Shown: positions 1 to 64,000 of the stretch, in pieces | How positions within the stretch are numbered: position 1 is the first letter of the stretch | How the letters are laid out: every line of letters starts with the position of its first letter | DNA from: Alphaproteobacteria bacterium | Lineage (GTDB): Bacteria; Pseudomonadota; Alphaproteobacteria; SMXP01 | Length of the DNA: 64,000 nucleotides | NCBI GenBank assembly: GCA_028285305.1 | Contig: JANQPV010000037.1 | Coordinates: 94,838 to 158,837, forward strand | Direction of reading: 5' to 3' | Made by a program: the position numbers and the translations under genes | Notes under the pieces: generated by a model | Told to the model about the DNA's origin: nothing | Seen by the model: only the letters and a program-made list of their open reading frames with translations | Databases searched by the model: none

Positions 1-324
1 TTCTTTCTGGCCATCCGTCCCCGCTCCCAGGAGCCCTGCTGTAGCCAGAACCGCACTCGCCATGTAAGGAGCCGGCGCCACATAGCGGCCCATCATTTCC
101 TGAACGAGAGCCGCATCCAAGAAAGTCAGCCCCAATCCACCGTGATCTTCGGGAACCAACAGTCCGGGCACGCCCAATTCAGTCAAGCCTTCATGCAGCC
201 GCGTGGCAAGAGAGCGGTCGCCGCTCGCATATATGCGCACATCATCAAGAGGAGATTTGTCCTCCAAGAACCGCTTGACGGACTCTTGGAGCATCCGCTG
301 TTCTTCGGTGAGCCCAAATTCCAT
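1..324 (-). CDS. acyl-CoA dehydrogenase, N-terminal part (partial; 3' end lies beyond the window start)
   Basis: My reverse-strand translation from the ATG at 322-324 gives MEFGLTEEQRMLQESVKRFLEDKSPLDD...LGVPGLLVPEDHGGLG, a typical ACAD N-terminus. An AGGAAG RBS overlaps the stop of the upstream ACAD. The ORF is cut by the window edge, so it is absent from the ORF track. Confidence 0.7.
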   Translation of the reverse strand, partial: MEFGLTEEQRMLQESVKRFLEDKSPLDDVRIYASGDRSLATRLHEGLTELGVPGLLVPEDHGGLGLTFLDAALVQEMMGRYVAPAPYMASAVLATAGLLGAGTDGQKE

Positions 325-336
325 GGTGTCTTCCTC

Positions 337-1527
337 TTACGCTTGTGCCGGTTTCGGCTCGCGCGGCATGTCCAAACCCCGCTCACTGATAATGTTCTTT
401 TGGATTTGCGCGGTGCCGCCGCCGATGATCAGGCCTAAGTCAAACATGTACTTGAACTGCCAGTCCCCCTGATCGCGGATATAGGGACTATTGTCGTAGA
501 GAATGCCCAGTTCCCCCATGGCGTCGATGGCAAGAGCCGCGAGCTGATGATTGATCTCGCAGCCTTGCAGTTTCACGATCAAACGCGCCAGACCCGGGTC
601 TTCTTTCTTTAACGAGTGGGTGACAAGCCGCAAGCCATGATACTCCATGGCATAGACGCGCGCCTGCAATTTCACCAGGCGGTCCCGGAACAAAGGATTG
701 TCGATGAGACGTTCGCCGTCGATGGTCTCTTTGTGCATGATCTCGATGATCGCCTCAAGGCGAGCCCGGGCCGCATTGGGATCGCCCAGCATTCCCCGCT
801 CATATTTGAGGGTGGAGTTCGCAACCAGCCACCCTTCGCCCCGATTACCCACAATCTGACTGGTCGGCACACGAACATCCGTGAAAAAGACCTCGTTGAA
901 GACCTCCGCCCCGGTCATCGTGTTGAGCGGCCGTACCTCAATGCCCGGCGTGTCCATGGAAAACAAGAGATAGCTGATCCCCTTGTGCTTGGGTGCATCG
1001 GGTTCCGTTCGCACCAGACAGAAGATCATGTCCGCGTGCTGGGCCGTACTGGTCCAGATCTTTTGACCGTTGATCACGAAGTCATCACCGTCCACATGAG
1101 CTTTCGTCTGAAGACTTGCCAGATCACTGCCCGCATTGGGCTCCGAGTAGCCTTGGCACCATATCATCTCCCCCCGGAGCGTCGGCTCGATATACTGTTT
1201 CTTTTGATCTTCCGTGCCGAGCTCAAGGAGCGTGGGGACGAGCATTGAGATCCCCTGCCCGGCAAGCCCCGTCGACACGCCGGCCTTCGCAAATTCTTCC
1301 GCAATGATACGTGACTTGAGGATATCCGGCTCCGCGCCAAAGCCGCCATACTCCTTTGGGATCGTTCGGGCCGCAAAGCCGTGGCTAATCAAGGTCTCTT
1401 GCCACGCCAAACGCTTGGCACTCTTCATGCCGTCGTTCATGCCCGGGGCATCCTTCCCGTGGTACGAAAGAAATCCTCTCACGTCGTCACGAAAGGTTTC
1501 ATATTCGGGCTTAAGCTGGAGATCCAT
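337..1527 (-). CDS. acyl-CoA dehydrogenase (AtuD/LiuA-like)
   Basis: 396-aa ORF with ACAD-family sequence throughout (MDLQLKPEYETF..., IWTSTAQHADMIFCLVRTEP, C-terminal catalytic region). It sits in tandem with the partial ACAD at 1-324. Confidence 0.85.
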   Translation of the reverse strand: MDLQLKPEYETFRDDVRGFLSYHGKDAPGMNDGMKSAKRLAWQETLISHGFAARTIPKEYGGFGAEPDILKSRIIAEEFAKAGVSTGLAGQGISMLVPTLLELGTEDQKKQYIEPTLRGEMIWCQGYSEPNAGSDLASLQTKAHVDGDDFVINGQKIWTSTAQHADMIFCLVRTEPDAPKHKGISYLLFSMDTPGIEVRPLNTMTGAEVFNEVFFTDVRVPTSQIVGNRGEGWLVANSTLKYERGMLGDPNAARARLEAIIEIMHKETIDGERLIDNPLFRDRLVKLQARVYAMEYHGLRLVTHSLKKEDPGLARLIVKLQGCEINHQLAALAIDAMGELGILYDNSPYIRDQGDWQFKYMFDLGLIIGGGTAQIQKNIISERGLDMPREPKPAQA

Positions 1528-1578
1528 TGTACTTCCGTTTTCCGTTCGGTTACGAATAAGTGTCTCGCGCGAGGAGGA

Positions 1579-2379
1579 TCACGCTTCGATATGACGTTGA
1601 CCCGGCGCAGGTGGATCCTCCGGCGGCCCAGCAAAACACTGGGCCATGGACATCCATGTATTCGCCGTTTCTCCGCGGACGGTCAATTCGGTATCTTTCA
1701 GGTTGCGCGTCTGGGTCACGACCCGGCAGAAATCCACGGCACTGCCTTCAACCATGTTACGCGGCTGAGGTTCGTTCCACTCCCACGTCTCGCCTGATGG
1801 CGCCGTCAATTTGACATAAGGCTTATCTTCCGGAACGTCCATCTTCCGATTCACAAAAGTCCAACCGAACGTGTTGATGCCGATGACAGCAATGTTCTTA
1901 ATACGATCGGCCTCCTGACGTTCGATGCCGAGTGTATCGAACACCTCTTGGCCGTGGGCCCAGGTTTCCATCTGCCGCGCGGTAATACAGGACCGCGCAC
2001 TCATATCGGGACCGGCCCATTTTAGCCGCGCTTTGGGATCGACATCTTCGTAGTTCTTGGCTGTTTTTTGGTAGTAATCCCGCCACGCTTCAAAAAGCGC
2101 TCGCCCCGACGCACCCTCCAACCAATCGTACTGTGTCTCCAGCACCGATTTCCCTTTGGCCATTGCGGCGCCAATATCTGCAAAAAACGCATCGAACTTA
2201 GCCCCGTCTTCCAAAGTCAGATCCGCCGCGTAATTAAACATATGCAGATGTCCAAGAACATCGTCGATTGTCCAATCTTTGAACAGAGTTTTCTTTTGGA
2301 AGTCTTGCTCTTCAAGGGGCTCAAGAATCGCAGCGAGAGCATCGCTCTCTTCTCTAAAATCGACGGCTTGTTGCAACAT
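1579..2379 (-). CDS. DinB-like / mycothiol-dependent maleylpyruvate isomerase N-terminal domain (TIGR03084-like) family protein
   Basis: The ORF is 1579..2523, but the conserved family N-terminus MLQQAVDFREESDALAAILEPL...DWTIDDVLGHL starts at Met49. A GGAGGAG RBS lies just upstream of that ATG at 2379. Confidence 0.6.
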   Translation of the reverse strand: MLQQAVDFREESDALAAILEPLEEQDFQKKTLFKDWTIDDVLGHLHMFNYAADLTLEDGAKFDAFFADIGAAMAKGKSVLETQYDWLEGASGRALFEAWRDYYQKTAKNYEDVDPKARLKWAGPDMSARSCITARQMETWAHGQEVFDTLGIERQEADRIKNIAVIGINTFGWTFVNRKMDVPEDKPYVKLTAPSGETWEWNEPQPRNMVEGSAVDFCRVVTQTRNLKDTELTVRGETANTWMSMAQCFAGPPEDPPAPGQRHIEA

Positions 2380-2402
2380 GCTCTCCTCCGGTCTTAGCGA
2401 CG

Positions 2403-3539
2403 CTAGACGCCCACACTTTCGGTAAGGCGCTCGTAGGCGCGGACAAAGTCTTCTTTGAATTCTTGCACCACCGCACCGGCCGACATGGACTGGTTCATCA
2501 GTCCTACGCCTTGACCAACCCAATAGGTCGCAAGTTCCTTTGCCCCTTCGTGCCCCCCTTGAGAGAGTTTGTCAATTTTGCCCAAAGCCGGCTCGCTCAC
2601 AAGCGATTGCAGCGGCATGGGGAGCGGAACGGGTCCTTCGTTTTCCCAAGCATCCGTCCACGGAGACCGCAGCTGACGGGAGTGTTTGCCCGTTCTGCTC
2701 CGGGAGCGAACGGTATCTCTGGAACTCGCCGACAGCATCTTTTCTTTAACCACCGGATTGGTCTCCGCTTCGGCGGTTGTCAGCCAAACGGATCCGGTCC
2801 ACGCTCCTGATGCACCCATCGCCATGCACGCCGCCATCTGAGCGCCGGTTACAATGCCGCCGGCCGCCAGGATGGGGACGTCTTTCACCGGCTGGATCGC
2901 TTGATAGACTTCCGGGATCAGGACCATCGTTGAGACATCTCCGCAGTGGCCACCAGCTTCCCCGCCGGCCACGACCAAGATATCGACACCCGCATTGACC
3001 TGTGCAATCGCATGCTCTTTTGCACCGACAAGCGCCGCCACCGGTACATTATGCTCTTTACCCATATCAAGCATGATCTTTGGCGGCACGCCCAGTGCAT
3101 TGGCAACCAGTTTGATCGGAAACTCAAAGGCGGCTTCCAGGGAAGCGGTCGCCCCCTCCACTTGCAGATTGGAGCCAAACTGAGACCCGGTTCGGCGGTT
3201 TTCATCCAGATCATCCGTATCTATATCATGTTTGTTAAGCACTCCGTTGGCGAACTGAATATGCTCTTCCGGTATCAGAGATTTGATCTGATCGGCCGAA
3301 GGTGTTTCCCCCTTACCCTCAAACTTATTCGGCACAATAAGATCGATGCCATAAGGCTTTCCGTTCGTATGCTCATCGATCCAGGTAAGCTCTTCGCGCA
3401 AACGATCGGGTGGCAGACTGACGGCCCCCAACACACCCATGCCACCTGCATTCGAGACAGCTGCAACAACGTCCCGGCAGTGACTAAACGCCACCAGCGG
3501 AAACTCGATACCTAACATTTCACAAATTCGAGACTGCAT
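2403..3539 (-). CDS. nitronate monooxygenase (NMO / 2-nitropropane dioxygenase family, FMN-dependent)
   Basis: 378-aa ORF with an NMO-family TIM-barrel sequence (GMGVLGAVS..., GGIVTGAQMAACMAMGASGAWTGSVWL). A GAAGGAAAG RBS lies upstream. Confidence 0.8.
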   Translation of the reverse strand: MQSRICEMLGIEFPLVAFSHCRDVVAAVSNAGGMGVLGAVSLPPDRLREELTWIDEHTNGKPYGIDLIVPNKFEGKGETPSADQIKSLIPEEHIQFANGVLNKHDIDTDDLDENRRTGSQFGSNLQVEGATASLEAAFEFPIKLVANALGVPPKIMLDMGKEHNVPVAALVGAKEHAIAQVNAGVDILVVAGGEAGGHCGDVSTMVLIPEVYQAIQPVKDVPILAAGGIVTGAQMAACMAMGASGAWTGSVWLTTAEAETNPVVKEKMLSASSRDTVRSRSRTGKHSRQLRSPWTDAWENEGPVPLPMPLQSLVSEPALGKIDKLSQGGHEGAKELATYWVGQGVGLMNQSMSAGAVVQEFKEDFVRAYERLTESVGV

Positions 3540-3571
3540 GGTCTTTCCTTCTCTGAATCGATCAGACGGCC

Positions 3572-5566
3572 TTACGCCGCATCATCCTCGACCTTAACTT
3601 CCACAAGCATATCATCGGCCGCAACTTGAGCGCCAGGGGTTGCCGGCACAGCGGCGACCACCCCATCCACTTCCGACAAGATCTCGTGTTGCATCTTCAT
3701 GGCTTCTAGAATCGCCAGCCGCATGCCTTTGGAAACCCGATCACCCTCCTTGACAAAGACTTCGGTAACGGCGCCGTGCATCGGCGCAACGACGAGACCG
3801 CCACCCCCCTTGGCCTTTTGCGACTTAGAGACCGCAACCTCATTCGTCAAATCGAACGTCCGACCTTGGGTGCCAAGTTGAATACGTTCGTTGCCTCTGG
3901 TCAAAAACGTGTAACTTCCCGTCACTCCGTCGATTGTCAGCTTAGCGGTGTGACCTTCGATCGCCTTCACCTCCGCCCCATGAGAAGCGTCTCCAATCAC
4001 CACGGAATAGTGGCTCGCGCTCGAAGGCCGAACGGTTACGTCGAACGTCTCCTCGCCCACCTTGAATACGTAGCGGCTCGCCAACGCGCCCGTGCTTGAC
4101 CAGTTTCTGAGTTCTTCCGAAACCATCACACTCTCGGCCATCGCCCCTGTATAACAACTTTCGTAAAGCAAGAGAGCCGCCGCTATTAGATCGGAAGGCG
4201 CAGGAATCTGAGCTTGATCGACATCGAAATCTTCAACCAGAAAGGCCGTCGTTGCCTCACCTTTTGCAAACTTTTCCGCACTCAAAGCATCAATGAGAAA
4301 CCGCTGGTTGGTGGTGACACCAAACAAGCTTGTATTGGCCAGACCGCTAATGAGCCGTTTGCGGGCGATGTCGCGGGTCTCCCCCCAGGAGATGACTTTG
4401 GCAAGCATAGGGTCATAGAACGAAGAAACGTCCTGCCCTGAGGCAATTCCCGCGTCAAACCGGAGATGATCCTGCTCGGCAGGTGACCAAAGGTCGATAC
4501 GCCCGGTGCATGGCAGAAAGCCCTTAGCCGGGTCCTCCGCATACAGACGCACCTCCATTGCGTGCCCATTTAGTCTAACGTCTTCTTGGCTCAATCCCAG
4601 CTCGGCCCCTTCCGCCACGCGAATTTGAAGTGCGACAAGGTCATGTCCCGTAATCAACTCCGTTACAGGGTGCTCCACCTGCAGTCGCGTATTCATTTCA
4701 AGGAAATAGAACGAGCCCGACTCATCCAACAAGAACTCAACAGTCCCGGCGCCGCGATAATCAATCGCTTTCGCCGCTTCAACCGCCGCACTCCCCATCC
4801 GTTCACGCAGCTCTTCGGTCATTACCGGACACGGCGCCTCTTCAATAACTTTTTGATGCCGGCGCTGAACAGAACAATCGCGCTCACCCAAATGAATGAC
4901 ATTCCCATGAGTGTCCGCAAAGACTTGGATCTCAACATGACGGGGGCGGATGATCGCCTTTTCAAGAATGATCTCGTCGGACCCAAAGGACCGTTCCGCC
5001 TCGGATCTGGCGCGCTCGAGGGCTTGCGGCAAGTCCGCCGCGTTGTCCACCAGCCGCATCCCCCGCCCGCCGCCGCCCGCGGCAGCTTTGACCATGATGG
5101 GAAAGCCAATATCGTTCGCCGCTGATATCAGGGTTTCGTTGGACTGATCCTCCCCTTCATAGCCCGGCACACACGGAACGCCCGCATCAATCATTCGGCG
5201 CTTTGCGGCCGCCTTGTTTCCCATCAATCGAATAGCGTCTGGCGTCGGCCCGATGAATGTGAGGCCGCCATGCTCACAGGTCGCTGCAAAATCTTCGTTC
5301 TCCGACAGAAAGCCGTATCCGGGATGGACGGCTTCGGCGCCCGTTTCCTTGGCCGCCTTCAGTATGCGGTCCTTATCAAGGTAGGACTCACCCACAGGCG
5401 GAGGTCCGATGAGCGCCGCCTCATCTGCGAACCGGACATGGGGGGCGTCGGCATCCGCCTCGGAATAGACCGCGATGGTTCGATATCCCAGGCTCTTGGC
5501 GGTTTTCATAACCCGAACGGCGATTTCACCGCGATTGGCAACCAGAATAGATGTAAAGGAACTCAT
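3572..5566 (-). CDS. biotin-dependent acyl-CoA carboxylase alpha subunit (biotin carboxylase + BCCP; geranyl-CoA / methylcrotonyl-CoA carboxylase alpha, AtuF/LiuD-like)
   Basis: Biotin-carboxylase N-terminus ILVANRGEIAVRVMKTAK, ATP-grasp core, and a C-terminal biotinyl domain with EAMKMQH. The likely start is Met34 of the 697-aa ORF, which has an RBS upstream. Confidence 0.85.
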   Translation of the reverse strand: MSSFTSILVANRGEIAVRVMKTAKSLGYRTIAVYSEADADAPHVRFADEAALIGPPPVGESYLDKDRILKAAKETGAEAVHPGYGFLSENEDFAATCEHGGLTFIGPTPDAIRLMGNKAAAKRRMIDAGVPCVPGYEGEDQSNETLISAANDIGFPIMVKAAAGGGGRGMRLVDNAADLPQALERARSEAERSFGSDEIILEKAIIRPRHVEIQVFADTHGNVIHLGERDCSVQRRHQKVIEEAPCPVMTEELRERMGSAAVEAAKAIDYRGAGTVEFLLDESGSFYFLEMNTRLQVEHPVTELITGHDLVALQIRVAEGAELGLSQEDVRLNGHAMEVRLYAEDPAKGFLPCTGRIDLWSPAEQDHLRFDAGIASGQDVSSFYDPMLAKVISWGETRDIARKRLISGLANTSLFGVTTNQRFLIDALSAEKFAKGEATTAFLVEDFDVDQAQIPAPSDLIAAALLLYESCYTGAMAESVMVSEELRNWSSTGALASRYVFKVGEETFDVTVRPSSASHYSVVIGDASHGAEVKAIEGHTAKLTIDGVTGSYTFLTRGNERIQLGTQGRTFDLTNEVAVSKSQKAKGGGGLVVAPMHGAVTEVFVKEGDRVSKGMRLAILEAMKMQHEILSEVDGVVAAVPATPGAQVAADDMLVEVKVEDDAA

Positions 5567-5580
5567 GCCGTCCACTTCCC

Positions 5581-6396
5581 TTATTTGACTTGATCCGCCC
5601 AGTTTGGTTTGCGTTTTTCCAAGAAGGCGGCAACACCTTCTTTGCCCTCCGGCCCAAGCATACATTCAGCGAAACCGTTTGCCGCCATATCCAGCATCGC
5701 GTCCCGGTCAAGCTTGGGTGTTGCCAAAACGATGTCTTTGGTGACCGCATTGGCACCGGGAGCACACTTCATCACTTGTTTCTTGATGTCCGCTTCGATG
5801 CGTTCCATATCGGCGACATCTTTTGCGACGAAGTCCGCCAGTCCATTTGTGCCCGCATCAAGGCCGGTGAACCGTGCAGCCGTCAGCATCAGGCGCCGCG
5901 CCGTTGTCATGCCGAGCCTTTGAACGACAAAGGGGGCAATTTGCGCCGGCGGAATCCCAAGCGTCGTTTCAGTCAAGGCGAATTTAGCGTCTTGCGTTAC
6001 GACAACGATGTCTCCCGTGCACACAATGCCCAGACCTCCCGCCATTGCCACCCCTTCAACCAACATGATCACGACTTGTGGCATCGTGTTGATAAGGCCG
6101 AACAATTCACCGCCCGCTCGGCTCGAGGCGGCAACATCTTGAACGGTTTGCTCACCACCCTGAAAATTCGACTTAAAGCCTTTCAGGTCGCCGCCGGCAC
6201 AAAAGACACCGCCTTTACCGCGCAGCGTAATTCCCCGCACGGTACGATCGTCCCGCACGGACTCCAACACATTTCTGAGGTCCGACGTCAGCTCGCCCGA
6301 TAGCGCGTTGCGCGCCTCTGGCCGATTAAACCAAATGGTCAGCCATCCCCCATCGAATTCAGTCAAAACATACTCTGTACTCGGCAAATTGGGCAT
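5581..6396 (-). CDS. enoyl-CoA hydratase/isomerase family protein (methylglutaconyl-/isohexenylglutaconyl-CoA hydratase-like, AtuE/LiuC-like)
   Basis: Crotonase-fold motifs (LTIWFNRPEARNAL, FCAGGDLKG). It lies between the carboxylase alpha and beta subunits. Confidence 0.8.
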   Translation of the reverse strand: MPNLPSTEYVLTEFDGGWLTIWFNRPEARNALSGELTSDLRNVLESVRDDRTVRGITLRGKGGVFCAGGDLKGFKSNFQGGEQTVQDVAASSRAGGELFGLINTMPQVVIMLVEGVAMAGGLGIVCTGDIVVVTQDAKFALTETTLGIPPAQIAPFVVQRLGMTTARRLMLTAARFTGLDAGTNGLADFVAKDVADMERIEADIKKQVMKCAPGANAVTKDIVLATPKLDRDAMLDMAANGFAECMLGPEGKEGVAAFLEKRKPNWADQVK

Positions 6397-6426
6397 TACT
6401 TCATTCCCCCCCGATAGACCAGTCCA

Positions 6427-8049
6427 TCACATCCGTGCCACGCCAAAACTGTTCGGACGGACCTCACGGTGCTGAGCTTCCCATAAGGTATCAAGCAGGA
6501 AGCCTAAGGTTTGGCGGGTTTCCCTGGGGTCGATCATACCGTCGTCCAACGTGTGACCCGACGTGTAAAAGCCGCCCGCCTGTGTATCGTAGAGGTCGAT
6601 AAGGAACTCTTCTTGCTTGTTCAGAGCCTCCCGGTCGACGTCCTCGCCTGTGCGTTCGGCTGCCCCTTCGGAAACAATCGTCATCACTTTTGCGGCTTGC
6701 TCGCCGCCCATCACGCCCGTCGAAGAGTTCGGCCAAGAGTAAATAAAGTCCGGACTATAACCCTGACCGCACATGCCGTAATTTCCAGCGCCAAAACTGG
6801 CGCCAGTCATAAACGTCAGACGCGGCACTTCAATGTTGGTCACGGCTTGGATCATTTTCGATCCATGTTTGATCATCCCCGCCCGTTCATATTGGGATCC
6901 AACGATATAGCCGGTTGTATTCTGTAGAAAAACGACAGGTGTGCCCGCTTGATCGCAAAGCTGCATAAACTGGGTGGCCTTCGTTGCCCCGTCCGGATCA
7001 ATCGGACCATTGTTGCCAATAATCCCGCACCGGTGTCCAAATACGTCGGCATGAACACACGCTGTCGAAACACCGTAACGCGGTTTGAAATCGGAAAACT
7101 CGGAACCGTCGACAATTCGTGCCATGACTTCACGCACGTCGTAAGGCTTTCTATAGTCGACCGGAACGATGCCGGCAATTTCGTCCGGATCGTATTTAGG
7201 CGCGGCAAAGTTTTCATCGGGACGCGACGCGCATCTGGAATTCCAATCGAGACGCTCAATAACTTCCCGCGCCAGCATCACGCCTTCGCTGTCGTCATCG
7301 GCTAAGAACTCTGCCAGTCCCGAGACAGAAGCGTGCATTTCCGCACCTCCAAGCTCGTCTTCGGTGGCAATTTCTCCTGTTGCCGCCTTCAAGAGTGGCG
7401 GTCCGGCCAGAAAGGCTTTCCCGCGGCCGCGCACGGCAACCACGTAATCACTCATCCCCGGCATGTAGGCGCCGCCTGCCGTTGATGATCCGTGCAAGAC
7501 CGAAATAACCGGCACGCCCGCCTTACTCATCCGCGCCTGGTTGGCGAACATCGTGCCACCCTTTGTGAAACCGTCCACCCGGTAGTTGATCAAGTCGCCG
7601 CCCGCGCTTTCGACCAGATGGACGAAGGGTAGCTTCTGTTGCCGCGCGATCTCCAACGTTCGCACAATTTTGTAGGCCGTCGCGCCCATCATCGCGCCGG
7701 CGCGGATGCCGCTATCATCAACAGCGATCATACAGCGCACGCCTTTGACGAACCCGATGCCGGAGATCAGGGTGCTGCCCGGAATGGACTTTTCTTCCGG
7801 AAGACCATCGGAGAGATAACCGGCGATATTGCAGACGCTCAAAAACGGCATGCCTGGATCAAGCAATTGCGCGAGCCGTTCCCGCGGGGTGAGCTGTCCC
7901 CGGTCGCGAAAACGTTGCTTGCGGCTCTCAGACATTGCGGGCGCTCTATTGTTCAGCTCCGTGAGTTTATCAATCAGCTGCAACATCTCCGCCCGGTTGG
8001 TCTGAAAAGACTCAGACGAGGGACTGATCTTCGAGGCAAAAACGGTCAT
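6427..8049 (-). CDS. acyl-CoA carboxylase carboxyltransferase beta subunit (AtuC/LiuB-like)
   Basis: 540-aa carboxyltransferase-family sequence. Its ATG overlaps the stop of the upstream AtuA-like gene (ATGA), consistent with translational coupling. Confidence 0.85.
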   Translation of the reverse strand: MTVFASKISPSSESFQTNRAEMLQLIDKLTELNNRAPAMSESRKQRFRDRGQLTPRERLAQLLDPGMPFLSVCNIAGYLSDGLPEEKSIPGSTLISGIGFVKGVRCMIAVDDSGIRAGAMMGATAYKIVRTLEIARQQKLPFVHLVESAGGDLINYRVDGFTKGGTMFANQARMSKAGVPVISVLHGSSTAGGAYMPGMSDYVVAVRGRGKAFLAGPPLLKAATGEIATEDELGGAEMHASVSGLAEFLADDDSEGVMLAREVIERLDWNSRCASRPDENFAAPKYDPDEIAGIVPVDYRKPYDVREVMARIVDGSEFSDFKPRYGVSTACVHADVFGHRCGIIGNNGPIDPDGATKATQFMQLCDQAGTPVVFLQNTTGYIVGSQYERAGMIKHGSKMIQAVTNIEVPRLTFMTGASFGAGNYGMCGQGYSPDFIYSWPNSSTGVMGGEQAAKVMTIVSEGAAERTGEDVDREALNKQEEFLIDLYDTQAGGFYTSGHTLDDGMIDPRETRQTLGFLLDTLWEAQHREVRPNSFGVARM

Positions 8050-9833
8050 GCCACTTTCTCTGCAATATCTTTGGGAACGGATATAGGGTGATCAAGAAGG
8101 ATTTGCGCATAGGCTTTGCCTTGCGGATCGTTTCTTAGGCTGGCAACACCGCCCCCGCCGAGGGCCTCATGCAACAGGAAATTGATCGCCTTGGGCCCCG
8201 GCATATAAAAGCGTTCCAAGTCTCCCTCAAGGAAGTGGGAGAACCGATCTTTCACAGCATCTTCCGACAGCGACGCCCAAATATAGGGGAGATAAGCTGC
8301 GTCTCGCGCGATAATTCCGATATTGGCCTTGTTGCCTTTGTCCCCACTGCGGCCCCACGCCAACTTCACAAGAGGAACGTCAACTTCACCCTGAACCGGT
8401 TGTGGAGCCTCTGGCCGCTTGATCACTTTCGGATCAAAACTTGTGCCAAGCGCTTCTTGAAATGTGATCTTCTTACCATCGATATCAATCTCAATGGGCA
8501 CACGCGCGCGTGGCAGAAGAAAAGAGAACAGACGAATCATGGGAGACGGTTTCGCCCGGCTTCCGGCAAAACCAGACAAACCAGGAGGCGTCGCAAGGGC
8601 CAGCCCGGTCGCTTCTCTCAACAAGAGAGATATGCCCTTGTCCGATTCATGTTTCGCCGCCAGCTTTAACACCACCTCTCGCGGCTCGCTCGATCTGGAG
8701 TGGTCTCCGTATTGACTGCCTCCGCCGATCACTTCCACGCTGGTCTCCGTGTAGTCCGGCTGGTTCATGGCCCGCAAGGTCTCTCGCGCCCTGGTGATCG
8801 CTGCATCGGCCATGGTCTTCGCTTTTTTGTCCGCATCAAGACCGATAAAACTCATATAGGTCCCTCCGCGAAATCCATCTGCATAGGTCGCGCAAACCTT
8901 GTAGGTGTCTGGCGGTCCATACCCGATCGCATTGGAAACTTTCACCCGGTTCGCACCTGCGTCTTCGATCTTGACCTGGGAGAAATCGCAAACAACGTCG
9001 GGCAGAAAATAGGCCTGAGGGTCACCAATTTCATAGAGCATCTGCTCGGAAACCGTCCCGACATTTACGGCACCACCGGTATCGTCCGGCTTGGTACATA
9101 CAAACGTTCCGTCATCGGACACTTCCGCGATAGGATAGCCAATTGTCGCGAGGGTCTCAGCGACCGTATGCCAGTCCGTAAAGTTTCCCCCCGTCGCTTG
9201 CGGTCCGCATTCCAGAATATGACCAGCGAGACTGCCTTGAGCCAACCTATTCCAATCATCCGCCCGCCAGCCAAACTCATGAATACACGCCGCCAACGTT
9301 ACCGCGCTGTCCACAACCCGGCCCGTGACAACGATATCCGCACCGGCCGCCAAGGCTCGGGCGATTGGAAACGCACCTAGATAGGCATTCATACTGGCGA
9401 GAATTGCCGGGTCCGGAAACGTCTCACCCGAGAACATTTCCTTTATGCCCTCGCTCCCGAACTCGTCTTTTCGCGGCATCAGATCATCACCCGTAACGAC
9501 CGCGACCGTCAGATTGAGGTTTTGCTCAGCGACGAGCGCTCTGATCGCCGCACCGCATGCCTCCGGATTAACCCCGCCCGCGTTCGAGAGTATCCGAACG
9601 CCTTTTTGAGCAATCTCTTGGAGATTGGGTTTCATCACCGCGGTCACAAAGTCGGTGGCGTATCCCGCATCGGGATTTTTTGCCTTCGCGCGCGCCATGA
9701 TAGACATCGTGATTTCCGCCAAATAGTCGTACACGATGTAATCGACATTCGCGGAACGGAGAAACTGCGGCGTCGCCATGGCCGACTCGCCCCAAAATCC
9801 GCTGGCGCCGCCAATCGAAATCGTCTTTGTCAT
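8046..9833 (-). CDS. acyclic terpene utilisation AtuA family protein (DUF1446)
   Basis: 595-aa protein with N-terminal MTKTISIGGASGFWGESAMATPQFL...YIVYDYLAEITMSIMA typical of AtuA/DUF1446. A strong RBS GGAGGTGAGGAAG lies upstream. It is first in an operon with the carboxylase subunits. Confidence 0.75.
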   Translation of the reverse strand: MTKTISIGGASGFWGESAMATPQFLRSANVDYIVYDYLAEITMSIMARAKAKNPDAGYATDFVTAVMKPNLQEIAQKGVRILSNAGGVNPEACGAAIRALVAEQNLNLTVAVVTGDDLMPRKDEFGSEGIKEMFSGETFPDPAILASMNAYLGAFPIARALAAGADIVVTGRVVDSAVTLAACIHEFGWRADDWNRLAQGSLAGHILECGPQATGGNFTDWHTVAETLATIGYPIAEVSDDGTFVCTKPDDTGGAVNVGTVSEQMLYEIGDPQAYFLPDVVCDFSQVKIEDAGANRVKVSNAIGYGPPDTYKVCATYADGFRGGTYMSFIGLDADKKAKTMADAAITRARETLRAMNQPDYTETSVEVIGGGSQYGDHSRSSEPREVVLKLAAKHESDKGISLLLREATGLALATPPGLSGFAGSRAKPSPMIRLFSFLLPRARVPIEIDIDGKKITFQEALGTSFDPKVIKRPEAPQPVQGEVDVPLVKLAWGRSGDKGNKANIGIIARDAAYLPYIWASLSEDAVKDRFSHFLEGDLERFYMPGPKAINFLLHEALGGGGVASLRNDPQGKAYAQILLDHPISVPKDIAEKVA

Positions 9834-9880
9834 ATCTTCTTCCTCACCTCCGATTTATAGCCACTCAATCAAAACAACGG

Positions 9881-10768
9881 CTACAAGTGCAGTTTGCCTT
9901 CAGCGACGATGACGGCTTCGCCCCCAATATGAGCTGAAGCGAGAGATCCGTCCTGGACATCCATTTCGAGCGTAATGACAGACGGGCGCTCCATTTCAAA
10001 TCCCTGTTCAAGAGCGACCGTGTGGGAACCGTTCTGCAGAGTTTCAAATTTCATAACCACGCCTGCAAACCCGGCCGCGGCCGATCCGGTCGCTGGATCT
10101 TCCGGAACGCCGGCCCTCGGGGCAAACATACGCGTGTGATAGTTCTTCTTCGGATCATCCGTTTCGGGACAATACACGTAGACGCCGACCAACTGATCGG
10201 AACCGAAAGCCTCATCCCAATGGCCCAGATCAGGACTTGCTTCATTAATGGCCTCTCTGCTTTTGACCGGGACATAGGCAAACGCCACTCCCGCTGAAAA
10301 GTAGCTGGGAGCATGCGCGTCAAATCCTATATCGTCCGTGGACAACCCAAGCGCTCGTGCCGCCGCACCGGAATTGGGCCCAACGCCAACTTCTTCTGGA
10401 ACTTGCGGCACTCGAAAGCGCGCAGAGGCCGATAATGCGCTTTTGGTGGAAACTTCGCAGGGCACCAATCCCACATTTTCATGAAGAACCACTCGCTCGC
10501 CTGCCCCAGCCTTGAGCGAAAGCCAGCAAGCCGCGCCCACGGTCGGGTGACCGGCAAAGGGCATTTCATAGGTCGGGGTAAAGATTCGGATACGCCCCGT
10601 ACTATCTTCTCTCTCCCGCGCAAGGACGAATACCGTTTCCGAAAGATTGAATTCCCGCGCGATCTTTTGCATCGTTTCCGAACTCAGCTCATCCGCATGC
10701 GGCACAATGGCCAGAGGATTCCCCTCCAACGGCGTATCCGTGAAGACGTCAAGTACGGCATAATCCAT
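9881..10768 (-). CDS. PhzF family isomerase (phenazine biosynthesis PhzF-like)
   Basis: MDYAVLDVFTDTPLEGNPLAIV... is a PhzF/DAP-epimerase-fold signature. The likely start is Met32 of the 326-aa ORF. Confidence 0.7.
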   Translation of the reverse strand: MDYAVLDVFTDTPLEGNPLAIVPHADELSSETMQKIAREFNLSETVFVLAREREDSTGRIRIFTPTYEMPFAGHPTVGAACWLSLKAGAGERVVLHENVGLVPCEVSTKSALSASARFRVPQVPEEVGVGPNSGAAARALGLSTDDIGFDAHAPSYFSAGVAFAYVPVKSREAINEASPDLGHWDEAFGSDQLVGVYVYCPETDDPKKNYHTRMFAPRAGVPEDPATGSAAAGFAGVVMKFETLQNGSHTVALEQGFEMERPSVITLEMDVQDGSLASAHIGGEAVIVAEGKLHL

Positions 10769-10797
10769 GCGGGCAGCCTCTCCAAACTGCGTGGTTC

Positions 10798-11490
10798 TTG
10801 ACAGATAGTATCTCTTCCGTATTATATTTACAACCCGACCGGGCGGGTTTTTTGAGAACATTTAGGATCGCCGATGTGACCGTAACCGACGCAGAACCCC
10901 GCAAACAACAAGTGCGCAGCGCAAAGTCTCAGGAAAAGATCCTCAAGGCCACGCTCGCGTGTTTGGCGGATCACGGGTATGCGGAAACCTCCCTTAACCG
11001 CGTGGTGGAGATGGCGGGCCTCTCCAAAGGCGCGCTGAAACATCACTTCCCATCCAAAGAAGATCTGATCGTTGAAACCGTGAACTATCTCCTTCACCGC
11101 ACCGAGGTCGCGTTTGAGCTTCACAAAGAGAAATGGGCCAAAACGAAAAGTCCTGTGGGCGCCTATGTGGCATTCCTTTGGCAGAAGTTGATCAACACAA
11201 AACCCTACTTCGCGCTCATGGAAATCCTAAATGCGGCGCGCACGGACCCTGCCCTCGCCGAGCGCATCTCGTTTGCTCTGCAGACATGGAGTGACCAGCG
11301 CGTACGCAACGCGGACTTGTTCCAGTCGAGCAAGGGCGATGAGGACGTGGCGCTCCTCACCACCATGACGATTTGTCTGATGCGCGGTCTATTGGTGCAG
11401 AAACAGTTTTCGAATGACCCAAAGGAGCAACAAACAATCATCGAGCGCTGGGTGGAACTGATCGCGCCCTCGATGACGTTGCGAGAGTAG
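10798..11490 (+). CDS. TetR/AcrR family transcriptional regulator (AtuR-like position)
   Basis: HTH region KILKATLACLADHGYAETSLNRVVEMAGLSKGALKHHF. The ORF-track start is a TTG; the true start is more likely the in-frame GTG near 10876. The gene is divergent from the Atu-like operon, as atuR is in Pseudomonas. Confidence 0.8.
   Translation: MTDSISSVLYLQPDRAGFLRTFRIADVTVTDAEPRKQQVRSAKSQEKILKATLACLADHGYAETSLNRVVEMAGLSKGALKHHFPSKEDLIVETVNYLLHRTEVAFELHKEKWAKTKSPVGAYVAFLWQKLINTKPYFALMEILNAARTDPALAERISFALQTWSDQRVRNADLFQSSKGDEDVALLTTMTICLMRGLLVQKQFSNDPKEQQTIIERWVELIAPSMTLRE
10803..10813. promoter_or_regulatory. perfect 5-1-5 inverted repeat AGATAgTATCT in the divergent TetR / PhzF-AtuA intergenic region (candidate TetR operator)
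   Basis: The palindrome is read directly from the sequence. It lies in the roughly 100 bp AT-rich gap between the divergently transcribed TetR gene and the catabolic operon. Confidence 0.35.
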
Positions 11491-11607
11491 ACCAGACAGT
11501 CATCGCGAGGCCACATCGTGGCCGGCGCGAACCAGGGGCCGCCAAGTCTGATAGCGTTGCCTGGATTGCTTCGACGCGCACAGCGCAGCTCGCAATGACG
11601 CCTCCAA

Positions 11608-12882
11608 TCAATGCATCTTAAAGCGGATCGGAACGGACTTTGGTCCGCACACAAAATTTGCCTGAACCCGCTGCGGCGCACCGCTGAGTTCGATCTCATC
11701 TAGACGCGGCAACAGTTCTTCCCAGAAGATCCGCATCTCCATTTTGGCGAGATGCTGTCCAAGACAAACATGCGCGCCATAGCCAAAGGCCACATGCTTG
11801 TTGGAAGGACGCTCGACGGAAAAGCGGAACGGATCGTCAAATACCTCTTCGTCCCGGTTGCCGGAAGAATAGCACAGCATCAAGCGATCGCCTTGTGAGA
11901 CCTTCTCGCCGCGCAATTCCGTATCCGCCGTGGCAAAGCGCATGAAGTGCTTCACCGGGGTCGTCCAACGAATAGACTCGTCAACATAATTCGGAATAAG
12001 GTCCAGATTTTCTTTCAGCTTACGGAACTCATCCGGGTTTTCGCACAAAGCCCAAAGTCCGCCCGCCGTGGAACCGGACGTGGTGTCATGTCCTGCCGTT
12101 GCCACGATCGTATAATAGCCGATGGCTTCAAAGTCACCCAAACGCTCCCCATCGATTTCACCGTTCGCAATCACAGTGGCGACATCGTCTTTCGGGTTTT
12201 CCCGGCGATCCTTGGTCATCGCATTAAAGTATTCGGTGAACTCAGCCATCGTCCCCACAAGTTGATTGAACCGTTCTTCCGGCGTCAGCTCGGCCTTGCC
12301 CACCCGGCTGTTGTCCGGATCTTCAGGTCCGAAGAGCTCTTGAGTGAGTTGGAGCATCGTGGGCTCGTCTTCTTCCGGAACACCCAGAATCTTCATGATC
12401 ACGTGCAACGGATAGAGAAACGCCACATCCTTCGCGAAATCGCATTCCGTTCCGAGGCTCGCCATGTGGTCGACAAATCCTCTTGCGATGACCCGGATAT
12501 CATCTTCCAGCTTGCGCAGGTTCGGCGGCATAAACCAATTTTGCGTCAGCATACGGTGTTTCATGTGATCGGGATTGTCCATCTGGACAAGAGACCGTAC
12601 CAGATGAGGGCCGCCGACCATCTTGTGAACGAACTCTTCCCCTTCAATCGTATTGATTGGGTTCGAATGATCGCCCGCGTGAAAGAGTTCATTGTCCTTT
12701 TCCACCGCAAGGATGTCGGCATGTTTGGTCACCGCCCAGAACGGATGGAACCCGTCAACCTTAGCAACCGCAAGGGGCATTTCCCGGCGTAGGAACGAGA
12801 ACGTGTCCTGCAGGCGGTCTTCATCCGCATACGCCTTAGGGTCTACAAGATCGAATGCTTTATCTGAGGGAATGATCTGCAA
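11608..12882 (-). CDS. cytochrome P450 monooxygenase
   Basis: Heme-binding loop FGYGAHVCLGQHLA, EXXR, and an I-helix region. 424 aa. Confidence 0.9.
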   Translation of the reverse strand: MQIIPSDKAFDLVDPKAYADEDRLQDTFSFLRREMPLAVAKVDGFHPFWAVTKHADILAVEKDNELFHAGDHSNPINTIEGEEFVHKMVGGPHLVRSLVQMDNPDHMKHRMLTQNWFMPPNLRKLEDDIRVIARGFVDHMASLGTECDFAKDVAFLYPLHVIMKILGVPEEDEPTMLQLTQELFGPEDPDNSRVGKAELTPEERFNQLVGTMAEFTEYFNAMTKDRRENPKDDVATVIANGEIDGERLGDFEAIGYYTIVATAGHDTTSGSTAGGLWALCENPDEFRKLKENLDLIPNYVDESIRWTTPVKHFMRFATADTELRGEKVSQGDRLMLCYSSGNRDEEVFDDPFRFSVERPSNKHVAFGYGAHVCLGQHLAKMEMRIFWEELLPRLDEIELSGAPQRVQANFVCGPKSVPIRFKMH

Positions 12883-12912
12883 TGTACTGTATCCGTTTAG
12901 AGTTCGTTCTGC

Positions 12913-13710
12913 TTACTTGCCAACATAGTTGGGTTTGCGTTTCTCCATGAACGCTTTGGGTCCCTCGATCGCATCCTGCGTTCGGAAAACTGGTCCTGAG
13001 ATCTTGTTTTCGAGCTTCAGTGCCTCTTGCTCCGGCTTGCCGAGGCATTCCTTTACGGACTGGCGTATCGCCTTCACGGCAAGAGGTCCGTTGCCGGCGA
13101 TCTTTTCGGCGATCTCCATGGCCTTGCCCATCACATCGTCGGTGACGTAGTTGAGAAAGCCCATCTCCAAAGCATCACTTGCTGAGATAAGGTCACCTGT
13201 CAAAAGCAGTTCCATCGCCTTGGCGTAGGGAATTTGCACCGGCAAACGAACGGTGGACCCGCCTGCGGGGAAAAGAGCCCATTTCACCTCTTGCACGCCG
13301 AGCTTCGCGTCTGGGTGCGCCACACGTATATCCGTTCCCTGAACGATCTCCATACCGCCGGCAATCGCATGCCCGTTGATTGCGGCAATGACCGGCTTTT
13401 CAACGTCGAAATTTCGAAGGAGCGCCCGGCTCGTAAGCCCGGGATCAGCAGCCACCTTTTCATCCCATTCATTCTCGGGCTTGCGCGTGCCGGACACCAT
13501 GGGGATCAGTTGCGCCAGATCGGCTCCCGCGCAGAAGGCTTTCCCGTTGCCGGTCAGCACCACGACTCGCACATCATCATCGTCCCGGGCGTTTTGGAAC
13601 CCATCGGCCAATCGAACGGCCACTTCAGGATTTATCGCATTCCGGGCATCCGGGCGATTCAGAGTGATTGTCGCAATATGATTGGCGACTTCATAAGTCA
13701 CGAGAGCCAT
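12913..13710 (-). CDS. enoyl-CoA hydratase/isomerase family protein
   Basis: Crotonase fold: ITLNRPDARNAINPEV, FCAGADL. 265 aa. Confidence 0.85.
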   Translation of the reverse strand: MALVTYEVANHIATITLNRPDARNAINPEVAVRLADGFQNARDDDDVRVVVLTGNGKAFCAGADLAQLIPMVSGTRKPENEWDEKVAADPGLTSRALLRNFDVEKPVIAAINGHAIAGGMEIVQGTDIRVAHPDAKLGVQEVKWALFPAGGSTVRLPVQIPYAKAMELLLTGDLISASDALEMGFLNYVTDDVMGKAMEIAEKIAGNGPLAVKAIRQSVKECLGKPEQEALKLENKISGPVFRTQDAIEGPKAFMEKRKPNYVGK

Positions 13711-13763
13711 GGTGTTTCCATCCTATCCGTTTTGAGAGGTCATTTTGGCCCATGTGATGGCAT

Positions 13764-14087
13764 ATGTTTTTCGTGCGCGCAATCGGCGGACGATTGTACA
13801 AGCGTGACTGTTTCTTTTATGGTGCGCCAAAATCGCTGGAGGAAACACGAGTGGAGCTTACGGCAAGCGACTGGCTCATTGTGGTGGGTCTCGGCGGGAT
13901 TTGGCTGGGCGTTCAGATCCTTTGGGTCGGCGGCCTGCCCCGTCAATTGCGAAGCGGTGAAACGCCGACAGCCCCCAAGGGAACACCAGAAGCATTCGGA
14001 CTCTTTTGGATGGATCAATACGGCTATATCGGCCTCACGCTCGGGCTTGGCGGAGCCCTCCTCGCAGGGATGGGGGCGCTGTCATGA
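13764..14087 (+). CDS. small hypothetical membrane protein (two predicted TM helices)
   Basis: It has hydrophobic stretches LIVVGLGGIWLGVQILWVGG and YIGLTLGLGGALLAGMGAL. Its stop overlaps the ATG of the downstream MAPEG gene (ATGA). The start is uncertain. Confidence 0.35.
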   Translation: MFFVRAIGGRLYKRDCFFYGAPKSLEETRVELTASDWLIVVGLGGIWLGVQILWVGGLPRQLRSGETPTAPKGTPEAFGLFWMDQYGYIGLTLGLGGALLAGMGALS

Positions 14088-14467
14088 GTCAAATTCCAAT
14101 CACTGCTCTCTATGCCGGCGGTCTGGGCCTCCTATCTGTCCTCCTAGCCAACTACGTGCTCTATGCAAGGATCAATGCGCGCACCTTGCCCAAATGGAGC
14201 CCCGACGCTGCCCTTAGGGTGCAAGCCAATTTTGTCGAAAACGCGCCGCTCGCGCTCATTCTCCTTTATCTCATCGAAGTCAGCGGAGCGAGCGCATCTA
14301 CAATGCACGCATTTGGTACGGCGCTGGTGATCGTCCGTCTCCTGCATGCTTGGGGATTGGCGCGCCATGAAGGAGCCAACTATCCAAGATTGATTGGCGC
14401 CCAAGGCACCTTTTTGCTCATGTCCATCATGAGCGTAACGCTCGTTTACAGCTACCTTATTCAATAA
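14084..14467 (+). CDS. MAPEG family membrane protein (microsomal GST-like)
   Basis: MSQIPITALYAGGLGLLSVLLANYVLYARINA...ENAPLALILLY is typical of bacterial MAPEG proteins. The start is at Met27 of the listed ORF. Confidence 0.65.
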   Translation: MSQIPITALYAGGLGLLSVLLANYVLYARINARTLPKWSPDAALRVQANFVENAPLALILLYLIEVSGASASTMHAFGTALVIVRLLHAWGLARHEGANYPRLIGAQGTFLLMSIMSVTLVYSYLIQ

Positions 14468-14500
14468 CGCGAAAAGACCGACACGGTGAGGGAGACCCCG

Positions 14501-16093
14501 ATGACCATCGAGAAAATACAATGTGTTGCCGATTGCGTTCGCTATCATGCGGAACGCCAGCCGGACAAAGTGGCGACCATGTTCGACGACCGCATTACGA
14601 CCTATGCGGACTTAGACACATTCTCTTCGCGGGTTGCCAACGGGCTGATCGCTGAGGGGATCAAGCCCCAGGACCGGGTTGCCTATTTGGGAAAAAACAG
14701 TGACCTGTACGCGCAATTGCAGATGGGCATCAGCAAAGCCGGCGCCGTCGTCACGCCCGTCAACTGGCGCCTCGCGGCGCCCGAGGTCAAAGGCATCCTC
14801 AATCACTCGGACGCCCGCATCCTCTTTCTTGGGGATGAATTTGTCGGCATGATCAACAAGATAAAGGGCGAACTCCAGAGCATTGAGAAGATCATCGTCA
14901 TGGAAGAGGCGACCGCTGACTATCAGGATTATGCCTCGTGGCGGGATGCCCAATCCGACACAGATCCAATGGTTCCAATCTCCGGAGAAGATATCTGCTT
15001 TCAACTGTACACCAGTGGGACGACGGGCACGCCAAAAGGCGTCATGCTTAAAACCGAGGGCGTGTTCGCTGGGTTCGAAGGCATTCCCGGCGTTTTTCCG
15101 GAGGAGTTTAAAGGGACCTGGCGCGAGCCGAACGAAGGCGAAGTATCCCTTCTTGTGGCCCCCAATTTTCATCTGAGCGGCAACGGCAATTCCTACCTCA
15201 CCCTGCGGGAAGGCGGCACGCTTCTCATTCATCCTGACTTCGATATCGAGCGGATCCTGTCGGACATTGAAAAGTACAAGATCAGCCGCGGCTTTATGGT
15301 GCCGGCCATGATGAAATTCGTCATTGACCGGATCAAGAAAGGCGCTGCCGATCTCAGCAGCCTGCGCGTCATCACCTATGGCGCCTCCCCCATCCCGCCG
15401 GAACTGATGAAAGAGGTGGTGGATCTGATCGGCTGCGGTTTTGTGCAGATGTACGGCATGACGGAGATCGGCACCAGTTGTACGTTTTTGGAACCGGAAG
15501 ATCACCTGGACTTTGAAAGTCCGCGCCTCAAAAGCTGCGGCAAAGCGGGCGATATCTTTGACATCAAGATCTGCGATCCTTCCACCGGCGCCGATCTGGC
15601 AACCGGCGAAATCGGCGAGGTCGTCATCCGCACACCCACTTTAATGGCCGGCTACTATAAGAACCCGGAAGCCACGGAAAAAGTGATCAAAGATGGCTGG
15701 TACTACTCGGGCGACGCAGGTTATCTGGACGAAGACGGTTTTCTCTACATCGTTGACAGATTGAAGGATATGGTCGTCTCGGGCGGCGAGAACATTTACT
15801 GCGCCGAAGTGGAAAGCGCCCTCGCCGAGCACCCGGCCGTGGCCGAGGCAGCCGTCATCGGCGTACCGTCCGAGAAATGGGGCGAGGAAGTCAAAGCGCT
15901 GGTTCGCCTGGAGCCCAATCAATCCGTCAGCGAAGTGGATTTGATCACCTTTACCCGCGAACTGCTGGCCGGGTACAAGGTACCCAAATCCATTGAGTTC
16001 CGCGAAGAGCTGCCTCGCAATCCCTCCGGCAAACTCCTCAAGAACGTGCTGCGCGAGCCCTATTGGAAGGATCACGAACGCCGAGTGGGGTAA
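14501..16093 (+). CDS. AMP-dependent acyl-CoA synthetase/ligase
   Basis: AMP-binding motif YTSGTTGTPKGVML and C-terminal GKLLK. The ATG at 14501 has a GGTGAGGGAG RBS; the track start is an upstream GTG. Confidence 0.85.
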   Translation: MTIEKIQCVADCVRYHAERQPDKVATMFDDRITTYADLDTFSSRVANGLIAEGIKPQDRVAYLGKNSDLYAQLQMGISKAGAVVTPVNWRLAAPEVKGILNHSDARILFLGDEFVGMINKIKGELQSIEKIIVMEEATADYQDYASWRDAQSDTDPMVPISGEDICFQLYTSGTTGTPKGVMLKTEGVFAGFEGIPGVFPEEFKGTWREPNEGEVSLLVAPNFHLSGNGNSYLTLREGGTLLIHPDFDIERILSDIEKYKISRGFMVPAMMKFVIDRIKKGAADLSSLRVITYGASPIPPELMKEVVDLIGCGFVQMYGMTEIGTSCTFLEPEDHLDFESPRLKSCGKAGDIFDIKICDPSTGADLATGEIGEVVIRTPTLMAGYYKNPEATEKVIKDGWYYSGDAGYLDEDGFLYIVDRLKDMVVSGGENIYCAEVESALAEHPAVAEAAVIGVPSEKWGEEVKALVRLEPNQSVSEVDLITFTRELLAGYKVPKSIEFREELPRNPSGKLLKNVLREPYWKDHERRVG

Positions 16094-16096
16094 GCC

Positions 16097-17503
16097 TCAC
16101 CGGATTAGTTTCGTCTCCGGATAAGCTGCCCGCCATCCGAACCAAAAAGCCCGGTGGGCAGGTAGCCGGGCGAGCCGGCGCCCGTCGGGGGCTGTGAGAT
16201 CGCTCTCTGTCATCACCCATCTGTCGCCTTTTTTGTCCGTGAGCGTCGCATCTCCATCGTATGAAACAAACGCTTCGCCATTGTGGGCGTACACCCGGTT
16301 GGCGCCCGTCTTGTCAGTGAGCACAACGAAGTTCTGCAGACCGATTGCGTTGATGTAGACGGGATTGTCATTCAAAAACGCAGTATCAATCGCCAATTGT
16401 TCATCCGGCGCCGCTTGAAAGCGCAAAGCCAAGACCTCTTGTTTGTTCTTCAGGCGGTCATCGTCAAAGGGAGTGTTGAACATCAACCGGTCGGTGGCGA
16501 AATAGTCCTGATAGGCAATCCCCTCGCCATAGTCCCGGCGGTGACCGGTCTTAAGCGACAGCACTTTCGTGTCCGGATGCCGCCGTCGCCATTCTCCCCA
16601 CGTGGTCGTCACCACACTGAAATGCTCGAGCTGAATGCCCTTCCCTACCAACGGACCGATGACCGGCTCGCCCTTGGTCGTGCTCCAAAGAGACTGCGTC
16701 TCCGCGTCATACATGAGTTTGTTGGACCGAAAGAGAAAACCGCTTGTCCCGAGCTTGTGATGTGTCCCGTTATGATTGGTCTTATAGGGGATCATCGCCC
16801 CGCACAGCGTACAATAGACGCCCGCGAACGGGGTGCCGCCCACCTCATCAACAACCATTTCATGCCAAGCCAGAATACGCTTGGGATAAGCTTTGGCTTC
16901 CCCGTTTAGGAAGACGCCAAAAACAATGTTATCCTCGTCAAGATAATCCGCCTTCTTGGCCGCGATCATTTTGGGACTGCGTAACGGCGGAATGCCGTCT
17001 TGCACCACTCCGCCCCATCTAACTTCGTCCAAACGGATGCGCGCGGTGTCCTGACGATCCCGGAAATAGGAGCCGAACTTAGGATCGATCCGTTCATATA
17101 GACGCGCTTTGAATTCGGCGTAGCCGTCCACATCAGCAGGTTCTTGGTTCCACCACCATTGATGCCATTTGTTCACATCGCTGCCGAAATTCTGTCCTGT
17201 CTTCTCCACCAACAATCGATAGGCCGCATCTTGTCCGCGCCGATCGATGGCGTAACTGAACACCTCAATCAGCATGGGGATGTAACCGGTCTGCCATTGC
17301 GCGCTGGCGATCTGTTCCACCTGGTCGATGAGGACTTCATCGGATGACAAGAGCAGCGCATCAAAAAGGACCGGATCAATCCCTTCCTCCAGCACAACGG
17401 TCGGCTCCAATTTCGCCGCCTTACTGACAGAAGTGAAAAGCAAACCGGCAAGCAAAGCGAGCGCAGCAATTGTAAGAAGTGCAATCACATGGGCACGGAT
17501 CAT
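16097..17503 (-). CDS. DUF3179 domain-containing secreted protein
   Basis: N-terminal signal/TM sequence MIRAHVIALLTIAALALLAGLLF. The conserved DUF3179 core is around FLNGEAKAYPKRILAWHEMVVDEVGG. Confidence 0.6.
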   Translation of the reverse strand: MIRAHVIALLTIAALALLAGLLFTSVSKAAKLEPTVVLEEGIDPVLFDALLLSSDEVLIDQVEQIASAQWQTGYIPMLIEVFSYAIDRRGQDAAYRLLVEKTGQNFGSDVNKWHQWWWNQEPADVDGYAEFKARLYERIDPKFGSYFRDRQDTARIRLDEVRWGGVVQDGIPPLRSPKMIAAKKADYLDEDNIVFGVFLNGEAKAYPKRILAWHEMVVDEVGGTPFAGVYCTLCGAMIPYKTNHNGTHHKLGTSGFLFRSNKLMYDAETQSLWSTTKGEPVIGPLVGKGIQLEHFSVVTTTWGEWRRRHPDTKVLSLKTGHRRDYGEGIAYQDYFATDRLMFNTPFDDDRLKNKQEVLALRFQAAPDEQLAIDTAFLNDNPVYINAIGLQNFVVLTDKTGANRVYAHNGEAFVSYDGDATLTDKKGDRWVMTESDLTAPDGRRLARLPAHRAFWFGWRAAYPETKLIR

Positions 17504-17671
17504 GGAAGCTCCTTTGAGGATTTTCTAAGGATCGTACCGGGAAACGAAATCTCCGCCCAATCAACCTCGCTCACATAGGCGCGGGGTCCGCGTGAGCGCC
17601 GCACACAATCACCTTCGTGCCTCTGATCCGTCAAGCGACCCGAGGCCGTATTAGATTCCGAAAGGGCCAAA

Positions 17672-19213
17672 ATGAGAAAAGCGAGCGTCAACATCGTCTG
17701 GTTCAAACGCGACCTTCGGGTAGAAGACCATGCGGCACTCACCCAGGCCAGCCAGCCCGGACCGGTGTTGCCGATCTATGTCGCCGAGCCTGAGTTTTGG
17801 CAGCAAAGCGATGCGTCCGCCCGGCAATGGGCGTTCGTGTCTGAATGCCTTGCTGAACTCCGCGAAACGTTTGCCGACCTCGGCCAACCCCTGATCGTTC
17901 GCGTCGGGGACATCATTGACGTGCTCGCAGATCTTTCGAGTGAGTTCAAAATCGCCGCCGTCTACTCCCATCAAGAAACGGGAAACGGCTGGACCTACGA
18001 CCGGGACAAACGCGTTGCAGCCTGGTTGAGTGAACGCTCCATCCCGTGGCGCGAGCCCCGTCAAAGCGGTACGATCCGCCGTCTGAAAACACGGGATGGC
18101 TGGGCAAAGAAGTGGGACAAGTTCATGAGCGGCAACACTTTGCCTGCGCCCCGGCTGACGCCACTGCACGACATTGCCCTTGGAACCATTCCATCATTTA
18201 GCGAGCTTAGACTGAAACCGGACCCATGTGCCGGGCGCCAGGCAGGCGGACGAACGGCAGGTCTAGAGCGCCTGACGAGTTTCTTGGAAAGCCGCGGCGA
18301 AACTTACCGCAAGTCCATGTCAGCGCCCGGTCCTGGCGCCGAACATTGCTCCCGGCTGTCGCCCCACCTGGCCTGGGGAACCCTCTCCATGCGCGAAGTC
18401 ACGCAGGCCACATGGAAACGGCAAAGAGACCTCAAACTGGCATCCAAACCGACCGGGTCGTGGCGGGGATCTATGACGTCGTTTTCCGGTCGTCTCCGCT
18501 GGCGGGACCATTTCATCCAGAAGCTCGAGGACGAACCGAGATTGGAGTTCAATAATCTGCATCCCGCCTATGATGGGCTGCGACCCGAAGAACCGAACCA
18601 GACAAAACTCAAGGCTTGGGCGGCGGGCGAAACCGGCCTGCCCTTTATGGATGCCTGTATGAGGTGCCTTAATCAAACCGGCTGGATGAATTTCCGTATG
18701 CGGGCTATGTTGCTGGCCACGGCCAGCTATCACCTCTGGCTTCCGTGGCAAGCCAGCGGCGAACATCTCGCCCGTCAGTTCACCGATTATGAGCCGGGAA
18801 TCCACTGGCCCCAAGTTCAAATGCAATCGGGCACGACCGGGATCAATACTATCCGGATCTATAATCCGGTGAAACAGGGTTATGACCAAGATCCGGACGG
18901 CGCCTTTACCCGCCGCTGGGTTCCGGAACTCAACGGGGTTCCTGATCGTTATCTTCACGAGCCATGGAAATGGGATGCCGCCGATACGGTTCTCGACAAA
19001 GCTTACCCTCGACCTTTGATTGATCCAGTTGCGTCTGCACGGGAAGCAAAAAACAAGGTCTATGCAGTACGAAAACGCCCGGACTTCAGAAAGGACTCTG
19101 ACCGCATACAGAAAAAGCACGGATCGAGAAAATCGGGGCTCCCTATGACTGGGCGCAAAAAGAGAAAATCCGTACCCAAAGAGCAGCTCGCTCTTGACCT
19201 GAAAGACCAGTGA
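17672..19213 (+). CDS. cryptochrome/photolyase family protein (FAD-binding; CPD photolyase or cryptochrome, class uncertain)
   Basis: Photolyase N-terminal alpha/beta domain (IVWFKRDLRVEDHAAL) and FAD-binding region (TGLPFMDACMRCLNQTGWMNFRMRAM...IRIYNPVKQGYDQDPDGAFTRRWVPEL). Confidence 0.85.
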   Translation: MRKASVNIVWFKRDLRVEDHAALTQASQPGPVLPIYVAEPEFWQQSDASARQWAFVSECLAELRETFADLGQPLIVRVGDIIDVLADLSSEFKIAAVYSHQETGNGWTYDRDKRVAAWLSERSIPWREPRQSGTIRRLKTRDGWAKKWDKFMSGNTLPAPRLTPLHDIALGTIPSFSELRLKPDPCAGRQAGGRTAGLERLTSFLESRGETYRKSMSAPGPGAEHCSRLSPHLAWGTLSMREVTQATWKRQRDLKLASKPTGSWRGSMTSFSGRLRWRDHFIQKLEDEPRLEFNNLHPAYDGLRPEEPNQTKLKAWAAGETGLPFMDACMRCLNQTGWMNFRMRAMLLATASYHLWLPWQASGEHLARQFTDYEPGIHWPQVQMQSGTTGINTIRIYNPVKQGYDQDPDGAFTRRWVPELNGVPDRYLHEPWKWDAADTVLDKAYPRPLIDPVASAREAKNKVYAVRKRPDFRKDSDRIQKKHGSRKSGLPMTGRKKRKSVPKEQLALDLKDQ

Positions 19214-19216
19214 GCC

Positions 19217-19387
19217 ATGGCCCGCCACGTCGCGAAATCAGTTCTCCCCACCAAAGTTTGCCCCATATGCTCTCGCCCCTTTACATGGCGAAAGAAATGG
19301 GAAAAGGATTGGGAACACGTGAAATATTGCTCCCGCCGGTGCCGCGGCAGCGCCCGGTCCGCCCCCCTCCAAAAAGGCAGGTCGTAA
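19217..19387 (+). CDS. DUF2256 family small zinc-ribbon protein (56 aa)
   Basis: My translation from the ATG at 19217, four nt after the photolyase stop, is [56 protein letters not shown]. This is the CPxCxxPFxWRKKWxKDWxxVKYCSxRCR signature of DUF2256. It falls below the 60-aa ORF-track cutoff. Confidence 0.75.
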
Positions 19388-19467
19388 GACTGCTCAAACA
19401 ACCTTTCTTTCGCGTCTTGATCATGGTCTAAGTCCACGCAAGACATCTTATCAAAGAGGAACGGCCC

Positions 19468-20241
19468 ATGAGCGTACTTGATGCTTTCAAACTCACCGAT
19501 AAAACGGCCGTCGTCACTGGTTCCGGCCGCGGCATTGGACGCGGAATAGCCTTGGCTCTTGCAGAAGCAGGTGCAAATGTTGTGGTCTCGGCCCGGCGAC
19601 AAGACGATATCGATGCTGTGGCCAAAGAGGTTGAAGGCCTGGGGCAACAGGCGCTGGCCATTGCCGCGGATGTGACGAGTTCCGAAGATATGGATCGCTT
19701 GGCTCAAGGGGCTGTCGACAAGTTCGGCACCATCGATATCTGGGTGAACAATGCCGGCGGCCTCCCCGATGGCACACCGCGTTACCTCACAAAAACGTCT
19801 GAGGACAAATTCGCCGGCCAGATCAATTTGAACCTTAACGCTGTCTGGCTGGGGTGCGTCACTGCCGCCCAACACATGAGCGAAAACGGAGGCGCAATCA
19901 TCAACATTTCTTCGCGGGCCTCACACGGACCGCAGATCAAAAACGGCCCCTACGGCGCGTCGAAGGCAGCCGTGAACAGCCTTACATCCACCTTCTCCGT
20001 CGAACTCGCCCCGAAAATCAGGGTGAATGCCGTGGCCCCAGGACCCATTGTAACTGACAATTTCCGCGACAGCATGAACATCCAAGACGGCGAGTACGAA
20101 GAAAAGCTCCGCAAGATGATCAACATTCCACTAGAACGCTATGGAGAGCCCGAAGATATCGGTGCAGCCGTTGTCTACTTCGCCTCCCCGGCTTCAGCCT
20201 GGGTCACGGGACAAGTTCTTTTTGTGACGGGAGGCCTATAG
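19468..20241 (+). CDS. SDR family NAD(P)-dependent oxidoreductase
   Basis: TGSGRGIGRGIA Rossmann motif, NNAG, and a catalytic YGASKAA. 257 aa. Confidence 0.9.
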   Translation: MSVLDAFKLTDKTAVVTGSGRGIGRGIALALAEAGANVVVSARRQDDIDAVAKEVEGLGQQALAIAADVTSSEDMDRLAQGAVDKFGTIDIWVNNAGGLPDGTPRYLTKTSEDKFAGQINLNLNAVWLGCVTAAQHMSENGGAIINISSRASHGPQIKNGPYGASKAAVNSLTSTFSVELAPKIRVNAVAPGPIVTDNFRDSMNIQDGEYEEKLRKMINIPLERYGEPEDIGAAVVYFASPASAWVTGQVLFVTGGL

Positions 20242-21783
20242 GGATCCGGACGGGCTATCGAGAGACTTGAGAATTGTACGGGCCCGTTTCCTGTAAGCCT
20301 TCTGGGTATCGGGCTTCATACGTTCCCATGTGCGGTACACATTCCCAAGACGTGGATTGCTCTTGAGCTTGGCTTCATTGCGCACGAGAAAATCCCAATA
20401 GAGCGCATTAAAAGGGCACGACTTGTCACCGGTCTTGTCTTTGACCGAATACTGGCACCCCTTACAGTAGTTCGACATGCGATTGATATAGGCCCCGCTG
20501 GCGGCATAGGGTTTCGAGCCTAACAACCCGCCATCCGCAAACTGGCTCATCCCGATCGTATTCGGCATCTCCACCCACTCATAGGCATCCAGATAGACCG
20601 CCAAATACCATTCGTGCACGTCGCGCGGGTCAATGCCTGCGATCAACGCGAAGGTTCCGGTGACCATCAGGCGCTGAATATGGTGCGCATAGCCGAAGTC
20701 CCGCGTTTGTTCAACGGTCGAGCGGACGCAGGCCATGTCCGTTTCTCCGGTCCAATAAAAGTCCGGCAGCCCACGCTTGTTCCCAAAGTAATTCTCATGC
20801 TCATAATCCGGCATCTTGAGCCAGTAGATCCCACGGACATACTCACGCCAACCCAAGATCTGGCGAATAAAGCCCTCGACCGAATTGAGCGGCGCAACGC
20901 CCTCTTGGTACGCCTCTTCCGCCCGCCGGCAAAGATCAAGAGGATCAAGCAGACCTATATTGAGATAGAGCGACAACACGCTGTGGAACAGGAACGGTTC
21001 ATCCGTAAGCATTGCATCTTGGTAGTCGCCGAAGTGAGAGAGACCCACCTGAAAGAACCGGTCCGCGATCTGCTCAGCGTCCTTCCGCGTCACCGCATAG
21101 TCGAATCTCTCAGTCGTGCCGAAGTGATCTCCAAATCCTTCCTCAACCATCAAAGAGACATCCTCAACGATCGGATTCGGCGTTACCGTTCCACGCGACG
21201 GCATTTTCAAATCTGCGGGTGGCCTTTTACGATTTTCGGCATCGAAGTTCCACTTGCCGCCAATTGGCTTGCCACCCGCCATCAAGAGCCCATGCTTCTT
21301 GCGCATATCACGGTAGAAGTACTCCATACGGAGTTGTTTGCGTCCCTCCGTCCAACCCCGAAATTCATCCGTGGAACACAGGAAACGAGTATCGTCCACC
21401 AGGGTTAGGCGAACTCCGCACTCTCTGGCCCAATCTGTCAGGGCCTTTTGTACAGACCAGGAACTGGGACTGACGGCGACAATATGGTCGGTCTCGTGAC
21501 GGTTCAGCGCCCGGGCCGCCTCTCCAGTCAGCGTTCCCGTATTATTCGAGTCCGTTAGCTCCACATAGTCGACGTTCCAGCCCAGTGCGCGCAGTTCGTC
21601 GCGATAGTGGCGCATGGCGGAGAAGAGAAAGACGAGCTTCTTCTTGTGATAGGGAACCCGCATGGCCGCCGATCGCACTTCGCACATAAGGATCACGTCT
21701 TTGGATGGATCAGCGCCGCACTGGTCCAGAAGACCGGGCGTCAGGTGATCGCCCATGACCAAGATCAACTTCTTTCCGCTCAT
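20236..21783 (-). CDS. FeS-cluster bacterial cryptochrome/photolyase (FeS-BCP; PhrB/CryB-like (6-4) photolyase family, COG3046)
   Basis: It shares family-wide similarity with FeS-BCPs, including the C-terminal Cys cluster motif YCKGCQYS...KSCPFNALYW. The ATG at 21783 lies 2 nt after the upstream SDR stop. Its 3' end overlaps the convergent SDR gene by 6 nt. Confidence 0.8.
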   Translation of the reverse strand: MSGKKLILVMGDHLTPGLLDQCGADPSKDVILMCEVRSAAMRVPYHKKKLVFLFSAMRHYRDELRALGWNVDYVELTDSNNTGTLTGEAARALNRHETDHIVAVSPSSWSVQKALTDWARECGVRLTLVDDTRFLCSTDEFRGWTEGRKQLRMEYFYRDMRKKHGLLMAGGKPIGGKWNFDAENRKRPPADLKMPSRGTVTPNPIVEDVSLMVEEGFGDHFGTTERFDYAVTRKDAEQIADRFFQVGLSHFGDYQDAMLTDEPFLFHSVLSLYLNIGLLDPLDLCRRAEEAYQEGVAPLNSVEGFIRQILGWREYVRGIYWLKMPDYEHENYFGNKRGLPDFYWTGETDMACVRSTVEQTRDFGYAHHIQRLMVTGTFALIAGIDPRDVHEWYLAVYLDAYEWVEMPNTIGMSQFADGGLLGSKPYAASGAYINRMSNYCKGCQYSVKDKTGDKSCPFNALYWDFLVRNEAKLKSNPRLGNVYRTWERMKPDTQKAYRKRARTILKSLDSPSGSL

Positions 21784-21785
21784 GG

Positions 21786-22508
21786 CTACCAAGGTACCCG
21801 TTGGCTCGCATGATCAAAGAAGCCACCATTCGCGTCAGTGTCCAACTCATCAATCACGGTGAGGAGTTTTGACGCCGACTCTTTGGGGGTGAAGGCGCTC
21901 CGCTTACCGACATATCTCTCACTGAGGGGGGTCAACACAGTCCCCGGCTGGAGCGCAACACACAGGAGACTGGGCCGTGAGCGGGCAAACTCGATAGCTG
22001 CCGTTTTGACAATTTGATTGAGCGCCGCCTTCGAAGCCCGATAGGAGACCCAACCGCCAATCTCGTTATCACTGATAGAGCCGACGCGGGCCGACAAGGT
22101 TGCAAAAACGGTCTTGCCGGTCTTCGGCATGAGCGGCACCAAGTACTTGATGAGGAGCGCCGGTCCAACGGCATTGATACGGAACGCCTTGGACATTGTC
22201 TCGGCAGTGATCATTTTCAACGACTTTTCGGGCCCCGCCCCGTCAATTTCCAACGCGCCCGTCGCATCAATGATGAGCGAGAACTTCTGGCGATCTCCGG
22301 AGAGTTGTTCCGCACACTTTTCAATGGAGCGTTCATCCAAAAGATCAAATCCGGGATGGGAGCTTCGGTCCATCCGATGAACCTCGGCACAACGGGGATC
22401 TTTATCCAAAGCCGCAAGAAGCGCACCGCCGATCCCGCCGGTTGCCCCTACAACAAGAGCATGGAAAGAATCCCCAAAGCTCTTAAGCCCGCTCGCACTA
22501 TCCATCAC
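21786..22508 (-). CDS. SDR family oxidoreductase (C-factor/CsgA-like short-chain dehydrogenase)
   Basis: VVGATGGIGGALLAAL Rossmann motif and YRASKAALN. Its start overlaps the GST stop (ATGA). Confidence 0.85.
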   Translation of the reverse strand: MMDSASGLKSFGDSFHALVVGATGGIGGALLAALDKDPRCAEVHRMDRSSHPGFDLLDERSIEKCAEQLSGDRQKFSLIIDATGALEIDGAGPEKSLKMITAETMSKAFRINAVGPALLIKYLVPLMPKTGKTVFATLSARVGSISDNEIGGWVSYRASKAALNQIVKTAAIEFARSRPSLLCVALQPGTVLTPLSERYVGKRSAFTPKESASKLLTVIDELDTDANGGFFDHASQRVPW

Positions 22509-23122
22509 CCAACCGGTTCCAGCGCCTTCTGAAGCCCTGGGCGCTCCATCAAACGCTTCCGATAGGCTTTCAGGTTCTCCTGTTCAAGGAGCTTCAGATT
22601 ACCGGCAGAGAAAATCGCATGGCCGATCATGATATCGGCCGCGGAAAAAGGCCCGCCCAACAAGAAATCATTGTCACCCAGTTGCGCGCTCACGCGGGCC
22701 AAGAGCGGCAGCGCATTGGCTTTTGCATAGTCCGCCACTTGCGGCAAACGCTCTTCTTCTGGCCGCCAGTAGCTATTGATCGCATAATCCGCAACAGGAC
22801 TAAGGAGTGTCCCTTCTGCAAAATGAATCCAACTGAGATACTCCGGCCATCCAGCCTCTCCCGGCCGCGGCGCGAACTTACCTTCTTCATCATATGTATA
22901 AAGAATATAGTCTACGATGGCAGATGATTCAAAAACCCTTACGCCATTATCTTCGATTGCCGGCACCCGCCCAAATGGATGCACGCGCTCGAATTCGCTC
23001 GCGCCCAATGCCGGATCGTCAAACCCGGACAACACCTTCAGCTCATGCGGAACGCCAAGTTCTTCCAGGAGCCAACGGATGCGGACAGAGCGTGTGAGAT
23101 GGATATGATAAAGAACAAGCAT
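22505..23122 (-). CDS. glutathione S-transferase
   Basis: Thioredoxin-like N-terminal domain (LVLYHIHLTRSVRIRWLLEELGVPHE) and a C-terminal helical GST domain. It is first in a three-gene coupled operon. Confidence 0.8.
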   Translation of the reverse strand: MLVLYHIHLTRSVRIRWLLEELGVPHELKVLSGFDDPALGASEFERVHPFGRVPAIEDNGVRVFESSAIVDYILYTYDEEGKFAPRPGEAGWPEYLSWIHFAEGTLLSPVADYAINSYWRPEEERLPQVADYAKANALPLLARVSAQLGDNDFLLGGPFSAADIMIGHAIFSAGNLKLLEQENLKAYRKRLMERPGLQKALEPVG

Positions 23123-24023
23123 GACAAGCTCCCGATACTGGATCGAATTACGTTATACCGGTTCCCGAGGTTCACGAGGCGCATTGAATTCGAGAGTGCG
23201 CCCGGCGGCTCATAGCCAGGAAACAGCATATCTTGAGTTGGGCAAGTCTTGTTCTTTGAGACAAAGTCCAAGTCCCGCAACCCAGGCACATTTACTCAAG
23301 GCTTAGGCAAAACAAACAGGGACGCCTTCGTCTGTCTTAAGTGATGGGCTGCACAGGGCATCACTGCGCGGAAATCTGCGGAAAATCATTAGGCCTTTGT
23401 CTGCTGCACAGCCTGCACCATTCTGGAGGGGAAAGGCCGTTTTCAACGCGAAATAGATATGAATGAACCCGAATCCGCGACCGAATGTCATAAGCACCTT
23501 CCCCGCCAACACCCAGAAAGCGGAATCGAATGAAGACTTTTTAGGGGTGGAATCGTGTTACGCCCTATCGCTACTCGCTAGCCGTTGAGAACTACAGTAA
23601 CTCGCTTTACTGGAGCGAAAGGCTGACGGATTGAATTCTGTCTTGTACGATGCTTACCGATTGTGGCCGCACCCGGATCACCGACTACTTTCCACCGGAG
23701 AGCCTTATCCAGATCGATATCGATAACCCAGTGAAGCCGTCGAGATTATTGGAGATGCAATCGCGTGAGACCCACCAAATCTTTTGTGCGCCGATTCCGG
23801 TCTTTGCTGGTTTCAGTAAAACTCGAACTCAGGTGGCTATCAGCTTCAACCCATAACGGGCTTTGCCGCCACGGCGACACAATTACCGAACCGGCATCGG
23901 CGTCCGCCTTTGAGGAGCACCCAACAAACACAAAATCAGGGAACGATACGGTTGGGTGAAGCCGCACAAGCAGTCCGAGGGCACCCCTGTCTGCGCCAGA
24001 CCGACTGCGCATAAGAGAGCCTC

Positions 24024-25676
24024 TTAAAGGTTCCCTTTTCTCGCCTCCGCGGCAATGAACGTGCACGCTCGAGCCGTCACGGCCATTTCCGTAAAGGTGG
24101 GTTTCTGCCAGCCGATACTCGGCCAGCAAGCCCCGTCTGTCACGAAAAGATTGGGACAGCCCCAAACTTGATTGTTTGAGTTGAGGACGGACTCACTGGG
24201 TGAGGCCCCCATCCGGGCGCCTCCCACCTCATGCAAGAAAGATCCGGGCACAGAGAAGTCCATATTCTCCTCGAACGTGCGCACGTTCTTGCCCACCACG
24301 GGCATGTGGAACATGTCGGAAAGACGATGAACTTTGGCTCCGGCCGCATCAAGCAACTCTTCCATCGTCTCGCCCATATCAGCAACCATAGCTGCCTCAT
24401 TCTCTCCCCACGAACAATCGATGTGGGGCGCCGGAATACCCCACGCGTCTTTCACCTCCGGATCCAACTTAACTTGATTTCGGTACTCCGGAAGAACTTC
24501 CCCATGACCAAAGATCATACCGATGGACCCCGGGCCCACTTTTCGGAGGAACGGAGGAACGCCGTTAAGCCTCTGGACACCGAACATCAAGCAATAATCT
24601 CGCAAGAAGTTCCGCTTTCGGTTCTTACGGTTTCGCATATTGAGAACAAACAAACCGCCATCCCCGACGAATTCATAAACGTCTTTGGACGGCTTGATTT
24701 GAGGAAGCAGAAACCATTTTGCCGAAACCAAGTGATCCATCAGGTAGTGGCCCAGCGTCCCGGACTCGTCCTTTATCCCGCCTTGCTGGAACTCTTCTGT
24801 CGAATGAAGCAGAAGGCGGACCGATTCGATAGCCGAGGCACAGAGCACCACGACCTTAGCTTGCACTTCATGATAGGTCTTCTTGGTTCGATGGTAGTAC
24901 CCAACACCTGTGGATTTGCCGGTTTCACGATCGAACGTCACATGGCTGACAACAGAATCCGGCCAAATCTCAGTATTTCCAGTTGCCAGAGCGACTTTCA
25001 GGGACCCGGACAGGCTAGACTGAGGCGCCCATGGCTCCTGCATGCTCGGCTTGAACGCCTGGGTGGTTTTGATCCCACGGGCGGATATGACACTCTGCTC
25101 CGGCCACACGCGAGAGGCCACCTCAGTCAGATGCTCTTCACCCGGACTTCTTGGCGATGCAGGCAAGGTGTCCCCGTCGGGGACGAAAGGCAATCCATCC
25201 TGATTTCCCCGGATGTCATACAATTTCTCGATCATGGAGTAATGTGGCGCTAGATCTTCATAGGCGATCGGCCAATCAATCCCGAAACCGTCATTGGACG
25301 CTGCTTTAAACTCAAAATTGGACATCCGCGGCGTAACCGCCCCCCACCATAGGCTGCGCCCACCGACATGACGCCCACGCACAAAATGGAACGGCCGGTC
25401 TTCAGGCGTCGTATACGGATTGTCCCGTTCATCGACATACAGATTGGGGTCGTACTCAACATAGGTTGAGTGAATACGCTGTACTTTGTGCCGTCCGGTA
25501 AAGCCCGCAAAGATTCGAGATGCATGTTGAGCAATGAATGAACGATAGGTATGTTTGGGATTGAGCATGGGCCCGGCTTCGAGCACCGCAACCTTCAACC
25601 CGGCTTCGGCGAGCACTTTGGCGGCCATACCCCCATTCGGGCCCGATCCGACCACAATCACATCAATTTCGTCCAC
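24024..25676 (-). CDS. GMC family FAD-dependent oxidoreductase
   Basis: FAD motif DVIVVGSGPNGGMAAKVLAEAGLKVAVLEAG and a C-terminal GMC region. 550 aa. Confidence 0.85.
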   Translation of the reverse strand: MDEIDVIVVGSGPNGGMAAKVLAEAGLKVAVLEAGPMLNPKHTYRSFIAQHASRIFAGFTGRHKVQRIHSTYVEYDPNLYVDERDNPYTTPEDRPFHFVRGRHVGGRSLWWGAVTPRMSNFEFKAASNDGFGIDWPIAYEDLAPHYSMIEKLYDIRGNQDGLPFVPDGDTLPASPRSPGEEHLTEVASRVWPEQSVISARGIKTTQAFKPSMQEPWAPQSSLSGSLKVALATGNTEIWPDSVVSHVTFDRETGKSTGVGYYHRTKKTYHEVQAKVVVLCASAIESVRLLLHSTEEFQQGGIKDESGTLGHYLMDHLVSAKWFLLPQIKPSKDVYEFVGDGGLFVLNMRNRKNRKRNFLRDYCLMFGVQRLNGVPPFLRKVGPGSIGMIFGHGEVLPEYRNQVKLDPEVKDAWGIPAPHIDCSWGENEAAMVADMGETMEELLDAAGAKVHRLSDMFHMPVVGKNVRTFEENMDFSVPGSFLHEVGGARMGASPSESVLNSNNQVWGCPNLFVTDGACWPSIGWQKPTFTEMAVTARACTFIAAEARKGNL

Positions 25677-25708
25677 CCGAACTCCCCAACCTCAAGTTTT
25701 GACGCGTG

Positions 25709-26482
25709 CTAGTTCGCGCCTACCCAAAAAGGGTCTTGCTCCATATTTTGTGCAACGCGATCAAGTACCTGCTCAACCGTTAAAAAAGTGTACCCATCTT
25801 CTTTCAGGGCTCGAATGATATTCCTCGCCGCTCGAACCGTTCCGCTGCGATCGGTCCCTGGCACTTGGTCATAACCATCATGCAAAATAATGATCGATCC
25901 AGGCTTGGTGTGCTTGAGAACGATTTCAGTAATCCGGTCGGGATCCTGGGTCATCCAATCATCCCCAAAAACGAGGCCCGCCACATGTGGCTCTCCACGC
26001 TCTCGAAGAAGAGACGTCGTGTGCAGGCCAACCATAAGTCTAGGCGCCCGATATCGTATGGGGCCCTCTACACCCAGTTCTCGCAGTTGGCGTTCCGTTC
26101 GCTCATACCACGTGACCACTTTTTTGGAACCCATGAACGCGAGAACTCTCTCATCATAAAAGTGGTTACCAACTTCGTGGCCGTCATCGATGATACGGCG
26201 GACCGAATCCGGATAGGCCTCAGCATACTTACCAACAACAAAAAAAGTCGCCTTAACGCCTTCCTCTTTCAAAACTTCCAATATTTGCTCTGTATACGGT
26301 GGGTTCGGACCGTCATCAATGGTGAGAGCAACCACCTTGTCTTCTCCGGGAATAGAGAATATGGACGTACCCATTGGCCTCGGCGCGTAAAGCCAAAGAA
26401 GAACCAAAGCGCCCACGATGAGCGCAACCGCAAGAGACATCGCAATCATAGAGAATGCTGAGGACATCAAGTGGTGTGCCAA
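25709..26482 (-). CDS. polysaccharide deacetylase family protein (NodB homology domain), membrane-anchored
   Basis: N-terminal TM helix, then the NodB motifs TIDDGP and HEVGNH. Confidence 0.8.
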   Translation of the reverse strand: MAHHLMSSAFSMIAMSLAVALIVGALVLLWLYAPRPMGTSIFSIPGEDKVVALTIDDGPNPPYTEQILEVLKEEGVKATFFVVGKYAEAYPDSVRRIIDDGHEVGNHFYDERVLAFMGSKKVVTWYERTERQLRELGVEGPIRYRAPRLMVGLHTTSLLRERGEPHVAGLVFGDDWMTQDPDRITEIVLKHTKPGSIIILHDGYDQVPGTDRSGTVRAARNIIRALKEDGYTFLTVEQVLDRVAQNMEQDPFWVGAN

Positions 26483-26756
26483 TTCTGTTCTTTTTCTGAA
26501 ACATTTGTTTCATATTTTGGGCTGGCACGATACCTGAATCTATGCACGAGAAAAGCCCAAAGGTGGACTTTTTGCGGCAAATCGATGGTCTTGTCTCTAA
26601 CCATGGTTAAGGAACGTTTGGTATAAGGATTTTGGATGAATGCGGAAGTCTCAGAACGGCACATCCAAAAACTCGTCGACCTTCCCCATTCATCATTATA
26701 CCCACGGCAGTGGAACGCAAATTGTTCATTTCACGCACGGGTGACGGTCAGTTGCA

Positions 26757-28046
26757 ATGAAAATCGGCATCGCAGTAATTGGCACACGCGGGGATCTCCA
26801 ACCCTATATCGTTTTGGCGCGCGCACTGAACCAAGCGGGCTATCGTGCGCGCGTTTTCGGCCCACCGAACTTCGGCGACTTAGCCGCATCATTGGGGGTT
26901 GAATACGAAGGATTTGGGGTAAACTGGCAAGACGCGTTCTCCCATCCCGATACCCAGCAATTGCTCGAAGGCGATCTCTTCTTTTTACCGAAAATTTGGG
27001 ACTCAATTGTCCTAAAGATGCTTGATAGCGGTCTCGAAGCTTGCAAGAGGGCCGCCGAGTGGGGCGATGCACTTCTTTATCACGCGACCACAGTTGGCGG
27101 ACCCGACATTGCGGAAGCCACCGGCAAGCCGGTCATCTGCACAGCATTGCAGCCTGTGACAACGCCGACCGGCTTACATCCACTCCCGAGTGTACCTCTT
27201 TTCCAAATGCAATTGGCCCAAAACCTAGGACCAATTGTCAATCGCGCAACCTTCTTGTCTTGGCGAGCCCAACGGTTGCTCTTCTACAATCGCATTGGGC
27301 GGTGGCGCAAAAGAGAGCTGGGGCTGTCTTCCAGTGGACCGATGTTTCCTCGAGTTGCGCAAGGCTCAATGGGATTGCTGCCGCGATTGCACCTGGTTTC
27401 ACCACAAATCTCGGCAATTCCTGATGACACCGAAACCCATCTCTACACCACAGGCTATGCCTTCCTGGACTCGAACGAAGAAGAGACGTTAGACCCTCAG
27501 CTGGAAGATTTTCTTGAATCCGGCCCCACGCCAATTTATGTCGGATTCGGAGGCGCTTCCCTGAACGATACGGAACGATTCACAAACAGAGTCATGGAGG
27601 GCCTTCGCTCAACAGGCGTACGAGCCGTGGTCGCCACAGGCTGGGGCGGGCTGCAAGAAGCTGAGACCGACGACAACTTCTTGTTCGTAAATTATGTGCC
27701 CTTCGACAAACTGTTCCCCCGGGTGAAAGCCATCGTTCACCATTGCAGCGCCGGCACATTTGGACGCATTCTTTATTTTGGGAAACCGATGCTAAACGTG
27801 CCGTTCTCGTTTGATATGCCATGGTTTGGCGCACGAGGATATGAGATGGGCGTTGCGCCAAAACCAATACTCGCACGCCGCCTGAAAACCGACGTCTTTG
27901 CCCGGCGTCTCAATGACTTGCTAAGCAATTCCAGGTATAGCCAGACGGCCGAGGAAATCGGCCAAAAAATGCGTCTTGAAGATGGAAATGCCACAGCCGT
28001 AAAGCGGATTACAACCATTCTCGACGCCAAATCAAAAAATGGATGA
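26757..28046 (+). CDS. GT1 family glycosyltransferase (MGT / UDP-glycosyltransferase, CrtX / sterol-glucosyltransferase-like)
   Basis: N-terminal GTRGDLQPYIVLARAL and a C-terminal UDP-sugar-binding region HHCSAGTF...G.P typical of GT1. Confidence 0.75.
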   Translation: MKIGIAVIGTRGDLQPYIVLARALNQAGYRARVFGPPNFGDLAASLGVEYEGFGVNWQDAFSHPDTQQLLEGDLFFLPKIWDSIVLKMLDSGLEACKRAAEWGDALLYHATTVGGPDIAEATGKPVICTALQPVTTPTGLHPLPSVPLFQMQLAQNLGPIVNRATFLSWRAQRLLFYNRIGRWRKRELGLSSSGPMFPRVAQGSMGLLPRLHLVSPQISAIPDDTETHLYTTGYAFLDSNEEETLDPQLEDFLESGPTPIYVGFGGASLNDTERFTNRVMEGLRSTGVRAVVATGWGGLQEAETDDNFLFVNYVPFDKLFPRVKAIVHHCSAGTFGRILYFGKPMLNVPFSFDMPWFGARGYEMGVAPKPILARRLKTDVFARRLNDLLSNSRYSQTAEEIGQKMRLEDGNATAVKRITTILDAKSKNG

Positions 28047-28117
28047 TGGGCCTCTATTGGTGATCTGCCCGATTTCGCATTCCGTAACTAGAGTTAAGGT
28101 GAATTCTGAGTAGAGAA

Positions 28118-29137
28118 ATGCAATCCGTATTGGTTACAGGCGCAACAGGGTACATAGCAACTCATACCATACTCGCGCTCATCGAAAATGGTTATTCCGT
28201 ACGCGGAACAGTTAGATCCCTGGCCCACGGACAGGATCTCGTTGAGCGGTTGTCAGGCTACGCCGAGAAACCAATCTCGTTCGAACTGGCGGAAGCGGAT
28301 CTGTCGAAAGACGAAGGTTGGAAAGAAGCCATGGATGGCATCGACTATGTCCTCCACTTGGCTTCCCCAGCGCCCCTAATTCTTCCAGACAACGACAATT
28401 TGATTGTCGAACCGGCCCGAGACGGCACAGTTCGCGTGTTAGAGGCAGCCAGAGATTCCATGTCCGTCAAACGTGTCGTCATCACATCATCCGTGACAGC
28501 TATTACCCATGGCTGCGGACCAAAATTGCCCGAAACGTTCAATGAGAGCCATTGGACGGATCCGACGAACCTGACCGATACAACGGCCTATTCGCGTTCC
28601 AAAGTCGTGGCGGAACGCGCAGCCTGGTCGTTCGTTTCCAATTCCAACATAAATTTTGATCTGGTTTGCTTGCATCCCACGCTCGTTCTGGGACCCGTCA
28701 TGGGACCAAAATTTGCTGCTACTTTGAGCTTCGTCAGCAAGCTGATGGCAGGAGAAGTTCCACTCATTCCAAGTGTCGGATATCAAGTTATCGATGTGCG
28801 CGACGCCGCGTTGGCCCATGTTCGCGCGCTGCAAAATGCAGACGCAGGCGGAAACCGGTTCATATTAAGCGGCGAATTCTTATGGATGAAAGACGTCGCT
28901 AACATTTTGCGTTCCTCCTTCGACGATCGATCCTTCCCTCGTTTCTCCGTTCCAAATAGCCTCTTGCATCTTGCCGGGCGCTTTGAGCCTTCCCTCAAAA
29001 ATGTGATGATCGATGTGGGAAGAAGACGAATTGCATCAAGCGAACAAGCGCAAAAGCATTTGGGATGGTGTCCCCGGCCCGCTGAAGAAAGCGTCCTCGA
29101 CTGCGCCCACAGCTTAGTGCGTCACGGCGTCGTTTAA
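28118..29137 (+). CDS. NAD-dependent epimerase/dehydratase family protein (extended SDR; 3-beta-HSD / dihydroflavonol-reductase-like)
   Basis: VLVTGATGYIATHTILAL Rossmann motif, a YSRSK catalytic motif, and a 339-aa extended-SDR architecture. Confidence 0.8.
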   Translation: MQSVLVTGATGYIATHTILALIENGYSVRGTVRSLAHGQDLVERLSGYAEKPISFELAEADLSKDEGWKEAMDGIDYVLHLASPAPLILPDNDNLIVEPARDGTVRVLEAARDSMSVKRVVITSSVTAITHGCGPKLPETFNESHWTDPTNLTDTTAYSRSKVVAERAAWSFVSNSNINFDLVCLHPTLVLGPVMGPKFAATLSFVSKLMAGEVPLIPSVGYQVIDVRDAALAHVRALQNADAGGNRFILSGEFLWMKDVANILRSSFDDRSFPRFSVPNSLLHLAGRFEPSLKNVMIDVGRRRIASSEQAQKHLGWCPRPAEESVLDCAHSLVRHGVV

Positions 29138-29181
29138 CGGCCTCAAATCTCAGCGAAATCTTGCACCAAACAAAAACTTTG

Positions 29182-29207
29182 ATACGCCGATCGCGAGACC
29201 GGCGTAT
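29182..29207. terminator. intrinsic terminator hairpin between convergent genes (ATACGCCG-N10-CGGCGTAT, followed by a T-run on the minus strand)
   Basis: I read a perfect 8-bp stem directly from the sequence. On the minus strand it is followed by TTTTTGTTT, immediately downstream of the stop of the 544-aa gene. Confidence 0.5.
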
Positions 29208-29210
29208 GGT

Positions 29211-30800
29211 TCAACTCAGGGGCGGCTTAGCCGCAGCTTGCCGCTTAAAGAGGCTTTCGGCGCGCCGGATCAAGGAAGCGACGAATCCAACTTTCTTGTC
29301 GCCCCGCATAAGCGGCAATATATCTCTGTTCAGTGTTGACGGCGACAGCACGAGGTTCTGCCCCAGCACAACCAAATGATCCCGCCAGGTAATCCGTTTA
29401 TTCATTGTTTGCGCCAGAAACGGAACAAAGGCCCGCGCCGTTTCCGAAAACGTCAGTGTGGGAAATGCTTTACGCAACTTCGATGCTCGTTGTGTTGCGT
29501 CGGACGTGCCATAAATCGCGGCCAACTCATCGAGAGCCGGCGCCATCCGTTCTGTTAACCACACCGCCCTCTGGTCGTTAGGAATTGGTTCTCGCTCAAC
29601 GTCATCATAGAGTGTGATGAGACCCTCTGCCACGTCTGGTCTGGTTTCGGCGCCGACATTTCCCAGAACCAAGAGGTCATGAAGAGCATAGGCCCGTAAG
29701 ACGCCGTTTCGATCGGATGCTCCGCGCAGACTGAGAAACAATCCGACCTGCGCAGCCGCCAGTTCGGCCTCAATTTCCTTTTCCGTGCGATTGAGCAGGA
29801 CCCGTACCGAGAAAGGATAGCGACACTTCCGATCACGGACAAACTCTTCAAGAGACTCGTAGTCATGTAATTGCCTGAGCGCCGCAAGCTCTTCACCGGT
29901 AATCTCGTAAACGGCTGAGAGAAAGTCGTGCAGTACTTCGAACGGATCATTGTTGGAACCCTCCAAAGCGCTCAAATCGGAAACGAAACCAGCAACCGTC
30001 AAACACGCAGATTTAGGAAGCTCCCCGGTTGCGACGCGTGCCGCAATTCCATCCAACAACTCAAGAAGCCCCAGATAGTTGTCAGGACTGTAAACATCCG
30101 TTCCTTTGTTGCGACGAAAATTCCCAAAGAGAATCATATTGAATGTGTCGGAGGATCGAGCTGCAACCAAAGGCTCTACGCTCTGAGTCCTCTCGATGTT
30201 ACTTGGTATACCAATCACCTTTACGTCACGCGTCGAGGGCGCAACCATCCGCGCGATCGACAAGCCCAGAAACTTCGTTTTGTGAATAGCCTCAAGTTCA
30301 TAAGTCGAGCTTACCGCAATCGATCCGAAGCGCGCGCATGGCAAGAACAAAGCCATGTTAAAAAGCGTCGCAGCCAATCCGGCACGATTTCCTGCTTCAC
30401 TGAACTCATGCACGTAGGTCGCCAAGAGTCGTCGCGTCCCGCCGTGTTCGTGTGTGCCAGCAATAAGCCGCGAAAGTTCCGCGAACATGGACCCAAGTCC
30501 GAAATGGATATCAGGTTGATTGTAAAGAACGATTTGCGCCCGCTGGGTATTGCTGGGACCCATCTGCTCCAACAGTCGAAATAGGCTCTGAGCTTGCTCG
30601 GTCGGAGAGAGGTCAGGACCGATCGCTGTCACATCCAAAACCTTGGCATCCACCCCCATCTCGCATAGGCCTTGGACGACAAGACGCGCAAATGTGTAAA
30701 TGCCGTTTTGGTGCTCTATGCATGAGCAAACTGGAACGACGACCTGAACTTCGCCGGATAGCAGCGACCGGACTCTATCGTCTTGGGGAACAACCAACAT
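29211..30800 (-). CDS. hypothetical protein, glycosyltransferase group-1 (GT4)-like core with C-terminal extension of unknown function
   Basis: The N-terminal half resembles a GT-B Rossmann fold (LVVPQDD...VVVPV, then VKVIGIPSN...FNMILFGNFRRNKGTD, cf. the GT4 motif G.....KG.D.L). About 250 C-terminal residues have no similarity I recognise. The likely start is the ATG at 30800. Confidence 0.4.
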   Translation of the reverse strand: MLVVPQDDRVRSLLSGEVQVVVPVCSCIEHQNGIYTFARLVVQGLCEMGVDAKVLDVTAIGPDLSPTEQAQSLFRLLEQMGPSNTQRAQIVLYNQPDIHFGLGSMFAELSRLIAGTHEHGGTRRLLATYVHEFSEAGNRAGLAATLFNMALFLPCARFGSIAVSSTYELEAIHKTKFLGLSIARMVAPSTRDVKVIGIPSNIERTQSVEPLVAARSSDTFNMILFGNFRRNKGTDVYSPDNYLGLLELLDGIAARVATGELPKSACLTVAGFVSDLSALEGSNNDPFEVLHDFLSAVYEITGEELAALRQLHDYESLEEFVRDRKCRYPFSVRVLLNRTEKEIEAELAAAQVGLFLSLRGASDRNGVLRAYALHDLLVLGNVGAETRPDVAEGLITLYDDVEREPIPNDQRAVWLTERMAPALDELAAIYGTSDATQRASKLRKAFPTLTFSETARAFVPFLAQTMNKRITWRDHLVVLGQNLVLSPSTLNRDILPLMRGDKKVGFVASLIRRAESLFKRQAAAKPPLS

Positions 30801-31157
30801 GATACTCACTTCACTACTGAACGCACAGGCTCTATTCACCCGCACGGGAACCTAATGCAAAGCCAAGAGCTCAACAATTCAAATTCAGAAAAAATTTGTT
30901 AACAAAGAGGTTATCAGTAGATTTGGTGAGCACACTGTAGAAAAACTGTGACAAAACAAACGTCGTTCCGCATGGAGTTAACCAGAGAATGGTTAAGTCA
31001 AGACCAAACCCTATCATTTACCAATTGAACTCACTTATGGCACTAATCTGCACAAGGATATATTGTTACACGCCCGCAGTCGGCCTGGCTTGCCCAGACT
31101 ACTAACATTGGATATTGTACAAGCTGTTTCTCGGACGAATGATGGAAACGGTGACCC

Positions 31158-31961
31158 TTGTACTTTCCAAAAGTACTTCTTAAGCACACTCGCGGCTTTA
31201 CCTGGCTTTTCTTGGCCTTACCTCTATCGTTTGCCACATTGGTTTCGGCGCCAAGCCGCAGTGCAGAACCAGTCCTCGTAGCCGTTGCAACGAACTTCGC
31301 GCAACCATTTGAAGAAATCGCGGCATCGTTCACCAAAGAGACCGGCCACAATGTCCGGATAGCCACAGGATCGTCCGGAAAATTCTATGCTCAAATTGTC
31401 CATGGAGCGCCCTATGATGTTTTTTTGTCAGCTGATAGGGAACGTCCCGCAAGACTGATTGAGCTAAGCCACGCCGTACAAGGATCACGGTTTACCTATG
31501 CGGAAGGGCGACTCGCTCTCTGGAGCAGGAACGCGGCGCAACGCGAAACCTCTTGGCAGGAGATTCTTCGAAAGGGCAGCTTCCGGAAGCTCGCGATGGC
31601 TAATCCCGATGTGGCTCCGTATGGCAAAGCAGCACAGGAAGTCCTCATCGCACTCGGCGTGCACGACCTTCTCCGACCTAAGATTGTCTTAGGGGAGAAT
31701 ATTGGCCAGGCATTCGCAATGGTCGCTACGGGAAACGCAGATTGGGGCCTTGTCGCCACCTCGTCATTTGCCGCCCTCGACAACCCGGATCTAGGGACCA
31801 AATTGCCGATCCCCTCGCAAAAGCACGCACCCATTCGGCAAGATGCGGTTTTGCTGACCCGGAGCGCCGACAACGAGATGGCGGTCGCTTTAATTGCTTT
31901 TTTGAGAAGCGAGACCGCCAAAGCCATCATCCACCGATACGGCTACGGAACCAGTGGGTAA
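31158..31961 (+). CDS. modA: molybdate ABC transporter substrate-binding protein
   Basis: Signal peptide with AXA cleavage (…ATLVSA/PS), then ModA-family sequence (VLVAVATNFAQPFEEIAASF…). It starts with TTG immediately after an in-frame stop. Confidence 0.8.
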   Translation: MYFPKVLLKHTRGFTWLFLALPLSFATLVSAPSRSAEPVLVAVATNFAQPFEEIAASFTKETGHNVRIATGSSGKFYAQIVHGAPYDVFLSADRERPARLIELSHAVQGSRFTYAEGRLALWSRNAAQRETSWQEILRKGSFRKLAMANPDVAPYGKAAQEVLIALGVHDLLRPKIVLGENIGQAFAMVATGNADWGLVATSSFAALDNPDLGTKLPIPSQKHAPIRQDAVLLTRSADNEMAVALIAFLRSETAKAIIHRYGYGTSG

Positions 31962-31970
31962 AATCACACC

Positions 31971-32636
31971 ATGCTAGGCCCAATAGCGCTGACCATCTTA
32001 CTAGCCCTGACCACGACTGTGGCTCTGCTGCTGATCGGAACCCCTCTCGCTTGGTGGTTGGCGAACACACGCTCGAGACTAAAACCCATCATCGAAGCCG
32101 TGACGGCCCTACCTCTTGTCCTGCCGCCCACCGTTCTAGGGTTCTATTTACTCGTCTTTCTAAGCCCCACGTCTCCCATTGGAAGTTTCTGGGTTTCATT
32201 GACCGGAACGACTTTGACATTTTCCTTTTTGGGCTTGCTCATCGCGTCCATCCTGTACTCACTGCCGTTCACCGTCCAGCCGTTGCAGGCGACGTTTGAG
32301 AGTATCGGCAAGGCCCCTTTAGAGGCGGCGGCGAGCTTGCGGGCCTCTCCTATCGACGCCTTCTTCTCGGTTGCAGTCCCTTTGTCAGCACGCGGATTTC
32401 TGACTGCCAGCGTCCTAACATTTGCCCATACGGTTGGCGAGTTCGGAGTTGTTTTGATGGTCGGCGGAAACATTCCCGGAAAGACTCAGGTCATTTCCAT
32501 TGCCGTATACGAACATGTGGAGACCTTGCAGTATTCACAGGCGCATCTCCTGTCCGCCGGCCTGTTGGTTTTTTCGTTCGTTGTTCTCTTGATTGCCTAC
32601 GGCTCCAATCGGAGATATTCGGTCCGTGTCGCCTAA
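31971..32636 (+). CDS. modB: molybdate ABC transporter permease
   Basis: Polytopic membrane protein of 221 aa with an ABC-permease EAA-like loop (LEAAASLRASP). Confidence 0.8.
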   Translation: MLGPIALTILLALTTTVALLLIGTPLAWWLANTRSRLKPIIEAVTALPLVLPPTVLGFYLLVFLSPTSPIGSFWVSLTGTTLTFSFLGLLIASILYSLPFTVQPLQATFESIGKAPLEAAASLRASPIDAFFSVAVPLSARGFLTASVLTFAHTVGEFGVVLMVGGNIPGKTQVISIAVYEHVETLQYSQAHLLSAGLLVFSFVVLLIAYGSNRRYSVRVA

Positions 32637-33714
32637 ACTCCTGCACGTGGAATTCAAAAGGGCTCTCGACGAGTTCGAGCTTGACGTGAATCAAACCTTC
32701 GCGCTCGCGGGTATAACGGCTATCTTCGGCCCGAGCGGGAGCGGCAAAAGCTCGCTTTTACGAGTCATTTCGGGCTTTGAAAAGGCTGTAGGCCGCGTGG
32801 TGTTCGACGGTGATGTATGGCTGGATACAGAGCAAAGAATCGACGTGCCACCTCACATCCGGCCGGTCGGATTCATGTTTCAAACACCCCAGCTTTTTAC
32901 TCATCTGGACGTGGAACAAAATCTAAAATATGCCGCGGACAGGGCCCCTGAAAATGCCACGTCCGTTACGCTCAGTGATGTCGTCTCCGCGTTCGACTTA
33001 CAGGACTTCGGGTCACGAAACGTTTCCTCATTGTCGGGAGGAGAGCGCCAGCGAGTCGCCTTGGCGCGCACTTTGCTGAGCCGACCAAAACTCCTGCTGT
33101 TGGACGAGCCTCTCTCGGCGCTCGATGCTGAACGCAAAGGCGAGATCATGCCTTACCTGGAACAAATGACCAACACCTTCGGTGTTCCAGCCCTCTTCGT
33201 GACACACTCCGTAGACGAAGTTATACGCTTGGCTGACCAGATGATCATCATGCGACAAGGTACGGTCAAAGAGTCTGGAAAGACGTCCGACCTGCTCGAG
33301 CGGTTCGATATTTCCGGCTTGACCGACCCTTTCGACGGCAGTGTCGTGGTTGAAGCACACGTCATTCATCAAGACCGGCATTATCACCTCACGCACTTGA
33401 CGATCGATGGCCAAAAGGTGAGCGTCCCATCGACGCATCCAGTCAAATCGGGCACCGTTCTGCGTCTGCGGATCCGTGCGCGCGATGTCGCATTGGCACG
33501 GGAGCGACCGGCTCTGTCCAGCGTTCAAAATGTCTTGTCGGGCACTCTTTCCGAGCTTCAATCGGACACAAACTCGGCCTATGCCGACGCACTCATTGAT
33601 CTTGGCACGGTGCGTCTTCGCTCCAAAGTCACGCGGAAGTCGGTCGATGACTTAAAACTTAAGAAGGGCGATTCCGTCTTCGCATTGATCAAGAGTGTGA
33701 GTTTGGAAGTCTGA
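32593..33714 (+). CDS. modC: molybdate ABC transporter ATP-binding protein (with C-terminal TOBE/Mop domain)
   Basis: Walker A GPSGSGKSS, the LSGGERQRVALAR signature and Walker B LLLDEP. The C-terminal TOBE domain gives a length of 373 aa. The start may instead be the in-frame GTG at 32617. Confidence 0.8.
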   Translation: MPTAPIGDIRSVSPKLLHVEFKRALDEFELDVNQTFALAGITAIFGPSGSGKSSLLRVISGFEKAVGRVVFDGDVWLDTEQRIDVPPHIRPVGFMFQTPQLFTHLDVEQNLKYAADRAPENATSVTLSDVVSAFDLQDFGSRNVSSLSGGERQRVALARTLLSRPKLLLLDEPLSALDAERKGEIMPYLEQMTNTFGVPALFVTHSVDEVIRLADQMIIMRQGTVKESGKTSDLLERFDISGLTDPFDGSVVVEAHVIHQDRHYHLTHLTIDGQKVSVPSTHPVKSGTVLRLRIRARDVALARERPALSSVQNVLSGTLSELQSDTNSAYADALIDLGTVRLRSKVTRKSVDDLKLKKGDSVFALIKSVSLEV

Positions 33715-33721
33715 TTGAAAT

Positions 33722-34894
33722 CTACGCAGCACCGGCGTCTTTGGCTTCCTGCCAAGCGGCTTCCGCCATCGGCCGTACGCTATCGGAAAGCTCTTTGGCG
33801 TTGGCAGCCGCAGCCGTACCATCTCGCACGCGTCCCAATATACCTTGGGAAATCGCGGCTGAGCGGAAGATATTATATGCCTTATAGAAACTAAGGTTTT
33901 CTATGGGGCCACGCCCTACCCGCTCGCAATATTTGGCGACATAGTCTTCGAACGACGGGATACCCAGGCTCGCAATATCTTTGCCTCGAAAGGCACCGCG
34001 CCCATCCGCAATAACGGGGCGGTACCAAGGCATCGTGTTATAGGTCAGGTCCCCCAAAGGATGACCAGTGGTACAGAGTTCCCAATCGAGAACGGCGGCA
34101 ACGCGTGGCTCCGTCGGATGGCAAAGGATGTTATGAAAAGAGTAATCGCCGTGCACCAAGGTGGTCTGGTCATCATCGGGGATCGCGCCCGGCAACCATT
34201 CGATAAGCTTCTCCATTTCCTCAATATGCTGAGTTTCGGAGAGCTTGTATTGCTTGGTCCACCGTGAAATCTGGCGCGCAAAGTAATTGCCTTCCCGGCC
34301 AAAGTCCTCCAACCCCAGAGCCTTGTAGTCGATCAAATGAAACTTCGCGATCGTTTCATTGACAGAGTCAAATACGGCCGCACGTTCTTCGTTTGTCAGA
34401 TCCGGCATGAACGGGTCCCAAAAAACGCGCCCTTCCACGTGGCTCATGACATAAAAGATCGTTCCGGCCACCGACTCGTCCTCGCAAAAGGTCAGCGCCG
34501 TGGGGACTGGAAAATCAGTTTGATTGAGCGCGCTCATAACCCGGTACTCGCGATCCACGGCGTGTGCCGATTTCAGGAGTTTTCCCGGCGGCTTGCGCCG
34601 CATCACATATTTTCTCTTCGGTGTAATAAGCAGGTATGTAGGACAAGATTGTCCGCCTTCAAATTGTTTGACTGTGAGCGGACCTTCATAACCCTCAATC
34701 GTATCACCTAGATAGGTATGCAAGTGTCCTTCATCTATCCGGTGCTGGTCTTTGACGTCCACCGTCTCTCCGAGATACTTCTTGTACTCCACCGCCATAA
34801 GCGTTTCTCCCATCTGAGCGGTCATGATCTGGGGCAAGCGCTGGATCTGGGGCCTGCACGATCTGCCGCCGATCTCTTTTGTACCTTTCATCAA
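33722..34894 (-). CDS. phosphotransferase family protein (APH-like kinase fold)
   Basis: Conserved block GPLTVKQFEGGQSCPTYLL and catalytic-loop region VHGDYSFHNIL...DWELCTTGHPLGD. The start codon is uncertain; there are several in-frame Mets. Confidence 0.65.
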   Translation of the reverse strand: MMKGTKEIGGRSCRPQIQRLPQIMTAQMGETLMAVEYKKYLGETVDVKDQHRIDEGHLHTYLGDTIEGYEGPLTVKQFEGGQSCPTYLLITPKRKYVMRRKPPGKLLKSAHAVDREYRVMSALNQTDFPVPTALTFCEDESVAGTIFYVMSHVEGRVFWDPFMPDLTNEERAAVFDSVNETIAKFHLIDYKALGLEDFGREGNYFARQISRWTKQYKLSETQHIEEMEKLIEWLPGAIPDDDQTTLVHGDYSFHNILCHPTEPRVAAVLDWELCTTGHPLGDLTYNTMPWYRPVIADGRGAFRGKDIASLGIPSFEDYVAKYCERVGRGPIENLSFYKAYNIFRSAAISQGILGRVRDGTAAAANAKELSDSVRPMAEAAWQEAKDAGAA

Positions 34895-35461
34895 GGACGA
34901 GGCGCAGCCAATCCTTATCTAATGGGCACGCCAGTCCATCAGAATGACCCTGTTAGGTGCCATTGTAGGTCGAAGGGGACTTTGGCGAAAGATAGGAAAG
35001 GGGCTTGGATTGACGCCTCTAACGAGAATCACAAACTGCGCACGAAAACCCTCGAAGCCTCGTCCCATCAACGCCTGAAGCACCGCCGCCTTCTTTTCAT
35101 CAAATTCGGATGGCTGAACACGGGGGCAAGAACGGCACGGAGTTTGCGTTAACCAGCAAGCGCATCTGAGAGCGGCGCCCATTGGCAAATCTCCCTGCGC
35201 AACCTCCGCAAGAATTGCACGGAGGTTCGGGTAACAGTCTCGTTTTTATCTTAATCCGAGGCTGCGGTGAAAGGTAGCGGCAACAGGAACATGGCAAAGA
35301 ATCAACTCGAAAAACGCTGCCGAATTCCGTATGTTCAAAGCGATTCTTGCAACGTGCACGCAGTCGCAAATCAAAATCTAAATTTGTTACTTGCCAAATT
35401 GAAACAAAACCAAATGGAAACGCGGTCGATTTGATTCATCGGGGGTAACGAGGAGGGTATA

Positions 35462-37069
35462 GTGGTTTCCAAATCCGGCATTCTGAGCGCGCTTGGCGTT
35501 TCTTCCAAAGCACCGATCCATCACAACTGGACGGAGGCATTACTTTACGAAGAGGCCGTGCGCAGAGGTGAAGGAGAAATCGCAAGAGGTGGCCCGCTCG
35601 TTGTCAAAACCGGACAGCACACGGGACGGTCCGCAAAAGACAAGTTTACCGTGCGCGATGCTGAAACCGAGGACAATGTTTGGTGGGACAATAACGCCTC
35701 GGTCTCTCCTCAACACTTTGACGCGATTTGGGCCGACTTCCAAAAGCACCTCACGGACCGCGAGATTTTCGTTCAGGACCTATTTGGTGGTGCCGATCCG
35801 AAACACCGCCTGTCCGTCCGGATCATAAATGAACTGGCATGGCACAACTTGTTCATCCGCCACTTGCTACGGATCCCGACAGCAGATGAGTTGGAAACCT
35901 TTGAACCGGAATTCACAATCATAAATCTGCCGAGTTTCAAAGCTGACCCGGAGCGCCACGGCTGCCGCTCCGAAACGGTCATCGCTGTAAACTTCGCCAA
36001 GAAGCTGATTTTGATCGGCGGCACGTCTTATGCCGGCGAAACCAAGAAGTCCGTCTTTACACTGCTGAACTACCTATTGCCGAAAAAAGAGATTTTGCCG
36101 ATGCATTGTTCGGTGAATGTCGGCGAAGACGGCAATGCCGCCGTGTTCTTTGGCCTGTCCGGAACCGGCAAGACAACCCTCTCGGCAGACCCAAATCGCA
36201 AGTTGATTGGCGATGATGAGCACGGTTGGTCCACAGATGGATTGTTTAATTTTGAGGGCGGTTGCTACGCCAAAATGATCCGCTTGTCGGAAAAGGCGGA
36301 GCCGGAAATCTTTGCCACAACCCGCAAATGGGGCACGGTGCTGGAAAATGTCGTCATGGATCCGCTCACCCGCGAGCTCGATCTAGATGACGATACGCTT
36401 GCGGAAAACAGCCGTGGCGCCTACCCTATCGATTATATTCCGAACATTCTCGAAGACGGCGTGTGCGGCGATCCGAACAACATTATCATGTTGACGTGCG
36501 ATGCCTTCGGCGTTTTGCCTCCCATCGCCAAGCTCAGCACACCCCAGGCCATGTACCACTTCTTGTCGGGTTACACCGCAAAGGTTGCCGGAACCGAAAA
36601 AGGCGTGACCGAGCCCACCGCAACGTTCTCAACCTGCTTTGGCGCCCCGTTCATGCCGCGCCATCCTTCTGTTTACGGCGAACTCCTCCGTACCCGGACT
36701 GAGGCGGCTGGCGCCAGTTGCTGGCTCGTCAATACGGGCTGGACCGGCGGCGCCCATGGCGTTGGCATCCGCATGCCAATAGAGGCCACGCGCAGACTTC
36801 TAAACGCCGCCCTCGACGGCACGCTGAACGATGCGGAATTCCGTGAAGATCCTCATTTCGGCTTCATGGTGCCCACGGAGGTTCCAGGTGTCGACACGGC
36901 GATCCTCGACCCGAGAGGCACATGGGTGGATCAAAGTGCCTACGACACCCAAGCCCAAAAGCTTGTCCGCATGTTCAACAAGAACTTCGAGAAGTTCGCG
37001 GCGCATGTGTCGCAAGATGTATTGGACGCCGCCCCGCGCGCAACAGCGATGAAAGTGGCCGCGGAGTAG
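35462..37069 (+). CDS. pckA: phosphoenolpyruvate carboxykinase (ATP)
   Basis: GTG start with a GAGGAGGG RBS. Kinase-1a loop [11 protein letters not shown] and a full-length PckA sequence of 535 aa. Confidence 0.92.
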
Positions 37070-37156
37070 GGCCCACTCGCCGCCGAGTGAACAACGAACG
37101 AATTCCCCTTTGCCTGGGCGCGCGAAACTGATAAGCAGAGCGCCTCATTTCAAGAT

Positions 37157-37233
37157 GGGCCTGTAGCTCAGTTGGTTAGAGCCGGCCGCTCATAACGGTC
37201 TGGTCGCTGGTTCGAGTCCAGCCAGGCCCACCA
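37157..37233 (+). tRNA. tRNA with CAT anticodon; features favour tRNA-Ile2 (lysidine, k2CAU) over elongator tRNA-Met
   Basis: I folded a cloverleaf by eye: acceptor GGGCCTG/CAGGCCC, D-arm GTAGCTCAGTTGGTTAGAGC, anticodon loop CT-CAT-AA, T-arm GGTTCGAGTCC, 3' CCA encoded. C4-G69 and C5-G68, and a T-arm/variable region near-identical to E. coli tRNA-Ile2, suggest TilS-substrate identity. Confidence 0.85.
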
Positions 37234-37264
37234 TCCAACCGGAACATTCTGCAATGGCCAAATC

Positions 37265-37609
37265 CTAGAGCACCTTGCTCCCCTGCACGGCCTTGAGCCC
37301 CACAATAACTTTGCCATCCTTCTCAAACACCGGCCGTTTGATGAGTGTGGGATGCTCCGCCATGAGGGCGACCGCTTTGGCCTCGGAAAGATCAGACTTG
37401 TCGCTCTCATCCAATCCCCGCCAGGTGGTGCTGGATTTGTTCAAGAGGACTTCCCACCCCACTTTCGCGGCCCATCGCTTGATGTCTTCGGAGGAAACGC
37501 CGTCCGCCCGTACATCGACCCACTGATAGTCAGCCGAGCGTTCGTCCAGCCACTTGCGCGCTTTGCGGCAGGTATCGCACGTCTTCAATCCATACACGGT
37601 GAGCATCAC
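37265..37609 (-). CDS. ArsC/Spx/YffB family protein (arsenate-reductase-like thioredoxin fold)
   Basis: MLTVYGLKTCDTCRKARKWL...PTLIKRPV is a classic YffB/ArsC-family N-terminal motif. Confidence 0.8.
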   Translation of the reverse strand: MMLTVYGLKTCDTCRKARKWLDERSADYQWVDVRADGVSSEDIKRWAAKVGWEVLLNKSSTTWRGLDESDKSDLSEAKAVALMAEHPTLIKRPVFEKDGKVIVGLKAVQGSKVL

Positions 37610-37996
37610 TATCGGGCCTCTCTCATTGTCGAGAGCGCGAAAGTAGCAATTGGCGGGAGAAAGGGGCAGGCGAAACGACTCGAGATCCTGAAGGACCCAC
37701 AGAATTCTCTGGCTCTAGAGGCTCTGGACCGGAGACTTATTCAAACCGCTCAACAACGGGCAGGTCGGCCAAGTCCATCGAGGCTCTGGCGGAGCCCGAA
37801 AAGACACCGGCCAGTGCAATAAGAAGACTGAGCAAGACAGCCGCGCCAAGCGTTAGCGAAGAAAGACGAATCATAATTTACCCACACTTTGAGCCTCTAG
37901 TGCGGCGCGGGGCCGGACGGGCTCTGATATGTGTTTGGTCTTACCCCGGTTCGGGTTAACGTCCGGTTCAATCTGTCGGGAAAAAGGAGGACAAAT

Positions 37997-38722
37997 ATGG
38001 ATCGCACACCGCTTACAAAGGGCGTCACAAGGCTCTTTACCGCCGCTGTGATGTGTTGGATGATCCCCGCCATGGCGAACGCAGAAGACATGCAGCGCAT
38101 GCTCACCGTCAGCGGCACGGGCGAAGTCTCCGCACCCCCCGACATTGTGACACTCTCTGCGGGTGTGGCCACGACGGCGGAAAAAGCCAAGGACGCCCTG
38201 GCCGCGAACAGCACCGCAATGAATCAAATATTCTCGGCCATGAAAGCCTTTGGCATCGCCGAGAAAGATATTCAGACCAGTAACTTTTCCATCTCGCAGC
38301 AATACGAGTCCCTGAAGGCGTCATCGTCCCGGTCCGGCGCCCGCAGCATTGTCGGCTATCAAGTCTCCAATCGGGTGATCGTGATCGTGCGCGAAATCGA
38401 CAAAGCGGGCCAAGCCCTCGACGCCTTCGTGGAAGCCGGCGCGAACGATGTATCGGGGGTCGTCTTTGGCTTTGACAACCCGGCGCCGCTGTTGGACGAA
38501 GCGCGCAAAAAGGCCGTGTCCGACGCACGCCGCAAGGCCGTCTTGTTGACGGAAAGCGCCGGCGTCACCTTAGGTCCGGTACTGACGATCCATGAGGGCC
38601 ACGGCGCCGTGCCGGTGACCCGGGCATTCCGAATGGATATGGCGGAAGCCGCCGCCGTCCCGATTGCCAGCGGCGAAAGCAAATTGGCCGTCAACGTTAC
38701 TGTCTCATTTGCCATCGAGTAA
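37997..38722 (+). CDS. SIMPL domain-containing protein (DUF541 / YggE-like), secreted
   Basis: Signal peptide, then the SIMPL pattern (LTVSGTGEVSAPPDIVTLSAGV ... AKDALAANSTAMNQIF). The start is at Met23 of the listed ORF. Confidence 0.7.
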   Translation: MDRTPLTKGVTRLFTAAVMCWMIPAMANAEDMQRMLTVSGTGEVSAPPDIVTLSAGVATTAEKAKDALAANSTAMNQIFSAMKAFGIAEKDIQTSNFSISQQYESLKASSSRSGARSIVGYQVSNRVIVIVREIDKAGQALDAFVEAGANDVSGVVFGFDNPAPLLDEARKKAVSDARRKAVLLTESAGVTLGPVLTIHEGHGAVPVTRAFRMDMAEAAAVPIASGESKLAVNVTVSFAIE

Positions 38723-38740
38723 TATCCAAGGAGCAGAAAC

Positions 38741-39601
38741 ATGACCTCCCCCCTTGACCGAGAAGACTGGCTGGTCACGACGGAATGGCTGGCTGAGAAC
38801 CTGGACTCTGTCAGAGTCGTAGACTCCACCATTTTCCTGCGCTTACAGGATGACGGCTCCTTTCAGATGGAAAACGGCCGAACGATCTACGAGAAGGAGC
38901 ATATTCCGGGTACGGTCTATGCGGACGTGAGCGCGGACTTCGCCGAACCGGGCAGCGACCTAGCTTTTGCCTGGCCGTCACCCGAGCGTTTTGCGCAAAG
39001 CGCCGGCGCCCTCGGTCTCACCAACGATCAACGTATCGTCATCTACTCCGCCGATCACGTGATGTGGGCGACCCGGATGTGGTGGCTCCTGCGCGCCCAC
39101 GGCCATGACCGGGTCTCGGTTTTGGACGGCGGCCTCGGCAAATGGAAGGCCGAAGGTCGGCCTGTGAGCAGCGACCTTCCCACCTACCCGCCAGCGGAGT
39201 TTCGCGTCTCCCTCCGCCCAGAGATGGTCGCCAGCCAAGACGACGTTGCAAACGCTTTGCAAGCCGGATCTCAGTGTGTTCTGAATGCCCTCCCCGCGCC
39301 TATGCATGAAGGAGCGGGCCCCTCGCCTTATGCGCGCCCCGGCCGCATCGCCGGCAGCCACAGCCTGCCCGCCTTTGACATCGTCGGCGAAGACGGCGTG
39401 TTCTTGGAAGCCAGCGCTTTAAGGGAAAAACTAAGCAACAAGCTTGGCCCCGACCGGGCTATCACCTATTGCGGCGGCGGCATCGCGGCAACGACAACGG
39501 CTTTTGCCCTTTCTTATCTGGGTAAGGAGAATGTGGCGGTCTATGACGGTTCCCTCCAGGAATGGTCCGCAAACCCCGATTTGCCTATGGAAGTCGGGTG
39601 A
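38741..39601 (+). CDS. sulfurtransferase (rhodanese-domain; thiosulfate/3-mercaptopyruvate sulfurtransferase)
   Basis: Two rhodanese domains, with the active-site Cys in CGGGIAATT. Confidence 0.8.
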   Translation: MTSPLDREDWLVTTEWLAENLDSVRVVDSTIFLRLQDDGSFQMENGRTIYEKEHIPGTVYADVSADFAEPGSDLAFAWPSPERFAQSAGALGLTNDQRIVIYSADHVMWATRMWWLLRAHGHDRVSVLDGGLGKWKAEGRPVSSDLPTYPPAEFRVSLRPEMVASQDDVANALQAGSQCVLNALPAPMHEGAGPSPYARPGRIAGSHSLPAFDIVGEDGVFLEASALREKLSNKLGPDRAITYCGGGIAATTTAFALSYLGKENVAVYDGSLQEWSANPDLPMEVG

Positions 39602-39864
39602 GGAGCTGAGAAGGCCACCTCGCCTGTCGTTCCCGACTAAGAGCTAAAGTTCCGCCGAGCGGGGCGCCATTCTCAAAACTCGCGTTGCCTGTTATTCGTG
39701 CAGGAATTTCCTCAAGTGTGGATCCCCGCTCTTCGCTACGCTCGGCGGGAAAAGAGGAAATGCTGAGCTAAGCGCCCTGTCACCTTCGCAACAAGCGCGA
39801 GGATGACAAAGCGCGGCTCCATGTGTCTGCCTCCCCCCAGGGGAGAGGCAAAATTTCGCAACGC

Positions 39865-40077
39865 CTATTTCTTGTTGGCTTTCAGGACAAAGGTGACTTT
39901 GAGCTTGACCCGGTACTCTTGGATTTCGCCCTTGTTCAGTTGAATGGACTGATCCTTGATCCAAACGCCTTCCACGTTCTTGAGCGTTTCATTGGCACGC
40001 GCAATCCCCTTTTGGATGGCGTCATCAAAGCTTTTCTTGGATCCGGAAATGATTTCAGTAACCCGTGCAACGGACAT
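39865..40077 (-). CDS. dodecin family flavin-binding protein
   Basis: 70-aa MSVARVTEIISGSKKSFDDAIQKGIARANETLKNVEGVWIKDQSIQL... matches the dodecin signature. Confidence 0.8.
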   Translation of the reverse strand: MSVARVTEIISGSKKSFDDAIQKGIARANETLKNVEGVWIKDQSIQLNKGEIQEYRVKLKVTFVLKANKK

Positions 40078-40339
40078 AATCTTACTCCTTGTTCATAGCC
40101 CGCCCGGAATGAGCGGGGCTCCCAAAAAGCCTAGGGCAGAGGAGGATCAGATAGCAAGGTGAAGACGCCAAATACTACAGCATGGCTGACCCATTTAGTC
40201 CGCATACATCTCATGAAGCGACGTCAGCTTTACAGCTAGGAGCAATCGGGCGCACATGCTAGAAAGACTTAAGCTGTTAGTCACCGGAGTAGAATGAGAA
40301 AGCGACACCTCCAATTACTCCTCAACGAAAGGACAGACC

Positions 40340-40897
40340 ATGGCCCTCACCCTTACCCCCATATGCGACTTCGGCTGGAAAGCGCCTGACTTTTCTCTCG
40401 AAGGCGTTGACGGCAAAACCTATTCCCTATCTGACGTCCGTGGCGAACGGGGCACACTGATCATGTTCATTTGCAACCACTGCCCCTATGTCAAAGCCAT
40501 CATTGACCGTCTGGCGGGCGAAGTCAAAGCTCTGCAAGAGAGCGGCATCGGCGCCGTCGCCATCATGCCCAATGATACGGACGCCTATCCGGAAGACTCG
40601 TTCGAAAACATGAAGCTCTTTGCGTCCGAGAACAATTTCACGTTCCCCTATGTGATCGATCCCACCCAGGAGGTGGCCCGCGCCTATGATGCGGTGTGTA
40701 CGCCTGATTTCTTCGGCTTCAACGCAGACGATGGTCTGCAATATCGGGGACGGCTGGACGCCTCAAAAACGACCCTCGTGCCGAACGCCCGGCGCGACCT
40801 GTACGAAGCCATGACCCAAGTGGCCGAAACCGGCGAAGGGCCCAAAGACCAGATCGCCTCTCAGGGGTGCTCGATCAAATGGCGGACCGCAGCGTAA
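40340..40897 (+). CDS. thioredoxin-fold redoxin family protein (AhpC/TSA / TlpA-like thiol-disulfide oxidoreductase)
   Basis: CNHCP redox motif within a redoxin-domain context (APDFSLEGVDGKTYSLSDVRG...LIMFICNHCPYV). Confidence 0.75.
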   Translation: MALTLTPICDFGWKAPDFSLEGVDGKTYSLSDVRGERGTLIMFICNHCPYVKAIIDRLAGEVKALQESGIGAVAIMPNDTDAYPEDSFENMKLFASENNFTFPYVIDPTQEVARAYDAVCTPDFFGFNADDGLQYRGRLDASKTTLVPNARRDLYEAMTQVAETGEGPKDQIASQGCSIKWRTAA

Positions 40898-40903
40898 GCT
40901 CAG

Positions 40904-41947
40904 TTACGCGACTTTCTTGAGGAGGGGCTCCAGACGCGGATCGATTTCGGGAGAGTTCTCCGCCACGAACTGCAGCAGTGCCCGCTCATTGTCGTGAATG
41001 ATGCCGTCTTTTTCGATGCGGGTAATCACCCATTCCGCTTCTGAATTGGTAATCGCTTCGTTGACGCGGATCCGCGCCTGTTGATCTTCCAGCCGCTGGG
41101 CCCGTTGAGCTTCAATTTCTTTGTCCACGGACAAGGCACCCAAGAGTTCCGGCAGCCCCTTGCCTAAGCTGCTCAGCATGCGGCCAAAAAATCCACCTGT
41201 TGAGCTATCCTCTTCGAGCCAGGCCTCCCGGCGGGCGGCTTCTTCTTGCGAAGGGGCCACGTAGGACAAGGCCGCCATCAGATAGTTCGCCACGCCGCGC
41301 ACGAACAAACGGCGCCACGCAGGATCATTCTCCGATTGAACCGTCTGATCATTCAAGTCGAAGAGAAACTCAGCTTCGGATTTAGAAACGGCGATGTTAC
41401 CTTGGCTTCCGGTACCGAAGATGACGCGCTCGATCAAATCGACCTCTGCCTGACCCAGCACGCCCGGCTTCAAGTCCGGATTGCGAACCAACGGCCCCTC
41501 CCCCGTGAGAACGCACTCTTTGAGCGTGTTGAGAGCAAAGTCCACAAGCGCCGGCGGCGTTGCAAGAGCTTTGTCAATGACATTGACCACCAGTTCGAGT
41601 TCGGAGGCCGACTGTATCCGTCCGTCGCGAGAGACGTGCTTTATGAGAAAGGCGCCGGCTTCCTCGCTCACATAGCCGCGCTGACCTGAATGCCCCAAAA
41701 AGTATCCCGACAAGGCTTCAACAAAAAAGTCCGACCACGACAGAATTGGGTCGTCAATGGTTTCGTTGAGATCAAAGATCCATTCCGCCTCATCGCGTGC
41801 AACCACGCCGTCCCCAAACACTTCACGGCGCAAGGTGATGACATCATCTGCGGATACCGCGCACTTCTCCTTGAGATCGCTCAACAGCGACAGGCTTGCC
41901 TCTTCCATTTGACCCTCAAATTCCGTTACCGGTTTATTTGGGATCAA
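40904..41947 (-). CDS. hypothetical protein with three internal repeats
   Basis: I see three copies of a roughly 90-aa module marked by [ST]xxEAE[WF][IV]...: ARDEAEWIFDLNETIDDP, SKSEAEFLFDLNDQTVQSENDP and TNSEAEWVITRIEKDGIIHDNE. I cannot assign a function to it. Confidence 0.5.
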   Translation of the reverse strand: MIPNKPVTEFEGQMEEASLSLLSDLKEKCAVSADDVITLRREVFGDGVVARDEAEWIFDLNETIDDPILSWSDFFVEALSGYFLGHSGQRGYVSEEAGAFLIKHVSRDGRIQSASELELVVNVIDKALATPPALVDFALNTLKECVLTGEGPLVRNPDLKPGVLGQAEVDLIERVIFGTGSQGNIAVSKSEAEFLFDLNDQTVQSENDPAWRRLFVRGVANYLMAALSYVAPSQEEAARREAWLEEDSSTGGFFGRMLSSLGKGLPELLGALSVDKEIEAQRAQRLEDQQARIRVNEAITNSEAEWVITRIEKDGIIHDNERALLQFVAENSPEIDPRLEPLLKKVA

Positions 41948-41984
41948 GCGTACGGAGGAGAGTTTAAAACATCGCTAAGGATGT

Positions 41985-42347
41985 TTAGGCGCCGATTCGC
42001 TGGGCAATTGTGTTGTCGTCGTTCATGATGAGGACAGTCGGCGCATAGTTGCGCGCTTCCTCGGCGGGCAGTTGAGCAAACGTGGTAATGATCACTTGGT
42101 CCCCCGGCTCCGCCAAGCGAGCCGCCGCACCGTTGAGCATAAACTCCTTAGAGCCACGTTCGCCCTCAAGTGCATAGGTCGTCAGACGCGCCCCGTTTGT
42201 AATGTTCCACACATCCACCTGTTCGAAGGGAAGAATGTTTGCCGCGTCGAGCAAATCCCGGTCGATCGCAATTGACCCCTCATAATGCAAATCCGTCATG
42301 GTCAACGTTGCCCGGTGGATCTTCGATTTCATCATCGTCAACAGCAT
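41985..42347 (-). CDS. panD: aspartate 1-decarboxylase
   Basis: [16 protein letters not shown]...GSIAID, with the processing-site region GS conserved. The start is at Met13 of the listed ORF. Confidence 0.88.
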
Positions 42348-42583
42348 GGTGCCCTCACCTTCCGCGAACACGATCGCGCTCAAAATTGAGTTGTCAGGAT
42401 AGGAGCTAGGGGCCGTTCAGGGCGTCATGCCCAGTGCCATACTCGCAAAGTGTTGCGATAGCGTGGCCCAAACCGTCCGACCGAGGTATGACCCGGCACC
42501 AAGAGGAGTGGCAGCTCAAGGCAATACTATAAGCGAACGAGGGGCCAGACTCAAGCAAGGTATCCGCGAAGGGACACGCCAAC

Positions 42584-45118
42584 TTAATTGTCTAAGAAAC
42601 TCCGCAACTTCCGGCTACGAGACGGATGCTTCAACTTCCGAAGGGCCTTCGCCTCGATTTGGCGGATGCGCTCTCGCGTAACCGAAAACTGCTGACCCAC
42701 CTCTTCCAGCGTATGGTCCGTGTTCATGCCGATGCCAAATCGCATGCGAAGCACCCGCTCCTCCCGCGGCGTTAGACTGGCGAGCACCCGCGTGGTCGTT
42801 TCGCGTAAGTTCGACTGGATCGCAGCATCAATGGGGAGCACCGCGTTCTTGTCTTCGATGAAGTCGCCCAGATGGCTGTCTTCCTCGTCGCCAATTGGCG
42901 TTTCGAGGGAGATTGGTTCCTTGGCAATCTTCATCACCTTACGAACTTTCTCAAGCGGCATTGCCAATTTTTCTGCCAGCTCTTCAGGGGTCGGCTCACG
43001 GCCGATTTCATGGAGCATCTGGCGTGAGGTGCGCACGAGTTTGTTGATCGTTTCGATCATATGGACCGGAATGCGGATGGTGCGCGCCTGGTCGGCGATC
43101 GACCGCGTGATCGCTTGGCGGATCCACCAGGTGGCATAGGTTGAAAACTTGTAGCCGCGCCGATACTCGAACTTGTCCACCGCCTTCATCAAGCCGATGT
43201 TGCCCTCTTGAATGAGGTCCAAGAACTGCAGGCCCCGGTTGGTGTATTTTTTGGCGATGGAAATAACGAGGCGCAAATTGGCCTCAACCATCTCCTTCTT
43301 TGCGATCCGGGCTTCCCGCTCACCCTTTTTGACAAGCTCAACGATCCGCCGGAAGTCGCTAATCAAAAGGCCGGTCTCCATGCCGATTTGGGCGATATCT
43401 CCGCGGATATCGAGAATTGCGTCTTCCTCCGACTGGGTAAACGACTGCCAGCCGGCACCCGGGAGCTCAGCTGCGCTCTGGAGCCATTGCGGATCGAGTT
43501 CGGACTCGAAGTAGCGCTCTAGGTACTCGGATCGCGAAACGCCGTGGCCTTCGGCCAGGCGCAACAATTTGCCCTCGAGACGCATCAGAACTTTGTTGAT
43601 GTCGTAGATCTGCTCGACCAGCTGTTCAATCCGCGCATTGTTCAAATGGACGGTCTTCACATGTTCGATAATGTCCGCTTTGAGCTTTTTGTAGCGGCGA
43701 ACCTGACTGGCGCTGAGACTGCCACCGCCGAGAGTCAATTCAATTTGTTGATCCTGCAGTTTGCGGAATTTCTTGTATTCGGCGGCGATTGCATCGAACG
43801 TTTCCATCACTTTCGGCTTGAGCTCAGCCTCCATCGCAGCCAGTGAGAGGTTGTTTTCCGCATCCTCGTCATAATCATCTTCGTCGTTCTCAGGCAGCTC
43901 TTCTCCCGCCTCTTCGGCGGCTTTGCGGCGTTCTTCACGCTTTTGTTCCGCGATTTCACGCTCGCGGCGCGCAATCACTTCCGCCTTGTCTTCCCCATTC
44001 TTCTCAGCTTCAAGAGCTGCCATAGAATGGTCGGGCTGGTTTTCAGGCCCACCGCCAAACGTTGTGTCGAGATCGATAATCTCTCGCAAAAGAATGCGGC
44101 CCTCGGTCAATTCCTCGCGCCAAACCAAAATCGCCTCGAAAGTGAGCGGGCTTTCGCACAAGGCTTGAATCATCGTCTCGCGGCCAGCTTCGATGCGCTT
44201 TGCAATCGCGATTTCACCTTCCCGCGACAACAGTTCCACACTGCCCATTTCACGCAGATACATGCGCACGGGGTCATCCGTTCGGTCAGCAACGGTGGTG
44301 GATTCACTTTTGGTTTTCGTAACGCCCGTCGATTCACGGGTCGTCAGCGCATTGCTATCCGTGGCGAGTTCTTCGGACTCATCGTTCTCCACCACGGAAA
44401 TGCCTTGGTCACTCAGCTGTGACATAAGATCTTCGATCTCTTCCGAACTCACACCGTCTGCCGGCAGAACTTCGTTCAGCTCATCATAGGTAATGTAGCC
44501 GCGGTCTTTTGCCCGCTTCATCATCTTCTTTACCGCCGAATCGCTCAGGTCGAGCAGAGGCCGGTCGCCTGATGTCTCAGACTTACCGCCGGTCGACTTC
44601 TTGCTCTTCGCGGAAGGCGTAGCCGCAGCAGCATTAGCGGCTACCTTTGCTGCCGCATTGGTCGTAGCGCCATTCGCTTCAACCGATGCATTTTCCTCTG
44701 TGAGCTTCGAATTGGCTGCTTTTGCAGTCTTTGTAGCAGCAGACTTTGTTGAAGCCGTCTTGGCCGAAGATTTTGTTTTCTTGGCTTGGGTTTCGGGAGC
44801 GGCCTTAGCTGCCGTCTTTTTGGCGGTGGTAGATTTGGTTGCAGTTGCAGTTTTTCTCGCGGCCGCCTTGGTTGCCGCAGCCCGCGTTTTTGTCCGCGCC
44901 GTTTTCGCCGCAGGTTTTGCTAGCTTTGTTTTCGCAGAAGCGGGTGATTTCGCGGAAGCTGGTTTTCGGCCGGCTGGCTTCGCTTCGGCTTTCGACGCAG
45001 TTGTCTTCTTCGTTGTGGAAGACTTTGTGGCTGCGGATTTCGTTGCCGAAGTTTTGGTTGCCGATTTTCGCGCAGTTGGGCGTTTGGTTTTTGAAGTTGA
45101 TTCTGCTGCTGTTGCCAT
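42584..45118 (-). CDS. rpoD: RNA polymerase sigma factor RpoD (sigma-70) with ~183-aa Lys/Ala/Thr-rich N-terminal extension
   Basis: All sigma-70 regions are present: region 1.1 ([34 protein letters not shown]), regions 2-4, and the C-terminal [17 protein letters not shown]. The first in-frame start upstream of region 1.1 is the ATG at 45118, which has a GAGGGG RBS and an in-frame TGA just upstream. Confidence 0.9.
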
Positions 45119-45283
45119 ATGCTCTACGCCTTGCCCCTCATTGTCCCGTCCAAACCCCTCATCCTATCATTGAAGCTCATTGTCTCTTCAAAACTCACCG
45201 TATCTCTTCAAAAACTCACTGTGCCGTTCAAATATGACTCGCTTCGCGCGGATTTCGCATATACGCGCGAAACAGACCCTCTC

Positions 45284-47197
45284 TCAGTCGTTTTGATCGA
45301 ACTCGTGCTCCCGCCGGTGCTGTTCCGCCTTGAAGCCCAACAAACGCGCAAAATTTTCGTCTGTCGTCTCCTCGGTTAGGTCGTTTTCCAGCGATCGCCG
45401 TTCAGTTTCTGCTTGTTCACTCAATCGCAAACGCAAGCTGTCTTTCCAACCAGACTTCGCGCTCGCAATATCCGTTTCGGGCTTCGCAAAGTCATGTGTA
45501 CTCGAGATCGGTTGCGCAGTCAGCTTTCTCACGATTCGCGAACACCCTTGTTTGACGAGGTGGTCATGCAGGCTCAATCTGTCAAGTGACTCACCCAAAC
45601 CCGCTATCGTTATGATTTCCTTTTGCAGTCTGTCAAGTTGAGGATTCTCAAACGTTAGTCGCTCAAAATCGTCAAAGTGATCATCTAATATCTTGGGATG
45701 GTTGAGAACCGTGAGAACCAGAAGCTCATCTCGTCCACTTGACGGAACGGATGCTTTGGCCAGTGGGCTATTTTTCAATGCCGTCGTTGTTGAGGGCCGC
45801 GAAAACGCAAGATTCCCAGCATACCGTCCTTTCGACCGGTCATGCCCAGACATCATCGGACCCTGGCGCGGACCACGTCCGACGCCGAACTTGGGGGGAC
45901 TTTGGGGTTGAAGGGCTGCTGTTTGCATCGATGCCGCTAGCTTCGCCTTGATCTCGTACGCGTAGTGCTGTTTCACGGTGGAGTCTTTAATGGTGTTTAC
46001 CAATTCTCTTAACGATTGTTGAAAACCGGCGCGTCGATCTGGTGTCGTTAACTCTTTTTTTGCCTGTTCCCGTTGCCAAATCATGTCGACCAATGAGACC
46101 CGATCAGCAAGCATTCGCTGGAGAGCATCAGCCCCGTCGCTCCTCAGCACATCATCGGGATCCTGACCCGATGGCAACAAGCAAAACCAAACCGATTTTC
46201 CCGGTGTCAGTAAGGGCAGAGTTCGGTCGCACACCGCATGAGCAGCCTTAAGACCGGCCTTGTCACCGTCAAAGCAAAGAACCGGTTCATCCGTAATCCG
46301 CCACAGAGCCTGCAAGTGCATTTCGGTCAATGCGGTCCCCAAAGGCGCGACCGCCGTGGCAACACCTGCGTCATGGAATGCAATGACATCCATATACCCT
46401 TCGGCAACGACCAACGGCGTATCGGTATGTCTCTGGTTGGCCGCTTCCCGCGCCTTTTGAAAGTTGTAGAGTGTCTGGCCCTTATCGAACAAAGCGGTCT
46501 TGGGAGAGTTCAAATACTTAGCTTTGTCGTCAGGCGACAGGGCCCTGCCGCCAAAGGCGATGACGCGGCCCCGCCAATCGGTAATGGGAAAGATGATTCT
46601 ATTTCGAAATATACCGTAAGCAGATGAACCATCTTGAGAGTGGTTGGCCAAGCCGGCTTCGATGAGCTGATCCAGACGAAAGCCGCGGGCAGAAAGATAG
46701 GACTCCAACGGACGTAACGATTGAGGTGCAAAGCCTAAGCGAAAATGCTTGATGGTCGTATCTGTCAGGCCCCGAGATACAAGGTAATCCCGCGCATGTT
46801 TCCCCATCGCTCCAGCAAGCTGGCTCTCAAAGAACGTTGCTGCCCCTTCCAATAGATCATAGAGCGAAGCCGCTTGCCGTTGACGCCTTTCGGTCTCCGG
46901 ATCGGGCTTTGGCAACTCAAGACCCGCATCGGCGGCCAAAAGCTCGATCGCCTCGGGAAGCGAAACGCCCTTAAGCAGCATGAGGAAATCGAAGTGGTCC
47001 CCGTGCTCCCCGCTAGAATAACACGTAAAGGTCCCTTTTTGATCATCGACGAAGAACGAGGGGGTCTTTTCGACATTGAAGGGGCTTAGCCCTCTCATCA
47101 ACCGCCCACTCCGCTCCAGTTTGACGTGCGGGGCAACAACGTCGGAAAGACGAAGGCGCGATTTGATCTCTTCGAGGAAAACTCTGGGATACTTCAA
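45284..47197 (-). CDS. dnaG: DNA primase
   Basis: TOPRIM/RNA-polymerase core (EGYMDVIAFHDAG), C-terminal DnaB-binding region and the conserved dnaG-rpoD gene order. The N-terminal zinc-ribbon ligands are mostly substituted. Confidence 0.88.
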   Translation of the reverse strand: MKYPRVFLEEIKSRLRLSDVVAPHVKLERSGRLMRGLSPFNVEKTPSFFVDDQKGTFTCYSSGEHGDHFDFLMLLKGVSLPEAIELLAADAGLELPKPDPETERRQRQAASLYDLLEGAATFFESQLAGAMGKHARDYLVSRGLTDTTIKHFRLGFAPQSLRPLESYLSARGFRLDQLIEAGLANHSQDGSSAYGIFRNRIIFPITDWRGRVIAFGGRALSPDDKAKYLNSPKTALFDKGQTLYNFQKAREAANQRHTDTPLVVAEGYMDVIAFHDAGVATAVAPLGTALTEMHLQALWRITDEPVLCFDGDKAGLKAAHAVCDRTLPLLTPGKSVWFCLLPSGQDPDDVLRSDGADALQRMLADRVSLVDMIWQREQAKKELTTPDRRAGFQQSLRELVNTIKDSTVKQHYAYEIKAKLAASMQTAALQPQSPPKFGVGRGPRQGPMMSGHDRSKGRYAGNLAFSRPSTTTALKNSPLAKASVPSSGRDELLVLTVLNHPKILDDHFDDFERLTFENPQLDRLQKEIITIAGLGESLDRLSLHDHLVKQGCSRIVRKLTAQPISSTHDFAKPETDIASAKSGWKDSLRLRLSEQAETERRSLENDLTEETTDENFARLLGFKAEQHRREHEFDQND

Positions 47198-47214
47198 ACC
47201 CCTCGGCCCTTATT

Positions 47215-47685
47215 CTAGTGACTGGACAACAGCTCTTTCACCACCCCGCTCGCCTTGGCGAAATCCATTTGACCGCTATACTTTTGTTTTAAGGTCCCCA
47301 TACACTTGCCCATATCCTTCAACCCTTGAGCCTGCAATTCCGCAATGACGTCTTTGCACGCTTTTTCGATTTCTTCAGGCATAAGCTGTTGCGGCATGAA
47401 TTCTTCAATGACTTCGATCTCTTGGCGTTCCTGCTCAGCCAAGTCCAGCCGACCCGCTTCTTCGTAAGTTTGGGCTGATTCGCGCCGTTGTTTGACCATT
47501 TTAGACATGATGGACAGAATGTCTTCGTCGGAAACACCCTCTGGTGAGTCAGGCGAGCGCGCAGCGATATCTCTGTCTTTAACCGCCGCCAAAATGAGTC
47601 GCAACGTAGAGACTCGAATTTGGTCCTTGGATTTCAAGGATTGCTTCAAAGACTCATTAATTCGTTCACGCATTGGTGTGCTCAT
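47215..47685 (-). CDS. GatB/YqeY domain-containing protein
   Basis: MSTPMRERINESLKQSLKSKDQIRVSTLRLILAAVKDRDIAARS is typical of YqeY. The start is uncertain (Met7 or Met11 of the listed ORF). Confidence 0.75.
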   Translation of the reverse strand: MSTPMRERINESLKQSLKSKDQIRVSTLRLILAAVKDRDIAARSPDSPEGVSDEDILSIMSKMVKQRRESAQTYEEAGRLDLAEQERQEIEVIEEFMPQQLMPEEIEKACKDVIAELQAQGLKDMGKCMGTLKQKYSGQMDFAKASGVVKELLSSH

Positions 47686-47850
47686 GATCAATCTCTCTAA
47701 CATACCTTCCTTAGATGCGAGGCAACAAACCTGTGAACAAGGCCAGGCGGACGCCTATCATAACAATTCTGGGTGATCACTTCTTGACGGCACTTAAGTG
47801 ATCGCATACCTTCCCGCAACTTTGCGCTCAAGAAGCTCCAGTTCCGTAAA

Positions 47851-49035
47851 TTGACGTTGTATTCAGACGATAAACCTACCGGCGCACTCGCCCTAAGCGA
47901 CGGTACCATTTTCTACGGCCATGGGTTTGGTTACGAAGGTGTAGCCGTCGGCGAAGTCTGTTTCAATACTGCAATCACGGGTTACCAGGAAATACTGACC
48001 GACCCATCATATGCGTCGCAGCTGGTCACGTTCACGTTCCCGCACGTCGGTAATGTGGGTACGAATGATGAAGATGTCGAGTCCTCCACAGTGATGGCGG
48101 AAAAGGCGGCCAGGGGATGCATCGTGCGAACGCCTGTCACGGCTCCCGCAAATTATCGAGCTCAAAACCACTTCGCATCCTGGTTGAAAGAGAGAGGCAT
48201 TGTTGGTTTGTCGGGCGTAGATACGCGTGCTCTGACAAGGTACATCCGGCAACGTGGCATGCCAAAGGGCGCAATGATCCATCGACCCGATGGAGAACTA
48301 GAAATCGAACACCTGCAAGAGCAAGCCAAATCTTGGGCTGGTTTGGAAGGGGCCGACCTCGCCGCCAGCGTTTCAGCACGCGAGAGCTTTGAATCTCAAG
48401 AAGGCATCTGGGATTGGCCTCACGGCTATCGGGCAGAAACATCGGAACGACACGCTCGGATTGTCGCGATCGACTTCGGTGCAAAGAAGTACATCTTGCG
48501 CCTGCTCGCCAAGAGCGGCTTCGAAGTAAAGGTGGTCCCAGCCAGTTCGACGGCTGATGAAATTTTGGCTCTCCAGCCAGATGGAATCTTTTTATCAAAT
48601 GGCCCCGGCGACCCGGCAGCAACGGGAACATATGCCATCGGCGAAGTCCAAAGGTTGATCCAAAGCGGTCTACCCATATTTGGAATTTGTCTCGGCCATC
48701 AATTGTTGGCGCTGGCCTTGGGGGCGAAAACCTCCAAAATGCATCAAGGTCACCATGGCGCCAATCATCCGGTCAAAGATCTAGAGACCGGAAAGGTTGA
48801 GATCGTCTCAATGAACCATGGCTTCACGGTCGATCAAAACACATTGCCTCCGGATGTTGTCGAGACGCATATCTCTCTCTTTGATGGCACCAATTGCGGA
48901 CTGCGCGTCAAGGACAAACCCATATTTTGCGTTCAGTACCATCCCGAAGCGTCACCGGGACCACAGGACAGCTACTACCTGTTCGAGAGGTTTAAAGACG
49001 CCGTTGTCGCGGTAAAAGCCATTCGTCATGCCTAA
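47851..49035 (+). CDS. carA: carbamoyl-phosphate synthase small (glutamine amidotransferase) subunit
   Basis: N-terminal CPSase small-chain domain and a class-I GATase domain ([14 protein letters not shown]). The TTG start follows an in-frame stop. It overlaps the carB start by 8 nt. Confidence 0.9.
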
Positions 49036-52000
49036 GCGGACAGACATAAACAGCATACTAATCATCGGCGCCGGCCCCATTATCATAGGCCAAGCCTGCG
49101 AGTTCGATTATTCTGGAACACAAGCCTGCAAAGCGCTCAAAGACGAAGGCTTCCGCGTTATCCTGATCAATTCCAATCCGGCAACGATTATGACGGATCC
49201 GGAGATCGCCGATGCCACTTATGTCGAGCCGATTACGGCCGAGTTCGTCGAGAAAGTGATTGCTAGGGAACGGCCGGACGCCCTGTTGCCGACGATGGGG
49301 GGGCAAACAGCGCTGAATGTCTCTCTCGAACTTGCTCAGTCGGGCGCCCTCGACCGCTACGGCGTAGAGATGATTGGAGCAAGGTCAGAGGCCATTGCCA
49401 AAGCCGAAGATCGCCAATTGTTCCGTCAAGCCATGGATAAAATCGGCCTGGAAAGCCCAAAGTCCCAGATCGCACACACAATGATGGAGGCCGAACAGGC
49501 GCTGGAGCTTGTCGGCCTGCCTGCGATCATCCGGCCGTCGTTTACGTTGGGTGGCACCGGCGGCGGCATTGCTTACAACCGGGAAGAATTTACTGAGATC
49601 GTTGAGCGTGGTCTCGATGCCTCACCTGCAACAGAGGTCTTGATTGAAGAATCCGTGCTCGGATGGAAAGAGTACGAGATGGAAGTCGTACGCGACAAAG
49701 CGGACAATGCCATCATTATCTGCTCAATTGAAAACGTCGATCCCATGGGCGTTCACACCGGCGACTCGATTACCGTTGCTCCCGCTCTGACTCTAACGGA
49801 CAAAGAGTTCCAGATCATGCGGAGCGCATCTATTGCCGTTCTGCGGGAAATCGGCGTCGAAACCGGTGGGTCCAATGTTCAGTTTGCGGTTAACCCGAAA
49901 GATGGGCGGCTTGTCGTCATTGAGATGAATCCCCGCGTTTCCCGGTCTTCCGCTCTCGCCTCCAAAGCCACGGGATTTCCGATCGCAAAAGTGGCCGCAC
50001 GGTTGGCTGTTGGCTATACGCTGGATGAGTTGGACAACGATATTACAGGCGCGACACCCGCCTCCTTCGAGCCCACCATCGATTACGTTGTTACCAAAAT
50101 CCCGCGCTTCGCCTTCGAAAAATTTCCGGGTACGGATCCTCATTTGACTACATCTATGAAGTCCGTAGGCGAAGTGATGGCTATCGGAAGGACGTTCACG
50201 GAATCTCTCCAGAAAGCACTGCGAGGCCTTGATATCGGCCTCGACGGCTTGAACGAAGTCGAGCTTCCAGGCTTGGGCGGAGACGAGGACAGAAATGTCA
50301 TCCGCGCCGCTCTCTCCGCGCCAACGCCGGATCGACTTTTGAGAATTGCGCAGGCTCTGCGTGCCGGACTGAGTACAGAAGAAATTCACGCCGCTTGCAG
50401 CTACGAGCCTTGGTTCATAAGACAGATCAAGGACATTGTGGACGCCGAAGAGGAAATCAAACGCGCCGGACTTCCTCAAACAGACAAGGTATTGCGCAAG
50501 ATAAAGGCGATGGGCTTCTCCGATGAGCGTTTGGGAAGCCTGACCGGTACAAGTGCCGCCGAAGTGAGGGCCCTCCGCGAAACGCTCGGCGTCCATCCCA
50601 CGTACAAGCGCGTTGATACGTGTGCCGCCGAATTCGAGGCGCGCACACCCTATATGTACTCCTGCTACGAACCCCCATCGATCGGCGGAATACCTGACTG
50701 CGAGTCGGCGCCCACCGACACACGCAAGGTGGTCATCTTAGGCGGTGGGCCTAACCGTATCGGTCAAGGCATCGAGTTTGACTATTGTTGCTGCCACGCG
50801 GCCTTTGCAATGAAGGATGCGGGATTTGAGAGCATCATGGTCAATTGCAATCCCGAAACGGTGTCGACGGACTATGACACGGCGGACCGTCTCTATTTTG
50901 AGCCTTTGACCCTGGAAGATGTGATCGAAATCATCCGAGTGGAGCGCAAGAATGGAACCCTCGAAGGTGTGATCGTTCAGTTCGGCGGTCAAACCCCGCT
51001 CAATCTGGCGAATGGACTGGAGGACGCCGGCATTCCGATCCTGGGCACCAGCCCCGACTCGATCGATTTAGCCGAGGACCGGGAACGATTTAAGGCTCTG
51101 TTGTCAGAACATGGACTTCATCAACCACGAAATGAAATCGCCTATTCCGCACAAGAGGCACAAACGGCCGTCCAGGAAGTGGGCTATCCGGTTGTACTGC
51201 GGCCATCCTATGTTCTGGGAGGTCGTGCGATGGAAATCGTCCGTGACGATCAACAATTCACGCAATATGTCACCGACGCCGTCATTGTCTCGGGAGACAA
51301 TCCGGTCCTGGTCGACGCTTACCTACAAAATGCCATCGAGGTCGACGTCGACGCCATTTCGGACGGCAGCGATGTCTACGTCGCCGGCATAATGGAACAT
51401 ATTGAAGAAGCAGGAATTCATTCCGGCGATAGTGCGTGTTCCCTTCCCCCCCATTCGCTTTCTCCGTCCGCAATCAAACAGTTGGAGGAGCAAACACAGG
51501 TCTTGGCTCGTGCTCTGAATGTACGCGGTCTGCTGAACATTCAATTCGCCATTCAAGATGAGAAGATATTCGTTTTAGAGGTCAATCCGCGAGCAAGCCG
51601 TACTGTGCCCTTTGTCGCAAAGACAACCGGCATCCCAATCGCGAAAATCGCAGCGCGGATTATGGCGGGAGAAACGTTAAACTCGTTTGACCTTAATACC
51701 CCTCAATCGGACCACATAGCGGTCAAAGAAGCCGTATTCCCGTTCGCAAGATTTCCCGGTGTGGACACAATTTTGGGCCCCGAGATGCGCTCAACCGGTG
51801 AAGTTATGGGCATCGATTCGAACTTCGGCCGTGCCTACGCCAAGAGCCAAATTGCCTCTGGAACGATGGTACCGCCATCCGGCACCGTATTTTTGTCTGT
51901 AAAGGATCGTGACAAACCTCTTGTGCTGGATTTAGCGCGCTCTTTGTTGACACTTGGATTTAAGATCATCGCGACCGGTGGCACGCAAAAGTATCTTGCC

Positions 52001-52273
52001 GAGCATGGGGTGGAAACGAACCACGTAAACAAGGTGTTCGAAGGGCGTCCTGATATCGTGGACGAACTCAAAAACGATGCAGTGCAATTGGTCATCAACA
52101 CCACGGAAGGCGCTCAATCCCTTGCCGACTCATACACGATCCGAAGGACCGCATTGATGCTCAAAATCCCCTACTACACCACGGTTTCGGGTGCCTACGC
52201 CGCCCTTGAAGCCGTGAAATCGGGAACATCAGCGGCTCTTGAAGTTGCGCCTCTCCAATCTTACACTAGCTGA
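49028..52273 (+). CDS. carB: carbamoyl-phosphate synthase large subunit
   Basis: 1081 aa with duplicated ATP-grasp halves ([22 protein letters not shown]...) and a C-terminal MGS-like domain. Confidence 0.95.
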
Positions 52274-52372
52274 GTCATCGCCCTTGGTTCGCCGCCCAAA
52301 GCAAGCCATCCACCCAAAGCCGGTGAATTTTCTCTAAGAGAACCAATACCTTAAGTTTGAAAGATCAATGTT

Positions 52373-52846
52373 ATGCAAAAGATTCCGATGACCGTTGAGG
52401 GCTACGAAAAAATAGATGCCGAAGTGAAGCATCTTAAAACGGTCGAGCGCCCAGAAGTCATAAAAGCGATTGCGGAAGCGCGTGAACATGGAGACCTGTC
52501 GGAAAACGCAGAGTACCATGCCGCCAAAGAGAAGCAGGGCTTCATAGAAGGACGAGTGCTAGAGTTGGAAGACATTCTCCAGCGCGCCGACGTTATCGAT
52601 CCTTCAAAGCTCTCTGGCGATACCGTCAAGTTTGGCGCGCGAGTAACATTGGTCGATGAAGACACCGATGAAGAACGCTGTTACCGGATCGTCGGCGACT
52701 TCGAGGCAGATGTAAAGCACGGAAAAGTCTCGATCTCTTCCCCAATATCTCGGGCCTTGATTGGAAAGTCCGTAGGCGACAGTGTTGAGGTGAACACACC
52801 AGGTGGAGGACGCTCCTACGAAATCATAAACATCGAGTACGTTTAG
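52373..52846 (+). CDS. greA: transcription elongation factor GreA
   Basis: [22 protein letters not shown]...[10 protein letters not shown]. 157 aa. Confidence 0.92.
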
Positions 52847-52848
52847 GC

Positions 52849-53373
52849 ATGGCAACGCGGCAAGCGCACACGGCGTTGTGTTTGATCTTCGTCTTATTTT
52901 GTGCCGCTTGCGCGGGTGGGCGCGGGCAGGAACCTGCCCCGCTTTCACAAGCAGATATTAGATTCGTCGAGTTTGCAGTCGAAGTTGATCCGGCGGTCGG
53001 AACGGACTTAGACGAATCCGAACCAAAGAGATCAGAGTACCTCGCGTCAGCTCTCAAAAATGCACTCGAGGCCGAACTCTCAAGCCCGGAGTTTGCCGGT
53101 GAGAATGAAGTCCGTGTCGAAGCGAAAGTGACGGATCTACAGATGGAGGAATATCCCCTTCGACTGAGCGGCGAAGTCTCAGTGATCGATCTCCAGGACT
53201 CCTCGAACCTATCTGTCTACAGAGTGACTGCTCGCTATGGAGAAAAGGGGGTGTTCAAGAACGTTGCGCAGTCTATCGTTACAACTATGCTGCAAACGGA
53301 CACCGTCCGTAGACTGAGTGAGATCTTTGCAGCCGAAGTTAAGAACGCCGTCGCCCCGTCGACCGTCCCTTAG
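52849..53373 (+). CDS. hypothetical secreted/lipoprotein-like protein
   Basis: N-terminal signal sequence MATRQAHTALCLIFVLFCAACAG. I see no recognisable domain. It starts 3 nt after the greA stop. Confidence 0.45.
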   Translation: MATRQAHTALCLIFVLFCAACAGGRGQEPAPLSQADIRFVEFAVEVDPAVGTDLDESEPKRSEYLASALKNALEAELSSPEFAGENEVRVEAKVTDLQMEEYPLRLSGEVSVIDLQDSSNLSVYRVTARYGEKGVFKNVAQSIVTTMLQTDTVRRLSEIFAAEVKNAVAPSTVP

Positions 53374-53474
53374 AGCTGATATGTCCGGTTGCGATGATTC
53401 CAAAATCGGATTGAGAGTCTTGGAATCGCGTACATCGGGCGAATTAGTCCGTTTCCACTCCGCCTGGCTGCGCT

Positions 53475-53981
53475 TTAGGTTACGCCTTCCATAATCAGTG
53501 ACAACGGCACGCCTGCCCTGTCTTTCGACGTTCGAATTGTCAGCGAAGTCTTCACACTATCAACGTTCGGCGCAGAGGTGAGCTTCTCTGTCAAAAATGT
53601 TTGGAACGTTGAGAGATCCCGCGCCACGATCTTAAGAATAAAATCAATCTCACCGTTGAGCATGTGACATTCCCGCACTTCCGGCCAACCGGCCACGAGA
53701 ACCTCAAACGCTTTGAGATCTGCTTCCGCCTGACTGTTGAGCCCCACCATGGCAAAAACAGTCACTTCGAAGCCAAGCTGGCGGGCATCCAAATCAGCAT
53801 GATACCCTCTTATGATGCCATCTTCTTCCAAAGACCGAACACGGCGCAGACACGGGGGCGCGGAAATACCGACCTTTTGAGACAGATCAATATTTGTGAT
53901 GCGACCATCTTCTTGAAGATGCTTCAAAATCTTCAAGTTCGTGTCATCTATTTTGGCCTTTTGCATTGGGTCGGTTCCCAT
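53475..53981 (-). CDS. Lrp/AsnC family transcriptional regulator
   Basis: HTH (LKILKHLQEDGRITNIDLSQKVGIS) plus a RAM domain. 168 aa. Confidence 0.88.
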   Translation of the reverse strand: MGTDPMQKAKIDDTNLKILKHLQEDGRITNIDLSQKVGISAPPCLRRVRSLEEDGIIRGYHADLDARQLGFEVTVFAMVGLNSQAEADLKAFEVLVAGWPEVRECHMLNGEIDFILKIVARDLSTFQTFLTEKLTSAPNVDSVKTSLTIRTSKDRAGVPLSLIMEGVT

Positions 53982-54053
53982 GGCTGAGCGCGAACTTTAG
54001 TATAGGAAATCCTGCGCGGGTTGCGCAACAATATTACCAAATCAAGTAAGTTT

Positions 54054-55070
54054 ATGACCGAAACGCCACTTCAAACGTTCTGCCCTCGCCCATCGGCCAC
54101 TGGTCAGGACATGTGCTGGGTTATCAGCGATGGACGCCGAGGCATAGAAAACCAGGCGCTCGGTCTCGCCGAGGCCATCGGGCTTCCCTTTGAAATCAAA
54201 CGGGTGCGGCCGAGTTGGCTTTGGCGGATCGCCCCGGCCGAGGCATATCCCCTGCTCAACACACTATGCTTCTCTCAGCCCCTGTTTGCATCTCGGGCAG
54301 ACATGTTTCGACCGCCGTGGCCGCGACTTCTGATCGCAACTGGGCGGTTGAGTTTGCCCTATTCGATCGCAGTCAAAAGGCTTAGCCGCGGCCGAACATT
54401 CACTGTTCAAACGCAAGATCCCCGAGTCTCACCCAAACACTTTAGTCTCGTCGTTCCTCCATACCACGATGGATTGCATGCGGATAATGTCGTCGCGATC
54501 GTTGGAGCGCCGAATCGAGTTCGTCTGCATGCTTTACGCGATGAATCCATCTCGATGTCCCGCCGTTTGGCGCACCTTCCACGGCCCCTTGTCGCCGTCC
54601 TGATCGGCGGATCCAGCAAAGCCCACAAGATGTCAAAAAAGTGGATGAAACGATTTGCGGAGTCCCTGGGTGAGCTTGCCCGACTCAACAAAGTGGGACT
54701 GGCAATCACTCCTTCTCGCCGGACCGGTGAAGAGAATATCTCCATCTTACGGCAAACATTATCAGCAGACGGCGCTTATATCTGGGATGGAGAAGGGAAC
54801 AACCCCTATTTTGGAATGCTCGGATTGGCCGACTATATTGTCGTAACATCAGACTCCACGAACATGGCAACAGATGCAGCCGCAACCGGAAAACCTCTTT
54901 ATGTGGCGCATGTGCCCGGTGGGTCGAGAAAGTTCAGGGCCTTCCATGAAGATTTGACCGCCCGAGGAATCGCGCGTCCGTTCACCGGAGAACTCCAATA
55001 CTGGTCCTACCCGCCCCTAAATGAAACCCAGCGTGTAGCAAATCTTATTCGAGAGAGACTGAACCTATAA
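54054..55070 (+). CDS. ELM1 / DUF1022 family protein (mitochondrial-fission ELM1-like predicted nucleotide-sugar transferase)
   Basis: The conserved N-terminal block CWVISDGRRGIENQALGLAEAIG is typical of the bacterial ELM1 family. The start is uncertain: the track gives TTG 54021, and there are ATGs at 54054 and 54111. Confidence 0.6.
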   Translation: MTETPLQTFCPRPSATGQDMCWVISDGRRGIENQALGLAEAIGLPFEIKRVRPSWLWRIAPAEAYPLLNTLCFSQPLFASRADMFRPPWPRLLIATGRLSLPYSIAVKRLSRGRTFTVQTQDPRVSPKHFSLVVPPYHDGLHADNVVAIVGAPNRVRLHALRDESISMSRRLAHLPRPLVAVLIGGSSKAHKMSKKWMKRFAESLGELARLNKVGLAITPSRRTGEENISILRQTLSADGAYIWDGEGNNPYFGMLGLADYIVVTSDSTNMATDAAATGKPLYVAHVPGGSRKFRAFHEDLTARGIARPFTGELQYWSYPPLNETQRVANLIRERLNL

Positions 55071-55219
55071 GAATCAACCGTTTCCCTTCGAGTTTGCACT
55101 CAACTCGCTGTGATTTCACAGCTTCGCCTCTCACAGCGGCTTTGACAGAGCAATTTTGAAGCTTATATGAATCCGAAGGGTCGGCCGCCGAAATTGGAAG
55201 CTTTCTTAGGAGAACGGGG

Positions 55220-56185
55220 ATGTCAGAGGCCATACACAGCAAAGTACTGATTTTGGGTTCCGGGCCGGCCGGGTACACTGCCGCCATTTACGCCGCACGT
55301 GCCATGCTCGAACCGACATTGGTTCATGGCCTGCAGCCCGGCGGACAACTTACGATCACCACGGACGTTGAAAATTATCCCGGGTTTGCGGACGTGATTC
55401 AAGGCCCCTGGCTTATGGAGCAAATGCAAAAGCAAGCAGAGGCCGTTGGCACACGAATGATTTCGGATATTGTTACCAGCGTAGATTTCAAGGCCGCGCC
55501 GTTTTCTCTTGTCGGAGATTCGGGTCAAATCTACACGGCGGACTCTGTGATCATCGCGACAGGCGCTCAGGCTAAGTGGCTTGGCCTTCCCTCCGAAGAA
55601 AAATTTCAAGGGTTCGGTGTCTCCGCTTGCGCAACCTGCGACGGCTTCTTTTACAGAGGAAAAGGGGTCGTGGTCGTGGGAGGCGGAAATACGGCTGTTG
55701 AAGAAGCCTTGTTTCTCACGAACTTTGCTAGCAAAGTGACCTTGGTACATCGCCGAAACAGCCTTCGCGCGGAGAAGATCCTCCAGCAACGCCTTTTTGC
55801 CCACGAAAAAATTGAGATTGAATGGGACACGGTGTTAGAAGAGGTCATCGGAGACAGCGATCCCCTCGGTGTAACTGGCGTTCGGCTACAGAACGTGGCG
55901 ACGGGCGGTACCAAAGATCTATCTGCGGACGGTGTTTTTATTGCGATCGGTCACGCACCAACCACCGAGTTATTCAAAGGTCAGGTCGACATGAATGATC
56001 GGGGATACATTGACACGGTTCCCGACTCGACGGCAACGAGCATTCCAGGCGTCTATGCTGCAGGCGATGTAACCGACGAAGTGTACCGCCAGGCGGTAAC
56101 TGCCGCCGGAATGGGCTGCATGGCCGCCCTCGAAGCGGAAAAGTACTTGGCTGAAAAGTCCTCCTTAAGCGCCGCGGCAGAATAA
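55220..56185 (+). CDS. trxB: thioredoxin-disulfide reductase
   Basis: VLILGSGPAGYTAAIYAAR, redox-active CATCDG, NADPH motif VVGGGNTAVEEA. An AGGAGAA RBS lies upstream. Confidence 0.93.
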   Translation: MSEAIHSKVLILGSGPAGYTAAIYAARAMLEPTLVHGLQPGGQLTITTDVENYPGFADVIQGPWLMEQMQKQAEAVGTRMISDIVTSVDFKAAPFSLVGDSGQIYTADSVIIATGAQAKWLGLPSEEKFQGFGVSACATCDGFFYRGKGVVVVGGGNTAVEEALFLTNFASKVTLVHRRNSLRAEKILQQRLFAHEKIEIEWDTVLEEVIGDSDPLGVTGVRLQNVATGGTKDLSADGVFIAIGHAPTTELFKGQVDMNDRGYIDTVPDSTATSIPGVYAAGDVTDEVYRQAVTAAGMGCMAALEAEKYLAEKSSLSAAAE

Positions 56186-56212
56186 CTTTCACACGAGACA
56201 GAAATAGAATTT

Positions 56213-57106
56213 ATGGATTGGGATAAGATTCGAATTTTTCATGCTGTGGCTGAGGCCGGCAGCTTTACCCGAGCCGGCGACGTATTGGGCCTCAGCCAAT
56301 CGGCAATCTCAAGGCAAATCAGTTCGCTCGAAGAGGATTTGACGACAACGCTTTTCCATCGGCACGCGCGCGGGCTATTGCTAACCGAACAGGGCGAAGT
56401 GCTGTTTCGAACAGCCCATGACGTCGTGGGCAAGCTCGCCATTACAGAGGCTTTGATCTCAGAGAGTCACAATCGTCCTGAGGGCGAGCTCAAAGTCACA
56501 GCACCCGTTGGTCTGGGCTCGACATGGCTAACGCCGAGGATGAAAGAGTTCACCGAGCTCTATCCCGACATGCAGGTGCAATTGCTGCTCGATGACCGAG
56601 CGCTGGATCTTGGCATGCGGGAAGCCGACTTGGCCTTGCGGCTCAGTCCACCCACACAGGCGGACCTTGTTCAGCGCAGGCTATTAACCGTACACCACCA
56701 TATTTTTGCTTCACCGTCCTATCTTCAAAGGAATGGTGTTCCTCAGACACCTGAGGACCTAGACAATCACAAGGTGGTCAGCTACGGACAGCGCATTGGA
56801 CTGCCGACACCCAATCCGGTCAATTGGATTGAGTATCTGGGTCGTCCGGAAAACAATCCGAGGCCAGCGGTTCTCACCGTCAACAACATTTACGGCGTGC
56901 TGCAGGCGGTAGAAAGCGGCTTGGGGATCGGCGCTCTGCCTGATTACTTGGTTCAGCAGAACTCAAAAGTCGTTCCCATCCTGCCCGAAACCGAAGGGCC
57001 CACATACGATGTCTACTTCGTATATCCCGAAGAGATGAGAAACTCCAAAAGGATCGGCGTGTTCAGGGACTTCTTGCTGCGCAAGATCGCGGAATGGACT
57101 TTTTAG
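56213..57106 (+). CDS. LysR family transcriptional regulator
   Basis: N-terminal wHTH (IRIFHAVAEAGSFTRAGDVLGLSQSAISRQISSLEEDL) plus a LysR substrate-binding domain. Confidence 0.88.
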   Translation: MDWDKIRIFHAVAEAGSFTRAGDVLGLSQSAISRQISSLEEDLTTTLFHRHARGLLLTEQGEVLFRTAHDVVGKLAITEALISESHNRPEGELKVTAPVGLGSTWLTPRMKEFTELYPDMQVQLLLDDRALDLGMREADLALRLSPPTQADLVQRRLLTVHHHIFASPSYLQRNGVPQTPEDLDNHKVVSYGQRIGLPTPNPVNWIEYLGRPENNPRPAVLTVNNIYGVLQAVESGLGIGALPDYLVQQNSKVVPILPETEGPTYDVYFVYPEEMRNSKRIGVFRDFLLRKIAEWTF

Positions 57107-57116
57107 TGGCAATGAT

Positions 57117-57785
57117 CTAGCCGAAAAGCTGCGATAGTTCGTTGCGCAATTCGGTCATTGAACGGACGAGCTGACCTCCAGCGCGAGCTAGCGCATCTGT
57201 GCGCGCCAGAGGATCTCCTGCATAGGCAAAAACCTGCATCCGAGCGGCCCGTGCAGCTGTCACGCCCGGGACACTGTCTTCCACCACGATACTTCGCGCG
57301 GGCGGCGTGCCCATGTGCCTTGCTGCGAACTCAAAGAGATCAGGAAACGGTTTGCCGCGCGTCACTTGAGACGCGCTGAATATGTTGTCTCCGAAGTGGC
57401 GCTTTAGGCCGGTCTTCCCCAGCGTGAGGTGCATCTTTTCGTGCGTACCCGAGGACGCAACACAAATCCCAATTCCTTTGGCGAGAGCAAAATCGATGAC
57501 CTGCTCTACACCGGCGACGGGCTCAAGGGATTGGCGAAATCGCTCCCACGTTTCCTCTTGAAGTGTGTTCAACCAATCGTCCGGCAGCGGTCCGCCCAGC
57601 TTACCTTCGATCTTTTCCATCACCGACCCCATGGACAGACCAACATAGTCCCGGCACGACTCTTCATACGTCGTGGGCAATCCGGCCGCCGTGATCGCTT
57701 CGGCCAAGACCCGATTGGCGATGGGCTCGCTGTCGACGAGCACCCCGTCGCAGTCAAAGATGATGAGTTCAGGACGATCAGGCAA
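57117..57785 (-). CDS. HAD family hydrolase (beta-phosphoglucomutase-like phosphatase)
   Basis: Motif I IIFDCDGVLVDSE, then the remaining HAD motifs. 222 aa. Confidence 0.85.
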   Translation of the reverse strand: MPDRPELIIFDCDGVLVDSEPIANRVLAEAITAAGLPTTYEESCRDYVGLSMGSVMEKIEGKLGGPLPDDWLNTLQEETWERFRQSLEPVAGVEQVIDFALAKGIGICVASSGTHEKMHLTLGKTGLKRHFGDNIFSASQVTRGKPFPDLFEFAARHMGTPPARSIVVEDSVPGVTAARAARMQVFAYAGDPLARTDALARAGGQLVRSMTELRNELSQLFG

Positions 57786-57791
57786 TCGGAC

Positions 57792-58754
57792 CTACATATA
57801 GAGCGGTTCTTTTTCGAGCCCTTTATACAGGTGTGCCACTTGTTCTGCATAGCCATTATAGAGAAGCGTGGGGATGCGTTCATCGCTACCGAGCAACTTC
57901 TCTGTTGCTTGCGACCAGCGGCGATGAGGAACCGCGGGATTCACATTGGCCCAAAACCCATATTCTCGTGGACCCGTTGCTTGCCAAAAAGACCTCGGCC
58001 GCTGGGACGTAAACTCGAACTTGACGATCGATTTGATCGACTTAAAGCCATACTTCCAGGGTACCGCCAGGCGAAGAGGAGCACCCATTTGCTTAGGTAG
58101 TGGCTTGCCGTAAACGCCGGTTACAAGAAAAGCCATCTCGTTGGTGGCTTCCTCGATTGTAAGCCCCTCAACGTAAGGCCAAGGATACCAGCCAGCCTTC
58201 TGGCCCACCGCCATTTCGGGATCATGGAATGTCTCCATGCGGAGATACTTCGCACCCGAGAGCGGGGCGGCCATGTCAACAAGGGCCTTCAAGGGGAATC
58301 CCGTCCACGGAACGGCCATCGACCACGTTTCCACGCATCGATGACGATAGAGCCGTTCTTCCAAGTCCACGCGTTTGAGCAGATCATCAAAACTAAGCGT
58401 CTGAGGGATTTCGACGTCACCCGTAATTTGAATGTCCCAGGGGCTGACGACCAAGTCTTGCGCCCGCTTGTGGATGTTCTTTTGCGAACCGAATTCAAAG
58501 AAATTGTTGTACGTGGTTGCGAGCGCCTCAGCCGTCAAAGGCCGGTCCAAGGTGTAGGCCGGATTGCGTTCGGCCGGATAAAGGCCGCTGCCTAGAATGC
58601 TCTCTTGCGCAAGAGCTCCGCCACTCCATCCGCCCGCGAGCAAGACGCCACCCATTCCGGCCGCCTGCAAGACTCTCCGGCGGTTCCAAAAAACCGATTC
58701 TTCGGTCGCGGCGCTTTCGGGCAGTTCCCAACTTCTTCTGTGCCTAATCAGCAT
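57792..58754 (-). CDS. msrP: protein-methionine-sulfoxide reductase catalytic subunit MsrP (YedY-like molybdopterin oxidoreductase)
   Basis: Tat-type signal (RRRVLQAAGMGGVLLAGG) and YedY-family sequence throughout. The start is Met8 (58754) or the track start 58775. Confidence 0.85.
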   Translation of the reverse strand: MLIRHRRSWELPESAATEESVFWNRRRVLQAAGMGGVLLAGGWSGGALAQESILGSGLYPAERNPAYTLDRPLTAEALATTYNNFFEFGSQKNIHKRAQDLVVSPWDIQITGDVEIPQTLSFDDLLKRVDLEERLYRHRCVETWSMAVPWTGFPLKALVDMAAPLSGAKYLRMETFHDPEMAVGQKAGWYPWPYVEGLTIEEATNEMAFLVTGVYGKPLPKQMGAPLRLAVPWKYGFKSIKSIVKFEFTSQRPRSFWQATGPREYGFWANVNPAVPHRRWSQATEKLLGSDERIPTLLYNGYAEQVAHLYKGLEKEPLYM

Positions 58755-58853
58755 AAACAATCTCCATCCGAACACTGCTTATATACAGCGGTCGGAGGCG
58801 AATGAAAAATAACGATGGGTCACACTCGCGTTAAGTTAACGCCAACAAAAGAC

Positions 58854-59321
58854 TTAAGAAATAAGGCTGCGAAGCATCCAGGCCGTCTTTTCGCTCGCTT
58901 GCATACGCTGGGTGAGCAGGTCGGCCGTGGGCTCGTCGTTGGCCTCTTCAGCGAGGGGAAAGACGCTGCGGGCGGTCCGCGTCACCGCTTCATGTGCCTT
59001 TACCAGATTGGCAATCATCTCTTCTGCTTTAGGAACGCCATCTTCCTCTTCGATCGAGCTGAGCTGGGAATACGCCTTGTAGCTGCCTGGAGCAGCAACG
59101 CCCAAAGCTCTGATCCGCTCTGCGATCTCATCCACAGCAAGGGCCAGCTCATTGTATTCCTGCTCAAACATGAGATGGAGCGTGTTGAAGAGAGGTCCCG
59201 TCACATTCCAATGATAGTTATGGGTCTTCAGATAAAGAGTGTAGGTATCGGCCAATAGCCGTGAGAGCCCCTCTGCAATCTTCTCGCGCTGCTCCTGAGG
59301 GATGCCAATATCGATGTCCAT
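58854..59321 (-). CDS. dps: Dps family DNA-protection/ferritin-like protein
   Basis: [27 protein letters not shown] is a Dps ferroxidase-site signature. 155 aa. Confidence 0.9.
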
Positions 59322-59385
59322 AACGATTTCTCCGTGTAAGACTCTTCTTAGGCGTATTTAATACACCCCTGTCACAATATCAACA

Positions 59386-59408
59386 TTTTTTAGAATGATT
59401 CTAAAAAA
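59386..59408. promoter_or_regulatory. perfect 23-bp palindrome TTTTTTAGAAT-G-ATTCTAAAAAA containing an exact Irr-box / iron control element (TTTAGAA-N3-TTCTAAA) upstream of dps
   Basis: I read the palindrome directly from the sequence. Its core matches the alphaproteobacterial ICE motif bound by the Irr regulator. It lies about 65-87 bp upstream of the dps ATG. Confidence 0.55.
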
Positions 59409-59430
59409 GACAGAGCCGTCCCGACGCCCT

Positions 59431-60657
<1,227 letters not shown>

Positions 60658-60776
60658 TCATTTGCACGTTGAGATGAGTGCATACCAAAAGACGATATAG
60701 GTGGTAAGACCTTATCTTTTAGAGGGAATTGAAAAAATCGGGGGTCAGTCGCTGCCCCACAAGGAAGGAAGGGCAA

Positions 60777-61133
60777 ATGGCCGGAAATGCGTTTAAGACT
60801 ATAGAGAAATTCTGGCAGGTTCAGAACTCAAGGGACTACACCCAATTGATTGATCTTTTTGCGGATGATGCGATTCTCGAAGATCCCATTTACGGCCGCT
60901 ATGAGGGAAAAAAAGCAATCGGCGAGTTCATGACATTGATGGTCGAAGAGATGAGCAAGATCGACACCTACTTCGAAGTCGAAGAGATCGCCGGAGATGA
61001 AACCGTCGCTTGGGCCCAATGGGTCGCCGTTTCCCCGCAAGGCCGCCGAAAAGGGTGCGGTCTCTATAAGACGTCCAACGGCAAACTGACCTACTATCGC
61101 GATTATTTTGATCCAGAACAAAAGACGGAATAG
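60777..61133 (+). CDS. nuclear transport factor 2 (SnoaL-like) family protein
   Basis: About 118-aa NTF2-like fold sequence (FWQVQNSRDYTQLIDLFADDAILEDPIYGRYEGKKAI). The start is at Met17 of the listed ORF. Confidence 0.6.
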   Translation: MAGNAFKTIEKFWQVQNSRDYTQLIDLFADDAILEDPIYGRYEGKKAIGEFMTLMVEEMSKIDTYFEVEEIAGDETVAWAQWVAVSPQGRRKGCGLYKTSNGKLTYYRDYFDPEQKTE

Positions 61134-61231
61134 GACCCAATTCGGCGAACCTGCTCACTTCACCTATTCCCTATGCACCCAGATAGTTTCCACACTTGAC
61201 AACTATTATCTCAATATGAAATCATAGGAGT

Positions 61232-61576
61232 ATGAACGCTCCTTTAACCCAGCTCGACGAAACACTGTCCGCTCTGGCCGACCCGGCCCGGCGGCGGGTG
61301 ATCGAGGCCCTCACCCACGGCCCAAAACGAGCCAGCGAGCTCGCAGAAACTGTTTCTGTCAGCCGGCCATCCATGTCCAAGCATCTCCGGACGTTGCTCG
61401 ACTCCGGCCTCATCGCAGAGATCCCCACAGAGGGCGATCGCCGCGCGAGAATCTATCGGCTTCAGCGCGAACCTTTCGCTGCGCTGCAGATATGGCTAGG
61501 GGAAGTAGAAGAGTTTTGGACCGACCAGCTCGCATCCTTCAAGGAACACATTGAAAGCAGGGACACCAGCGAGTGA
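61232..61576 (+). CDS. ArsR/SmtB family transcriptional regulator
   Basis: LADPARRRVIEALTHGPKRASELAETVSVSRPSMSKHLRTLLDSGLI is a wHTH metalloregulator signature. Confidence 0.88.
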   Translation: MNAPLTQLDETLSALADPARRRVIEALTHGPKRASELAETVSVSRPSMSKHLRTLLDSGLIAEIPTEGDRRARIYRLQREPFAALQIWLGEVEEFWTDQLASFKEHIESRDTSE

Positions 61577-62082
61577 CGGAAGACGAAACAGTTCGCGTGT
61601 CAATCGAGATTGCCGCCGATCCGCGTACAACCTTCGACGTCTTCACCCAAGATGTGGACGCGTGGTGGGGCCGCGGTCCCCGCTTTCGTTTTGTTCCGCC
61701 TTACAGAGGCACGCTAGAGTTCGAGCCATTCAAAGGCGGACGATTTCTCCACCGGCATGACAGAGATCCCTCAAAGGATTTTGTAATTGGCACGATCAGT
61801 GCGTGGGCTCCCGGCGAGCGCCTCACCTTCGAATGGCGTCAACGCACTTTTCGGCCCGATCAGACAACACACGTCGAAATAGTGTTCGAGCCCTCGCCTT
61901 TGGGCACGCGCGTGACTCTCACCCACTCCGGATGGGATCAAATCGAACAAACCAATGTCGTTCGCCATGGATTGACCGGCCGCGCCTTTGTCATGAAGCA
62001 CGGCGAGAACTGGGCAGATCTATTGCGAACATACAAAGTATTTTCAGAAACCAAATACATGGCCAAAGGAGAACAGCAATGA
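61573..62082 (+). CDS. SRPBCC / AHSA1 (activator of Hsp90 ATPase-like) domain protein
   Basis: The GTG start overlaps the ArsR stop. This is the typical ArsR-SRPBCC pairing. 169 aa. Confidence 0.7.
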   Translation: MTEDETVRVSIEIAADPRTTFDVFTQDVDAWWGRGPRFRFVPPYRGTLEFEPFKGGRFLHRHDRDPSKDFVIGTISAWAPGERLTFEWRQRTFRPDQTTHVEIVFEPSPLGTRVTLTHSGWDQIEQTNVVRHGLTGRAFVMKHGENWADLLRTYKVFSETKYMAKGEQQ

Positions 62083-62549
62083 CCAACTCGTCAGCCGCCG
62101 CACCACCTCGCCGTCGGTCCGTCACACCCTATTTGTGCTTCAAAGATACGGCTAAAGCCATCGATCTCTACAAGGAGGTCTTTGGAGCAACGGAACCCGG
62201 CGCGCGAATTGAGATGCCGGACGGCAGCATTGGCCATGCGGAATTGCACGTTGGCGACGGTATCCTTATGATGTCTGATGAATGGCCCGAGGGGAATGTC
62301 TTCAGTGCAGAAACTTTAGGTGGCTGTCCGATCGCATTGTCGATCCAAGTCGACGATGTAGACGCGGTTGCCAAAAAAGCAACAGCAGCAGGGATGGAAG
62401 TCGTGCGGCCGGTGCGAGACGAGTTTTACGGCGAACGCGTTGGCGACTTCAGAGATCCCTTCGGCTACCGATGGAGCATCTCCACTCATATCGAAGATGT
62501 GTCCGAAGAAGAGTTGCAGCGACGGGCCAAGGAGCTGTATGGAAGCTAA
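62079..62549 (+). CDS. VOC family protein (glyoxalase/bleomycin-resistance fold, PhnB-like)
   Basis: The ATG at 62079 overlaps the upstream stop (ATGA). VTPYLCFKDTAKAIDLYKEVFGA...GHAELHVGDGILMMSDEWP is a PhnB-like signature. Confidence 0.8.
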   Translation: MTNSSAAAPPRRRSVTPYLCFKDTAKAIDLYKEVFGATEPGARIEMPDGSIGHAELHVGDGILMMSDEWPEGNVFSAETLGGCPIALSIQVDDVDAVAKKATAAGMEVVRPVRDEFYGERVGDFRDPFGYRWSISTHIEDVSEEELQRRAKELYGS

Positions 62550-62582
62550 GGAGCAAAGCATTCCGCAAGGGAGATTTCGCGA

Positions 62583-63659
62583 ATGGGCCGAATCGCACTT
62601 ATCGTTGGAGGGGTCGTGGCTGTCGCGGTTGCGCTCGCCTGGGTCTACAGAGAGCCGCTCGGCTTCATGGCCTTTTCAATGATGATTAAGCCGAGCGAGG
62701 CGTTTGATGCCGCCGCCGTTCCCTCTCCGCCTGATTATTCCGGCACGGACCACTGGGCCGCTCACCCGGAGAGTGACGACGGTGCCGACTTCGTGCCTCC
62801 GTCTCTCTCGGACAACCAAAATGCGGCAGATGTGGATGTCTTTTTCCTCCATCCGACGACCTATTTGAACAAGGCCAACTGGAACCAGCCTTTAGACGAT
62901 GAGCCGGCGAACAGGTTCGTCGACGATTTTGTCCTCAAAGCGCAAGCAAGCACTTTCAATGGCTGTTGCCGCGTTTATGCGCCCAGATATCGCCAGGCAA
63001 CGTTTTATTCGTTTTTGGCTCAGGACGATAGCGGCGACAAAGCGATGGAAATCGCCTACGAAGATATTGTAACCGCCTTCGACTACTTCATCCGTGAATT
63101 CAATCAGGGCCGCCCTTTTATCTTGGCAGGGCACAGTCAAGGCGCTGTCCATGCCGTAGCGCTCCTTGAGAAACGCATTCTCGGCGCACCGGAGGCAGAC
63201 CGACTGGTCGCAGCCTATCCCGTCGGCACGTACATCAGCGAAGAAGACAAAACAACCCGGCTTGGCTCACTGCCCGTCTGTCAAACCTCGGACCAGACCG
63301 GATGCTACGTCACATGGAACGCGATCGGACCAAAATTCAGGCCATTTATGGATACTACCGACGGCGTCTGCGTCAATCCTTTGAATTGGAGCACAGATGG
63401 AACTGCCGCAACATTCATGAAAAACAAGGGATCGGTTTCGATTTCGGAGGGGGGCCGTCTCGAACCCCGCATCGCCGATGCAACGTGTCAGGACGGAATG
63501 CTGATGGTGAGTGAAATTCAGTCGGATATGTTCGACAACCTTCCATTTAACATGGGTACGGACAATCATCACATTCTCGACTACAGCTTGTTCTATGTGA
63601 ACATCCGCGAAAACGCCATTGCGCGAACGGCCGCCTTTTTCGAGAAAGCAGAGCGTTAA
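62583..63659 (+). CDS. DUF3089 domain-containing protein (alpha/beta-hydrolase-like), membrane-anchored
   Basis: N-terminal TM helix, then the DUF3089 core with CRVYAPRYRQAT and GHSQGA nucleophile-elbow-like motifs. Confidence 0.7.
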   Translation: MGRIALIVGGVVAVAVALAWVYREPLGFMAFSMMIKPSEAFDAAAVPSPPDYSGTDHWAAHPESDDGADFVPPSLSDNQNAADVDVFFLHPTTYLNKANWNQPLDDEPANRFVDDFVLKAQASTFNGCCRVYAPRYRQATFYSFLAQDDSGDKAMEIAYEDIVTAFDYFIREFNQGRPFILAGHSQGAVHAVALLEKRILGAPEADRLVAAYPVGTYISEEDKTTRLGSLPVCQTSDQTGCYVTWNAIGPKFRPFMDTTDGVCVNPLNWSTDGTAATFMKNKGSVSISEGGRLEPRIADATCQDGMLMVSEIQSDMFDNLPFNMGTDNHHILDYSLFYVNIRENAIARTAAFFEKAER

Positions 63660-63662
63660 AGC

Positions 63663-64000
63663 GTGCCGACAAAAGAACACATCACTGAGATGGCCGCGTA
63701 CACGAGGTGGCAAAACGAATCCCTTTTTTGCCTGTGTGATGATCTAACGGCTGAAGAGCGATCGGCCGACCGAGGAATGTTCTTCACTTCGATCGAGCAC
63801 ACGCTCGACCATATCTTAATGGTGGACCAGGCTCTTTTGGAGTTCGCAACCAGCGGCGCCCCGCCCCAAGGGTTCGATCCCAATCGGCGCGTTGGAAGCT
63901 CATACGACGGCGTCAAGCGAGCTCGCTTCGAATTTGATGAAAGTCTGAAGCAAATGATCGCCGGCCGCTCTGCCTCTTGGTTCGACCAGCAGATCCGGTT
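63663..64000 (+). CDS. DinB family protein (DinB_2 four-helix-bundle metalloenzyme-like), 5' part; continues beyond window
   Basis: GTG start, then MAAYTRWQNESLFCLCDDLTAEERSADRGMFFTSIEHTLDHILMVDQ, which is typical of the DinB/YfiT family. The ORF is open to the window edge. Confidence 0.55.
   Translation, partial: MPTKEHITEMAAYTRWQNESLFCLCDDLTAEERSADRGMFFTSIEHTLDHILMVDQALLEFATSGAPPQGFDPNRRVGSSYDGVKRARFEFDESLKQMIAGRSASWFDQQIR

Follow-up and report, generated by a model that had tools for sequence, protein, structure and literature searches.

Gene content and boundaries of the locus

The window (the whole stretch of DNA analysed, 64,000 nucleotides) probably derives from a marine alphaproteobacterium, and in Pfam, NCBIfam and PDB searches of its first 16 kb every gene family named in an earlier note was recovered at its place. 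These 16 kb are four transcription units and not a single block: PhzF to the small subunit of an acyl-CoA dehydrogenase (ACAD; minus strand), a TetR gene (plus strand), a second crotonase with a cytochrome P450 (minus strand), and a 78-aa membrane ORF with a MAPEG and a synthetase gene (plus strand). The core is the first unit, a tightly packed nine-gene chromosomal operon on the minus strand (positions 1–10768) with the order PhzF, AtuA, carboxyltransferase, hydratase, biotin carboxylase-BCCP, NMO/FabK-like protein, TIGR03084 protein and alpha/beta ACAD pair; adjacent genes overlap by as much as 4 nt or lie at most 51 nt apart, and the intergenic regions showed no terminator-like sites. The left window edge cuts the operon, which continues for about 0.8 kb on a Logan contig of the same organism and is followed downstream of its last gene by an unrelated TetR gene and then RND efflux genes. 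The right boundary at 16093 was sound, with DUF3179, photolyase, SDR and DPRP beyond it. The term island, under which the genes had been described, was not supported in the sense of horizontal transfer: GC content was flat across the window (0.52–0.60), and the same window carries the housekeeping genes rpoD, dnaG, carAB and pckA.

For comparison, 80 AtuA-anchored loci and a set of 61 related loci were used. The synteny of AtuA, carboxyltransferase, enoyl-CoA hydratase and biotin carboxylase was kept in about 48 of the 61, from marine Alpha- and Gammaproteobacteria. The arrangement of the locus (MAPEG, 78-aa ORF, second crotonase, P450, TetR, PhzF, AtuA onward) was kept by one closer relative alone (L083), with 84–96% protein identity for most genes despite a DNA identity of about 73%.

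Carboxylase, hydratase and AtuA

The carboxyltransferase beta subunit (540 aa, 6427–8049, minus strand), the start of which overlaps the AtuA stop by 4 nt, gave 608 bits and 50.6% identity over 534 aa with PaGCC beta (5ikl_B) in the PDB search, compared with 452 bits for MCC beta (3u9r_B) and at most 235 bits for structures of the saturated-acyl-CoA (classical PCC) lineage; 9tps_A, a chain merely named PCC beta, gave 446 bits. Gly164 occupies the selectivity position (Gly162 in GCC, Phe191 in MCC), at which a Gly-to-Phe change swaps GCC and MCC specificity (PMC4673880), and the protein lacks the 3-residue insertion of MCC. The GG motif was retained in 59 of 61 AtuA-adjacent carboxyltransferases, and the residue test discriminates, because the second carboxyltransferase of Parvibaculum loci shows the MCC signature. 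The alignment starts at residue 6; the protein therefore has an N-terminal helix that PCC beta lacks. Judged by matches and residue signature, the subunit is of geranyl-CoA-carboxylase type (AtuC-like), not PCC or MCC. The AtuF-like alpha subunit (664 aa, 3572–5566, minus strand) combines biotin carboxylase, BT domain and BCCP (Pfam Biotin_carb_N, CPSase_L_D2, Biotin_carb_C, BT_MCC_alpha and Biotin_lipoyl) and is conserved in 49 of the 61 related loci.

A housekeeping or leucine-catabolic PCC or MCC, resembling the Atu enzyme only superficially, would fit the top PDB match of the alpha subunit (MCC alpha, 3u9s_A, 572 bits) and the lack of a GCC-specific equivalog from NCBIfam, no equivalog cut-off of which was reached by the biotin carboxylase subunit or the hydratase. 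This reading is nevertheless highly improbable in view of the beta subunit scores, the Gly in place of Phe, the missing MCC insertion, the N-terminal helix and the position of the gene between AtuA and an AtuE-like hydratase, in an operon with neither an isovaleryl-CoA dehydrogenase nor an HMG-CoA lyase gene (both sought with Pfam and NCBIfam and in the Logan contig extension). The carboxyltransferase thus did not show the kinship to propionyl-CoA carboxylase that, by the earlier note, would have counted against an Atu-like core.

The enoyl-CoA hydratase (271 aa, 5581–6396, minus strand; Pfam ECH_1) had been called AtuE-like, and its top PDB match was indeed AtuE, isohexenylglutaconyl-CoA hydratase (4zu2_A), with 231 bits versus about 100 for generic crotonases; against the NCBIfam gamma-carboxygeranoyl-CoA hydratase model it reached 148 bits, below the equivalog cut-off of 426.

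The 595-aa protein (8046–9833, minus strand) was confirmed as AtuA by a full-length HMM match (PF07287, 477 bits) together with AtuA_ferredoxin. It joins in one chain a CmlA-like catalytic domain and a ferredoxin-fold domain resembling CmlB/DUF4387, and by fold homology it corresponds to both subunits of the citramalate lyase CmlAB. CmlAB splits citramalate directly into pyruvate and acetate (bioRxiv 10.64898/2026.01.16.699985). ThnQS, which is AtuA-like, acts as a lyase on an acyl-CoA carrying a tertiary alcohol (PMC12016498), and AtuA has already been listed tentatively as HIHG-CoA:acetate lyase (PMC4847356). A corresponding role of the present protein as 3-hydroxy-3-alkylglutaryl-CoA:acetate lyase would be consistent with this homology. 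In Pseudomonas the lyase step has reportedly been assigned experimentally to LiuE, so we infer the lyase role of AtuA rather than assign it. SAR11 and Parasphingorhabdus loci have AtuA with TIGR03084 and no carboxylase within 10 kb, so AtuA-type lyases may also have roles in other settings.

Remaining operon genes, regulator and neighbouring units

The large ACAD subunit (396 aa, 337–1527, minus strand) contains all three ACAD domains (Pfam). Of the small subunit, the N-terminal 108 aa lie in the window (1–324, minus strand; Acyl-CoA_dh_N); the full protein, encoded by the last gene of the operon, has 363 aa on the Logan contig (L002, 5151–6242) and, of the ACAD domains, only the N- and C-terminal ones. 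The top NCBIfam matches, all below cut-off, were PimC-large for the large subunit and IpdE2 and PimD-small for the small subunit, and the top PDB matches of the large subunit were 4x28_A (ChsE4-ChsE5) and 6wy8. From domains and matches, the two are a heteromeric large/small pair of alpha2beta2 type, ChsE4/5- or PimCD-like, and the former label AtuD-like had to be withdrawn. In L064 and L074, orthologues of the large subunit (69–72% identity) occur at the corresponding place in the operon, and the pair is kept in 2 of the 61 relatives. A true AtuD-type ACAD, which adjoins atuA in 20 of the 80 relatives and in L083, is absent at this locus, as are the AtuB and AtuG dehydrogenases.

Three further operon genes would encode accessory enzymes, two of which (TIGR03084 and NMO) recur in many relatives. 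No other non-Atu protein accompanies AtuA as persistently as the TIGR03084-family DinB/MDMPI-like metal-binding protein (266 aa, 1579–2379, minus strand; 314 bits, cut-off 248). The FabK-like NMO-family FMN protein (378 aa, 2403–3539, minus strand; PF03060, 157 bits), present in 17 of the 61 related loci, matched best in PDB to FabK enoyl-ACP reductases (5gvh and 3bo9, about 128 bits) and is possibly an enoyl-thioester reductase. The first gene encodes a PhzF-family isomerase (295 aa, 9881–10768, minus strand; PF02567, 215 bits; TIGR00654, 228 bits, cut-off 76) with 69% identity to its counterpart in L083. Homologues were undetectable across the 80 AtuA-anchored loci, and the gene is a lineage-specific addition.

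Divergent from the operon lies the gene of a TetR-family regulator (204 aa, 10876–11490, plus strand; TetR_N). Its sigma-70-like promoter (TTGACA-16 nt-TATTAT, 10798–10825, plus strand; 11 of 12 consensus positions) was the only promoter-like site found within 9700–16300, and both hexamers are conserved in L083. An inverted repeat, ACAACCCG-N6-CGGGTTTT (10830–10851), in the divergent region between TetR and PhzF-AtuA is a candidate operator, likewise conserved in L083; the window contains no second good site. Six relatives carry the same architecture, ACAAnCCG-N6-CGGnTTGT, at a distance of 65–166 bp upstream of atuA, and 7 of the 12 matches to it in 1.5 Mb fall at the atuA promoter position. 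TetR orthologues are divergent from atuA in 12–14 related loci (34–46% identity; 84% in L083), and the protein is unrelated to the Caulobacter TetR that accompanies P450. Orthologues and repeat together support the earlier AtuR-like reading, with TetR as the cluster's own regulator and a functional analogue of AtuR; it would repress the operon through the repeat.

The P450 (424 aa, 11608–12882, minus strand) is CYP108/P450terp-like, of a family including terpene hydroxylases, with 454 bits to P450terp (1cpt_A), 432 bits to 3tkt, which we take to be CYP108D1, and 387 bits to P450tol. Upstream of it in the same unit is an EchA19-like second crotonase (265 aa, 12913–13710, minus strand; ECH_1, 188 bits; NCBIfam EchA19, 291 bits, cut-off 400), 96% identical in L083. 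The plus-strand unit begins with the 78-aa ORF (13851–14087), which gene calling recovered on the Logan contig as well as in L083. This ORF has no Pfam or NCBIfam match, contains two hydrophobic segments that probably span the membrane, and overlaps by 4 nt the start of a MAPEG-family membrane protein (127 aa, 14084–14467, plus strand; PF01124, 54.6 bits). A long-chain-type acyl-CoA synthetase follows (530 aa, 14501–16093, plus strand; AMP-binding and AMP-binding_C; NCBIfam PRK06187, 537 bits, cut-off 476). It could fill the AtuH-like role given to it earlier, although synthetases near atuA in relatives are only 25–34% identical to it.

The earlier note had joined all 16 kb into one extended pathway. 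In its full form, the P450 would oxidise or hydroxylate an isoprenoid, the synthetase would activate it, the second crotonase, PhzF, NMO and MAPEG proteins would process it, and the Atu core would then remove the methyl branch. The P450 family, the long-chain type of the synthetase and the arrangement retained in L083 speak for this, as do L015 and L040, in which a 46–48% identical P450 and a Zn-alcohol dehydrogenase precede atuA by 4–5 kb in the same orientation. Among the 80 loci, however, PhzF and MAPEG have no detectable homologues, no counterpart of the second crotonase or the synthetase reaches 40% identity, and a P450 occurs in two. The tie of the P450 to the Atu core is lineage-specific. 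Its orthologues (64–67% identity) in Caulobacter and Hyphomonas stand beside TetR and rubredoxin, unlinked to atuA; no ferredoxin, rubredoxin or reductase gene adjoins the P450 here, nor does the window contain a rubredoxin; and the neighbouring units are transcribed separately, without the operator-like repeat before them, which occurs once in the window. The extended island is thus a weak and rather doubtful idea.

Proposed route and substrate

Most probably (about 80%), the operon encodes an Atu-type route by which an isoprenoid-like acyl-CoA loses its beta-methyl branch. Three tests independent of one another place it with Atu and not with Liu or PCC (GCC beta as best match, the diagnostic Gly, AtuE as best match of the hydratase), and the Atu-like core proposed earlier holds, AtuA included. 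An acyclic monoterpene is not the only conceivable substrate, because ACAD pairs of this class are known to oxidise steroid side chains and pimeloyl-CoA. The same carboxylation, hydration and retro-aldol chemistry could degrade alicyclic carboxylic acids or sterol side chains branched at C24; carboxylation has been proposed in the removal of such sterol side chains. Likeness of the ACAD pair to ChsE4-ChsE5, IpdE2 and PimCD and of the second crotonase to EchA19, additional P450 matches to CYP125 and CYP124 (about 200–300 bits) and the cyclic tertiary alcohol cleaved by ThnQS (PMC12016498) point in this direction. Such substrates are still unlikely, since the nearest matches of carboxyltransferase and hydratase are the Pseudomonas enzymes for geranyl-CoA and isohexenylglutaconyl-CoA, neither the window nor L002 showed further genes for steroid degradation, and few relatives keep the ACAD pair.

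In the Atu-type route, the ACAD pair would oxidise a 3-methyl-acyl-CoA to the 3-methyl-2-enoyl-CoA used by the carboxylase, and biotin carboxylase-BCCP with the GCC-type carboxyltransferase would carboxylate its gamma (methyl) carbon. The AtuE-like hydratase would then add water to the carboxylated enoyl-CoA, giving the tertiary alcohol 3-hydroxy-3-alkylglutaryl-CoA, from which AtuA may cleave off acetate in a retro-aldol reaction and leave a 3-oxoacyl-CoA for ordinary thiolysis. The crotonase–P450 and MAPEG–synthetase units would be lineage-specific neighbours outside the conserved system that may feed hydroxylated or activated substrate into it. The operon is a lineage variant of the known Pseudomonas Atu pathway of carboxylase, hydratase and lyase, and it would remove a beta-methyl branch that would otherwise block beta-oxidation.

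Gene content, transcription units and conservation

ORFs across 1-16093 were listed and translated, then scanned against Pfam and NCBIfam for family calls, and every gene family named in the earlier note was reproduced; the coordinates match those of the genes called on two Logan contigs from the same organism. Nine consecutive genes lie on the minus strand, all called from the Pfam and NCBIfam scans: PhzF (9881-10768), AtuA (8046-9833), a carboxyltransferase beta subunit (CT, 6427-8049), a crotonase, the AtuE-like hydratase (5581-6396), a biotin carboxylase alpha subunit with a complete BC, BT and biotinyl domain set (BC-BCCP, 3572-5566), a FabK-like FMN protein (NMO, 2403-3539), a TIGR03084 protein (1579-2379; NCBIfam 314 bits, cut-off 248) and the large (337-1527) and small (1-324) subunits of an acyl-CoA dehydrogenase (ACAD), the latter truncated by the window edge and 363 aa at full length on L002, a Logan contig of the same organism. 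They are followed to the right by a TetR regulator (10876-11490, plus strand; Pfam), a P450 (11608-12882, minus strand; Pfam), a second crotonase (crotonase2, 12913-13710, minus strand; EchA19-like, under the NCBIfam cut-off) and, on the plus strand, a 78-aa membrane ORF (13851-14087; ORF listing), a MAPEG protein (14084-14467; Pfam) and a long-chain-type acyl-CoA synthetase (14501-16093; NCBIfam). The nine minus-strand genes are spaced from a 4-nt overlap (AtuA/CT) to a 51-nt gap, and no terminator-like site was found in any of their intergenic gaps; the cluster was therefore divided into four transcription units, namely the operon, TetR, crotonase2-P450 and 78-aa ORF-MAPEG-synthetase.

On the left the operon exits the window, and on L002 the genes after the ACAD small subunit encode an unrelated TetR_C_33 regulator, an RND efflux pump and a P-type ATPase; no HMG-CoA-lyase-type gene was found in the operon including this extension. 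On the right, DUF3179, photolyase, SDR and DPRP genes (Pfam) come next, which makes 16093 a sensible end of the cluster. The photolyase (17672-19213) and the photolyase-related DPRP (20236-21792) lie near each other, each beside an SDR (19468-20241 and 21786-22508). The window is chromosomal, with rpoD, dnaG, carAB and pckA present, and its GC content is flat (0.52-0.60 throughout); a horizontally acquired island was ruled out on both grounds, so that the word 'island', used in the earlier note, is unjustified in the sense of horizontal transfer. The rpoD ORF (42584-45118, minus strand) is 844 aa long with sigma region 1.1 starting from residue 192, and has either a long N-terminal extension or an over-extended start. 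Elsewhere in the window, a 544-aa ORF without a Pfam match (29211-30845, minus strand) adjoins a GT28/EryCIII-like glycosyltransferase (26757-28046) and an NAD-dependent epimerase (28118-29137).

GTDB species representatives were scanned with AtuA, which yielded 80 loci (59-68% identity) from marine or aquatic Alphaproteobacteria (Parvibaculales, Rhodospirillaceae, Kordiimonas, sphingomonads, Pelagibacteraceae) and from Gammaproteobacteria (Halieaceae and others). Kordiimonas laminariae 5E331 (L018) and Parasphingorhabdus flavimaris SW-151 (L037) are cultured organisms among them, the former with the core cluster and the latter with the AtuA-TIGR03084 pair only. Downstream genes were counted on the same strand in the 61 loci that extend 9 kb or more beyond atuA: BC-BCCP was present in 49, CT and hydratase in 48 each, TIGR03084 in 40, NMO in 17 and the ACAD pair (at least 50% identity) in 2. 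Upstream (n=64 loci with at least 6 kb), TetR was present in 12 and the P450 in 1 (P450 in 2/80 overall). None of the 80 loci has a detectable homologue of PhzF, MAPEG or the 78-aa ORF, nor one of crotonase2 or the synthetase at 40% identity or above. The whole layout is kept only in L083 (GCA_041940745.1), the closest relative, with proteins 69-96% identical and DNA about 73%. Compared with L003, another AtuA locus, the hydratase (89.6%) and NMO (85.9%) stand apart from AtuA, CT, BC and TIGR03084 (61-68%). Recent recombination was considered as a cause and rejected, since DNA identity is uniform (68-73%), which points to uneven constraint and not to recent exchange.

Assignment of the carboxylase, hydratase and AtuA

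Judged from its protein sequences, the core of the operon is Atu-type, and three independent tests, on CT, hydratase (by nearest structure) and AtuA, agree. The best solved relative of the CT was the Pseudomonas aeruginosa geranyl-CoA carboxylase (GCC) beta subunit 5ikl_B (608 bits, 50.6% identity over 534 residues), compared with 452 bits for the 3-methylcrotonyl-CoA carboxylase (MCC) beta subunit 3u9r_B and at most 235 bits for structures of the saturated-acyl-CoA, classical propionyl-CoA carboxylase (PCC) lineage; 9tps_A, a PCC beta in name only, scored 446. The N-terminal helix (~30 residues) is missing from PCC beta (PMC4673880) and is present in the window CT, whose alignment to GCC begins at residue 6. 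By these scores and its GCC-like N-terminus, the CT is not that of a housekeeping PCC. Gly162 in GCC corresponds to Phe191 in MCC, where the Phe is preceded by a three-residue insertion, and exchanging this residue exchanges the substrate preference; the trans isomer has been argued not to fit the GCC active site (PMC4673880). In the window CT the site is occupied by Gly164 (TKGGTMFANQ, against VEGARGFANQ in GCC and EHFGRIFFNQ in MCC) and the three-residue MCC insertion is absent. The GG motif is kept in 59/61 AtuA-adjacent carboxyltransferases. In two Parvibaculum loci (L004 and L005) a second CT beside the cluster, 40% identical, has the MCC motif REHFGRIF together with the insertion; as a positive control it shows that the Gly/Phe test discriminates.

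In the same Parvibaculum MAGs a crotonase, CT and biotin carboxylase set lies directly upstream of atuA, so that a Liu-type module adjoins an Atu-type one. The AtuA-adjacent CTs of two further loci (L068 and L079) have Phe (NFGRLF) in place of Gly, a hint that part of the AtuA-linked clade may have switched to a small substrate.

The hydratase had as its best solved relative the AtuE isohexenylglutaconyl-CoA hydratase (4zu2_A, 231 bits), compared with about 100 bits for generic crotonases; against the NCBIfam equivalog PRK05674 it scored 148 bits (cut-off 426). The best PDB match of the BC-BCCP was MCC alpha, a subunit from which substrate specificity cannot be read. The locus reads as neither a Liu (MCC) nor a PCC system. 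With the Liu pathway (MCC, LiuABCDE) it has in common the lineage of gamma-carboxylating biotin enzymes and the logic of carboxylation, hydration and lyase cleavage, but it has no Phe with three-residue insertion, no isovaleryl-CoA dehydrogenase and no HMG-CoA lyase.

For the 595-aa AtuA, PF07287 matched over profile positions 1-435 of 437 (477 bits) together with AtuA_ferredoxin (88 bits), which bears out its earlier identification as DUF1446/AtuA. A sequence search against the PDB gave no solved relative of AtuA. An AlphaFold2 model built from 50 homologues (pLDDT 86.5, pTM 0.88) was compared by fold and gave one outstanding Foldseek match, 9evf_A, 'citramalate lyase - ADP - pyruvate complex' (E 2.6e-22, target TM 0.76). 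AtuA carries the CmlA fold and a DUF4387-type ferredoxin-fold partner, and as modelled it joins both Cml subunits in one natural fusion protein. The AGG, GR..D and ILEC motifs are common to AtuA and CmlAB (PDB 9erq/9evf; AtuA family plus DUF4387), as is the proposed chemistry, in which acetate is released by retro-aldol cleavage from a tertiary beta-hydroxy acid; AtuA differs in being a single fused polypeptide with only ~17% identity, and it presumably acts on a CoA thioester that bears a long alkyl or alkenyl group, whereas CmlAB acts on free citramalate. By description, AtuA can also be likened to ThnQ/ThnS of anaerobic naphthalene degradation, an AtuA-family lyase whose substrate, a tertiary-alcohol acyl-CoA, cannot undergo beta-oxidation, although ThnQ/ThnS has two subunits, cleaves a ring and belongs to a sulfate-reducer pathway. 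Since the AtuA, CmlAB and ThnQS reactions would all be retro-aldol cleavages of a tertiary beta-hydroxy acid with release of a free carboxylic acid, we infer from the observed fold homology that AtuA acts as the lyase of the operon; with a fused Cml-type lyase of this kind, the operon would need no HMG-CoA-lyase gene.

Comparison with the Pseudomonas Atu system

TetR orthologues (34-46% identity) occupy the same divergent position in 12-14 related loci, and the TetR of L083 is 84% identical. The tetR promoter matches the sigma-70 consensus at 11/12 positions, with the inverted repeat ACAACCCG-N6-CGGGTTTT (10830-10851) a short way downstream; this repeat is kept in L083 although its flanks diverge. 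The architecture ACAAnCCG-N6-CGGnTTGT recurs 65-166 bp upstream of atuA in six other loci, and 7/12 matches (at most 2 mismatches) in 1.5 Mb of related loci sit at this promoter position. No other match to the repeat better than chance was found in the window, and none ahead of the P450 or synthetase units. The first operator candidate had been another palindrome, AGATAGTATCT (10803-10813), which the -35 and -10 elements of the tetR promoter enclose; it was rejected, as it is not conserved in L083. Neither this palindrome nor the 10830-10851 repeat has a second copy better than chance between crotonase2 and the MAPEG unit (13711-13850) or in the rest of the cluster. Pseudomonas AtuR binds inverted repeats in the atuA-atuR intergenic region, according to the title of a cited reference, and the divergent TetR with its candidate operator would parallel AtuR.

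With atuR-atuABCDEFGH of Pseudomonas aeruginosa and P. citronellolis the window has in common AtuA, a GCC-type beta subunit with the Gly signature, a hydratase that is AtuE-like by nearest structure and a BC-BCCP alpha subunit, as well as a divergent TetR with a (candidate) inverted-repeat operator in the regulator/atuA intergenic region. The gene order A, C, (D), E, F is also common to both, and L083 even fills the atuD position with an ACAD, a 380-aa single-subunit enzyme between CT and hydratase (7976-9118 of L083), orthologues of which (50-77% identity) lie beside atuA in 20/80 loci. The window holds no orthologue of it (best 27% identical), and its CT-ECH gap at that position is 30 nt. 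The window further differs from Pseudomonas in having no AtuB, AtuG or AtuD and, at the operon end, an alpha2beta2-type ACAD pair instead; in three extra in-operon genes (PhzF, FabK-like NMO and TIGR03084); in a synthetase that sits in a separate unit and is only putatively the AtuH counterpart; and in its host, apparently a marine alphaproteobacterium. No SDR of any kind lies within 1-16093, the nearest SDRs (19468-20241 and 21786-22508) being past DUF3179 and the photolyase. The dehydrogenases had earlier been called AtuD-like, a label that found no support: they form a heteromeric large/small pair closest to the alpha2beta2 sterol side-chain enzyme ChsE4-ChsE5 (4x28), PimC/PimD and IpdE2. 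With AtuA, GCC-type beta subunit, alpha subunit and divergent TetR with candidate operator all present, the locus is predicted to work like the Pseudomonas Atu system.

An extended pathway, in which a methyl-branched substrate would first be hydroxylated or oxidised and then lose its branch by the Atu route, had been suggested in the earlier note. The full-length PDB matches of the P450 were P450terp (454 bits), 3tkt (432 bits), which we take to be CYP108D1, and P450tol (387 bits). In P450 nomenclature, membership of a family is set at 40% identity or above; judged from bit scores alone, the P450 would be CYP108-like, which fits the terpenoid theme. The terp operon has a ferredoxin, a reductase and dehydrogenases adjoining its P450, whereas the window P450 has none of these adjacent. 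In L015 and L040 atuA is preceded on its own strand, 4-5 kb away, by a P450 46-48% identical, and in L040, the one of the two that is annotated, the genes in between include a Zn-alcohol dehydrogenase and a DUF7064/7065 protein. On the other side, a P450 is present in only 2/80 loci, and P450 homologues 64-67% identical are widespread in Alphaproteobacteria, those of Hyphomonas neptunium and Caulobacter vibrioides being flanked by TetR and rubredoxin and unlinked to atuA. PhzF is an isomerase-family protein found within this lineage only. What stands of the suggestion is an extended pathway that is possible for this lineage, on adjacency in two genomes and the plausibility of the gene families only; the P450 and the other extra genes should not be annotated as pathway members on adjacency alone.

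The loci of these P450 homologues, L084 (7045-9275, Hyphomonas) and L085 (7270-9465, Caulobacter), show a recurring P450-small rubredoxin-TetR module. Neither a rubredoxin nor a relative of the Caulobacter-type P450-linked TetR was found in the window.

TIGR03084, the NMO and isoprenoid-acid turnover

A sequence search of the TIGR03084 protein against the PDB gave no match, and for it as for AtuA the leads came from profile and fold searches only. Its model has an MDMPI-like two-domain fold, and residues H44, E138 and H142 are invariant. Proteins with a DinB fold serve many purposes. The literature searched contained no mention of TIGR03084. In L037 (10001-12633, Parasphingorhabdus flavimaris) TIGR03084 follows AtuA after 24 nt in a two-gene unit, and the same pair is present in L033, L039, L042, L046, L048, L049, L051, L052, L072 and L073; loci of this type have no carboxyltransferase, biotin carboxylase or AtuE-like hydratase within 10 kb, so the pairing can exist without the carboxylase. 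In L077 (10001-21554, a Pelagibacteraceae SAG, SAR11) AtuA is followed by an ABC ATPase, an acyl-CoA synthetase and two Peripla_BP_6 genes and, further on, by thiamin pyrophosphokinase, an FAD monooxygenase, an AtuE-like hydratase (64% identity) and TIGR03084, with the NMO on the opposite strand; no carboxylase was found within 10 kb, and L080 and L081 have the same pattern. Because TIGR03084 accompanies AtuA where a carboxylase is absent (within 10 kb), it may work with the lyase and not with the carboxylase. In L037, TIR-domain/TPR (ThsB-like) and TPR-sensor genes (13310-16965) stand within a few kb of AtuA and TIGR03084 and look like an unrelated defence locus.

The nearest relatives of the NMO are FabK FMN enoyl-ACP reductases, so that it may be an enoyl-thioester reductase. 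The invariant H44, E138 and H142, the occurrence of TIGR03084 in 40/61 loci and the argument on the trans isomer in GCC (PMC4673880) underlie a broader reading of these associations. By that reading, which we consider improbable as it stands, the AtuA-TIGR03084(-NMO) module would be an uncharacterised marine route by which carbon from isoprenoid acids, that of phytol included, is used; it would be widespread, reaching from Parvibaculales to Halieaceae, sphingomonads and SAR11.

Beta-oxidation cannot proceed through methyl branches; the Atu route is the textbook solution in bacteria and, to our knowledge, has been studied almost exclusively in Pseudomonas. New here are the structural support for the AtuA lyase, the wide marine spread of the core and the recurrent AtuA-TIGR03084(-NMO) association. 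The structural match of AtuA to the newly solved citramalate lyase independently strengthens its assignment as the pathway lyase, which has long been tentative, and TIGR03084 and the NMO are put forward as two concrete uncharacterised enzymes. The same core of carboxylase, hydratase and AtuA lyase is found in marine Alpha- and Gammaproteobacteria with a different dehydrogenase, TIGR03084 and a FabK-like NMO, and the cluster is plausibly a route for the turnover of marine isoprenoid acids, for example from phytol or other terpenoids.

Follow-up and report, generated by a model that had tools for sequence, protein, structure and literature searches.

A short open reading frame (ORF) at positions 19217–19387 raises the question of whether a gene lies hidden between a photolyase-family gene and an SDR oxidoreductase gene and, if so, what its product has to do with photolyases. 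The window referred to below is the whole 64-kb stretch of DNA that was analysed. An initial annotation had proposed that the ORF encodes a zinc-ribbon protein of the DUF2256 family, that this protein is co-translated with the photolyase, and that DUF2256 is repeatedly found beside photolyase/cryptochrome genes.

The gene and its family

The ORF on the plus strand starts with ATG at 19217, ends with a TAA stop and encodes 56 aa; re-translation gave a product identical to that of the initial annotation. The HMM search proposed there as a check on the family assignment returned Pfam PF10013 (DUF2256) with 74.5 bits (E 7.2e-21), against a gathering threshold of 25 bits, and residues 7–44 covered profile positions 2–39 of 40. 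No other Pfam family matched the protein at E 0.01 or better, and no NCBIfam model covers it. A chance ORF or a gene on the wrong strand was considered and rejected: the five overlapping ORFs in other frames or antisense, among them antisense ORFs of 271 and 302 aa, had no Pfam match even at E 0.1. The chance reading was also countered by GC3, which peaked in the proposed frame (0.68, compared with 0.62–0.66 in the neighbouring genes). By these sequence features, 19217–19387 is a genuine gene encoding a stand-alone DUF2256 protein, the only copy in the 64-kb window.

The ORF had been described as unlisted, and public gene calls on an identical contig (Logan SRR20820731; L081, 4546–4713) skip it as well. 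It is likewise clearly present yet uncalled in a related NCBI MAG (L083, 4045–4176) and was called by annotators in another locus (L086). Because the calls omit the ORF on both the identical contig and the related MAG, genome-context studies based on gene calls would under-count DUF2256.

No identical protein was found among the 5.8 billion proteins searched. NCBI entries named 'DUF2256 domain-containing protein' were 66%–71% identical to the window protein (best match, 66%), and relatives of 44–70 aa with 55%–78% identity came from Proteobacteria, Bacteroidota, Cyanobacteria, Chloroflexota and Gemmatimonadota. The four cysteines of the protein (C15, C18, C38 and C42) are arranged as C-x2-C-x19-C-x3-C, and the zinc-ribbon core C15–C42, encoded at 19259–19342 on the plus strand, carries the invariant pattern RPFTWRKKW...W...V.YCS..C, as delimited by the alignment and an AlphaFold2 model. 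This spacing was shared by 309/309 homologues, the Cys span always being 28 residues, and the 38-aa core was gap-free in all 81 sequences aligned. All 16 residues that were invariant in a 30-sequence alignment (K7, L10, P11, K13, C15, C18, F22, W24, R25, W28, W32, V35, Y37, C38, S39 and C42) are present in the window protein. Its net charge is +12 and its pI 10.7; the 309 homologues had medians of +10 and 9.9, respectively, and a median length of 61 aa. The 13-residue C-terminal tail of the window protein is basic, and the tails of the family are basic and variable. Thus, the window protein shares the Cys spacing, the invariant residues, the stand-alone size of 45–70 aa and the basic tail with the DUF2256 family and differs from it in nothing material. 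Judged by sequence, the gene adds one ordinary new member to a family that is known but uncharacterised.

A profile search matched at least 7,970 clusters at 90% identity, and 2,501 clusters at 50% identity, of which the best 150 representatives were all ≤ 120 aa. DUF2256 is among the most frequent domains in bacterial proteins of ≤ 50 aa (PMC11796252). No published function of DUF2256 was found; the literature mentions the name only, and 'COG4338' gave no literature match. Proteins with two tandem DUF2256 ribbons were rare (P0074, 120 aa; P0075, 92 aa), and most cyanobacterial DUF2256 proteins carry a fifth Cys (in WEKCW or WADCW).

Operon structure and promoter candidate

Around the ORF, the genes follow one another as DUF3179 on the minus strand; the photolyase-family, DUF2256 and SDR genes on the plus strand; and a DPRP-type gene, a second SDR gene and a GST gene on the minus strand. 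The presumed operon opens with the gene (17672–19213, +) for a 513-aa protein of the cryptochrome/photolyase family (CPF) with PF00875 and PF03441 (DNA_photolyase and FAD_binding_7). It scored below the cut-off of every NCBIfam subfamily model and is far from any solved structure, its best relative in the PDB reaching only E 2e-42. The SDR gene (19468–20241, +; Pfam adh_short and adh_short_C2) lies 80 nt downstream of DUF2256; both neighbours named in the initial annotation were borne out by Pfam. A second CPF gene of the DPRP (FeS-BCP/(6-4)-photolyase-like) type, matching PF04244 at 256 bits, lies convergently at 20236–21792 on the minus strand, and the window thus holds two CPF genes side by side. 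The DPRP gene belongs to a minus-strand GST-SDR-DPRP string (20236–23122), and the 3' end of its ORF shares 6 nt with that of the operon SDR. In Shewanella, DPRP and SDR genes have been reported as a pair under a sigmaE-type promoter (PMC4336711).

The photolyase and DUF2256 ORFs meet at a stop-start junction, TGA-GCC-ATG (19211–19219, +), which is a likely site of translational coupling. With the TGA at 19211–19213 and a 3-nt spacer, the A of the ATG is the fourth base after the stop, in agreement with the distance of 4 nt given in the initial annotation. In the syntenic loci with the gene order of the window, 10/13 had stop-start distances of −4 to +3 nt, with junctions such as TGAgATG, TGATG and ATGA. 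An ATGA overlap also occurred in the related MAG L083. The same strand and a distance of only a few nucleotides were kept in relatives, as befits a coupled partner of a CPF gene. No obvious Shine-Dalgarno sequence was detected for DUF2256, and no terminator-like site was found between the photolyase, DUF2256 and SDR genes. Given the recurrent tight junction and the lack of an obvious Shine-Dalgarno sequence or terminator, termination-reinitiation coupling from the photolyase to DUF2256 is a reasonable inference from the sequence: ribosomes finishing the photolyase would likely re-initiate 3 nt further on, and both proteins would be made together. Of the proposed co-translation, the recurrent tight junction is well documented, and the coupling itself is likely. 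We also infer, with good support, that DUF2256 is co-transcribed with the upstream photolyase-family gene; the downstream SDR gene is probably part of the same transcript.

The photolyase and DUF2256 ORFs also share a frame, with only TGA-GCC between them, and some ribosomes might pass the stop to yield a 570-aa photolyase-zinc-ribbon protein. One 567-aa protein joining a photolyase to DUF2256 does occur in a metagenome (P0312). However, it is known from a single contig, labelled 3.14x coverage, and the C-terminal motif normally present is broken; it may therefore be an artefact of assembly. The junctions in the syntenic loci fall in other frames or overlap, and therefore the shared frame in the window looks like a one-in-three coincidence. 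Such a read-through fusion is hardly credible. Domain fusions were also considered as a clue to function and set aside, as those found were the two tandem duplicates and the unreliable P0312.

A candidate sigmaE/ChrR-type promoter, TGATCC-N17-CGTA, was located at 17624–17650 (+), 22 nt upstream of the photolyase ATG, and was the only match to TGATCC-N15-18-CGTA in the 64-kb window; no sigma-70-like promoter was found at the photolyase/DUF2256/SDR locus. The consensus for photo-oxidative stress under sigmaE/ChrR is TGATCC-N16-CGTA, and in Pseudomonas syringae and Shewanella oneidensis, promoters of this type serve operons of photolyase and DPRP-SDR genes (PMC5507510; PMC4336711). In Vibrio cholerae, ChrR mediates the blue-light induction of CPF operons (PMC5241685). 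The spacer of the window candidate is 17 nt rather than the 16 nt of the consensus, and the motif was absent upstream of the photolyase in four closer relatives. With a deviating spacer and no conservation among related loci, the motif is assigned tentatively. A sigmaE-type promoter was rejected as a general feature of DUF2256 loci, 11 being found in 80 loci compared with approximately 12 expected by chance. No rpoE-chrR pair was present among the 10 small candidate ORFs scanned in the window.

The C-terminus of the photolyase (encoded at 19090–19213) has the form KH[GA]SRK..., a basic stretch and Q-[LM]-x-[FL]-D-[LF], a conserved ending among alphaproteobacterial photolyases of the window type that was also seen in four other loci (L018, L030, L056 and L063). 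This tail (KHGSRKSG...QLxLDL) was rejected as a docking motif linked to DUF2256, as relatives without DUF2256 carry it too. In the four closer relatives of the window photolyase, DUF2256 lies downstream in two (one of them uncalled) and is absent in two.

Neighbours of DUF2256 across genomes

A scan of one genome per species yielded more than 596 DUF2256 loci, of which the best 80 were analysed; chosen as the best matches to the window protein, these are biased towards its relatives. A CPF gene lay within 400 nt of DUF2256 in 34 of the 80 loci, mostly within 60 nt and on the same strand in 32, whereas our own estimate of the chance expectation, assuming approximately three CPF genes per 4,000-gene genome, is approximately 0.1 in 80 loci. 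Ranked by distance, the CPF gene was upstream in 17 of the 34 loci and downstream in 15, and the match overlapped DUF2256 in 2. The partners were of the window type in 12 loci (40%–57% identical), DPRP in about 10, Cry-DASH above the NCBIfam cut-off in 6, short photolyase-like proteins with the FAD domain only in about 5, and a divergently oriented class I-like enzyme in 1. The loci came from Alpha-, Beta- and Gammaproteobacteria, Bacteroidota, Rhodothermota, Chloroflexota, Acidobacteriota and Planctomycetota and spanned at least seven phyla. Given that DUF2256 occurs on either side of the CPF gene and in at least seven phyla, the arrangement does not reflect one inherited synteny. The linkage between DUF2256 and CPF genes is strongly enriched and has been re-created repeatedly. 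The recurrence beside photolyase/cryptochrome genes that the initial annotation had mentioned is thereby given a count, with a proviso that it had omitted: over half of the loci (46/80) had no CPF gene within 8 kb.

Two other genes recurred around some DUF2256 loci. DUF2805 (about 97 aa) was encoded divergently upstream of the window-type photolyase in three Algoriphagus loci and one Limnohabitans locus (L002, L009, L016 and L036; about 6170–6500, −), all of which also carry DUF2256, and it directly adjoined DUF2256 in a locus without a photolyase (L039, 7611–7904, −). Like DUF2256, DUF2805 is a small conserved protein of unknown function encoded beside a CPF gene, although the two are unrelated in sequence and fold. 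A gene for a flavin amine-oxidase-like oxidoreductase came immediately after DUF2256 in two Porticoccaceae loci without a photolyase; in three alphaproteobacterial loci, it lay upstream of the photolyase in divergent orientation (L022, 8162–9148; L069, 8168–9178; L035, 5350–6357; L058, 4994–5983; L083, 501–1493).

The loci without a CPF gene showed no neighbours recurring across phyla beyond a cyanobacterial synteny. About a dozen related cyanobacterial loci had the order SpoU methylase, DUF2256 (about 8001–8150) and isoaspartyl peptidase, and no photolyase (L010, L014, L027, L040, L043, L049, L054, L060, L062 and others). Among viral sequences, 36 IMG/VR contigs carried DUF2256, with an adjoining CPF gene in one of them. 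In two sets of mutually related prophage-like contigs, with 14 and 5 members, it stood among phage genes; at L105 (4971–5126) and L107 (5001–5117), these included phrog_1376 and a gene for an Erf-like annealing protein, and no photolyase lay nearby. DUF2256 had no match in cultured phage genomes, and no PHROG family is dedicated to it. It was also found on 78 plasmid or chromid records, three loci of which were inspected. Those of Agrobacterium and Erwinia were without a CPF gene. In Vibrio parahaemolyticus (NZ_CP141289.1; L125, 3814–8731), DUF2256 stands 32 nt behind msrB, in the same orientation, and converges on an operon of SDR, cryptochrome-photolyase and Cry-DASH genes. The Vibrio locus, from a culturable species, places DUF2256 among genes for oxidative stress and photorepair.

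Fold and probable role of the protein

An AlphaFold2 model built from the family alignment had a core pLDDT of about 90 for residues 11–48, with a zinc-knuckle hairpin (12–14/21–23) and a C-terminal helix (40–48) carrying the CxxxC. Through its four Cys, the modelled protein would bind one zinc ion. Together with the HMM match and the invariant residues, the hairpin and the CxxxC helix upheld the proposed identity of the protein as a DUF2256 zinc ribbon. As modelled, it is a strongly cationic, single-zinc C4 ribbon of approximately 40 residues and of the FCS/TRASH type. The top fold matches of the model were YacG, an FCS finger and L24e, with low Z scores (3.5 to 2.1); Foldseek returned the same top matches, none of them significant. 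A profile comparison of DUF2256 with Escherichia coli YacG in hhalign, with a manually entered YacG sequence, gave a probability of 86% and E 5e-6 over 31 columns. A profile search of the PDB gave zinc-finger matches at chance level only and no chain related by sequence. YacG belongs to the DUF329 family. These fold matches and the profile comparison agree with the placement of DUF2256 in the Pfam TRASH clan with DUF329, zf-FCS, MYND, HIT and L24e (PMC4047054). The aromatic-C-S-x2-C motif of TRASH/FCS domains is present at the second Cys pair (Y37-C-S-R-R-C42), and the top fold matches, themselves members of the clan, accord at their low Z scores with a treble-clef-like fold.

YacG, a DNA gyrase inhibitor (PDB 4tma), thus resembles DUF2256 in its Pfam clan, as the top structural match and in the CPxC...W...[FY]CSxRC pattern. 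However, its loop is 4 residues shorter than the 19 residues of DUF2256 in the hhalign alignment, and the invariant RKKW of DUF2256 has no counterpart in it. YacG contacts GyrB via an acidic, Trp-containing C-terminal tail, which the window protein lacks, its own tail being basic. With Pfam yielding DUF2256 alone and no match to DUF329, the differing loop and tail led us to reject the identification of the window protein as a YacG. Nor does the gyrase link of YacG have a parallel here, as no gyrase gene recurs in DUF2256 neighbourhoods. The eukaryotic FCS zinc fingers (L3MBTL2, PDB 2w0t) and the CGNR finger of DUF1470 (3h0n) are domains inside large proteins, whereas the DUF2256 ribbon is the whole protein; the likeness is at the level of fold and motif only. 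DUF2256 would work in the manner of the FCS/TRASH zinc ribbons, its distant relatives.

A gene arrangement common to many bacteria suggested that DUF2256 probably takes part in the light/UV-damage response and is functionally part of a photodamage module with CPF enzymes. In Vibrio, Shewanella and Pseudomonas, CPF operons respond to blue light or singlet oxygen with induction via sigmaE/ChrR (PMC5507510; PMC4336711; PMC5241685), and this induction elsewhere, together with the candidate motif in the window, provides a context for such a role. Counting against it are the DUF2256 genes without an adjacent CPF gene (46/80 genome loci, 35/36 viral contigs and 2/3 plasmid loci) and the two close relatives of the window photolyase with no DUF2256 downstream.

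As the likeliest mechanism, we tentatively favour non-specific binding of nucleic acid, probably DNA, by which the protein would aid the repair of photodamage. Its large positive charge, an invariant R-K-K set between aromatic residues and its occurrence near phage recombination genes point in this direction. Contact with nucleic acid, without sequence specificity, would be made by the zinc ribbon and by its invariant basic/aromatic loop (F22-T-W-R-K-K-W-x3-W), and DUF2256 could thereby assist photorepair or accompany it, for instance in keeping damaged DNA that is distorted or single-stranded stable for photolyases or, alternatively, in shielding DNA. It would not be a dedicated subunit of one particular photolyase. 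No partner-specific residues hinting at a complex with the adjacent photolyase were found in the 38-aa core across 81 sequences, and since this core is uniform whichever CPF class adjoins it, or none, the target is probably universal and not the neighbouring enzyme.

The three invariant Trp residues, F22 and Y37 may instead form the hydrophobic core of a 40-residue domain and not a surface that contacts DNA. YacG, the nearest solved relative, binds a protein (GyrB) and not DNA, which also argues against DNA binding. The main rival to nucleic-acid binding is a YacG-style protein binder that would dock on gyrase or another topoisomerase, on RNA polymerase or on the FAD domain of CPF enzymes and, under light/UV stress, modulate its target, for instance through a pause in supercoiling or replication during repair. 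We consider this somewhat unlikely: the Pfam result, the longer inter-Cys loop and the basic, variable tails all separate DUF2256 from YacG, and neither gyrase nor topoisomerase genes recur in its neighbourhoods.

Regulatory, RNA- or ribosome-related and metal-handling roles were rated lower than both nucleic-acid binding and a YacG-style binder. DUF2256 might act in light signalling or transcription, as the output partner of a cryptochrome-like CPF protein or as a small regulator of photo-oxidative stress, which appears improbable. Equally improbable is a general RNA- or ribosome-binding mini-protein whose proximity to photolyases reflects co-regulation only; the SpoU synteny is limited to one related cyanobacterial set and is maybe an inherited gene order, and the CPF gene is the only neighbour that recurs across phyla. 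A TRASH domain might also deliver or buffer metal, for example for the Fe-S cluster of DPRP-type enzymes, and the C-x2-C-x19-C-x3-C pattern fits the spacing of TRASH domains. Membership of the TRASH clan (PMC4047054) likewise favours metal handling; however, the partners include ordinary FAD_binding_7 classes and not only those of the DPRP model, the protein lacks a signal peptide, its gene has no transporter neighbours, and its four Cys are most simply read, on the model, as a structural zinc site. A metal-handling role is highly improbable.

For the window itself, the result carries little weight, since all that it adds is another copy of a very common domain of unknown function. Of greater interest is the family as a whole, which is almost invariant from cyanobacteria to Bacteroidota, and its measured link to five photolyase/cryptochrome classes offers a concrete experimental handle on DUF2256. 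Building on non-specific nucleic-acid binding, a bolder and doubtful reading is that DUF2256 is an unrecognised, near-universal accessory to photoreactivation in bacteria, which opens UV-damaged DNA, or marks it, for several photolyase classes. Cry-DASH-type enzymes have been reported to act only on single-stranded DNA (PMC5241685). If DUF2256 were such an accessory factor, it would enable several photolyase classes, including the Cry-DASH type, to act on chromosomal DNA, and this would explain both its co-translation with five CPF classes and its near-constant sequence.

Follow-up and report, generated by a model that had tools for sequence, protein, structure and literature searches.

Organization of the locus

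Five contiguous genes, all lying inside 7 kb, were found in the analysed window of 64,000 nucleotides, each where a previous sequence-only reading had placed it, and the family assignments of that reading stand in Pfam, NCBIfam and PDB phmmer searches. On the minus strand, a gene for a CE4 (NodB-type) polysaccharide deacetylase (25709–26482) is followed after 32 bp by one for a GMC-family FAD oxidoreductase (24024–25676), and on the plus strand a GT1-family glycosyltransferase gene (26757–28046) is followed after 71 bp by a gene for an extended SDR (28118–29137). The two pairs diverge from a common spacer at 26483–26756. The fifth gene, on the minus strand (29211–30800, with an ORF reaching 30845), encodes an orphan GT-B protein with a GT4-like predicted fold; it is convergent with the GT1-SDR unit, from which 73 bp separate it, and diverges from modA across a second spacer (30801–31157). 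Directly after its stop codon lies an intrinsic-terminator-like hairpin (29182–29207, minus strand; 11 pairs, then a T-run), the top site of this kind within 23000–31400, which is supportive only, because such sites in the region total no more than the shuffle expectation. The light-response genes reported nearby were recovered as well, since the Pfam scan of the window ORFs placed a photolyase and a DPRP cryptochrome-like gene to the left of the locus, together with a GST and two classical SDRs.

Both spacers had been described as AT-rich flanks of the cluster. Their GC content is indeed low (0.445 and 0.431, respectively, against a window mean of 0.547), yet 26483–26756 lies inside the cluster, where the deacetylase and GT1 genes diverge, and neither stretch has any special or island-like character. 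The two have the lowest GC among spacers longer than 150 bp (others 0.49–0.58) and are similar to short spacers elsewhere (0.40–0.47), which is ordinary because both are divergent promoter regions, the first presumably serving the deacetylase-GMC and GT1-SDR units and the second the orphan gene and modA. A simple scan of 26483–26756 found no consensus sigma-70 site; 30801–31157 holds one promoter-like site (31037–31064, plus strand), the repeated sequence GGATAT(A)TTGT(T)ACA at 31056–31070 and 31110–31122, and the palindrome TTTGTTAACAAA at 30895–30906. Rfam gave no match in either spacer or in the 900-bp gap, and a riboswitch in the modA spacer was thereby ruled out.

The locus genes (GC 0.51–0.546, GC3 0.52–0.61) lie within about 1–2 SD of the window genes (0.549 ± 0.022 and 0.61 ± 0.05, respectively), and this comparison yielded no transfer signal. 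Flanking repeats or element boundaries beyond chance were not detected, no integrase or transposase was seen, and the sole tRNA is at 37157. A horizontally acquired island was ruled out because of the normal composition.

The deacetylase-GMC and GT1-SDR units

The deacetylase (252–257 aa) matches Polysacc_deac_1 with 90 bits, and the NCBIfam models PdaB, NodB and PgdA with 115–128 bits, each under its cutoff. Its membrane anchoring, suggested earlier, is borne out by one N-terminal hydrophobic segment (KD19 of 2.71 at residues 13–31), predicted to be a transmembrane or signal-anchor helix. Of the CE4 motifs, TIDDG, RAPR, DDW and ILHD can be recognized, whereas motif 2 is HFYDE in place of HxxxH, with Glu where the second His of the metal triad is usual, and it is kept as HxxxD/E in the homologues from L006 and L007.

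The GMC protein (550 aa), encoded by the second gene of this unit and devoid of a signal peptide, scores over cutoff with both GMC_oxred_C (82.2 bits) and GMC_oxred_N (30.8 bits), and combines VVGSGPNGG (GxGxxG FAD fold) at residues 8–16 with the GMC C-terminal domain. Phmmer against the PDB returned the fructose dehydrogenase large subunit (2e-23), FAD-glucose dehydrogenase (1e-21) and pyranose oxidase (4e-15). Its alignment found no relatives in GTDB genomes and, in metagenomes, a sole match with a 26%-identical protein. Plasmid homologues at 35–37% identity lie in contexts composed of GMC, MFS, DUF6379 and xylose-isomerase-like genes, resembling the type of cluster described for C-glycoside deglycosylation (PMC10646112); it is in these catabolic, C-glycoside-type contexts that the nearest annotated GMC relatives reside.

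The GT1 protein (429 aa), a UDP-sugar-dependent GT-B glycosyltransferase by PDB phmmer, GT1 homologues and motifs, falls slightly under cutoff with both Pfam halves (EryCIII-like_C, 30.2 vs 31.7; Glyco_transf_28, 26.1 vs 26.2). In the PDB its matches are the yeast sterol 3-beta-glucosyltransferase UGT51 (4e-29) and GtfD (7e-25), those to GtfD, GtfA and GtfB ranging from 1e-19 to 1e-25. The sequence reads GTRGDLQP (GxRGDxQP) in its N-terminal part and HHCSAGT (HHxxAGT) in its C-terminal part, and these two motifs together with the full-length homology place the protein in CAZy GT1. Its 129 homologues carry PF03033, PF06722 and PF00201, the closest, P0015, being 73% identical and all others at most 35%. 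The top NCBIfam match is the rifamycin-inactivating Rgt, at 84 bits against an 800-bit cutoff.

The SDR (339 aa) matches Epimerase (2e-24) and 3Beta_HSD (4e-16), and its motifs GATGYIA and YSRSK are those of a generic extended SDR. The earlier label of a 3-beta-HSD-like extended SDR thus keeps its second half only, as the nearest solved proteins are carbonyl reductases: dihydroflavonol-4-reductase (DFR, 1e-36), cinnamoyl-CoA reductase (CCR, 3e-36) and GRE2 methylglyoxal reductase (2e-32) in PDB phmmer. HpnA (TIGR03466, hopanoid-associated sugar epimerase) is the top NCBIfam match, at 129 bits against a 368-bit cutoff; an assignment to HpnA or 3-beta-HSD was rejected, and we regard the protein as of the DFR/CCR/aldehyde-reductase type.

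Do the five genes form one pathway?

The sequence-only reading took the five genes as one toolkit by which a lipid, sterol/hopanoid or carotenoid would be glycosylated and tailored, with the orphan as a second sugar transferase. Their contiguity and complementary chemistries (two GT-B transferases, a deacetylase, a sugar oxidase and a reductase) speak for this, and so do the HpnA match of the SDR, weakened by its score far under cutoff, and the sterol glucosyltransferase that is the top solved relative of GT1. However, the SDR is nearer to the DFR/CCR reductases, and none of the Pfam-scanned ORFs of at least 150 aa in the 64-kb window belongs to a carotenoid, hopanoid, sterol or PKS pathway (crt, hpn, shc), so that the proposed acceptor is pure conjecture.

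Comparison with the one close syntenic relative in hand, L006 (GCA_041940745.1), separates the orphan from the other four genes. GMC, CE4, GT1 and SDR are 84%, 77%, 74% and 60% identical there, with order and orientation unchanged, while to the right of the SDR gene a 115-aa ModE-like ORF precedes modA and the orphan is absent. Thus four of the five genes are kept together in this single relative, and not all members co-occur as they would in a single biosynthetic cluster. The orphan is also convergent with the GT1-SDR unit and followed by a terminator-like hairpin of its own, its closest homologues adjoin PUFA-synthase-like genes rather than GT1, SDR, GMC or CE4, and the GT1 homologues at 30–35% identity lie in unrelated contexts lacking the block partners. 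We therefore judge a single five-gene cluster unlikely, even though the basic amphipathic tail of the orphan and the neighbours of its homologues would fit a lipid acceptor; the one-pathway reading is weakly supported. As a whole, the earlier observation is partly confirmed and its interpretation partly supported.

Perhaps the genes are mere neighbours, each encoding an enzyme that acts on its own in stress response, detoxification or catabolism, with the orphan as an unrelated accessory gene. GT1 would then be a xenobiotic- or antibiotic-glycosylating enzyme of the YjiC/MGT/Rgt type, the SDR an aldehyde reductase, the GMC protein a glycoside or sugar oxidase and the CE4 enzyme a cell-wall or chito-oligosaccharide deacetylase. 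The GST, classical SDR, photolyase and DPRP genes on the left are in line with such roles, as are the Rgt match of GT1 (although far below its cutoff), GRE2 among the best solved relatives of the SDR, the catabolic clusters of the plasmid GMC homologues and the scattered contexts of homologues in general. On the other hand, the short gaps inside each pair and their common divergent spacer suggest two operons under joint control, and the block holds together in L006 although both flanks differ, with no GST on the left and the ModE-like gene on the right. It should be kept in mind that common descent by itself would be enough to produce synteny at about 75% nucleotide identity, which is no proof of shared function. 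Taken together, we see independent neighbours as a rather less than probable arrangement, but one to be taken seriously.

The orphan GT-B protein

The orphan ORF reaches a GTG at 30845 (544 aa); translation probably starts at the ATG at 30800 (529 aa), and the protein as deposited has 482 aa. It belongs to an extremely rare family, with 8 matches in 1.84 billion representative proteins. Neither whole-database search revealed other NCBI homologues, a word-indexed database search with a wider alignment added no new members, the alignment found no relatives in GTDB genomes, and the protein is absent from the viral contigs scanned and from plasmids (tblastn). Nothing was retrieved from Pfam or NCBIfam even at E<=10, nor was there a family match in PADLOC or in PDB phmmer/hmmsearch; a role in a defence system was ruled out on the PADLOC result. 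The single sequence-level match in the PDB, a marginal one (E 0.025), falls on the stretch FGTxRxGKG in SidI, a GT-B effector of Legionella. The accession numbers gave no match in a literature search.

The suggestion that this protein is GT4-like, against which a model lacking the GT-B fold would have spoken, was followed up with a fold prediction, and the predicted fold is clearly GT-B. The model, built on a 7-sequence alignment (an earlier AF2 run with 4 close sequences reached a pLDDT of 49 and was discarded), has two Rossmann-like beta/alpha/beta domains, at about residues 17–215 and 216–405, with a C-terminal helix crossing back, followed by a basic helical tail (406–529), and the structures that it resembles most are those of genuine GT4 transferases. 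At the sequence level the orphan, P0002 and P0003 have no match at E<=10 to the Pfam GT4 models PF00534, PF13439, PF13579 and PF13692; sub-threshold matches to these appear only for the distant members P0008 and P0009, and a phmmer search of P0009 against the PDB, meant for transferring the GT4 motif, gave nothing of use.

After the first strand of the C-terminal domain the orphan reads FGNFRRNKG, a GRxxxxKG-type diphosphate-binding motif that aligns with FGTIRPGKG of SidI, and G226, R229, K232 and G233 are invariant in the 7 family sequences. An invariant H-E-F motif follows strand 4 of the N-terminal domain. The E-x7-E pattern that GT4 enzymes carry between strand 4 and helix 4 of the C-terminal domain is lacking: residues 348–384, spanning C-beta-4 to C-beta-5 in the secondary structure of the predicted model, contain no Glu, the segment 357–375 being SLRGASDRNGVLRAYALHD. 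In an hhalign comparison of the orphan family with five E. coli GT4s, E281 and E289 of WaaG fall on A361 and A370; at 9% probability this alignment serves as a register check only.

The absence of E-x7-E could mean that the orphan is inactive as a sugar transferase. It might then be an inactive GT-B scaffold or regulator, or perform another chemistry, as do SenB (C-Se bond formation) and UDP-GlcNAc 2-epimerase. However, even at 20% identity the family does not vary in its diphosphate-binding motif or in several residues of the cleft region, an argument that ligand binding is retained, and the closest folds are those of true GT4 transferases, so we find a function outside glycosyl transfer improbable.

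The homologues P0002, P0003 and P0014, 41–47% identical to the orphan, each lie directly upstream of pfaD-like ER and KS-AT-ACP-KR-DH genes, with differing contexts on their own upstream side. The three amount to about one observation, because they come from a single metagenome and a single high-GC lineage, their pfa genes being 83–94% identical at the nucleotide level. A literature search for pfa clusters with glycosyltransferases found no direct precedent. One could imagine an unclassified GT-B family, marked by the missing E-x7-E, the H-E-F motif and a membrane-docking basic tail, that glycosylates unusual long-chain lipids, such as PUFA-synthase-like products, or modifies their head groups in another way, and that together with GT1, SDR, CE4 and GMC makes a novel amino- or keto-sugar glycolipid at the present locus; we hold this to be decidedly unlikely.

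A proposed model of three transcription units

With moderate confidence, we favour a region of three separate transcription units, in which a four-gene block acts on a glycosylated small molecule and the orphan is an independent, divergent GT-B protein. The first unit, deacetylase-GMC on the minus strand, and the second, GT1-SDR on the plus strand, would be driven from their common divergent promoter spacer. Judging from family chemistry, a glycosylated small molecule is the most plausible substrate of the block: GT1 would add a hexose taken from a UDP-sugar, the CE4 enzyme, anchored in the membrane, would remove an acetyl group, the GMC flavoenzyme would oxidize a sugar hydroxyl and the SDR would interconvert carbonyl and hydroxyl groups, whether for biosynthetic tailoring or for turnover and detoxification. 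The third unit would be the orphan, a monocistronic and lineage-sporadic gene for a highly divergent protein of GT4-like fold. We infer a peripheral-membrane, nucleotide-sugar-dependent transferase with a lipid-like acceptor. The tail (pI 10.9, net charge +3/+4, hydrophobic moment 0.54, hence amphipathic) may dock the protein to the membrane, K232 and R229 probably hold the donor diphosphate, and H131/E132 of the N-terminal domain may contact the acceptor.

Overall, we regard the orphan as a new GT-B variant of modest interest, set among locus genes that are ordinary members of their families. If active, it would represent a new GT-B sequence family working without the canonical GT4 acidic motif, and a small, clean test case for alternative donor binding. 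Moreover, the PUFA-synthase-like genes beside its homologues in another lineage are a hint of glycosylated "secondary lipids", a little-explored class of products. In practical terms, the locus mainly teaches caution, in that being contiguous is not enough to make five genes one pathway.

Comparison with known systems

Orphan homologues stand directly upstream of pfaD-like ER, KS-AT-ACP-KR and DH genes, as found in myxobacterial-type PUFA synthase (pfa1–pfa3) clusters, while the 64-kb window, unlike such clusters, holds no pfa gene.

The GMC protein shares the FAD-binding N-terminus and GMC C-domain with the glycoside 3-oxidase/pyranose oxidase/FAD sugar-dehydrogenase branch (CarA, PsG3Ox 7QF8, FDH large subunit 7W2J). 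Identity is low, and unlike in the CarA-type and FDH systems no CarB/CarC-like gene, Gluconate_2-dh3 small subunit or cytochrome subunit is encoded next to it. In C-glycoside deglycosylation clusters, MFS, DUF6379 and xylose-isomerase-like genes are found, as they are beside the plasmid GMC homologues (PMC10646112). The GT1 protein joins the sterol 3-beta-glucosyltransferase/YjiC/MGT/Gtf group by its full-length homology and its GxRGDxQP and HHxxAGT motifs, whereas the donor motif, usually D-Q in this group, reads D-M.

The orphan aligns with the GT-B domain of SidI (8JHU) over only about 55 residues, and it shows no sign of the role of that protein, a large effector that targets eukaryotes. 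Finally, the retaining GT4 enzymes PimA (2GEJ), BshA (6N1X), WlaC/PglH (6EJI), HepE (4XSO) and WaaG are only 10–13% identical to the orphan, which, unlike them, has neither a Glu at the E-x7-E position nor a GG loop after strand 1, and which adds to the GT4 architecture a helical insertion at 277–322, between C-beta-2 and C-beta-3, and the basic tail of about 100 residues.

Gene content and transcription units

ORF listing and profile searches confirmed the five genes that the sequence-only reading had placed in this region. The first, a GMC flavoenzyme gene (24024-25676, minus strand, 550 aa), matches GMC_oxred_C with 82 bits and GMC_oxred_N with 31 bits. Its product carries the FAD motif VVGSGPNGG at the N-terminus and has no signal peptide; among solved proteins it is most similar to membrane fructose and glucose dehydrogenases (catalytic subunits) and next to pyranose/glycoside oxidases. 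The adjacent CE4/NodB deacetylase (25709-26482, minus strand, 252-257 aa; Polysacc_deac_1, 90 bits) has a single hydrophobic anchor at its N-terminus. On the plus strand, the GT1 transferase (26757-28046, 429 aa) matches the yeast sterol 3-beta-glucosyltransferase (phmmer, 4e-29) and GtfA, GtfB and GtfD (1e-19 to 1e-25), with both of its Pfam halves falling 0.1-1.5 bits short of the cutoffs. It is followed by an extended SDR (28118-29137, plus strand, 339 aa; Epimerase 2e-24, 3Beta_HSD 4e-16), which reaches 129 bits with the HpnA model against a cutoff of 368 bits and which among solved proteins comes closest to carbonyl reductases of the dihydroflavonol, cinnamoyl-CoA and GRE2 types (~1e-36). 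The fifth ORF (29211-30845, minus strand, 544 aa) has no family assignment and is called here the orphan.

Gene spacing and orientation divide the region into three units: CE4-GMC, with a gap of 32 bp on the minus strand; GT1-SDR, with a gap of 71 bp on the plus strand; and the orphan gene, which is solitary and convergent with the SDR gene. Directly 3' of the orphan stop codon lies a hairpin of 11 pairs followed by a T-run (29207-29182).

The cluster had been described as flanked by AT-rich DNA. Low GC was indeed found in the divergent CE4/GT1 spacer (26483-26756, GC 0.445) and in the divergent orphan/modA spacer (30801-31157, GC 0.431), but the former is internal to the region and is no flank. 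Both have the lowest GC among window spacers longer than 150 bp (others 0.49-0.58); short spacers elsewhere in the window go down to 0.40-0.47. The five genes themselves show GC of 0.51-0.546 and GC3 of 0.52-0.61, against 0.549 +/- 0.022 and 0.61 +/- 0.05 for window genes. Composition is normal, boundary repeats and mobility genes are absent, and no Rfam element matched in the spacers or in a 900-bp gap to the left of the five genes. We read no island signal here and take the two AT-rich spacers to be ordinary promoter regions.

The orphan/modA spacer also contains a 12-bp perfect palindrome, TTTGTTAACAAA (30895-30906), which is at about chance level for 8 kb, and a repeat GGATAT(A)TTGT(T)ACA upstream of modA (31056-31070 and 31110-31122); these may be operator sites. 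The interval from a GST gene to the stop codon of the GMC gene (23123-24023) comprises about 900 bp without a convincing ORF or Rfam match, which is unusually long for a bacterial chromosome. An 88-aa ORF called within it (23746-24012) is odd in composition and has no conserved counterpart in L006, a contig from a related genome.

A conserved four-gene block

Homologues of the GT1 protein numbered 129. Those with 30-35% identity have unrelated gene neighbourhoods (in one, a CE4 gene lies three genes away), and the GT1 match P0015 (73% identical) led to L006 (JBGTRO010000084.1, GCA_041940745.1), the only syntenic relative. There, GMC (84% identical), CE4 (77%), GT1 (74%) and SDR (60%) keep the same order and orientation. 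The left flank differs, L006 having no GST gene. Downstream of the L006 SDR gene, a 115-aa ModE-N-terminal-like ORF (6707-7054) precedes modA and the orphan is absent; in our window the orphan gene holds the slot before modA (29211-31157), and no modE-like sequence occurs anywhere in the 64 kb. Thus, the four-gene block persists and the orphan fills a variable slot. Of the proposed five-gene cluster, the four-gene part reappears in this relative and the membership of the orphan does not; a single pathway served by all five genes is, in our view, unlikely.

Two further features of L006 may be recorded: its GT1 orthologue (4249-5522) is broken into ORFs of 85 and 337 aa, by a frameshift/pseudogene or an assembly error, and the contig has a run of N at ~7251-7260.

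In the window CE4, metal-binding motif 2 (residues 105-111) reads HFYDE in place of HxxxH. The His-to-Asp/Glu change is common to L006 (HLYDD) and to the CE4 of another locus, L007 (HGYTD; 34% identical), which points to a subfamily whose metal site is altered.

An extraordinarily rare protein with a GT-B fold

The orphan probably starts at ATG 30800, giving 529 aa (the numbering used here), because its homologues begin aligning at about residue 17 and a Shine-Dalgarno-like GTGAG lies 5-9 nt upstream of this codon. The deposited/Logan call starts at M48 and gives 482 aa; the stretch in question is 30657-30800 of the window. It is probably N-terminally truncated, as it would drop strand 1 and helix 1 (residues 18-47) of the model described below, in addition to part of the region aligned by the homologues.

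No Pfam, NCBIfam or PADLOC model matched the orphan, even at E<=10, and neither did any PDB sequence. Relatives are extraordinarily scarce: one search found 3 clusters in 5.8 billion, HMMER run exhaustively on 1.84 billion representatives found 8 proteins at E<=1e-3, and neither plasmids nor viral contigs nor the GTDB representative genomes gave a match.

AF2 modelling with four close sequences reached a pLDDT of 49; after adding the homologues P0014, P0006, P0008 and P0009, it rose to 81.3 (pTM 0.83). The model shows an N-terminal Rossmann domain (~residues 17-215), a C-terminal Rossmann domain (~216-405) whose residues 277-322 form a helical insertion, and an extra helical part (406-529) in which confidence drops beyond residue 470. 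The unrecognisable C-terminal portion, formerly put at roughly 250 aa, thus shrinks to residues 406-529. One distant, low-GC-looking member, P0008 (839 aa), combines an N-terminal GT-B domain with ~450 extra residues behind it.

Ten residues are invariant in seven family members, down to 20% identity: E132 and F133 (part of an H-E-F motif that follows strand 4 of the N-domain), E168, G226, R229, K232, G233, P329, G360 and H374. The orphan counterpart of the GT4 diphosphate-binding motif GRxxxxKG is FGNFRRNKG, and conservation of this R/K-G motif makes it most likely that the protein still binds an NDP-sugar. The same stretch is the family profile's sole sequence-level match in PDB, to the Legionella GT-B effector SidI (E 0.025), which hints at a link with SidI-like proteins. 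In contrast, at the site of the E-x7-E motif, which GT4 enzymes have between strand 4 and helix 4 of the C-domain, SLRGASDRNGVLRAYALHD is found in the orphan and close homologues alike, and no glutamate occurs anywhere in residues 348-384; a low-confidence hhalign alignment with five E. coli GT4s places WaaG E281 and E289 opposite A361 and A370. A non-canonical or inactive GT-B protein, an explanation that concerns the orphan only and overlaps with the other readings, nevertheless seems doubtful to us, given the retained diphosphate motif.

The tail (406-529) is basic (pI 10.9), and the helix at its end is cationic and amphipathic (net charge +3/+4, hydrophobic moment 0.54). Each of the nearest family members, P0002, P0003 and P0014 (41-47% identical), is encoded directly upstream of pfaD-like enoyl reductase, KS-AT-ACP-KR and DH genes, in the style of myxobacterial PUFA synthases (L001, 518-12068; L002, 10001-17589; L004, 10001-16781), with a PPTase gene intervening in one locus and differing upstream neighbours. 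Since all three contigs derive from a single metagenome and a single lineage of 73-76% GC, with pfa genes 83-94% identical in nucleotides, the linkage amounts to about a single observation; the orphan homologues diverge faster (75-85%). Together, the basic amphipathic tail and this linkage in another lineage suggest a membrane-associated role for the orphan, with a lipid-like acceptor. A step further would be to see in it a new GT family that, with its neighbouring genes, produces glycosylated secondary lipids; we consider this quite improbable.

Elsewhere, a distant member, P0009, lies between serA and PHB genes, and a 4-kb contig (L005, 129-3929) carries two tandem paralogues (541 and 540 aa, ~31% identical to the orphan) around a PDDEXK_3 nuclease-like gene.

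Possible roles and relation to known systems

A Pfam scan of ORFs of 150 aa or more in the 64-kb window turned up no genes of carotenoid, hopanoid, sterol or PKS type. Elsewhere the window holds Atu/Liu-type, P450, photolyase/cryptochrome, modABC, pckA, dnaG-rpoD, carAB-greA and ELM1-like genes, a set that probably belongs to an alphaproteobacterium. Outside the five-gene region, positions 337-13710 resemble an acyclic-terpene/leucine utilisation (Atu/Liu) cluster, with acyl-CoA dehydrogenase, biotin carboxylase, carboxyltransferase, AtuA and enoyl-CoA hydratases, and with PhzF-like and P450 genes alongside.

Plasmid homologues of the GMC protein (35-37% identical) adjoin MFS, DUF6379 and xylose-isomerase-like genes, a layout that we take to be the CarA/CarB/CarC-type arrangement for C-glycoside deglycosylation. 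In two loci (L020 and L021, plasmids NZ_CP115898.1 and NZ_CP017077.1; 35-36% identical) a ROK regulator also lies alongside. Glycoside 3-oxidase genes have been reported to cluster with CarB and CarC homologues (PMC10646112). A catabolic reading of the window GMC is no less legitimate than a biosynthetic one, because its homologues sit in such deglycosylation-type layouts; unlike these, the window gene has no CarB/CarC-type partners beside it. That the five genes are merely neighbours, with detoxification or catabolic roles, is a rather unlikely alternative, against which the persistence of the block in L006 speaks.

We give about an even chance to three units in which the four-gene block plausibly acts on one glycosylated small molecule and the orphan, a divergent GT-B protein, is an independent accessory. 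Perhaps the SDR would install or remove a hydroxyl on the small molecule, with the GT1 adding a hexose, the CE4 enzyme taking off an acetyl group on the membrane side and the GMC enzyme oxidising a sugar hydroxyl. Set against known systems, the GMC, CE4, GT1 and SDR genes belong to large families and are unremarkable members of them, and the orphan is a rare, motif-atypical and new sequence-level variant of the very well known GT-B fold.

Follow-up and report, generated by a model that had tools for sequence, protein, structure and literature searches.

The rpoD gene in the 64 kb stretch of DNA analysed here (the window) encodes a primary sigma factor that begins with a long lysine-rich segment ahead of the canonical protein. 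This raises the question of whether the segment is genuinely part of the protein and, if so, how it arose and what it might do. The gene occupies positions 42584–45118 on the minus strand and encodes 844 amino acids, and the long N-terminal extension described in the earlier note, including the peptide strings quoted there, is present in this ORF. Pfam recognizes regions 1.1, 1.2, NCR, 2, 3 and 4 in this order, all six domains scoring above their gathering thresholds. The NCBIfam RpoD equivalog NF004208 (PRK05658) scores 908.4 bits (cut-off 555), aligning RpoD residues 174–844 with profile positions 5–631 of 631. Since this match starts at residue 174, and Pfam region 1.1 at residue 192, the start of the canonical protein lies near residue 185, where it had previously been placed. 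The nearest solved chain in a PDB search is 7ye1_F (RpoD, 652 aa), which aligns to residues 173–844. Judged from this best match and from its 71% identity to Parvibaculum, the RpoD core is alphaproteobacterial. MzaA, the MZA anti-phage sigma-70-family factor (NF041931), was rejected as an identification (421 bits with a cut-off of 800).

The primase gene dnaG (45284–47197, minus strand; Pfam Zn_ribbon_DnaG, DNAG_N and Toprim) lies directly upstream of rpoD. The dnaG–rpoD pair is conserved, carA/carB are divergent in the locus, and the order carA–yqeY–dnaG–rpoD is common to a tail-less (L082) and a tailed (L083) relative. By its profile score, its six domains and its place next to dnaG, the protein is the housekeeping sigma-70 of the cell, in line with its initial assignment as a primary sigma factor.

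The only canonical start codon that provides an intact region 1.1 is the ATG at 45116–45118 (minus strand). A codon scan finds no in-frame ATG, GTG or TTG from codon 1 to codon 199; the only other candidates before codon 199 are CTG codons at positions 188 and 191. Internal ATG codons first occur as M199 and M200 (44519–44524, minus strand; codon scan and AF2), which are located inside region 1.1. The conserved 13 residues of this region stand 5′ of them, and a start at M199 would remove half of helix 1. Upstream, the frame is closed 45 nt (15 codons) before the ATG by a TGA (45169–45167) and an adjoining TAG (45166–45164), both on the minus strand and found in the same scan. The claims that no alternative start precedes the canonical N-terminus, that an in-frame TGA lies just upstream and that region 1.1 can only be translated together with the extension consequently hold, the last of these for canonical start codons. 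Of the six frames across the tail DNA, stops are absent from the rpoD frame and one antisense frame only, and the other four contain two to seven. The two other sense frames have two and five stops, compared with 185 open codons in the rpoD frame. The Shine–Dalgarno sequence before the ATG is poor, with GAGGGG 15 nt and GAG 3 nt ahead of the start. Overall, the sequence makes a real and translated tail very likely. Gene callers pick internal starts in some relatives (P0015 and P0066/L001 are examples); as a practical point, tailed rpoD genes are sometimes truncated in annotation.

The tail comprises 185 codons (44564–45118, minus strand; RpoD residues 1–185), its limits differing slightly from the approximately 183 residues at 44570–45118 given earlier. 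It contains 54 Ala, 36 Lys, 35 Thr, 23 Ser, seven Pro and six Arg residues (Ala 29%, Lys 19%, Pro 4%, Thr plus Ser 31%), which results in a net charge of +34 and a pI of 10.97, compared with a pI of 5.12 for the remaining 659 residues. Two segments can be distinguished. Residues 1–137 (44708–45118, minus strand) form a basic tract rich in Ala, Lys, Thr and Ser with 36 Lys and Arg and three Asp and Glu residues (net +33). Residues 138–185 (44564–44707, minus strand) form a near-neutral spacer (net +1) that ends in the ancestral acidic motif SETSGD just before region 1.1. AlphaFold2 assigns pLDDT values below 50 and no secondary structure to residues 1–184, and the tail is predicted to be fully disordered. 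Region 1.1 that follows (residues 192–259; 44342–44545, minus strand; Pfam PF03979, 73.7 bits) is modelled with pLDDT values of 78–88 and helices at 194–206, 211–217 and 225–237. It is acidic, with a net charge of −11 over residues 186–262, as is the NCR (−25).

At the DNA level the tail contains no tandem repeats (TRF) and repeats no word of at least 12 nt, and repeated 4-mer and 5-mer peptides are not above shuffles (p = 0.08 and 0.22, respectively). Synonymous codons are mixed throughout, and this mixing together with the lack of DNA repeats argues against recent slippage. GC3 is 0.465 in the tail versus 0.668 in the core. In three independent tailed rpoD genes the tail codons are shifted towards AT compared with the core and their usage is relaxed, which fits weak constraint. 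The overall GC content of the tail (54%) is close to that of the window (54.7%). No other ORF within the 64 kb window carries a K/A/T-rich tail, so that no genome-wide habit is seen there.

An explanation at the RNA level was rejected: the tail mRNA shows no significant difference in folding from shuffled versions (z = −1.8), and no Rfam family is found in 42000–48000, the whole window containing one tRNA only. The dnaG–rpoD spacer, which forms the rpoD leader region, contains three copies of a 19 nt direct repeat placed 39 nt apart (45137–45233, minus strand) and found nowhere else in the window. These repeats are possibly a regulatory element. The spacer is not conserved among relatives and a promoter scan gave no match on the gene strand.

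Searches with the tail alone retrieve no Pfam family even at E ≤ 10 and no match in the PDB, and a search of 5.8 billion proteins yields no homologue at E ≤ 1e-3. BLASTP finds no match between the tail and that of the nearest tailed clade, no conserved linear motif is seen across RpoD tails, and the similarity to other tails barely exceeds that of shuffled sequence (z of 2.6–5.5). The tails of three RpoD homologues score 32–35 bits against HC2 (PF07382), for which the cut-off is 40. A second assembly of the exact tail was not found, and the protein is the only member of its cluster. In a metagenome scan for this RpoD using the pattern TDDPVRMY, region 1.1 identity is 47–67% among the matches listed. 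With tblastn, apparent long matches to the tail arose at loci of Hoeflea, Hyphomicrobiaceae, Paracoccus, Mesorhizobium and Ruegeria and were rejected; those at L004, L026, L078, L051 and L079 are spurious because the rpoD translations there show ordinary short non-basic leaders. For L023 (Ancylobacter), a 20-residue leader in the locus scan is the sole evidence against a tail.

Comparable tails on RpoD are not rare. Of the 120 best RpoD matches, 49 have basic tails of 100–350 residues, with a mean composition of 27% Ala, 27% Lys, 15% Thr, 7% Pro and 2% Arg. They are also present in about 17 of 150 representative clusters obtained with the RpoD core alone and in eight of 80 metagenome loci. With the mycobacterial σA as a further precedent, the description of such a tail as unusual on a primary sigma factor was overstated. 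The tails are distributed over at least ten clades that are interleaved with tail-less ones. As a class they carry about +0.27 charges per residue, with far more Lys than Arg, and are almost devoid of acidic, aromatic and large hydrophobic residues; that of Devosia sp. 66-22, for instance, has 221 residues and a net charge of +40. The window tail, at +0.18 per residue, is at the weakly charged end. By composition it is a member of this recurrent class of K/A/T/P-rich N-terminal extensions, and the clade pattern indicates that RpoD tails have arisen repeatedly. Tails keep their frame and composition while diverging far faster than the core (e.g. 56% versus 94% identity). Their sequence and length shift rapidly through in-frame indels, with composition and charge being kept. 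The absence of repeats, the mixed codons and this divergence at constant composition suggest that the composition is under selection and is not a product of DNA slippage.

At the sequence level the tail is lineage-specific, and it is absent from the closest relatives, whose cores are 80% and 76% identical. It is thus dispensable for sigma function as such, and the window tail is probably an independent expansion. We also considered whether P0002, the closest relative, has a tail that is hidden or out of frame, and rejected this, as the 63-residue ORF upstream of rpoD is not K/A-rich. The N-terminal 12-mer of the window RpoD resembles the N-termini of tail-less proteins (P0004, MATTTESVPKTK; P0008, MAATTESVAKTK), from which it follows that the tail is an expansion within the usual leader of 20–35 residues. 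The N-terminal pattern MAT..ES..KTK and the SETSGD motif before region 1.1 match the ends of the 30–37-residue leaders of the closest relatives. On these matches, the tail shares homology at both ends with the leader found in tail-less orthologues. The last ten residues before region 1.1 are acidic in both groups of homologues (mean charge −1.8 in tailed and −2.8 in tail-less proteins), and region 1.1 itself remains acidic in tailed homologues (−12.3 versus −15.5).

Full-text literature searches gave no description of basic N-terminal tails on proteobacterial RpoD, and no study of such RpoD arms was found outside Actinobacteria. Among the closest known counterparts is the N-terminal domain of mycobacterial and actinobacterial σA. 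Like the window tail it is a lineage-specific disordered N-terminal extension of a group 1 sigma factor, with a positive N-terminal part followed by an acidic part (PMC5511352, PMC11656743). Its length is highly variable, with 225 residues before region 1.2 in M. tuberculosis and 163 in M. smegmatis (PMC5511352, PMC11656743), and the domain, whose N-terminal half is basic, is located outside the cleft near β2 (PMC5511352). The σA domain, however, replaces the folded region 1.1, whereas the window tail precedes an intact, folded and acidic region 1.1 (73.7 bits, pLDDT of about 85). The window RpoD therefore shares with σA a disordered basic extension on a primary sigma factor and lacks the replacement of region 1.1. 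The basic tract is also longer in the window (137 residues versus about 60) and richer in Thr and Ser. There is no sequence homology between the two, and homologues of the σA domain are found in Actinobacteria only. Streptomyces HrdB probably carries AKK-type repeats.

Among other tailed proteobacterial RpoD proteins, which are encoded at the same locus, those of Devosia sp. 66-22 and Hyphomicrobiales bacterium 4NK60-0047b (GAA6213089.1) show the same succession of a basic K/A/T/P tract, a short acidic stretch and region 1.1. Their tails cannot be aligned with that of the window, which is less charged (+0.18) and contains more Ser and Thr.

The tail was first likened to histone H1. The polycationic composition rich in Lys, Ala, Thr and Ser stands, but no homologue is found in Pfam, the PDB or the protein databases. 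H1-like tails such as those of Chlamydia Hc1 and HC2, Pseudomonas AlgP, Bordetella BpH1, mycobacterial Hlp and Ku, the N-terminal tail of Deinococcus HU and PhaF are likewise Lys/Ala-rich, very basic and disordered. Such lysine-rich tails occur on, or as, nucleic acid-binding proteins and have evolved repeatedly and change fast (PMC3553676). In contrast to the window tail, most consist of proline-rich tandem repeats (PAKKA or KPAA) and their hosts are nucleoid proteins rather than a sigma factor. The KPAA/PAKKA repeats of AlgP, BpH1, Hlp and Ku are not found in the window tail, which has 4% proline and no tandem repeat, so that the label AKP-type is an analogy of composition only. It also does not match the HC2 (PF07382) or Hc1 profiles, its agreement with these proteins being limited to a Lys/Ala-rich, basic and disordered composition. 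A third parallel is the HMGA/H1-like domain of myxobacterial CarD, likewise disordered and basic, on a component of the RNA polymerase machinery. It differs in being C-terminal, in residing on an RNAP-binding accessory factor and, in M. xanthus, in having AT-hooks. According to a passage of PMC8156234 that cites Garcia-Heras 2009, a domain of this H1 type, basic and disordered, is enough for CarD to fulfil its DNA-binding role. A passage of the same paper (its ref. 98) states that the domain can be swapped for the C-terminal region of histone H1, which implies that its function derives from composition and not from sequence.

Sigma-70 region 1.1, an acidic mimic of DNA, gates the channel of RNA polymerase and keeps free sigma in an auto-inhibited state. 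In the holoenzyme this region occupies the downstream DNA channel and is later ejected. An arm attached to it would therefore project at the mouth of this channel. In our preferred reading, which we regard as having an even chance of being correct, the window encodes a housekeeping RpoD whose leader has expanded into a translated, disordered polycation of 185 residues that acts as a polyanion-binding arm. The tail would bind DNA, and possibly RNA or polyphosphate, in a non-specific manner from the N-terminus of the acidic region 1.1. Such an arm could raise the non-specific affinity of sigma and the holoenzyme for DNA or the nucleoid and thereby assist promoter search or nucleoid retention. 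It may also make contacts to downstream or flanking DNA, or bend back onto the acidic region 1.1 and the NCR, and any of these contacts could tune autoinhibition and open-complex formation. Tethering to the nucleoid or to polyanions is plausible, while nucleic acid binding as the main activity of the tail falls slightly short of an even chance. In Ku and Hlp, lysine-rich tails of low complexity have a modulating effect on DNA binding, and removal of such a tail from M. smegmatis Ku increases its affinity for DNA (PMC3553676). A basic tail hence does not automatically mean more DNA binding.

Other explanations have to be weighed against this polyanion-binding arm. An assembly or sequencing artefact, i.e. 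a chimeric join or compensating frameshifts that create a false extension, is extremely improbable. The single-member cluster, the lack of a second assembly and the absence of a close relative among the metagenome matches listed would agree with it, yet both ends of the tail are in one frame and homologous to the orthologous leader, the GC content equals that of the surroundings, synteny is intact and many unrelated assemblies show the same architecture. It is also very unlikely that the tail is missing from the main or mature protein through proteolysis or an internal start at M199/M200 or CTG codon 188 or 191. The unconvincing Shine–Dalgarno sequence and the internal starts chosen by gene callers would fit this, but a start at M199 would cost region 1.1 the conserved first half of its helix 1, and the 185 open codons, the homologous extreme N-terminus and the equivalent open in-frame tails kept in dozens of independent genomes all argue for translation from the first ATG.

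Neutral low-complexity growth in an insertion-tolerant disordered leader is a more serious rival, although we still consider it unlikely. The tail would then be a drifting mutational by-product, perhaps an inert spacer or a solubility 'bristle'. Its absence from sister lineages, its rapid turnover by substitutions and indels, the lack of a motif or homologue, the similarity to other tails barely above shuffled sequence and the relaxed codon usage in three independent genes are what such growth would produce. Against it stand the recurrence of the same unusual composition in at least ten clades and about 10% of loci, the persistence of tails of 100–350 residues within clades, the evidence disfavouring recent slippage and the cost of 185 extra residues on an abundant essential protein. 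Alternatively, the tail may be a module for protein or self-interaction that masks region 1.1 and the NCR, docks an acidic partner (a regulator, chaperone or anti-sigma-like factor are candidates) or serves as a degradation or polyphosphate handle for the sigma level. This too has only a small chance of being correct. The +33 tract adjoins two acidic segments, region 1.1 is still acidic in tailed homologues, and the disordered N-terminal domain of M. smegmatis σA mediates MoaB2 binding and affects σA stability (PMC11656743). However, MoaB2 is not contacted by the basic first 60 residues of σA (PMC11656743), no conserved linear docking motif is present across the tails and no candidate partner gene is evident beside rpoD.

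A broader proposal, improbable in our estimate, is that basic sigma tails are a recurrent convergent module that gives sigma or the holoenzyme an activity similar to that of nucleoid-associated proteins. This would be a mode of global control that has gone unrecognized so far because model organisms do not have the tail. Such an activity could anchor the housekeeping transcription machinery to the chromosome or drive RNAP clustering and condensates, and the tail could clamp flanking DNA after ejection of region 1.1 and stabilize short-lived open complexes. The proposal spans Alphaproteobacteria and other Proteobacteria, with a parallel in Actinobacteria.

A disordered arm of charge +33 fused to region 1.1 should alter how sigma and the holoenzyme meet DNA, and about 10% of the alphaproteobacterial-type RpoD genes sampled encode such arms. 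If functional, they would constitute a lineage-variable electrostatic layer on the search for promoters, the association with the nucleoid or the stability of open complexes. Neutral arms would be a clear case of low-complexity growth tolerated by an essential and highly conserved protein.

The ORF at 42584–45118 (minus strand) encodes an 844-residue protein whose identity as RpoD is unambiguous. It matches NF004208, the NCBIfam RpoD equivalog, with 908 bits (cut-off 555) over residues 174–844, and Pfam places sigma-70 region 1.1 at residues 192–259, region 1.2 at residues 282–314 and the non-essential region (NCR) at residues 324–578, with regions 2, 3 and 4 also present. The best solved relative is 7ye1_F, an RpoD chain of 652 residues, to which residues 173–844 were aligned. 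The dnaG gene (45284–47197, minus strand) lies directly upstream, carA and carB are divergent beyond dnaG, and panD lies downstream of rpoD. The order carA–yqeY–dnaG–rpoD is common to relatives and, taken with the domains and the profile match, identifies the gene as the housekeeping rpoD in the locus where it normally lies. Residues 56–844 also align with the NCBIfam model for MzaA, which belongs to the sigma-70 family and is part of the MZA anti-phage system, but this identity was rejected at 421 bits, far under the cut-off of 800; the alignment, which includes part of the N-terminal tail described below, implies that MzaA models also have a long N-terminal region. A few kilobases from rpoD and unrelated to the tail, the ORF at 54021–55070 (plus strand) gives a full-length match to Mito_fiss_Elm1 (PF06258; E = 5e-102).

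The tail (residues 1–185; 44564–45118, minus strand) is a disordered polycationic arm on the N-terminus of the folded, acidic region 1.1 of this housekeeping sigma factor. It contains 54 Ala, 36 Lys, 35 Thr, 23 Ser, 7 Pro and 6 Arg residues and only eight acidic ones, giving a net charge of +34 and a pI of 10.97, compared with a pI of 5.12 for the other 659 residues. A basic tract (residues 1–137, net +33) is followed by a near-neutral spacer (residues 138–185, net +1); the neighbours C-terminal to the tail are acidic, with region 1.1 at net −11 and the NCR at net −25. In an AlphaFold2 model from a 66-sequence alignment, residues 1–184 have pLDDT values below 50 and no secondary structure, and region 1.1 is confidently folded (pLDDT 78–88). 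No similar tract occurs in other ORFs within the 64-kb window. The mRNA of the tail is A-rich and U-poor (11% U), with an unremarkable predicted fold (z = −1.8).

Unlikely alternatives are that an assembly or sequencing artefact produced the extension, or that an internal start or processing leaves it out of the mature protein. A codon scan showed that, after codon 1, the frame is free of ATG, GTG and TTG up to Met199/Met200, and it is closed upstream by TGA-TAG, 15 codons ahead of the rpoD ATG. Met199 falls within predicted helix 1 of region 1.1 (H194–206), downstream of a conserved 13-residue stretch of this region. The basic A/K/T/S-rich extension reported in the earlier note is thus confirmed, with no internal canonical start before Met199. 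There is no convincing Shine–Dalgarno sequence ahead of the rpoD ATG. The first 12 residues match the N-termini of two tail-less homologues, P0004 (MATTTESVPKTK) and P0008 (MAATTESVAKTK), and SETSGD just ahead of region 1.1 matches SETPD/QESSD of tail-less relatives. Judged by these matches, both ends of the tail are homologous to an ordinary leader of 30–37 residues in a single frame, which speaks against a misassigned start codon, a frameshift or a chimeric join and marks the tail as an expansion within the leader. The GC content of the tail (54%) equals that of the window. A second assembly with the exact tail was not found, the protein cluster of this RpoD is a singleton, and the matches listed from the metagenome scan include no close relative. 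Across the tail DNA, stops are absent from just two of the six frames, that of rpoD and one on the antisense strand; the antisense ORF (44601–45173, plus strand; 190 residues, A/V/F-rich) was dismissed as a mere reflection of the low-complexity codons, not a gene.

The dnaG–rpoD spacer contains a 19-nt direct repeat in three copies at an exact spacing of 39 nt (45137–45233, minus strand; GTTTGGACGGGACAATGAG, GTTTTGAAGAGACAATGAG and ATTTGAACGGCACAGTGAG), the third of which stops 19 nt short of the rpoD ATG. No further copy is present in the window, and the spacer is not conserved among relatives; the trio may serve as an array of operators or other regulatory sites, or may belong to the rpoD promoter. 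At 45243–45271, 13 nt past the dnaG stop, an 11-nt inverted repeat (TTCGCGCGGAT/ATACGCGCGAA) with a 7-nt loop and without a T-run may form a dnaG–rpoD attenuator or processing hairpin.

Among the best 120 RpoD homologues, 49 carry an N-terminal extension of 100–350 residues before region 1.1 (mean composition 27% Ala, 27% Lys, 15% Thr, 7% Pro, 6% Ser and 2% Arg; about +0.27 net charge per residue); the other 71 have leaders of 19–53 residues that are mostly acidic. Because this ranking is inflated by the tail itself, the estimate was repeated in tail-independent ways. Basic extensions of 80–370 residues upstream of region 1.1 were found in about 17 of 150 clusters when 1.84 billion cluster representatives were searched with the core alone (one of 319 residues, net +99), in 8/80 metagenome loci and in 1–2 of 80 GTDB species loci, including Devosia sp. 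66-22 (221 residues, net +40). Such extensions are therefore not rare, contrary to the earlier claim that they are unusual on a primary sigma factor. The annotated RpoD P0066 (684 residues; locus L001, 2818–5046, MAG L.E.AP.14, JACADY010000073.1) begins at an internal Met, and an in-frame ATG upstream would add a 59-residue K/A/P-rich leader (MPTKKKETNKAPTAAAAKKPAKPVAKAAPAPKAASKSKST…); P0015, too, has the look of a tailed gene product that was called too short, and basic tails may therefore be under-annotated. The representative search also returned giant RpoD-like proteins, P0130 (1757 residues), P0131 (1571 residues) and P0132 (1413 residues), with 4–9 separate matched stretches. In P0132 a region-1.1-like module (…PIAV..W…G.IT..EL…PKKK..ARL..I…L..LGI.VVE…) is repeated several times in tandem, and these proteins could be multi-region-1.1 sigma factors or mis-assemblies.

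In a neighbour-joining tree built on RpoD cores, tailed sequences fall into at least ten clades interleaved with tail-less clades. The sisters of the window protein, P0002 and P0003 (80% and 76% identity), have leaders of 30 and 37 residues, with no hidden or broken tail found on the P0002 contig. Neutral expansion of the leader is a rival, less probable explanation of the tail. Inside tailed clades, divergence is much faster in the tails than in the cores (for example 56% versus 94% identity). Despite many indels, the tails keep their frame, range of lengths and composition. The ten residues before region 1.1 are acidic with or without a tail, and region 1.1 is acidic in tailed proteins too. 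No homologue of the window tail was detectable in profile, protein or structure searches or by BLASTP against the nearest tailed clade; this tail resembles other tails little more than shuffled versions do, and of all the tails it has the highest Ser/Thr content and one of the lowest charges. The tail DNA has no tandem repeat and no repeated words of ≥12 nt, peptide 4- and 5-mer repeats are not in excess over shuffled sequence, and usage is roughly even across the four codons of Ala, of Thr and of Ser (TCN). Such a mixture of codons in repeat-free DNA indicates maintenance of the amino-acid composition rather than recent replication slippage. GC3 is 0.465 in the tail versus 0.668 in the rest of the gene, and is also lower in the tail than in the core in two further, independent tailed rpoD genes (0.573 versus 0.654 in L083, tail at 3001–3492; 0.701 versus 0.894 in L066, tail at 2842–3504), which fits relaxed translational selection on the tail.

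The interpretation given in the earlier note finds partial support. The description of the tail as histone-H1-like holds for composition and fails for family membership: profile tests do not place it in the HC2/Hc1 family. It also lacks the repeats of the AKP/PAKKA families and resembles them in composition only. Its closest functional likeness would be to the basic N-terminal part of actinobacterial sigma-A N, to which it is unrelated in sequence; sigma-A N replaces region 1.1, whereas the window tail is added ahead of an intact one. Mycobacterial sigma-A N is a disordered segment, basic in its N-terminal half, that is positioned close to beta2 outside the cleft and has an effect on initiation (PMC5511352, PMC11656743). 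In Ku and Hlp, DNA binding is modulated by low-complexity tails rich in lysine; tails of this kind have 'evolved repeatedly' on DNA-binding proteins that are not related to one another (PMC3553676). For CarD, any basic disordered domain of the H1 type will do (PMC8156234).

The arm would emerge at the mouth of the downstream DNA channel of the holoenzyme. In Escherichia coli sigma-70, region 1.1 sits in this channel, is displaced by entry of promoter DNA and, in free sigma, exerts autoinhibition on DNA binding. The likeliest reading is that the arm binds polyanions non-specifically, which would lengthen the residence of sigma and holoenzyme on the nucleoid and aid a one-dimensional promoter search. 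It might also touch flanking DNA once region 1.1 is ejected, or bend back onto region 1.1 and the NCR, both acidic, and tune autoinhibition. A less probable alternative is that the arm is a protein-interaction, self-interaction or stability module.

The full-text literature searched holds no description of basic N-terminal tails on proteobacterial RpoD, an absence that is not proof. We give only a small chance to the tails being a convergent module built into housekeeping sigma factors for nucleoid anchoring or open-complex stabilization. The tails on proteobacterial RpoD are real, recurrent and unstudied, and are neither rare nor mechanistically unprecedented.
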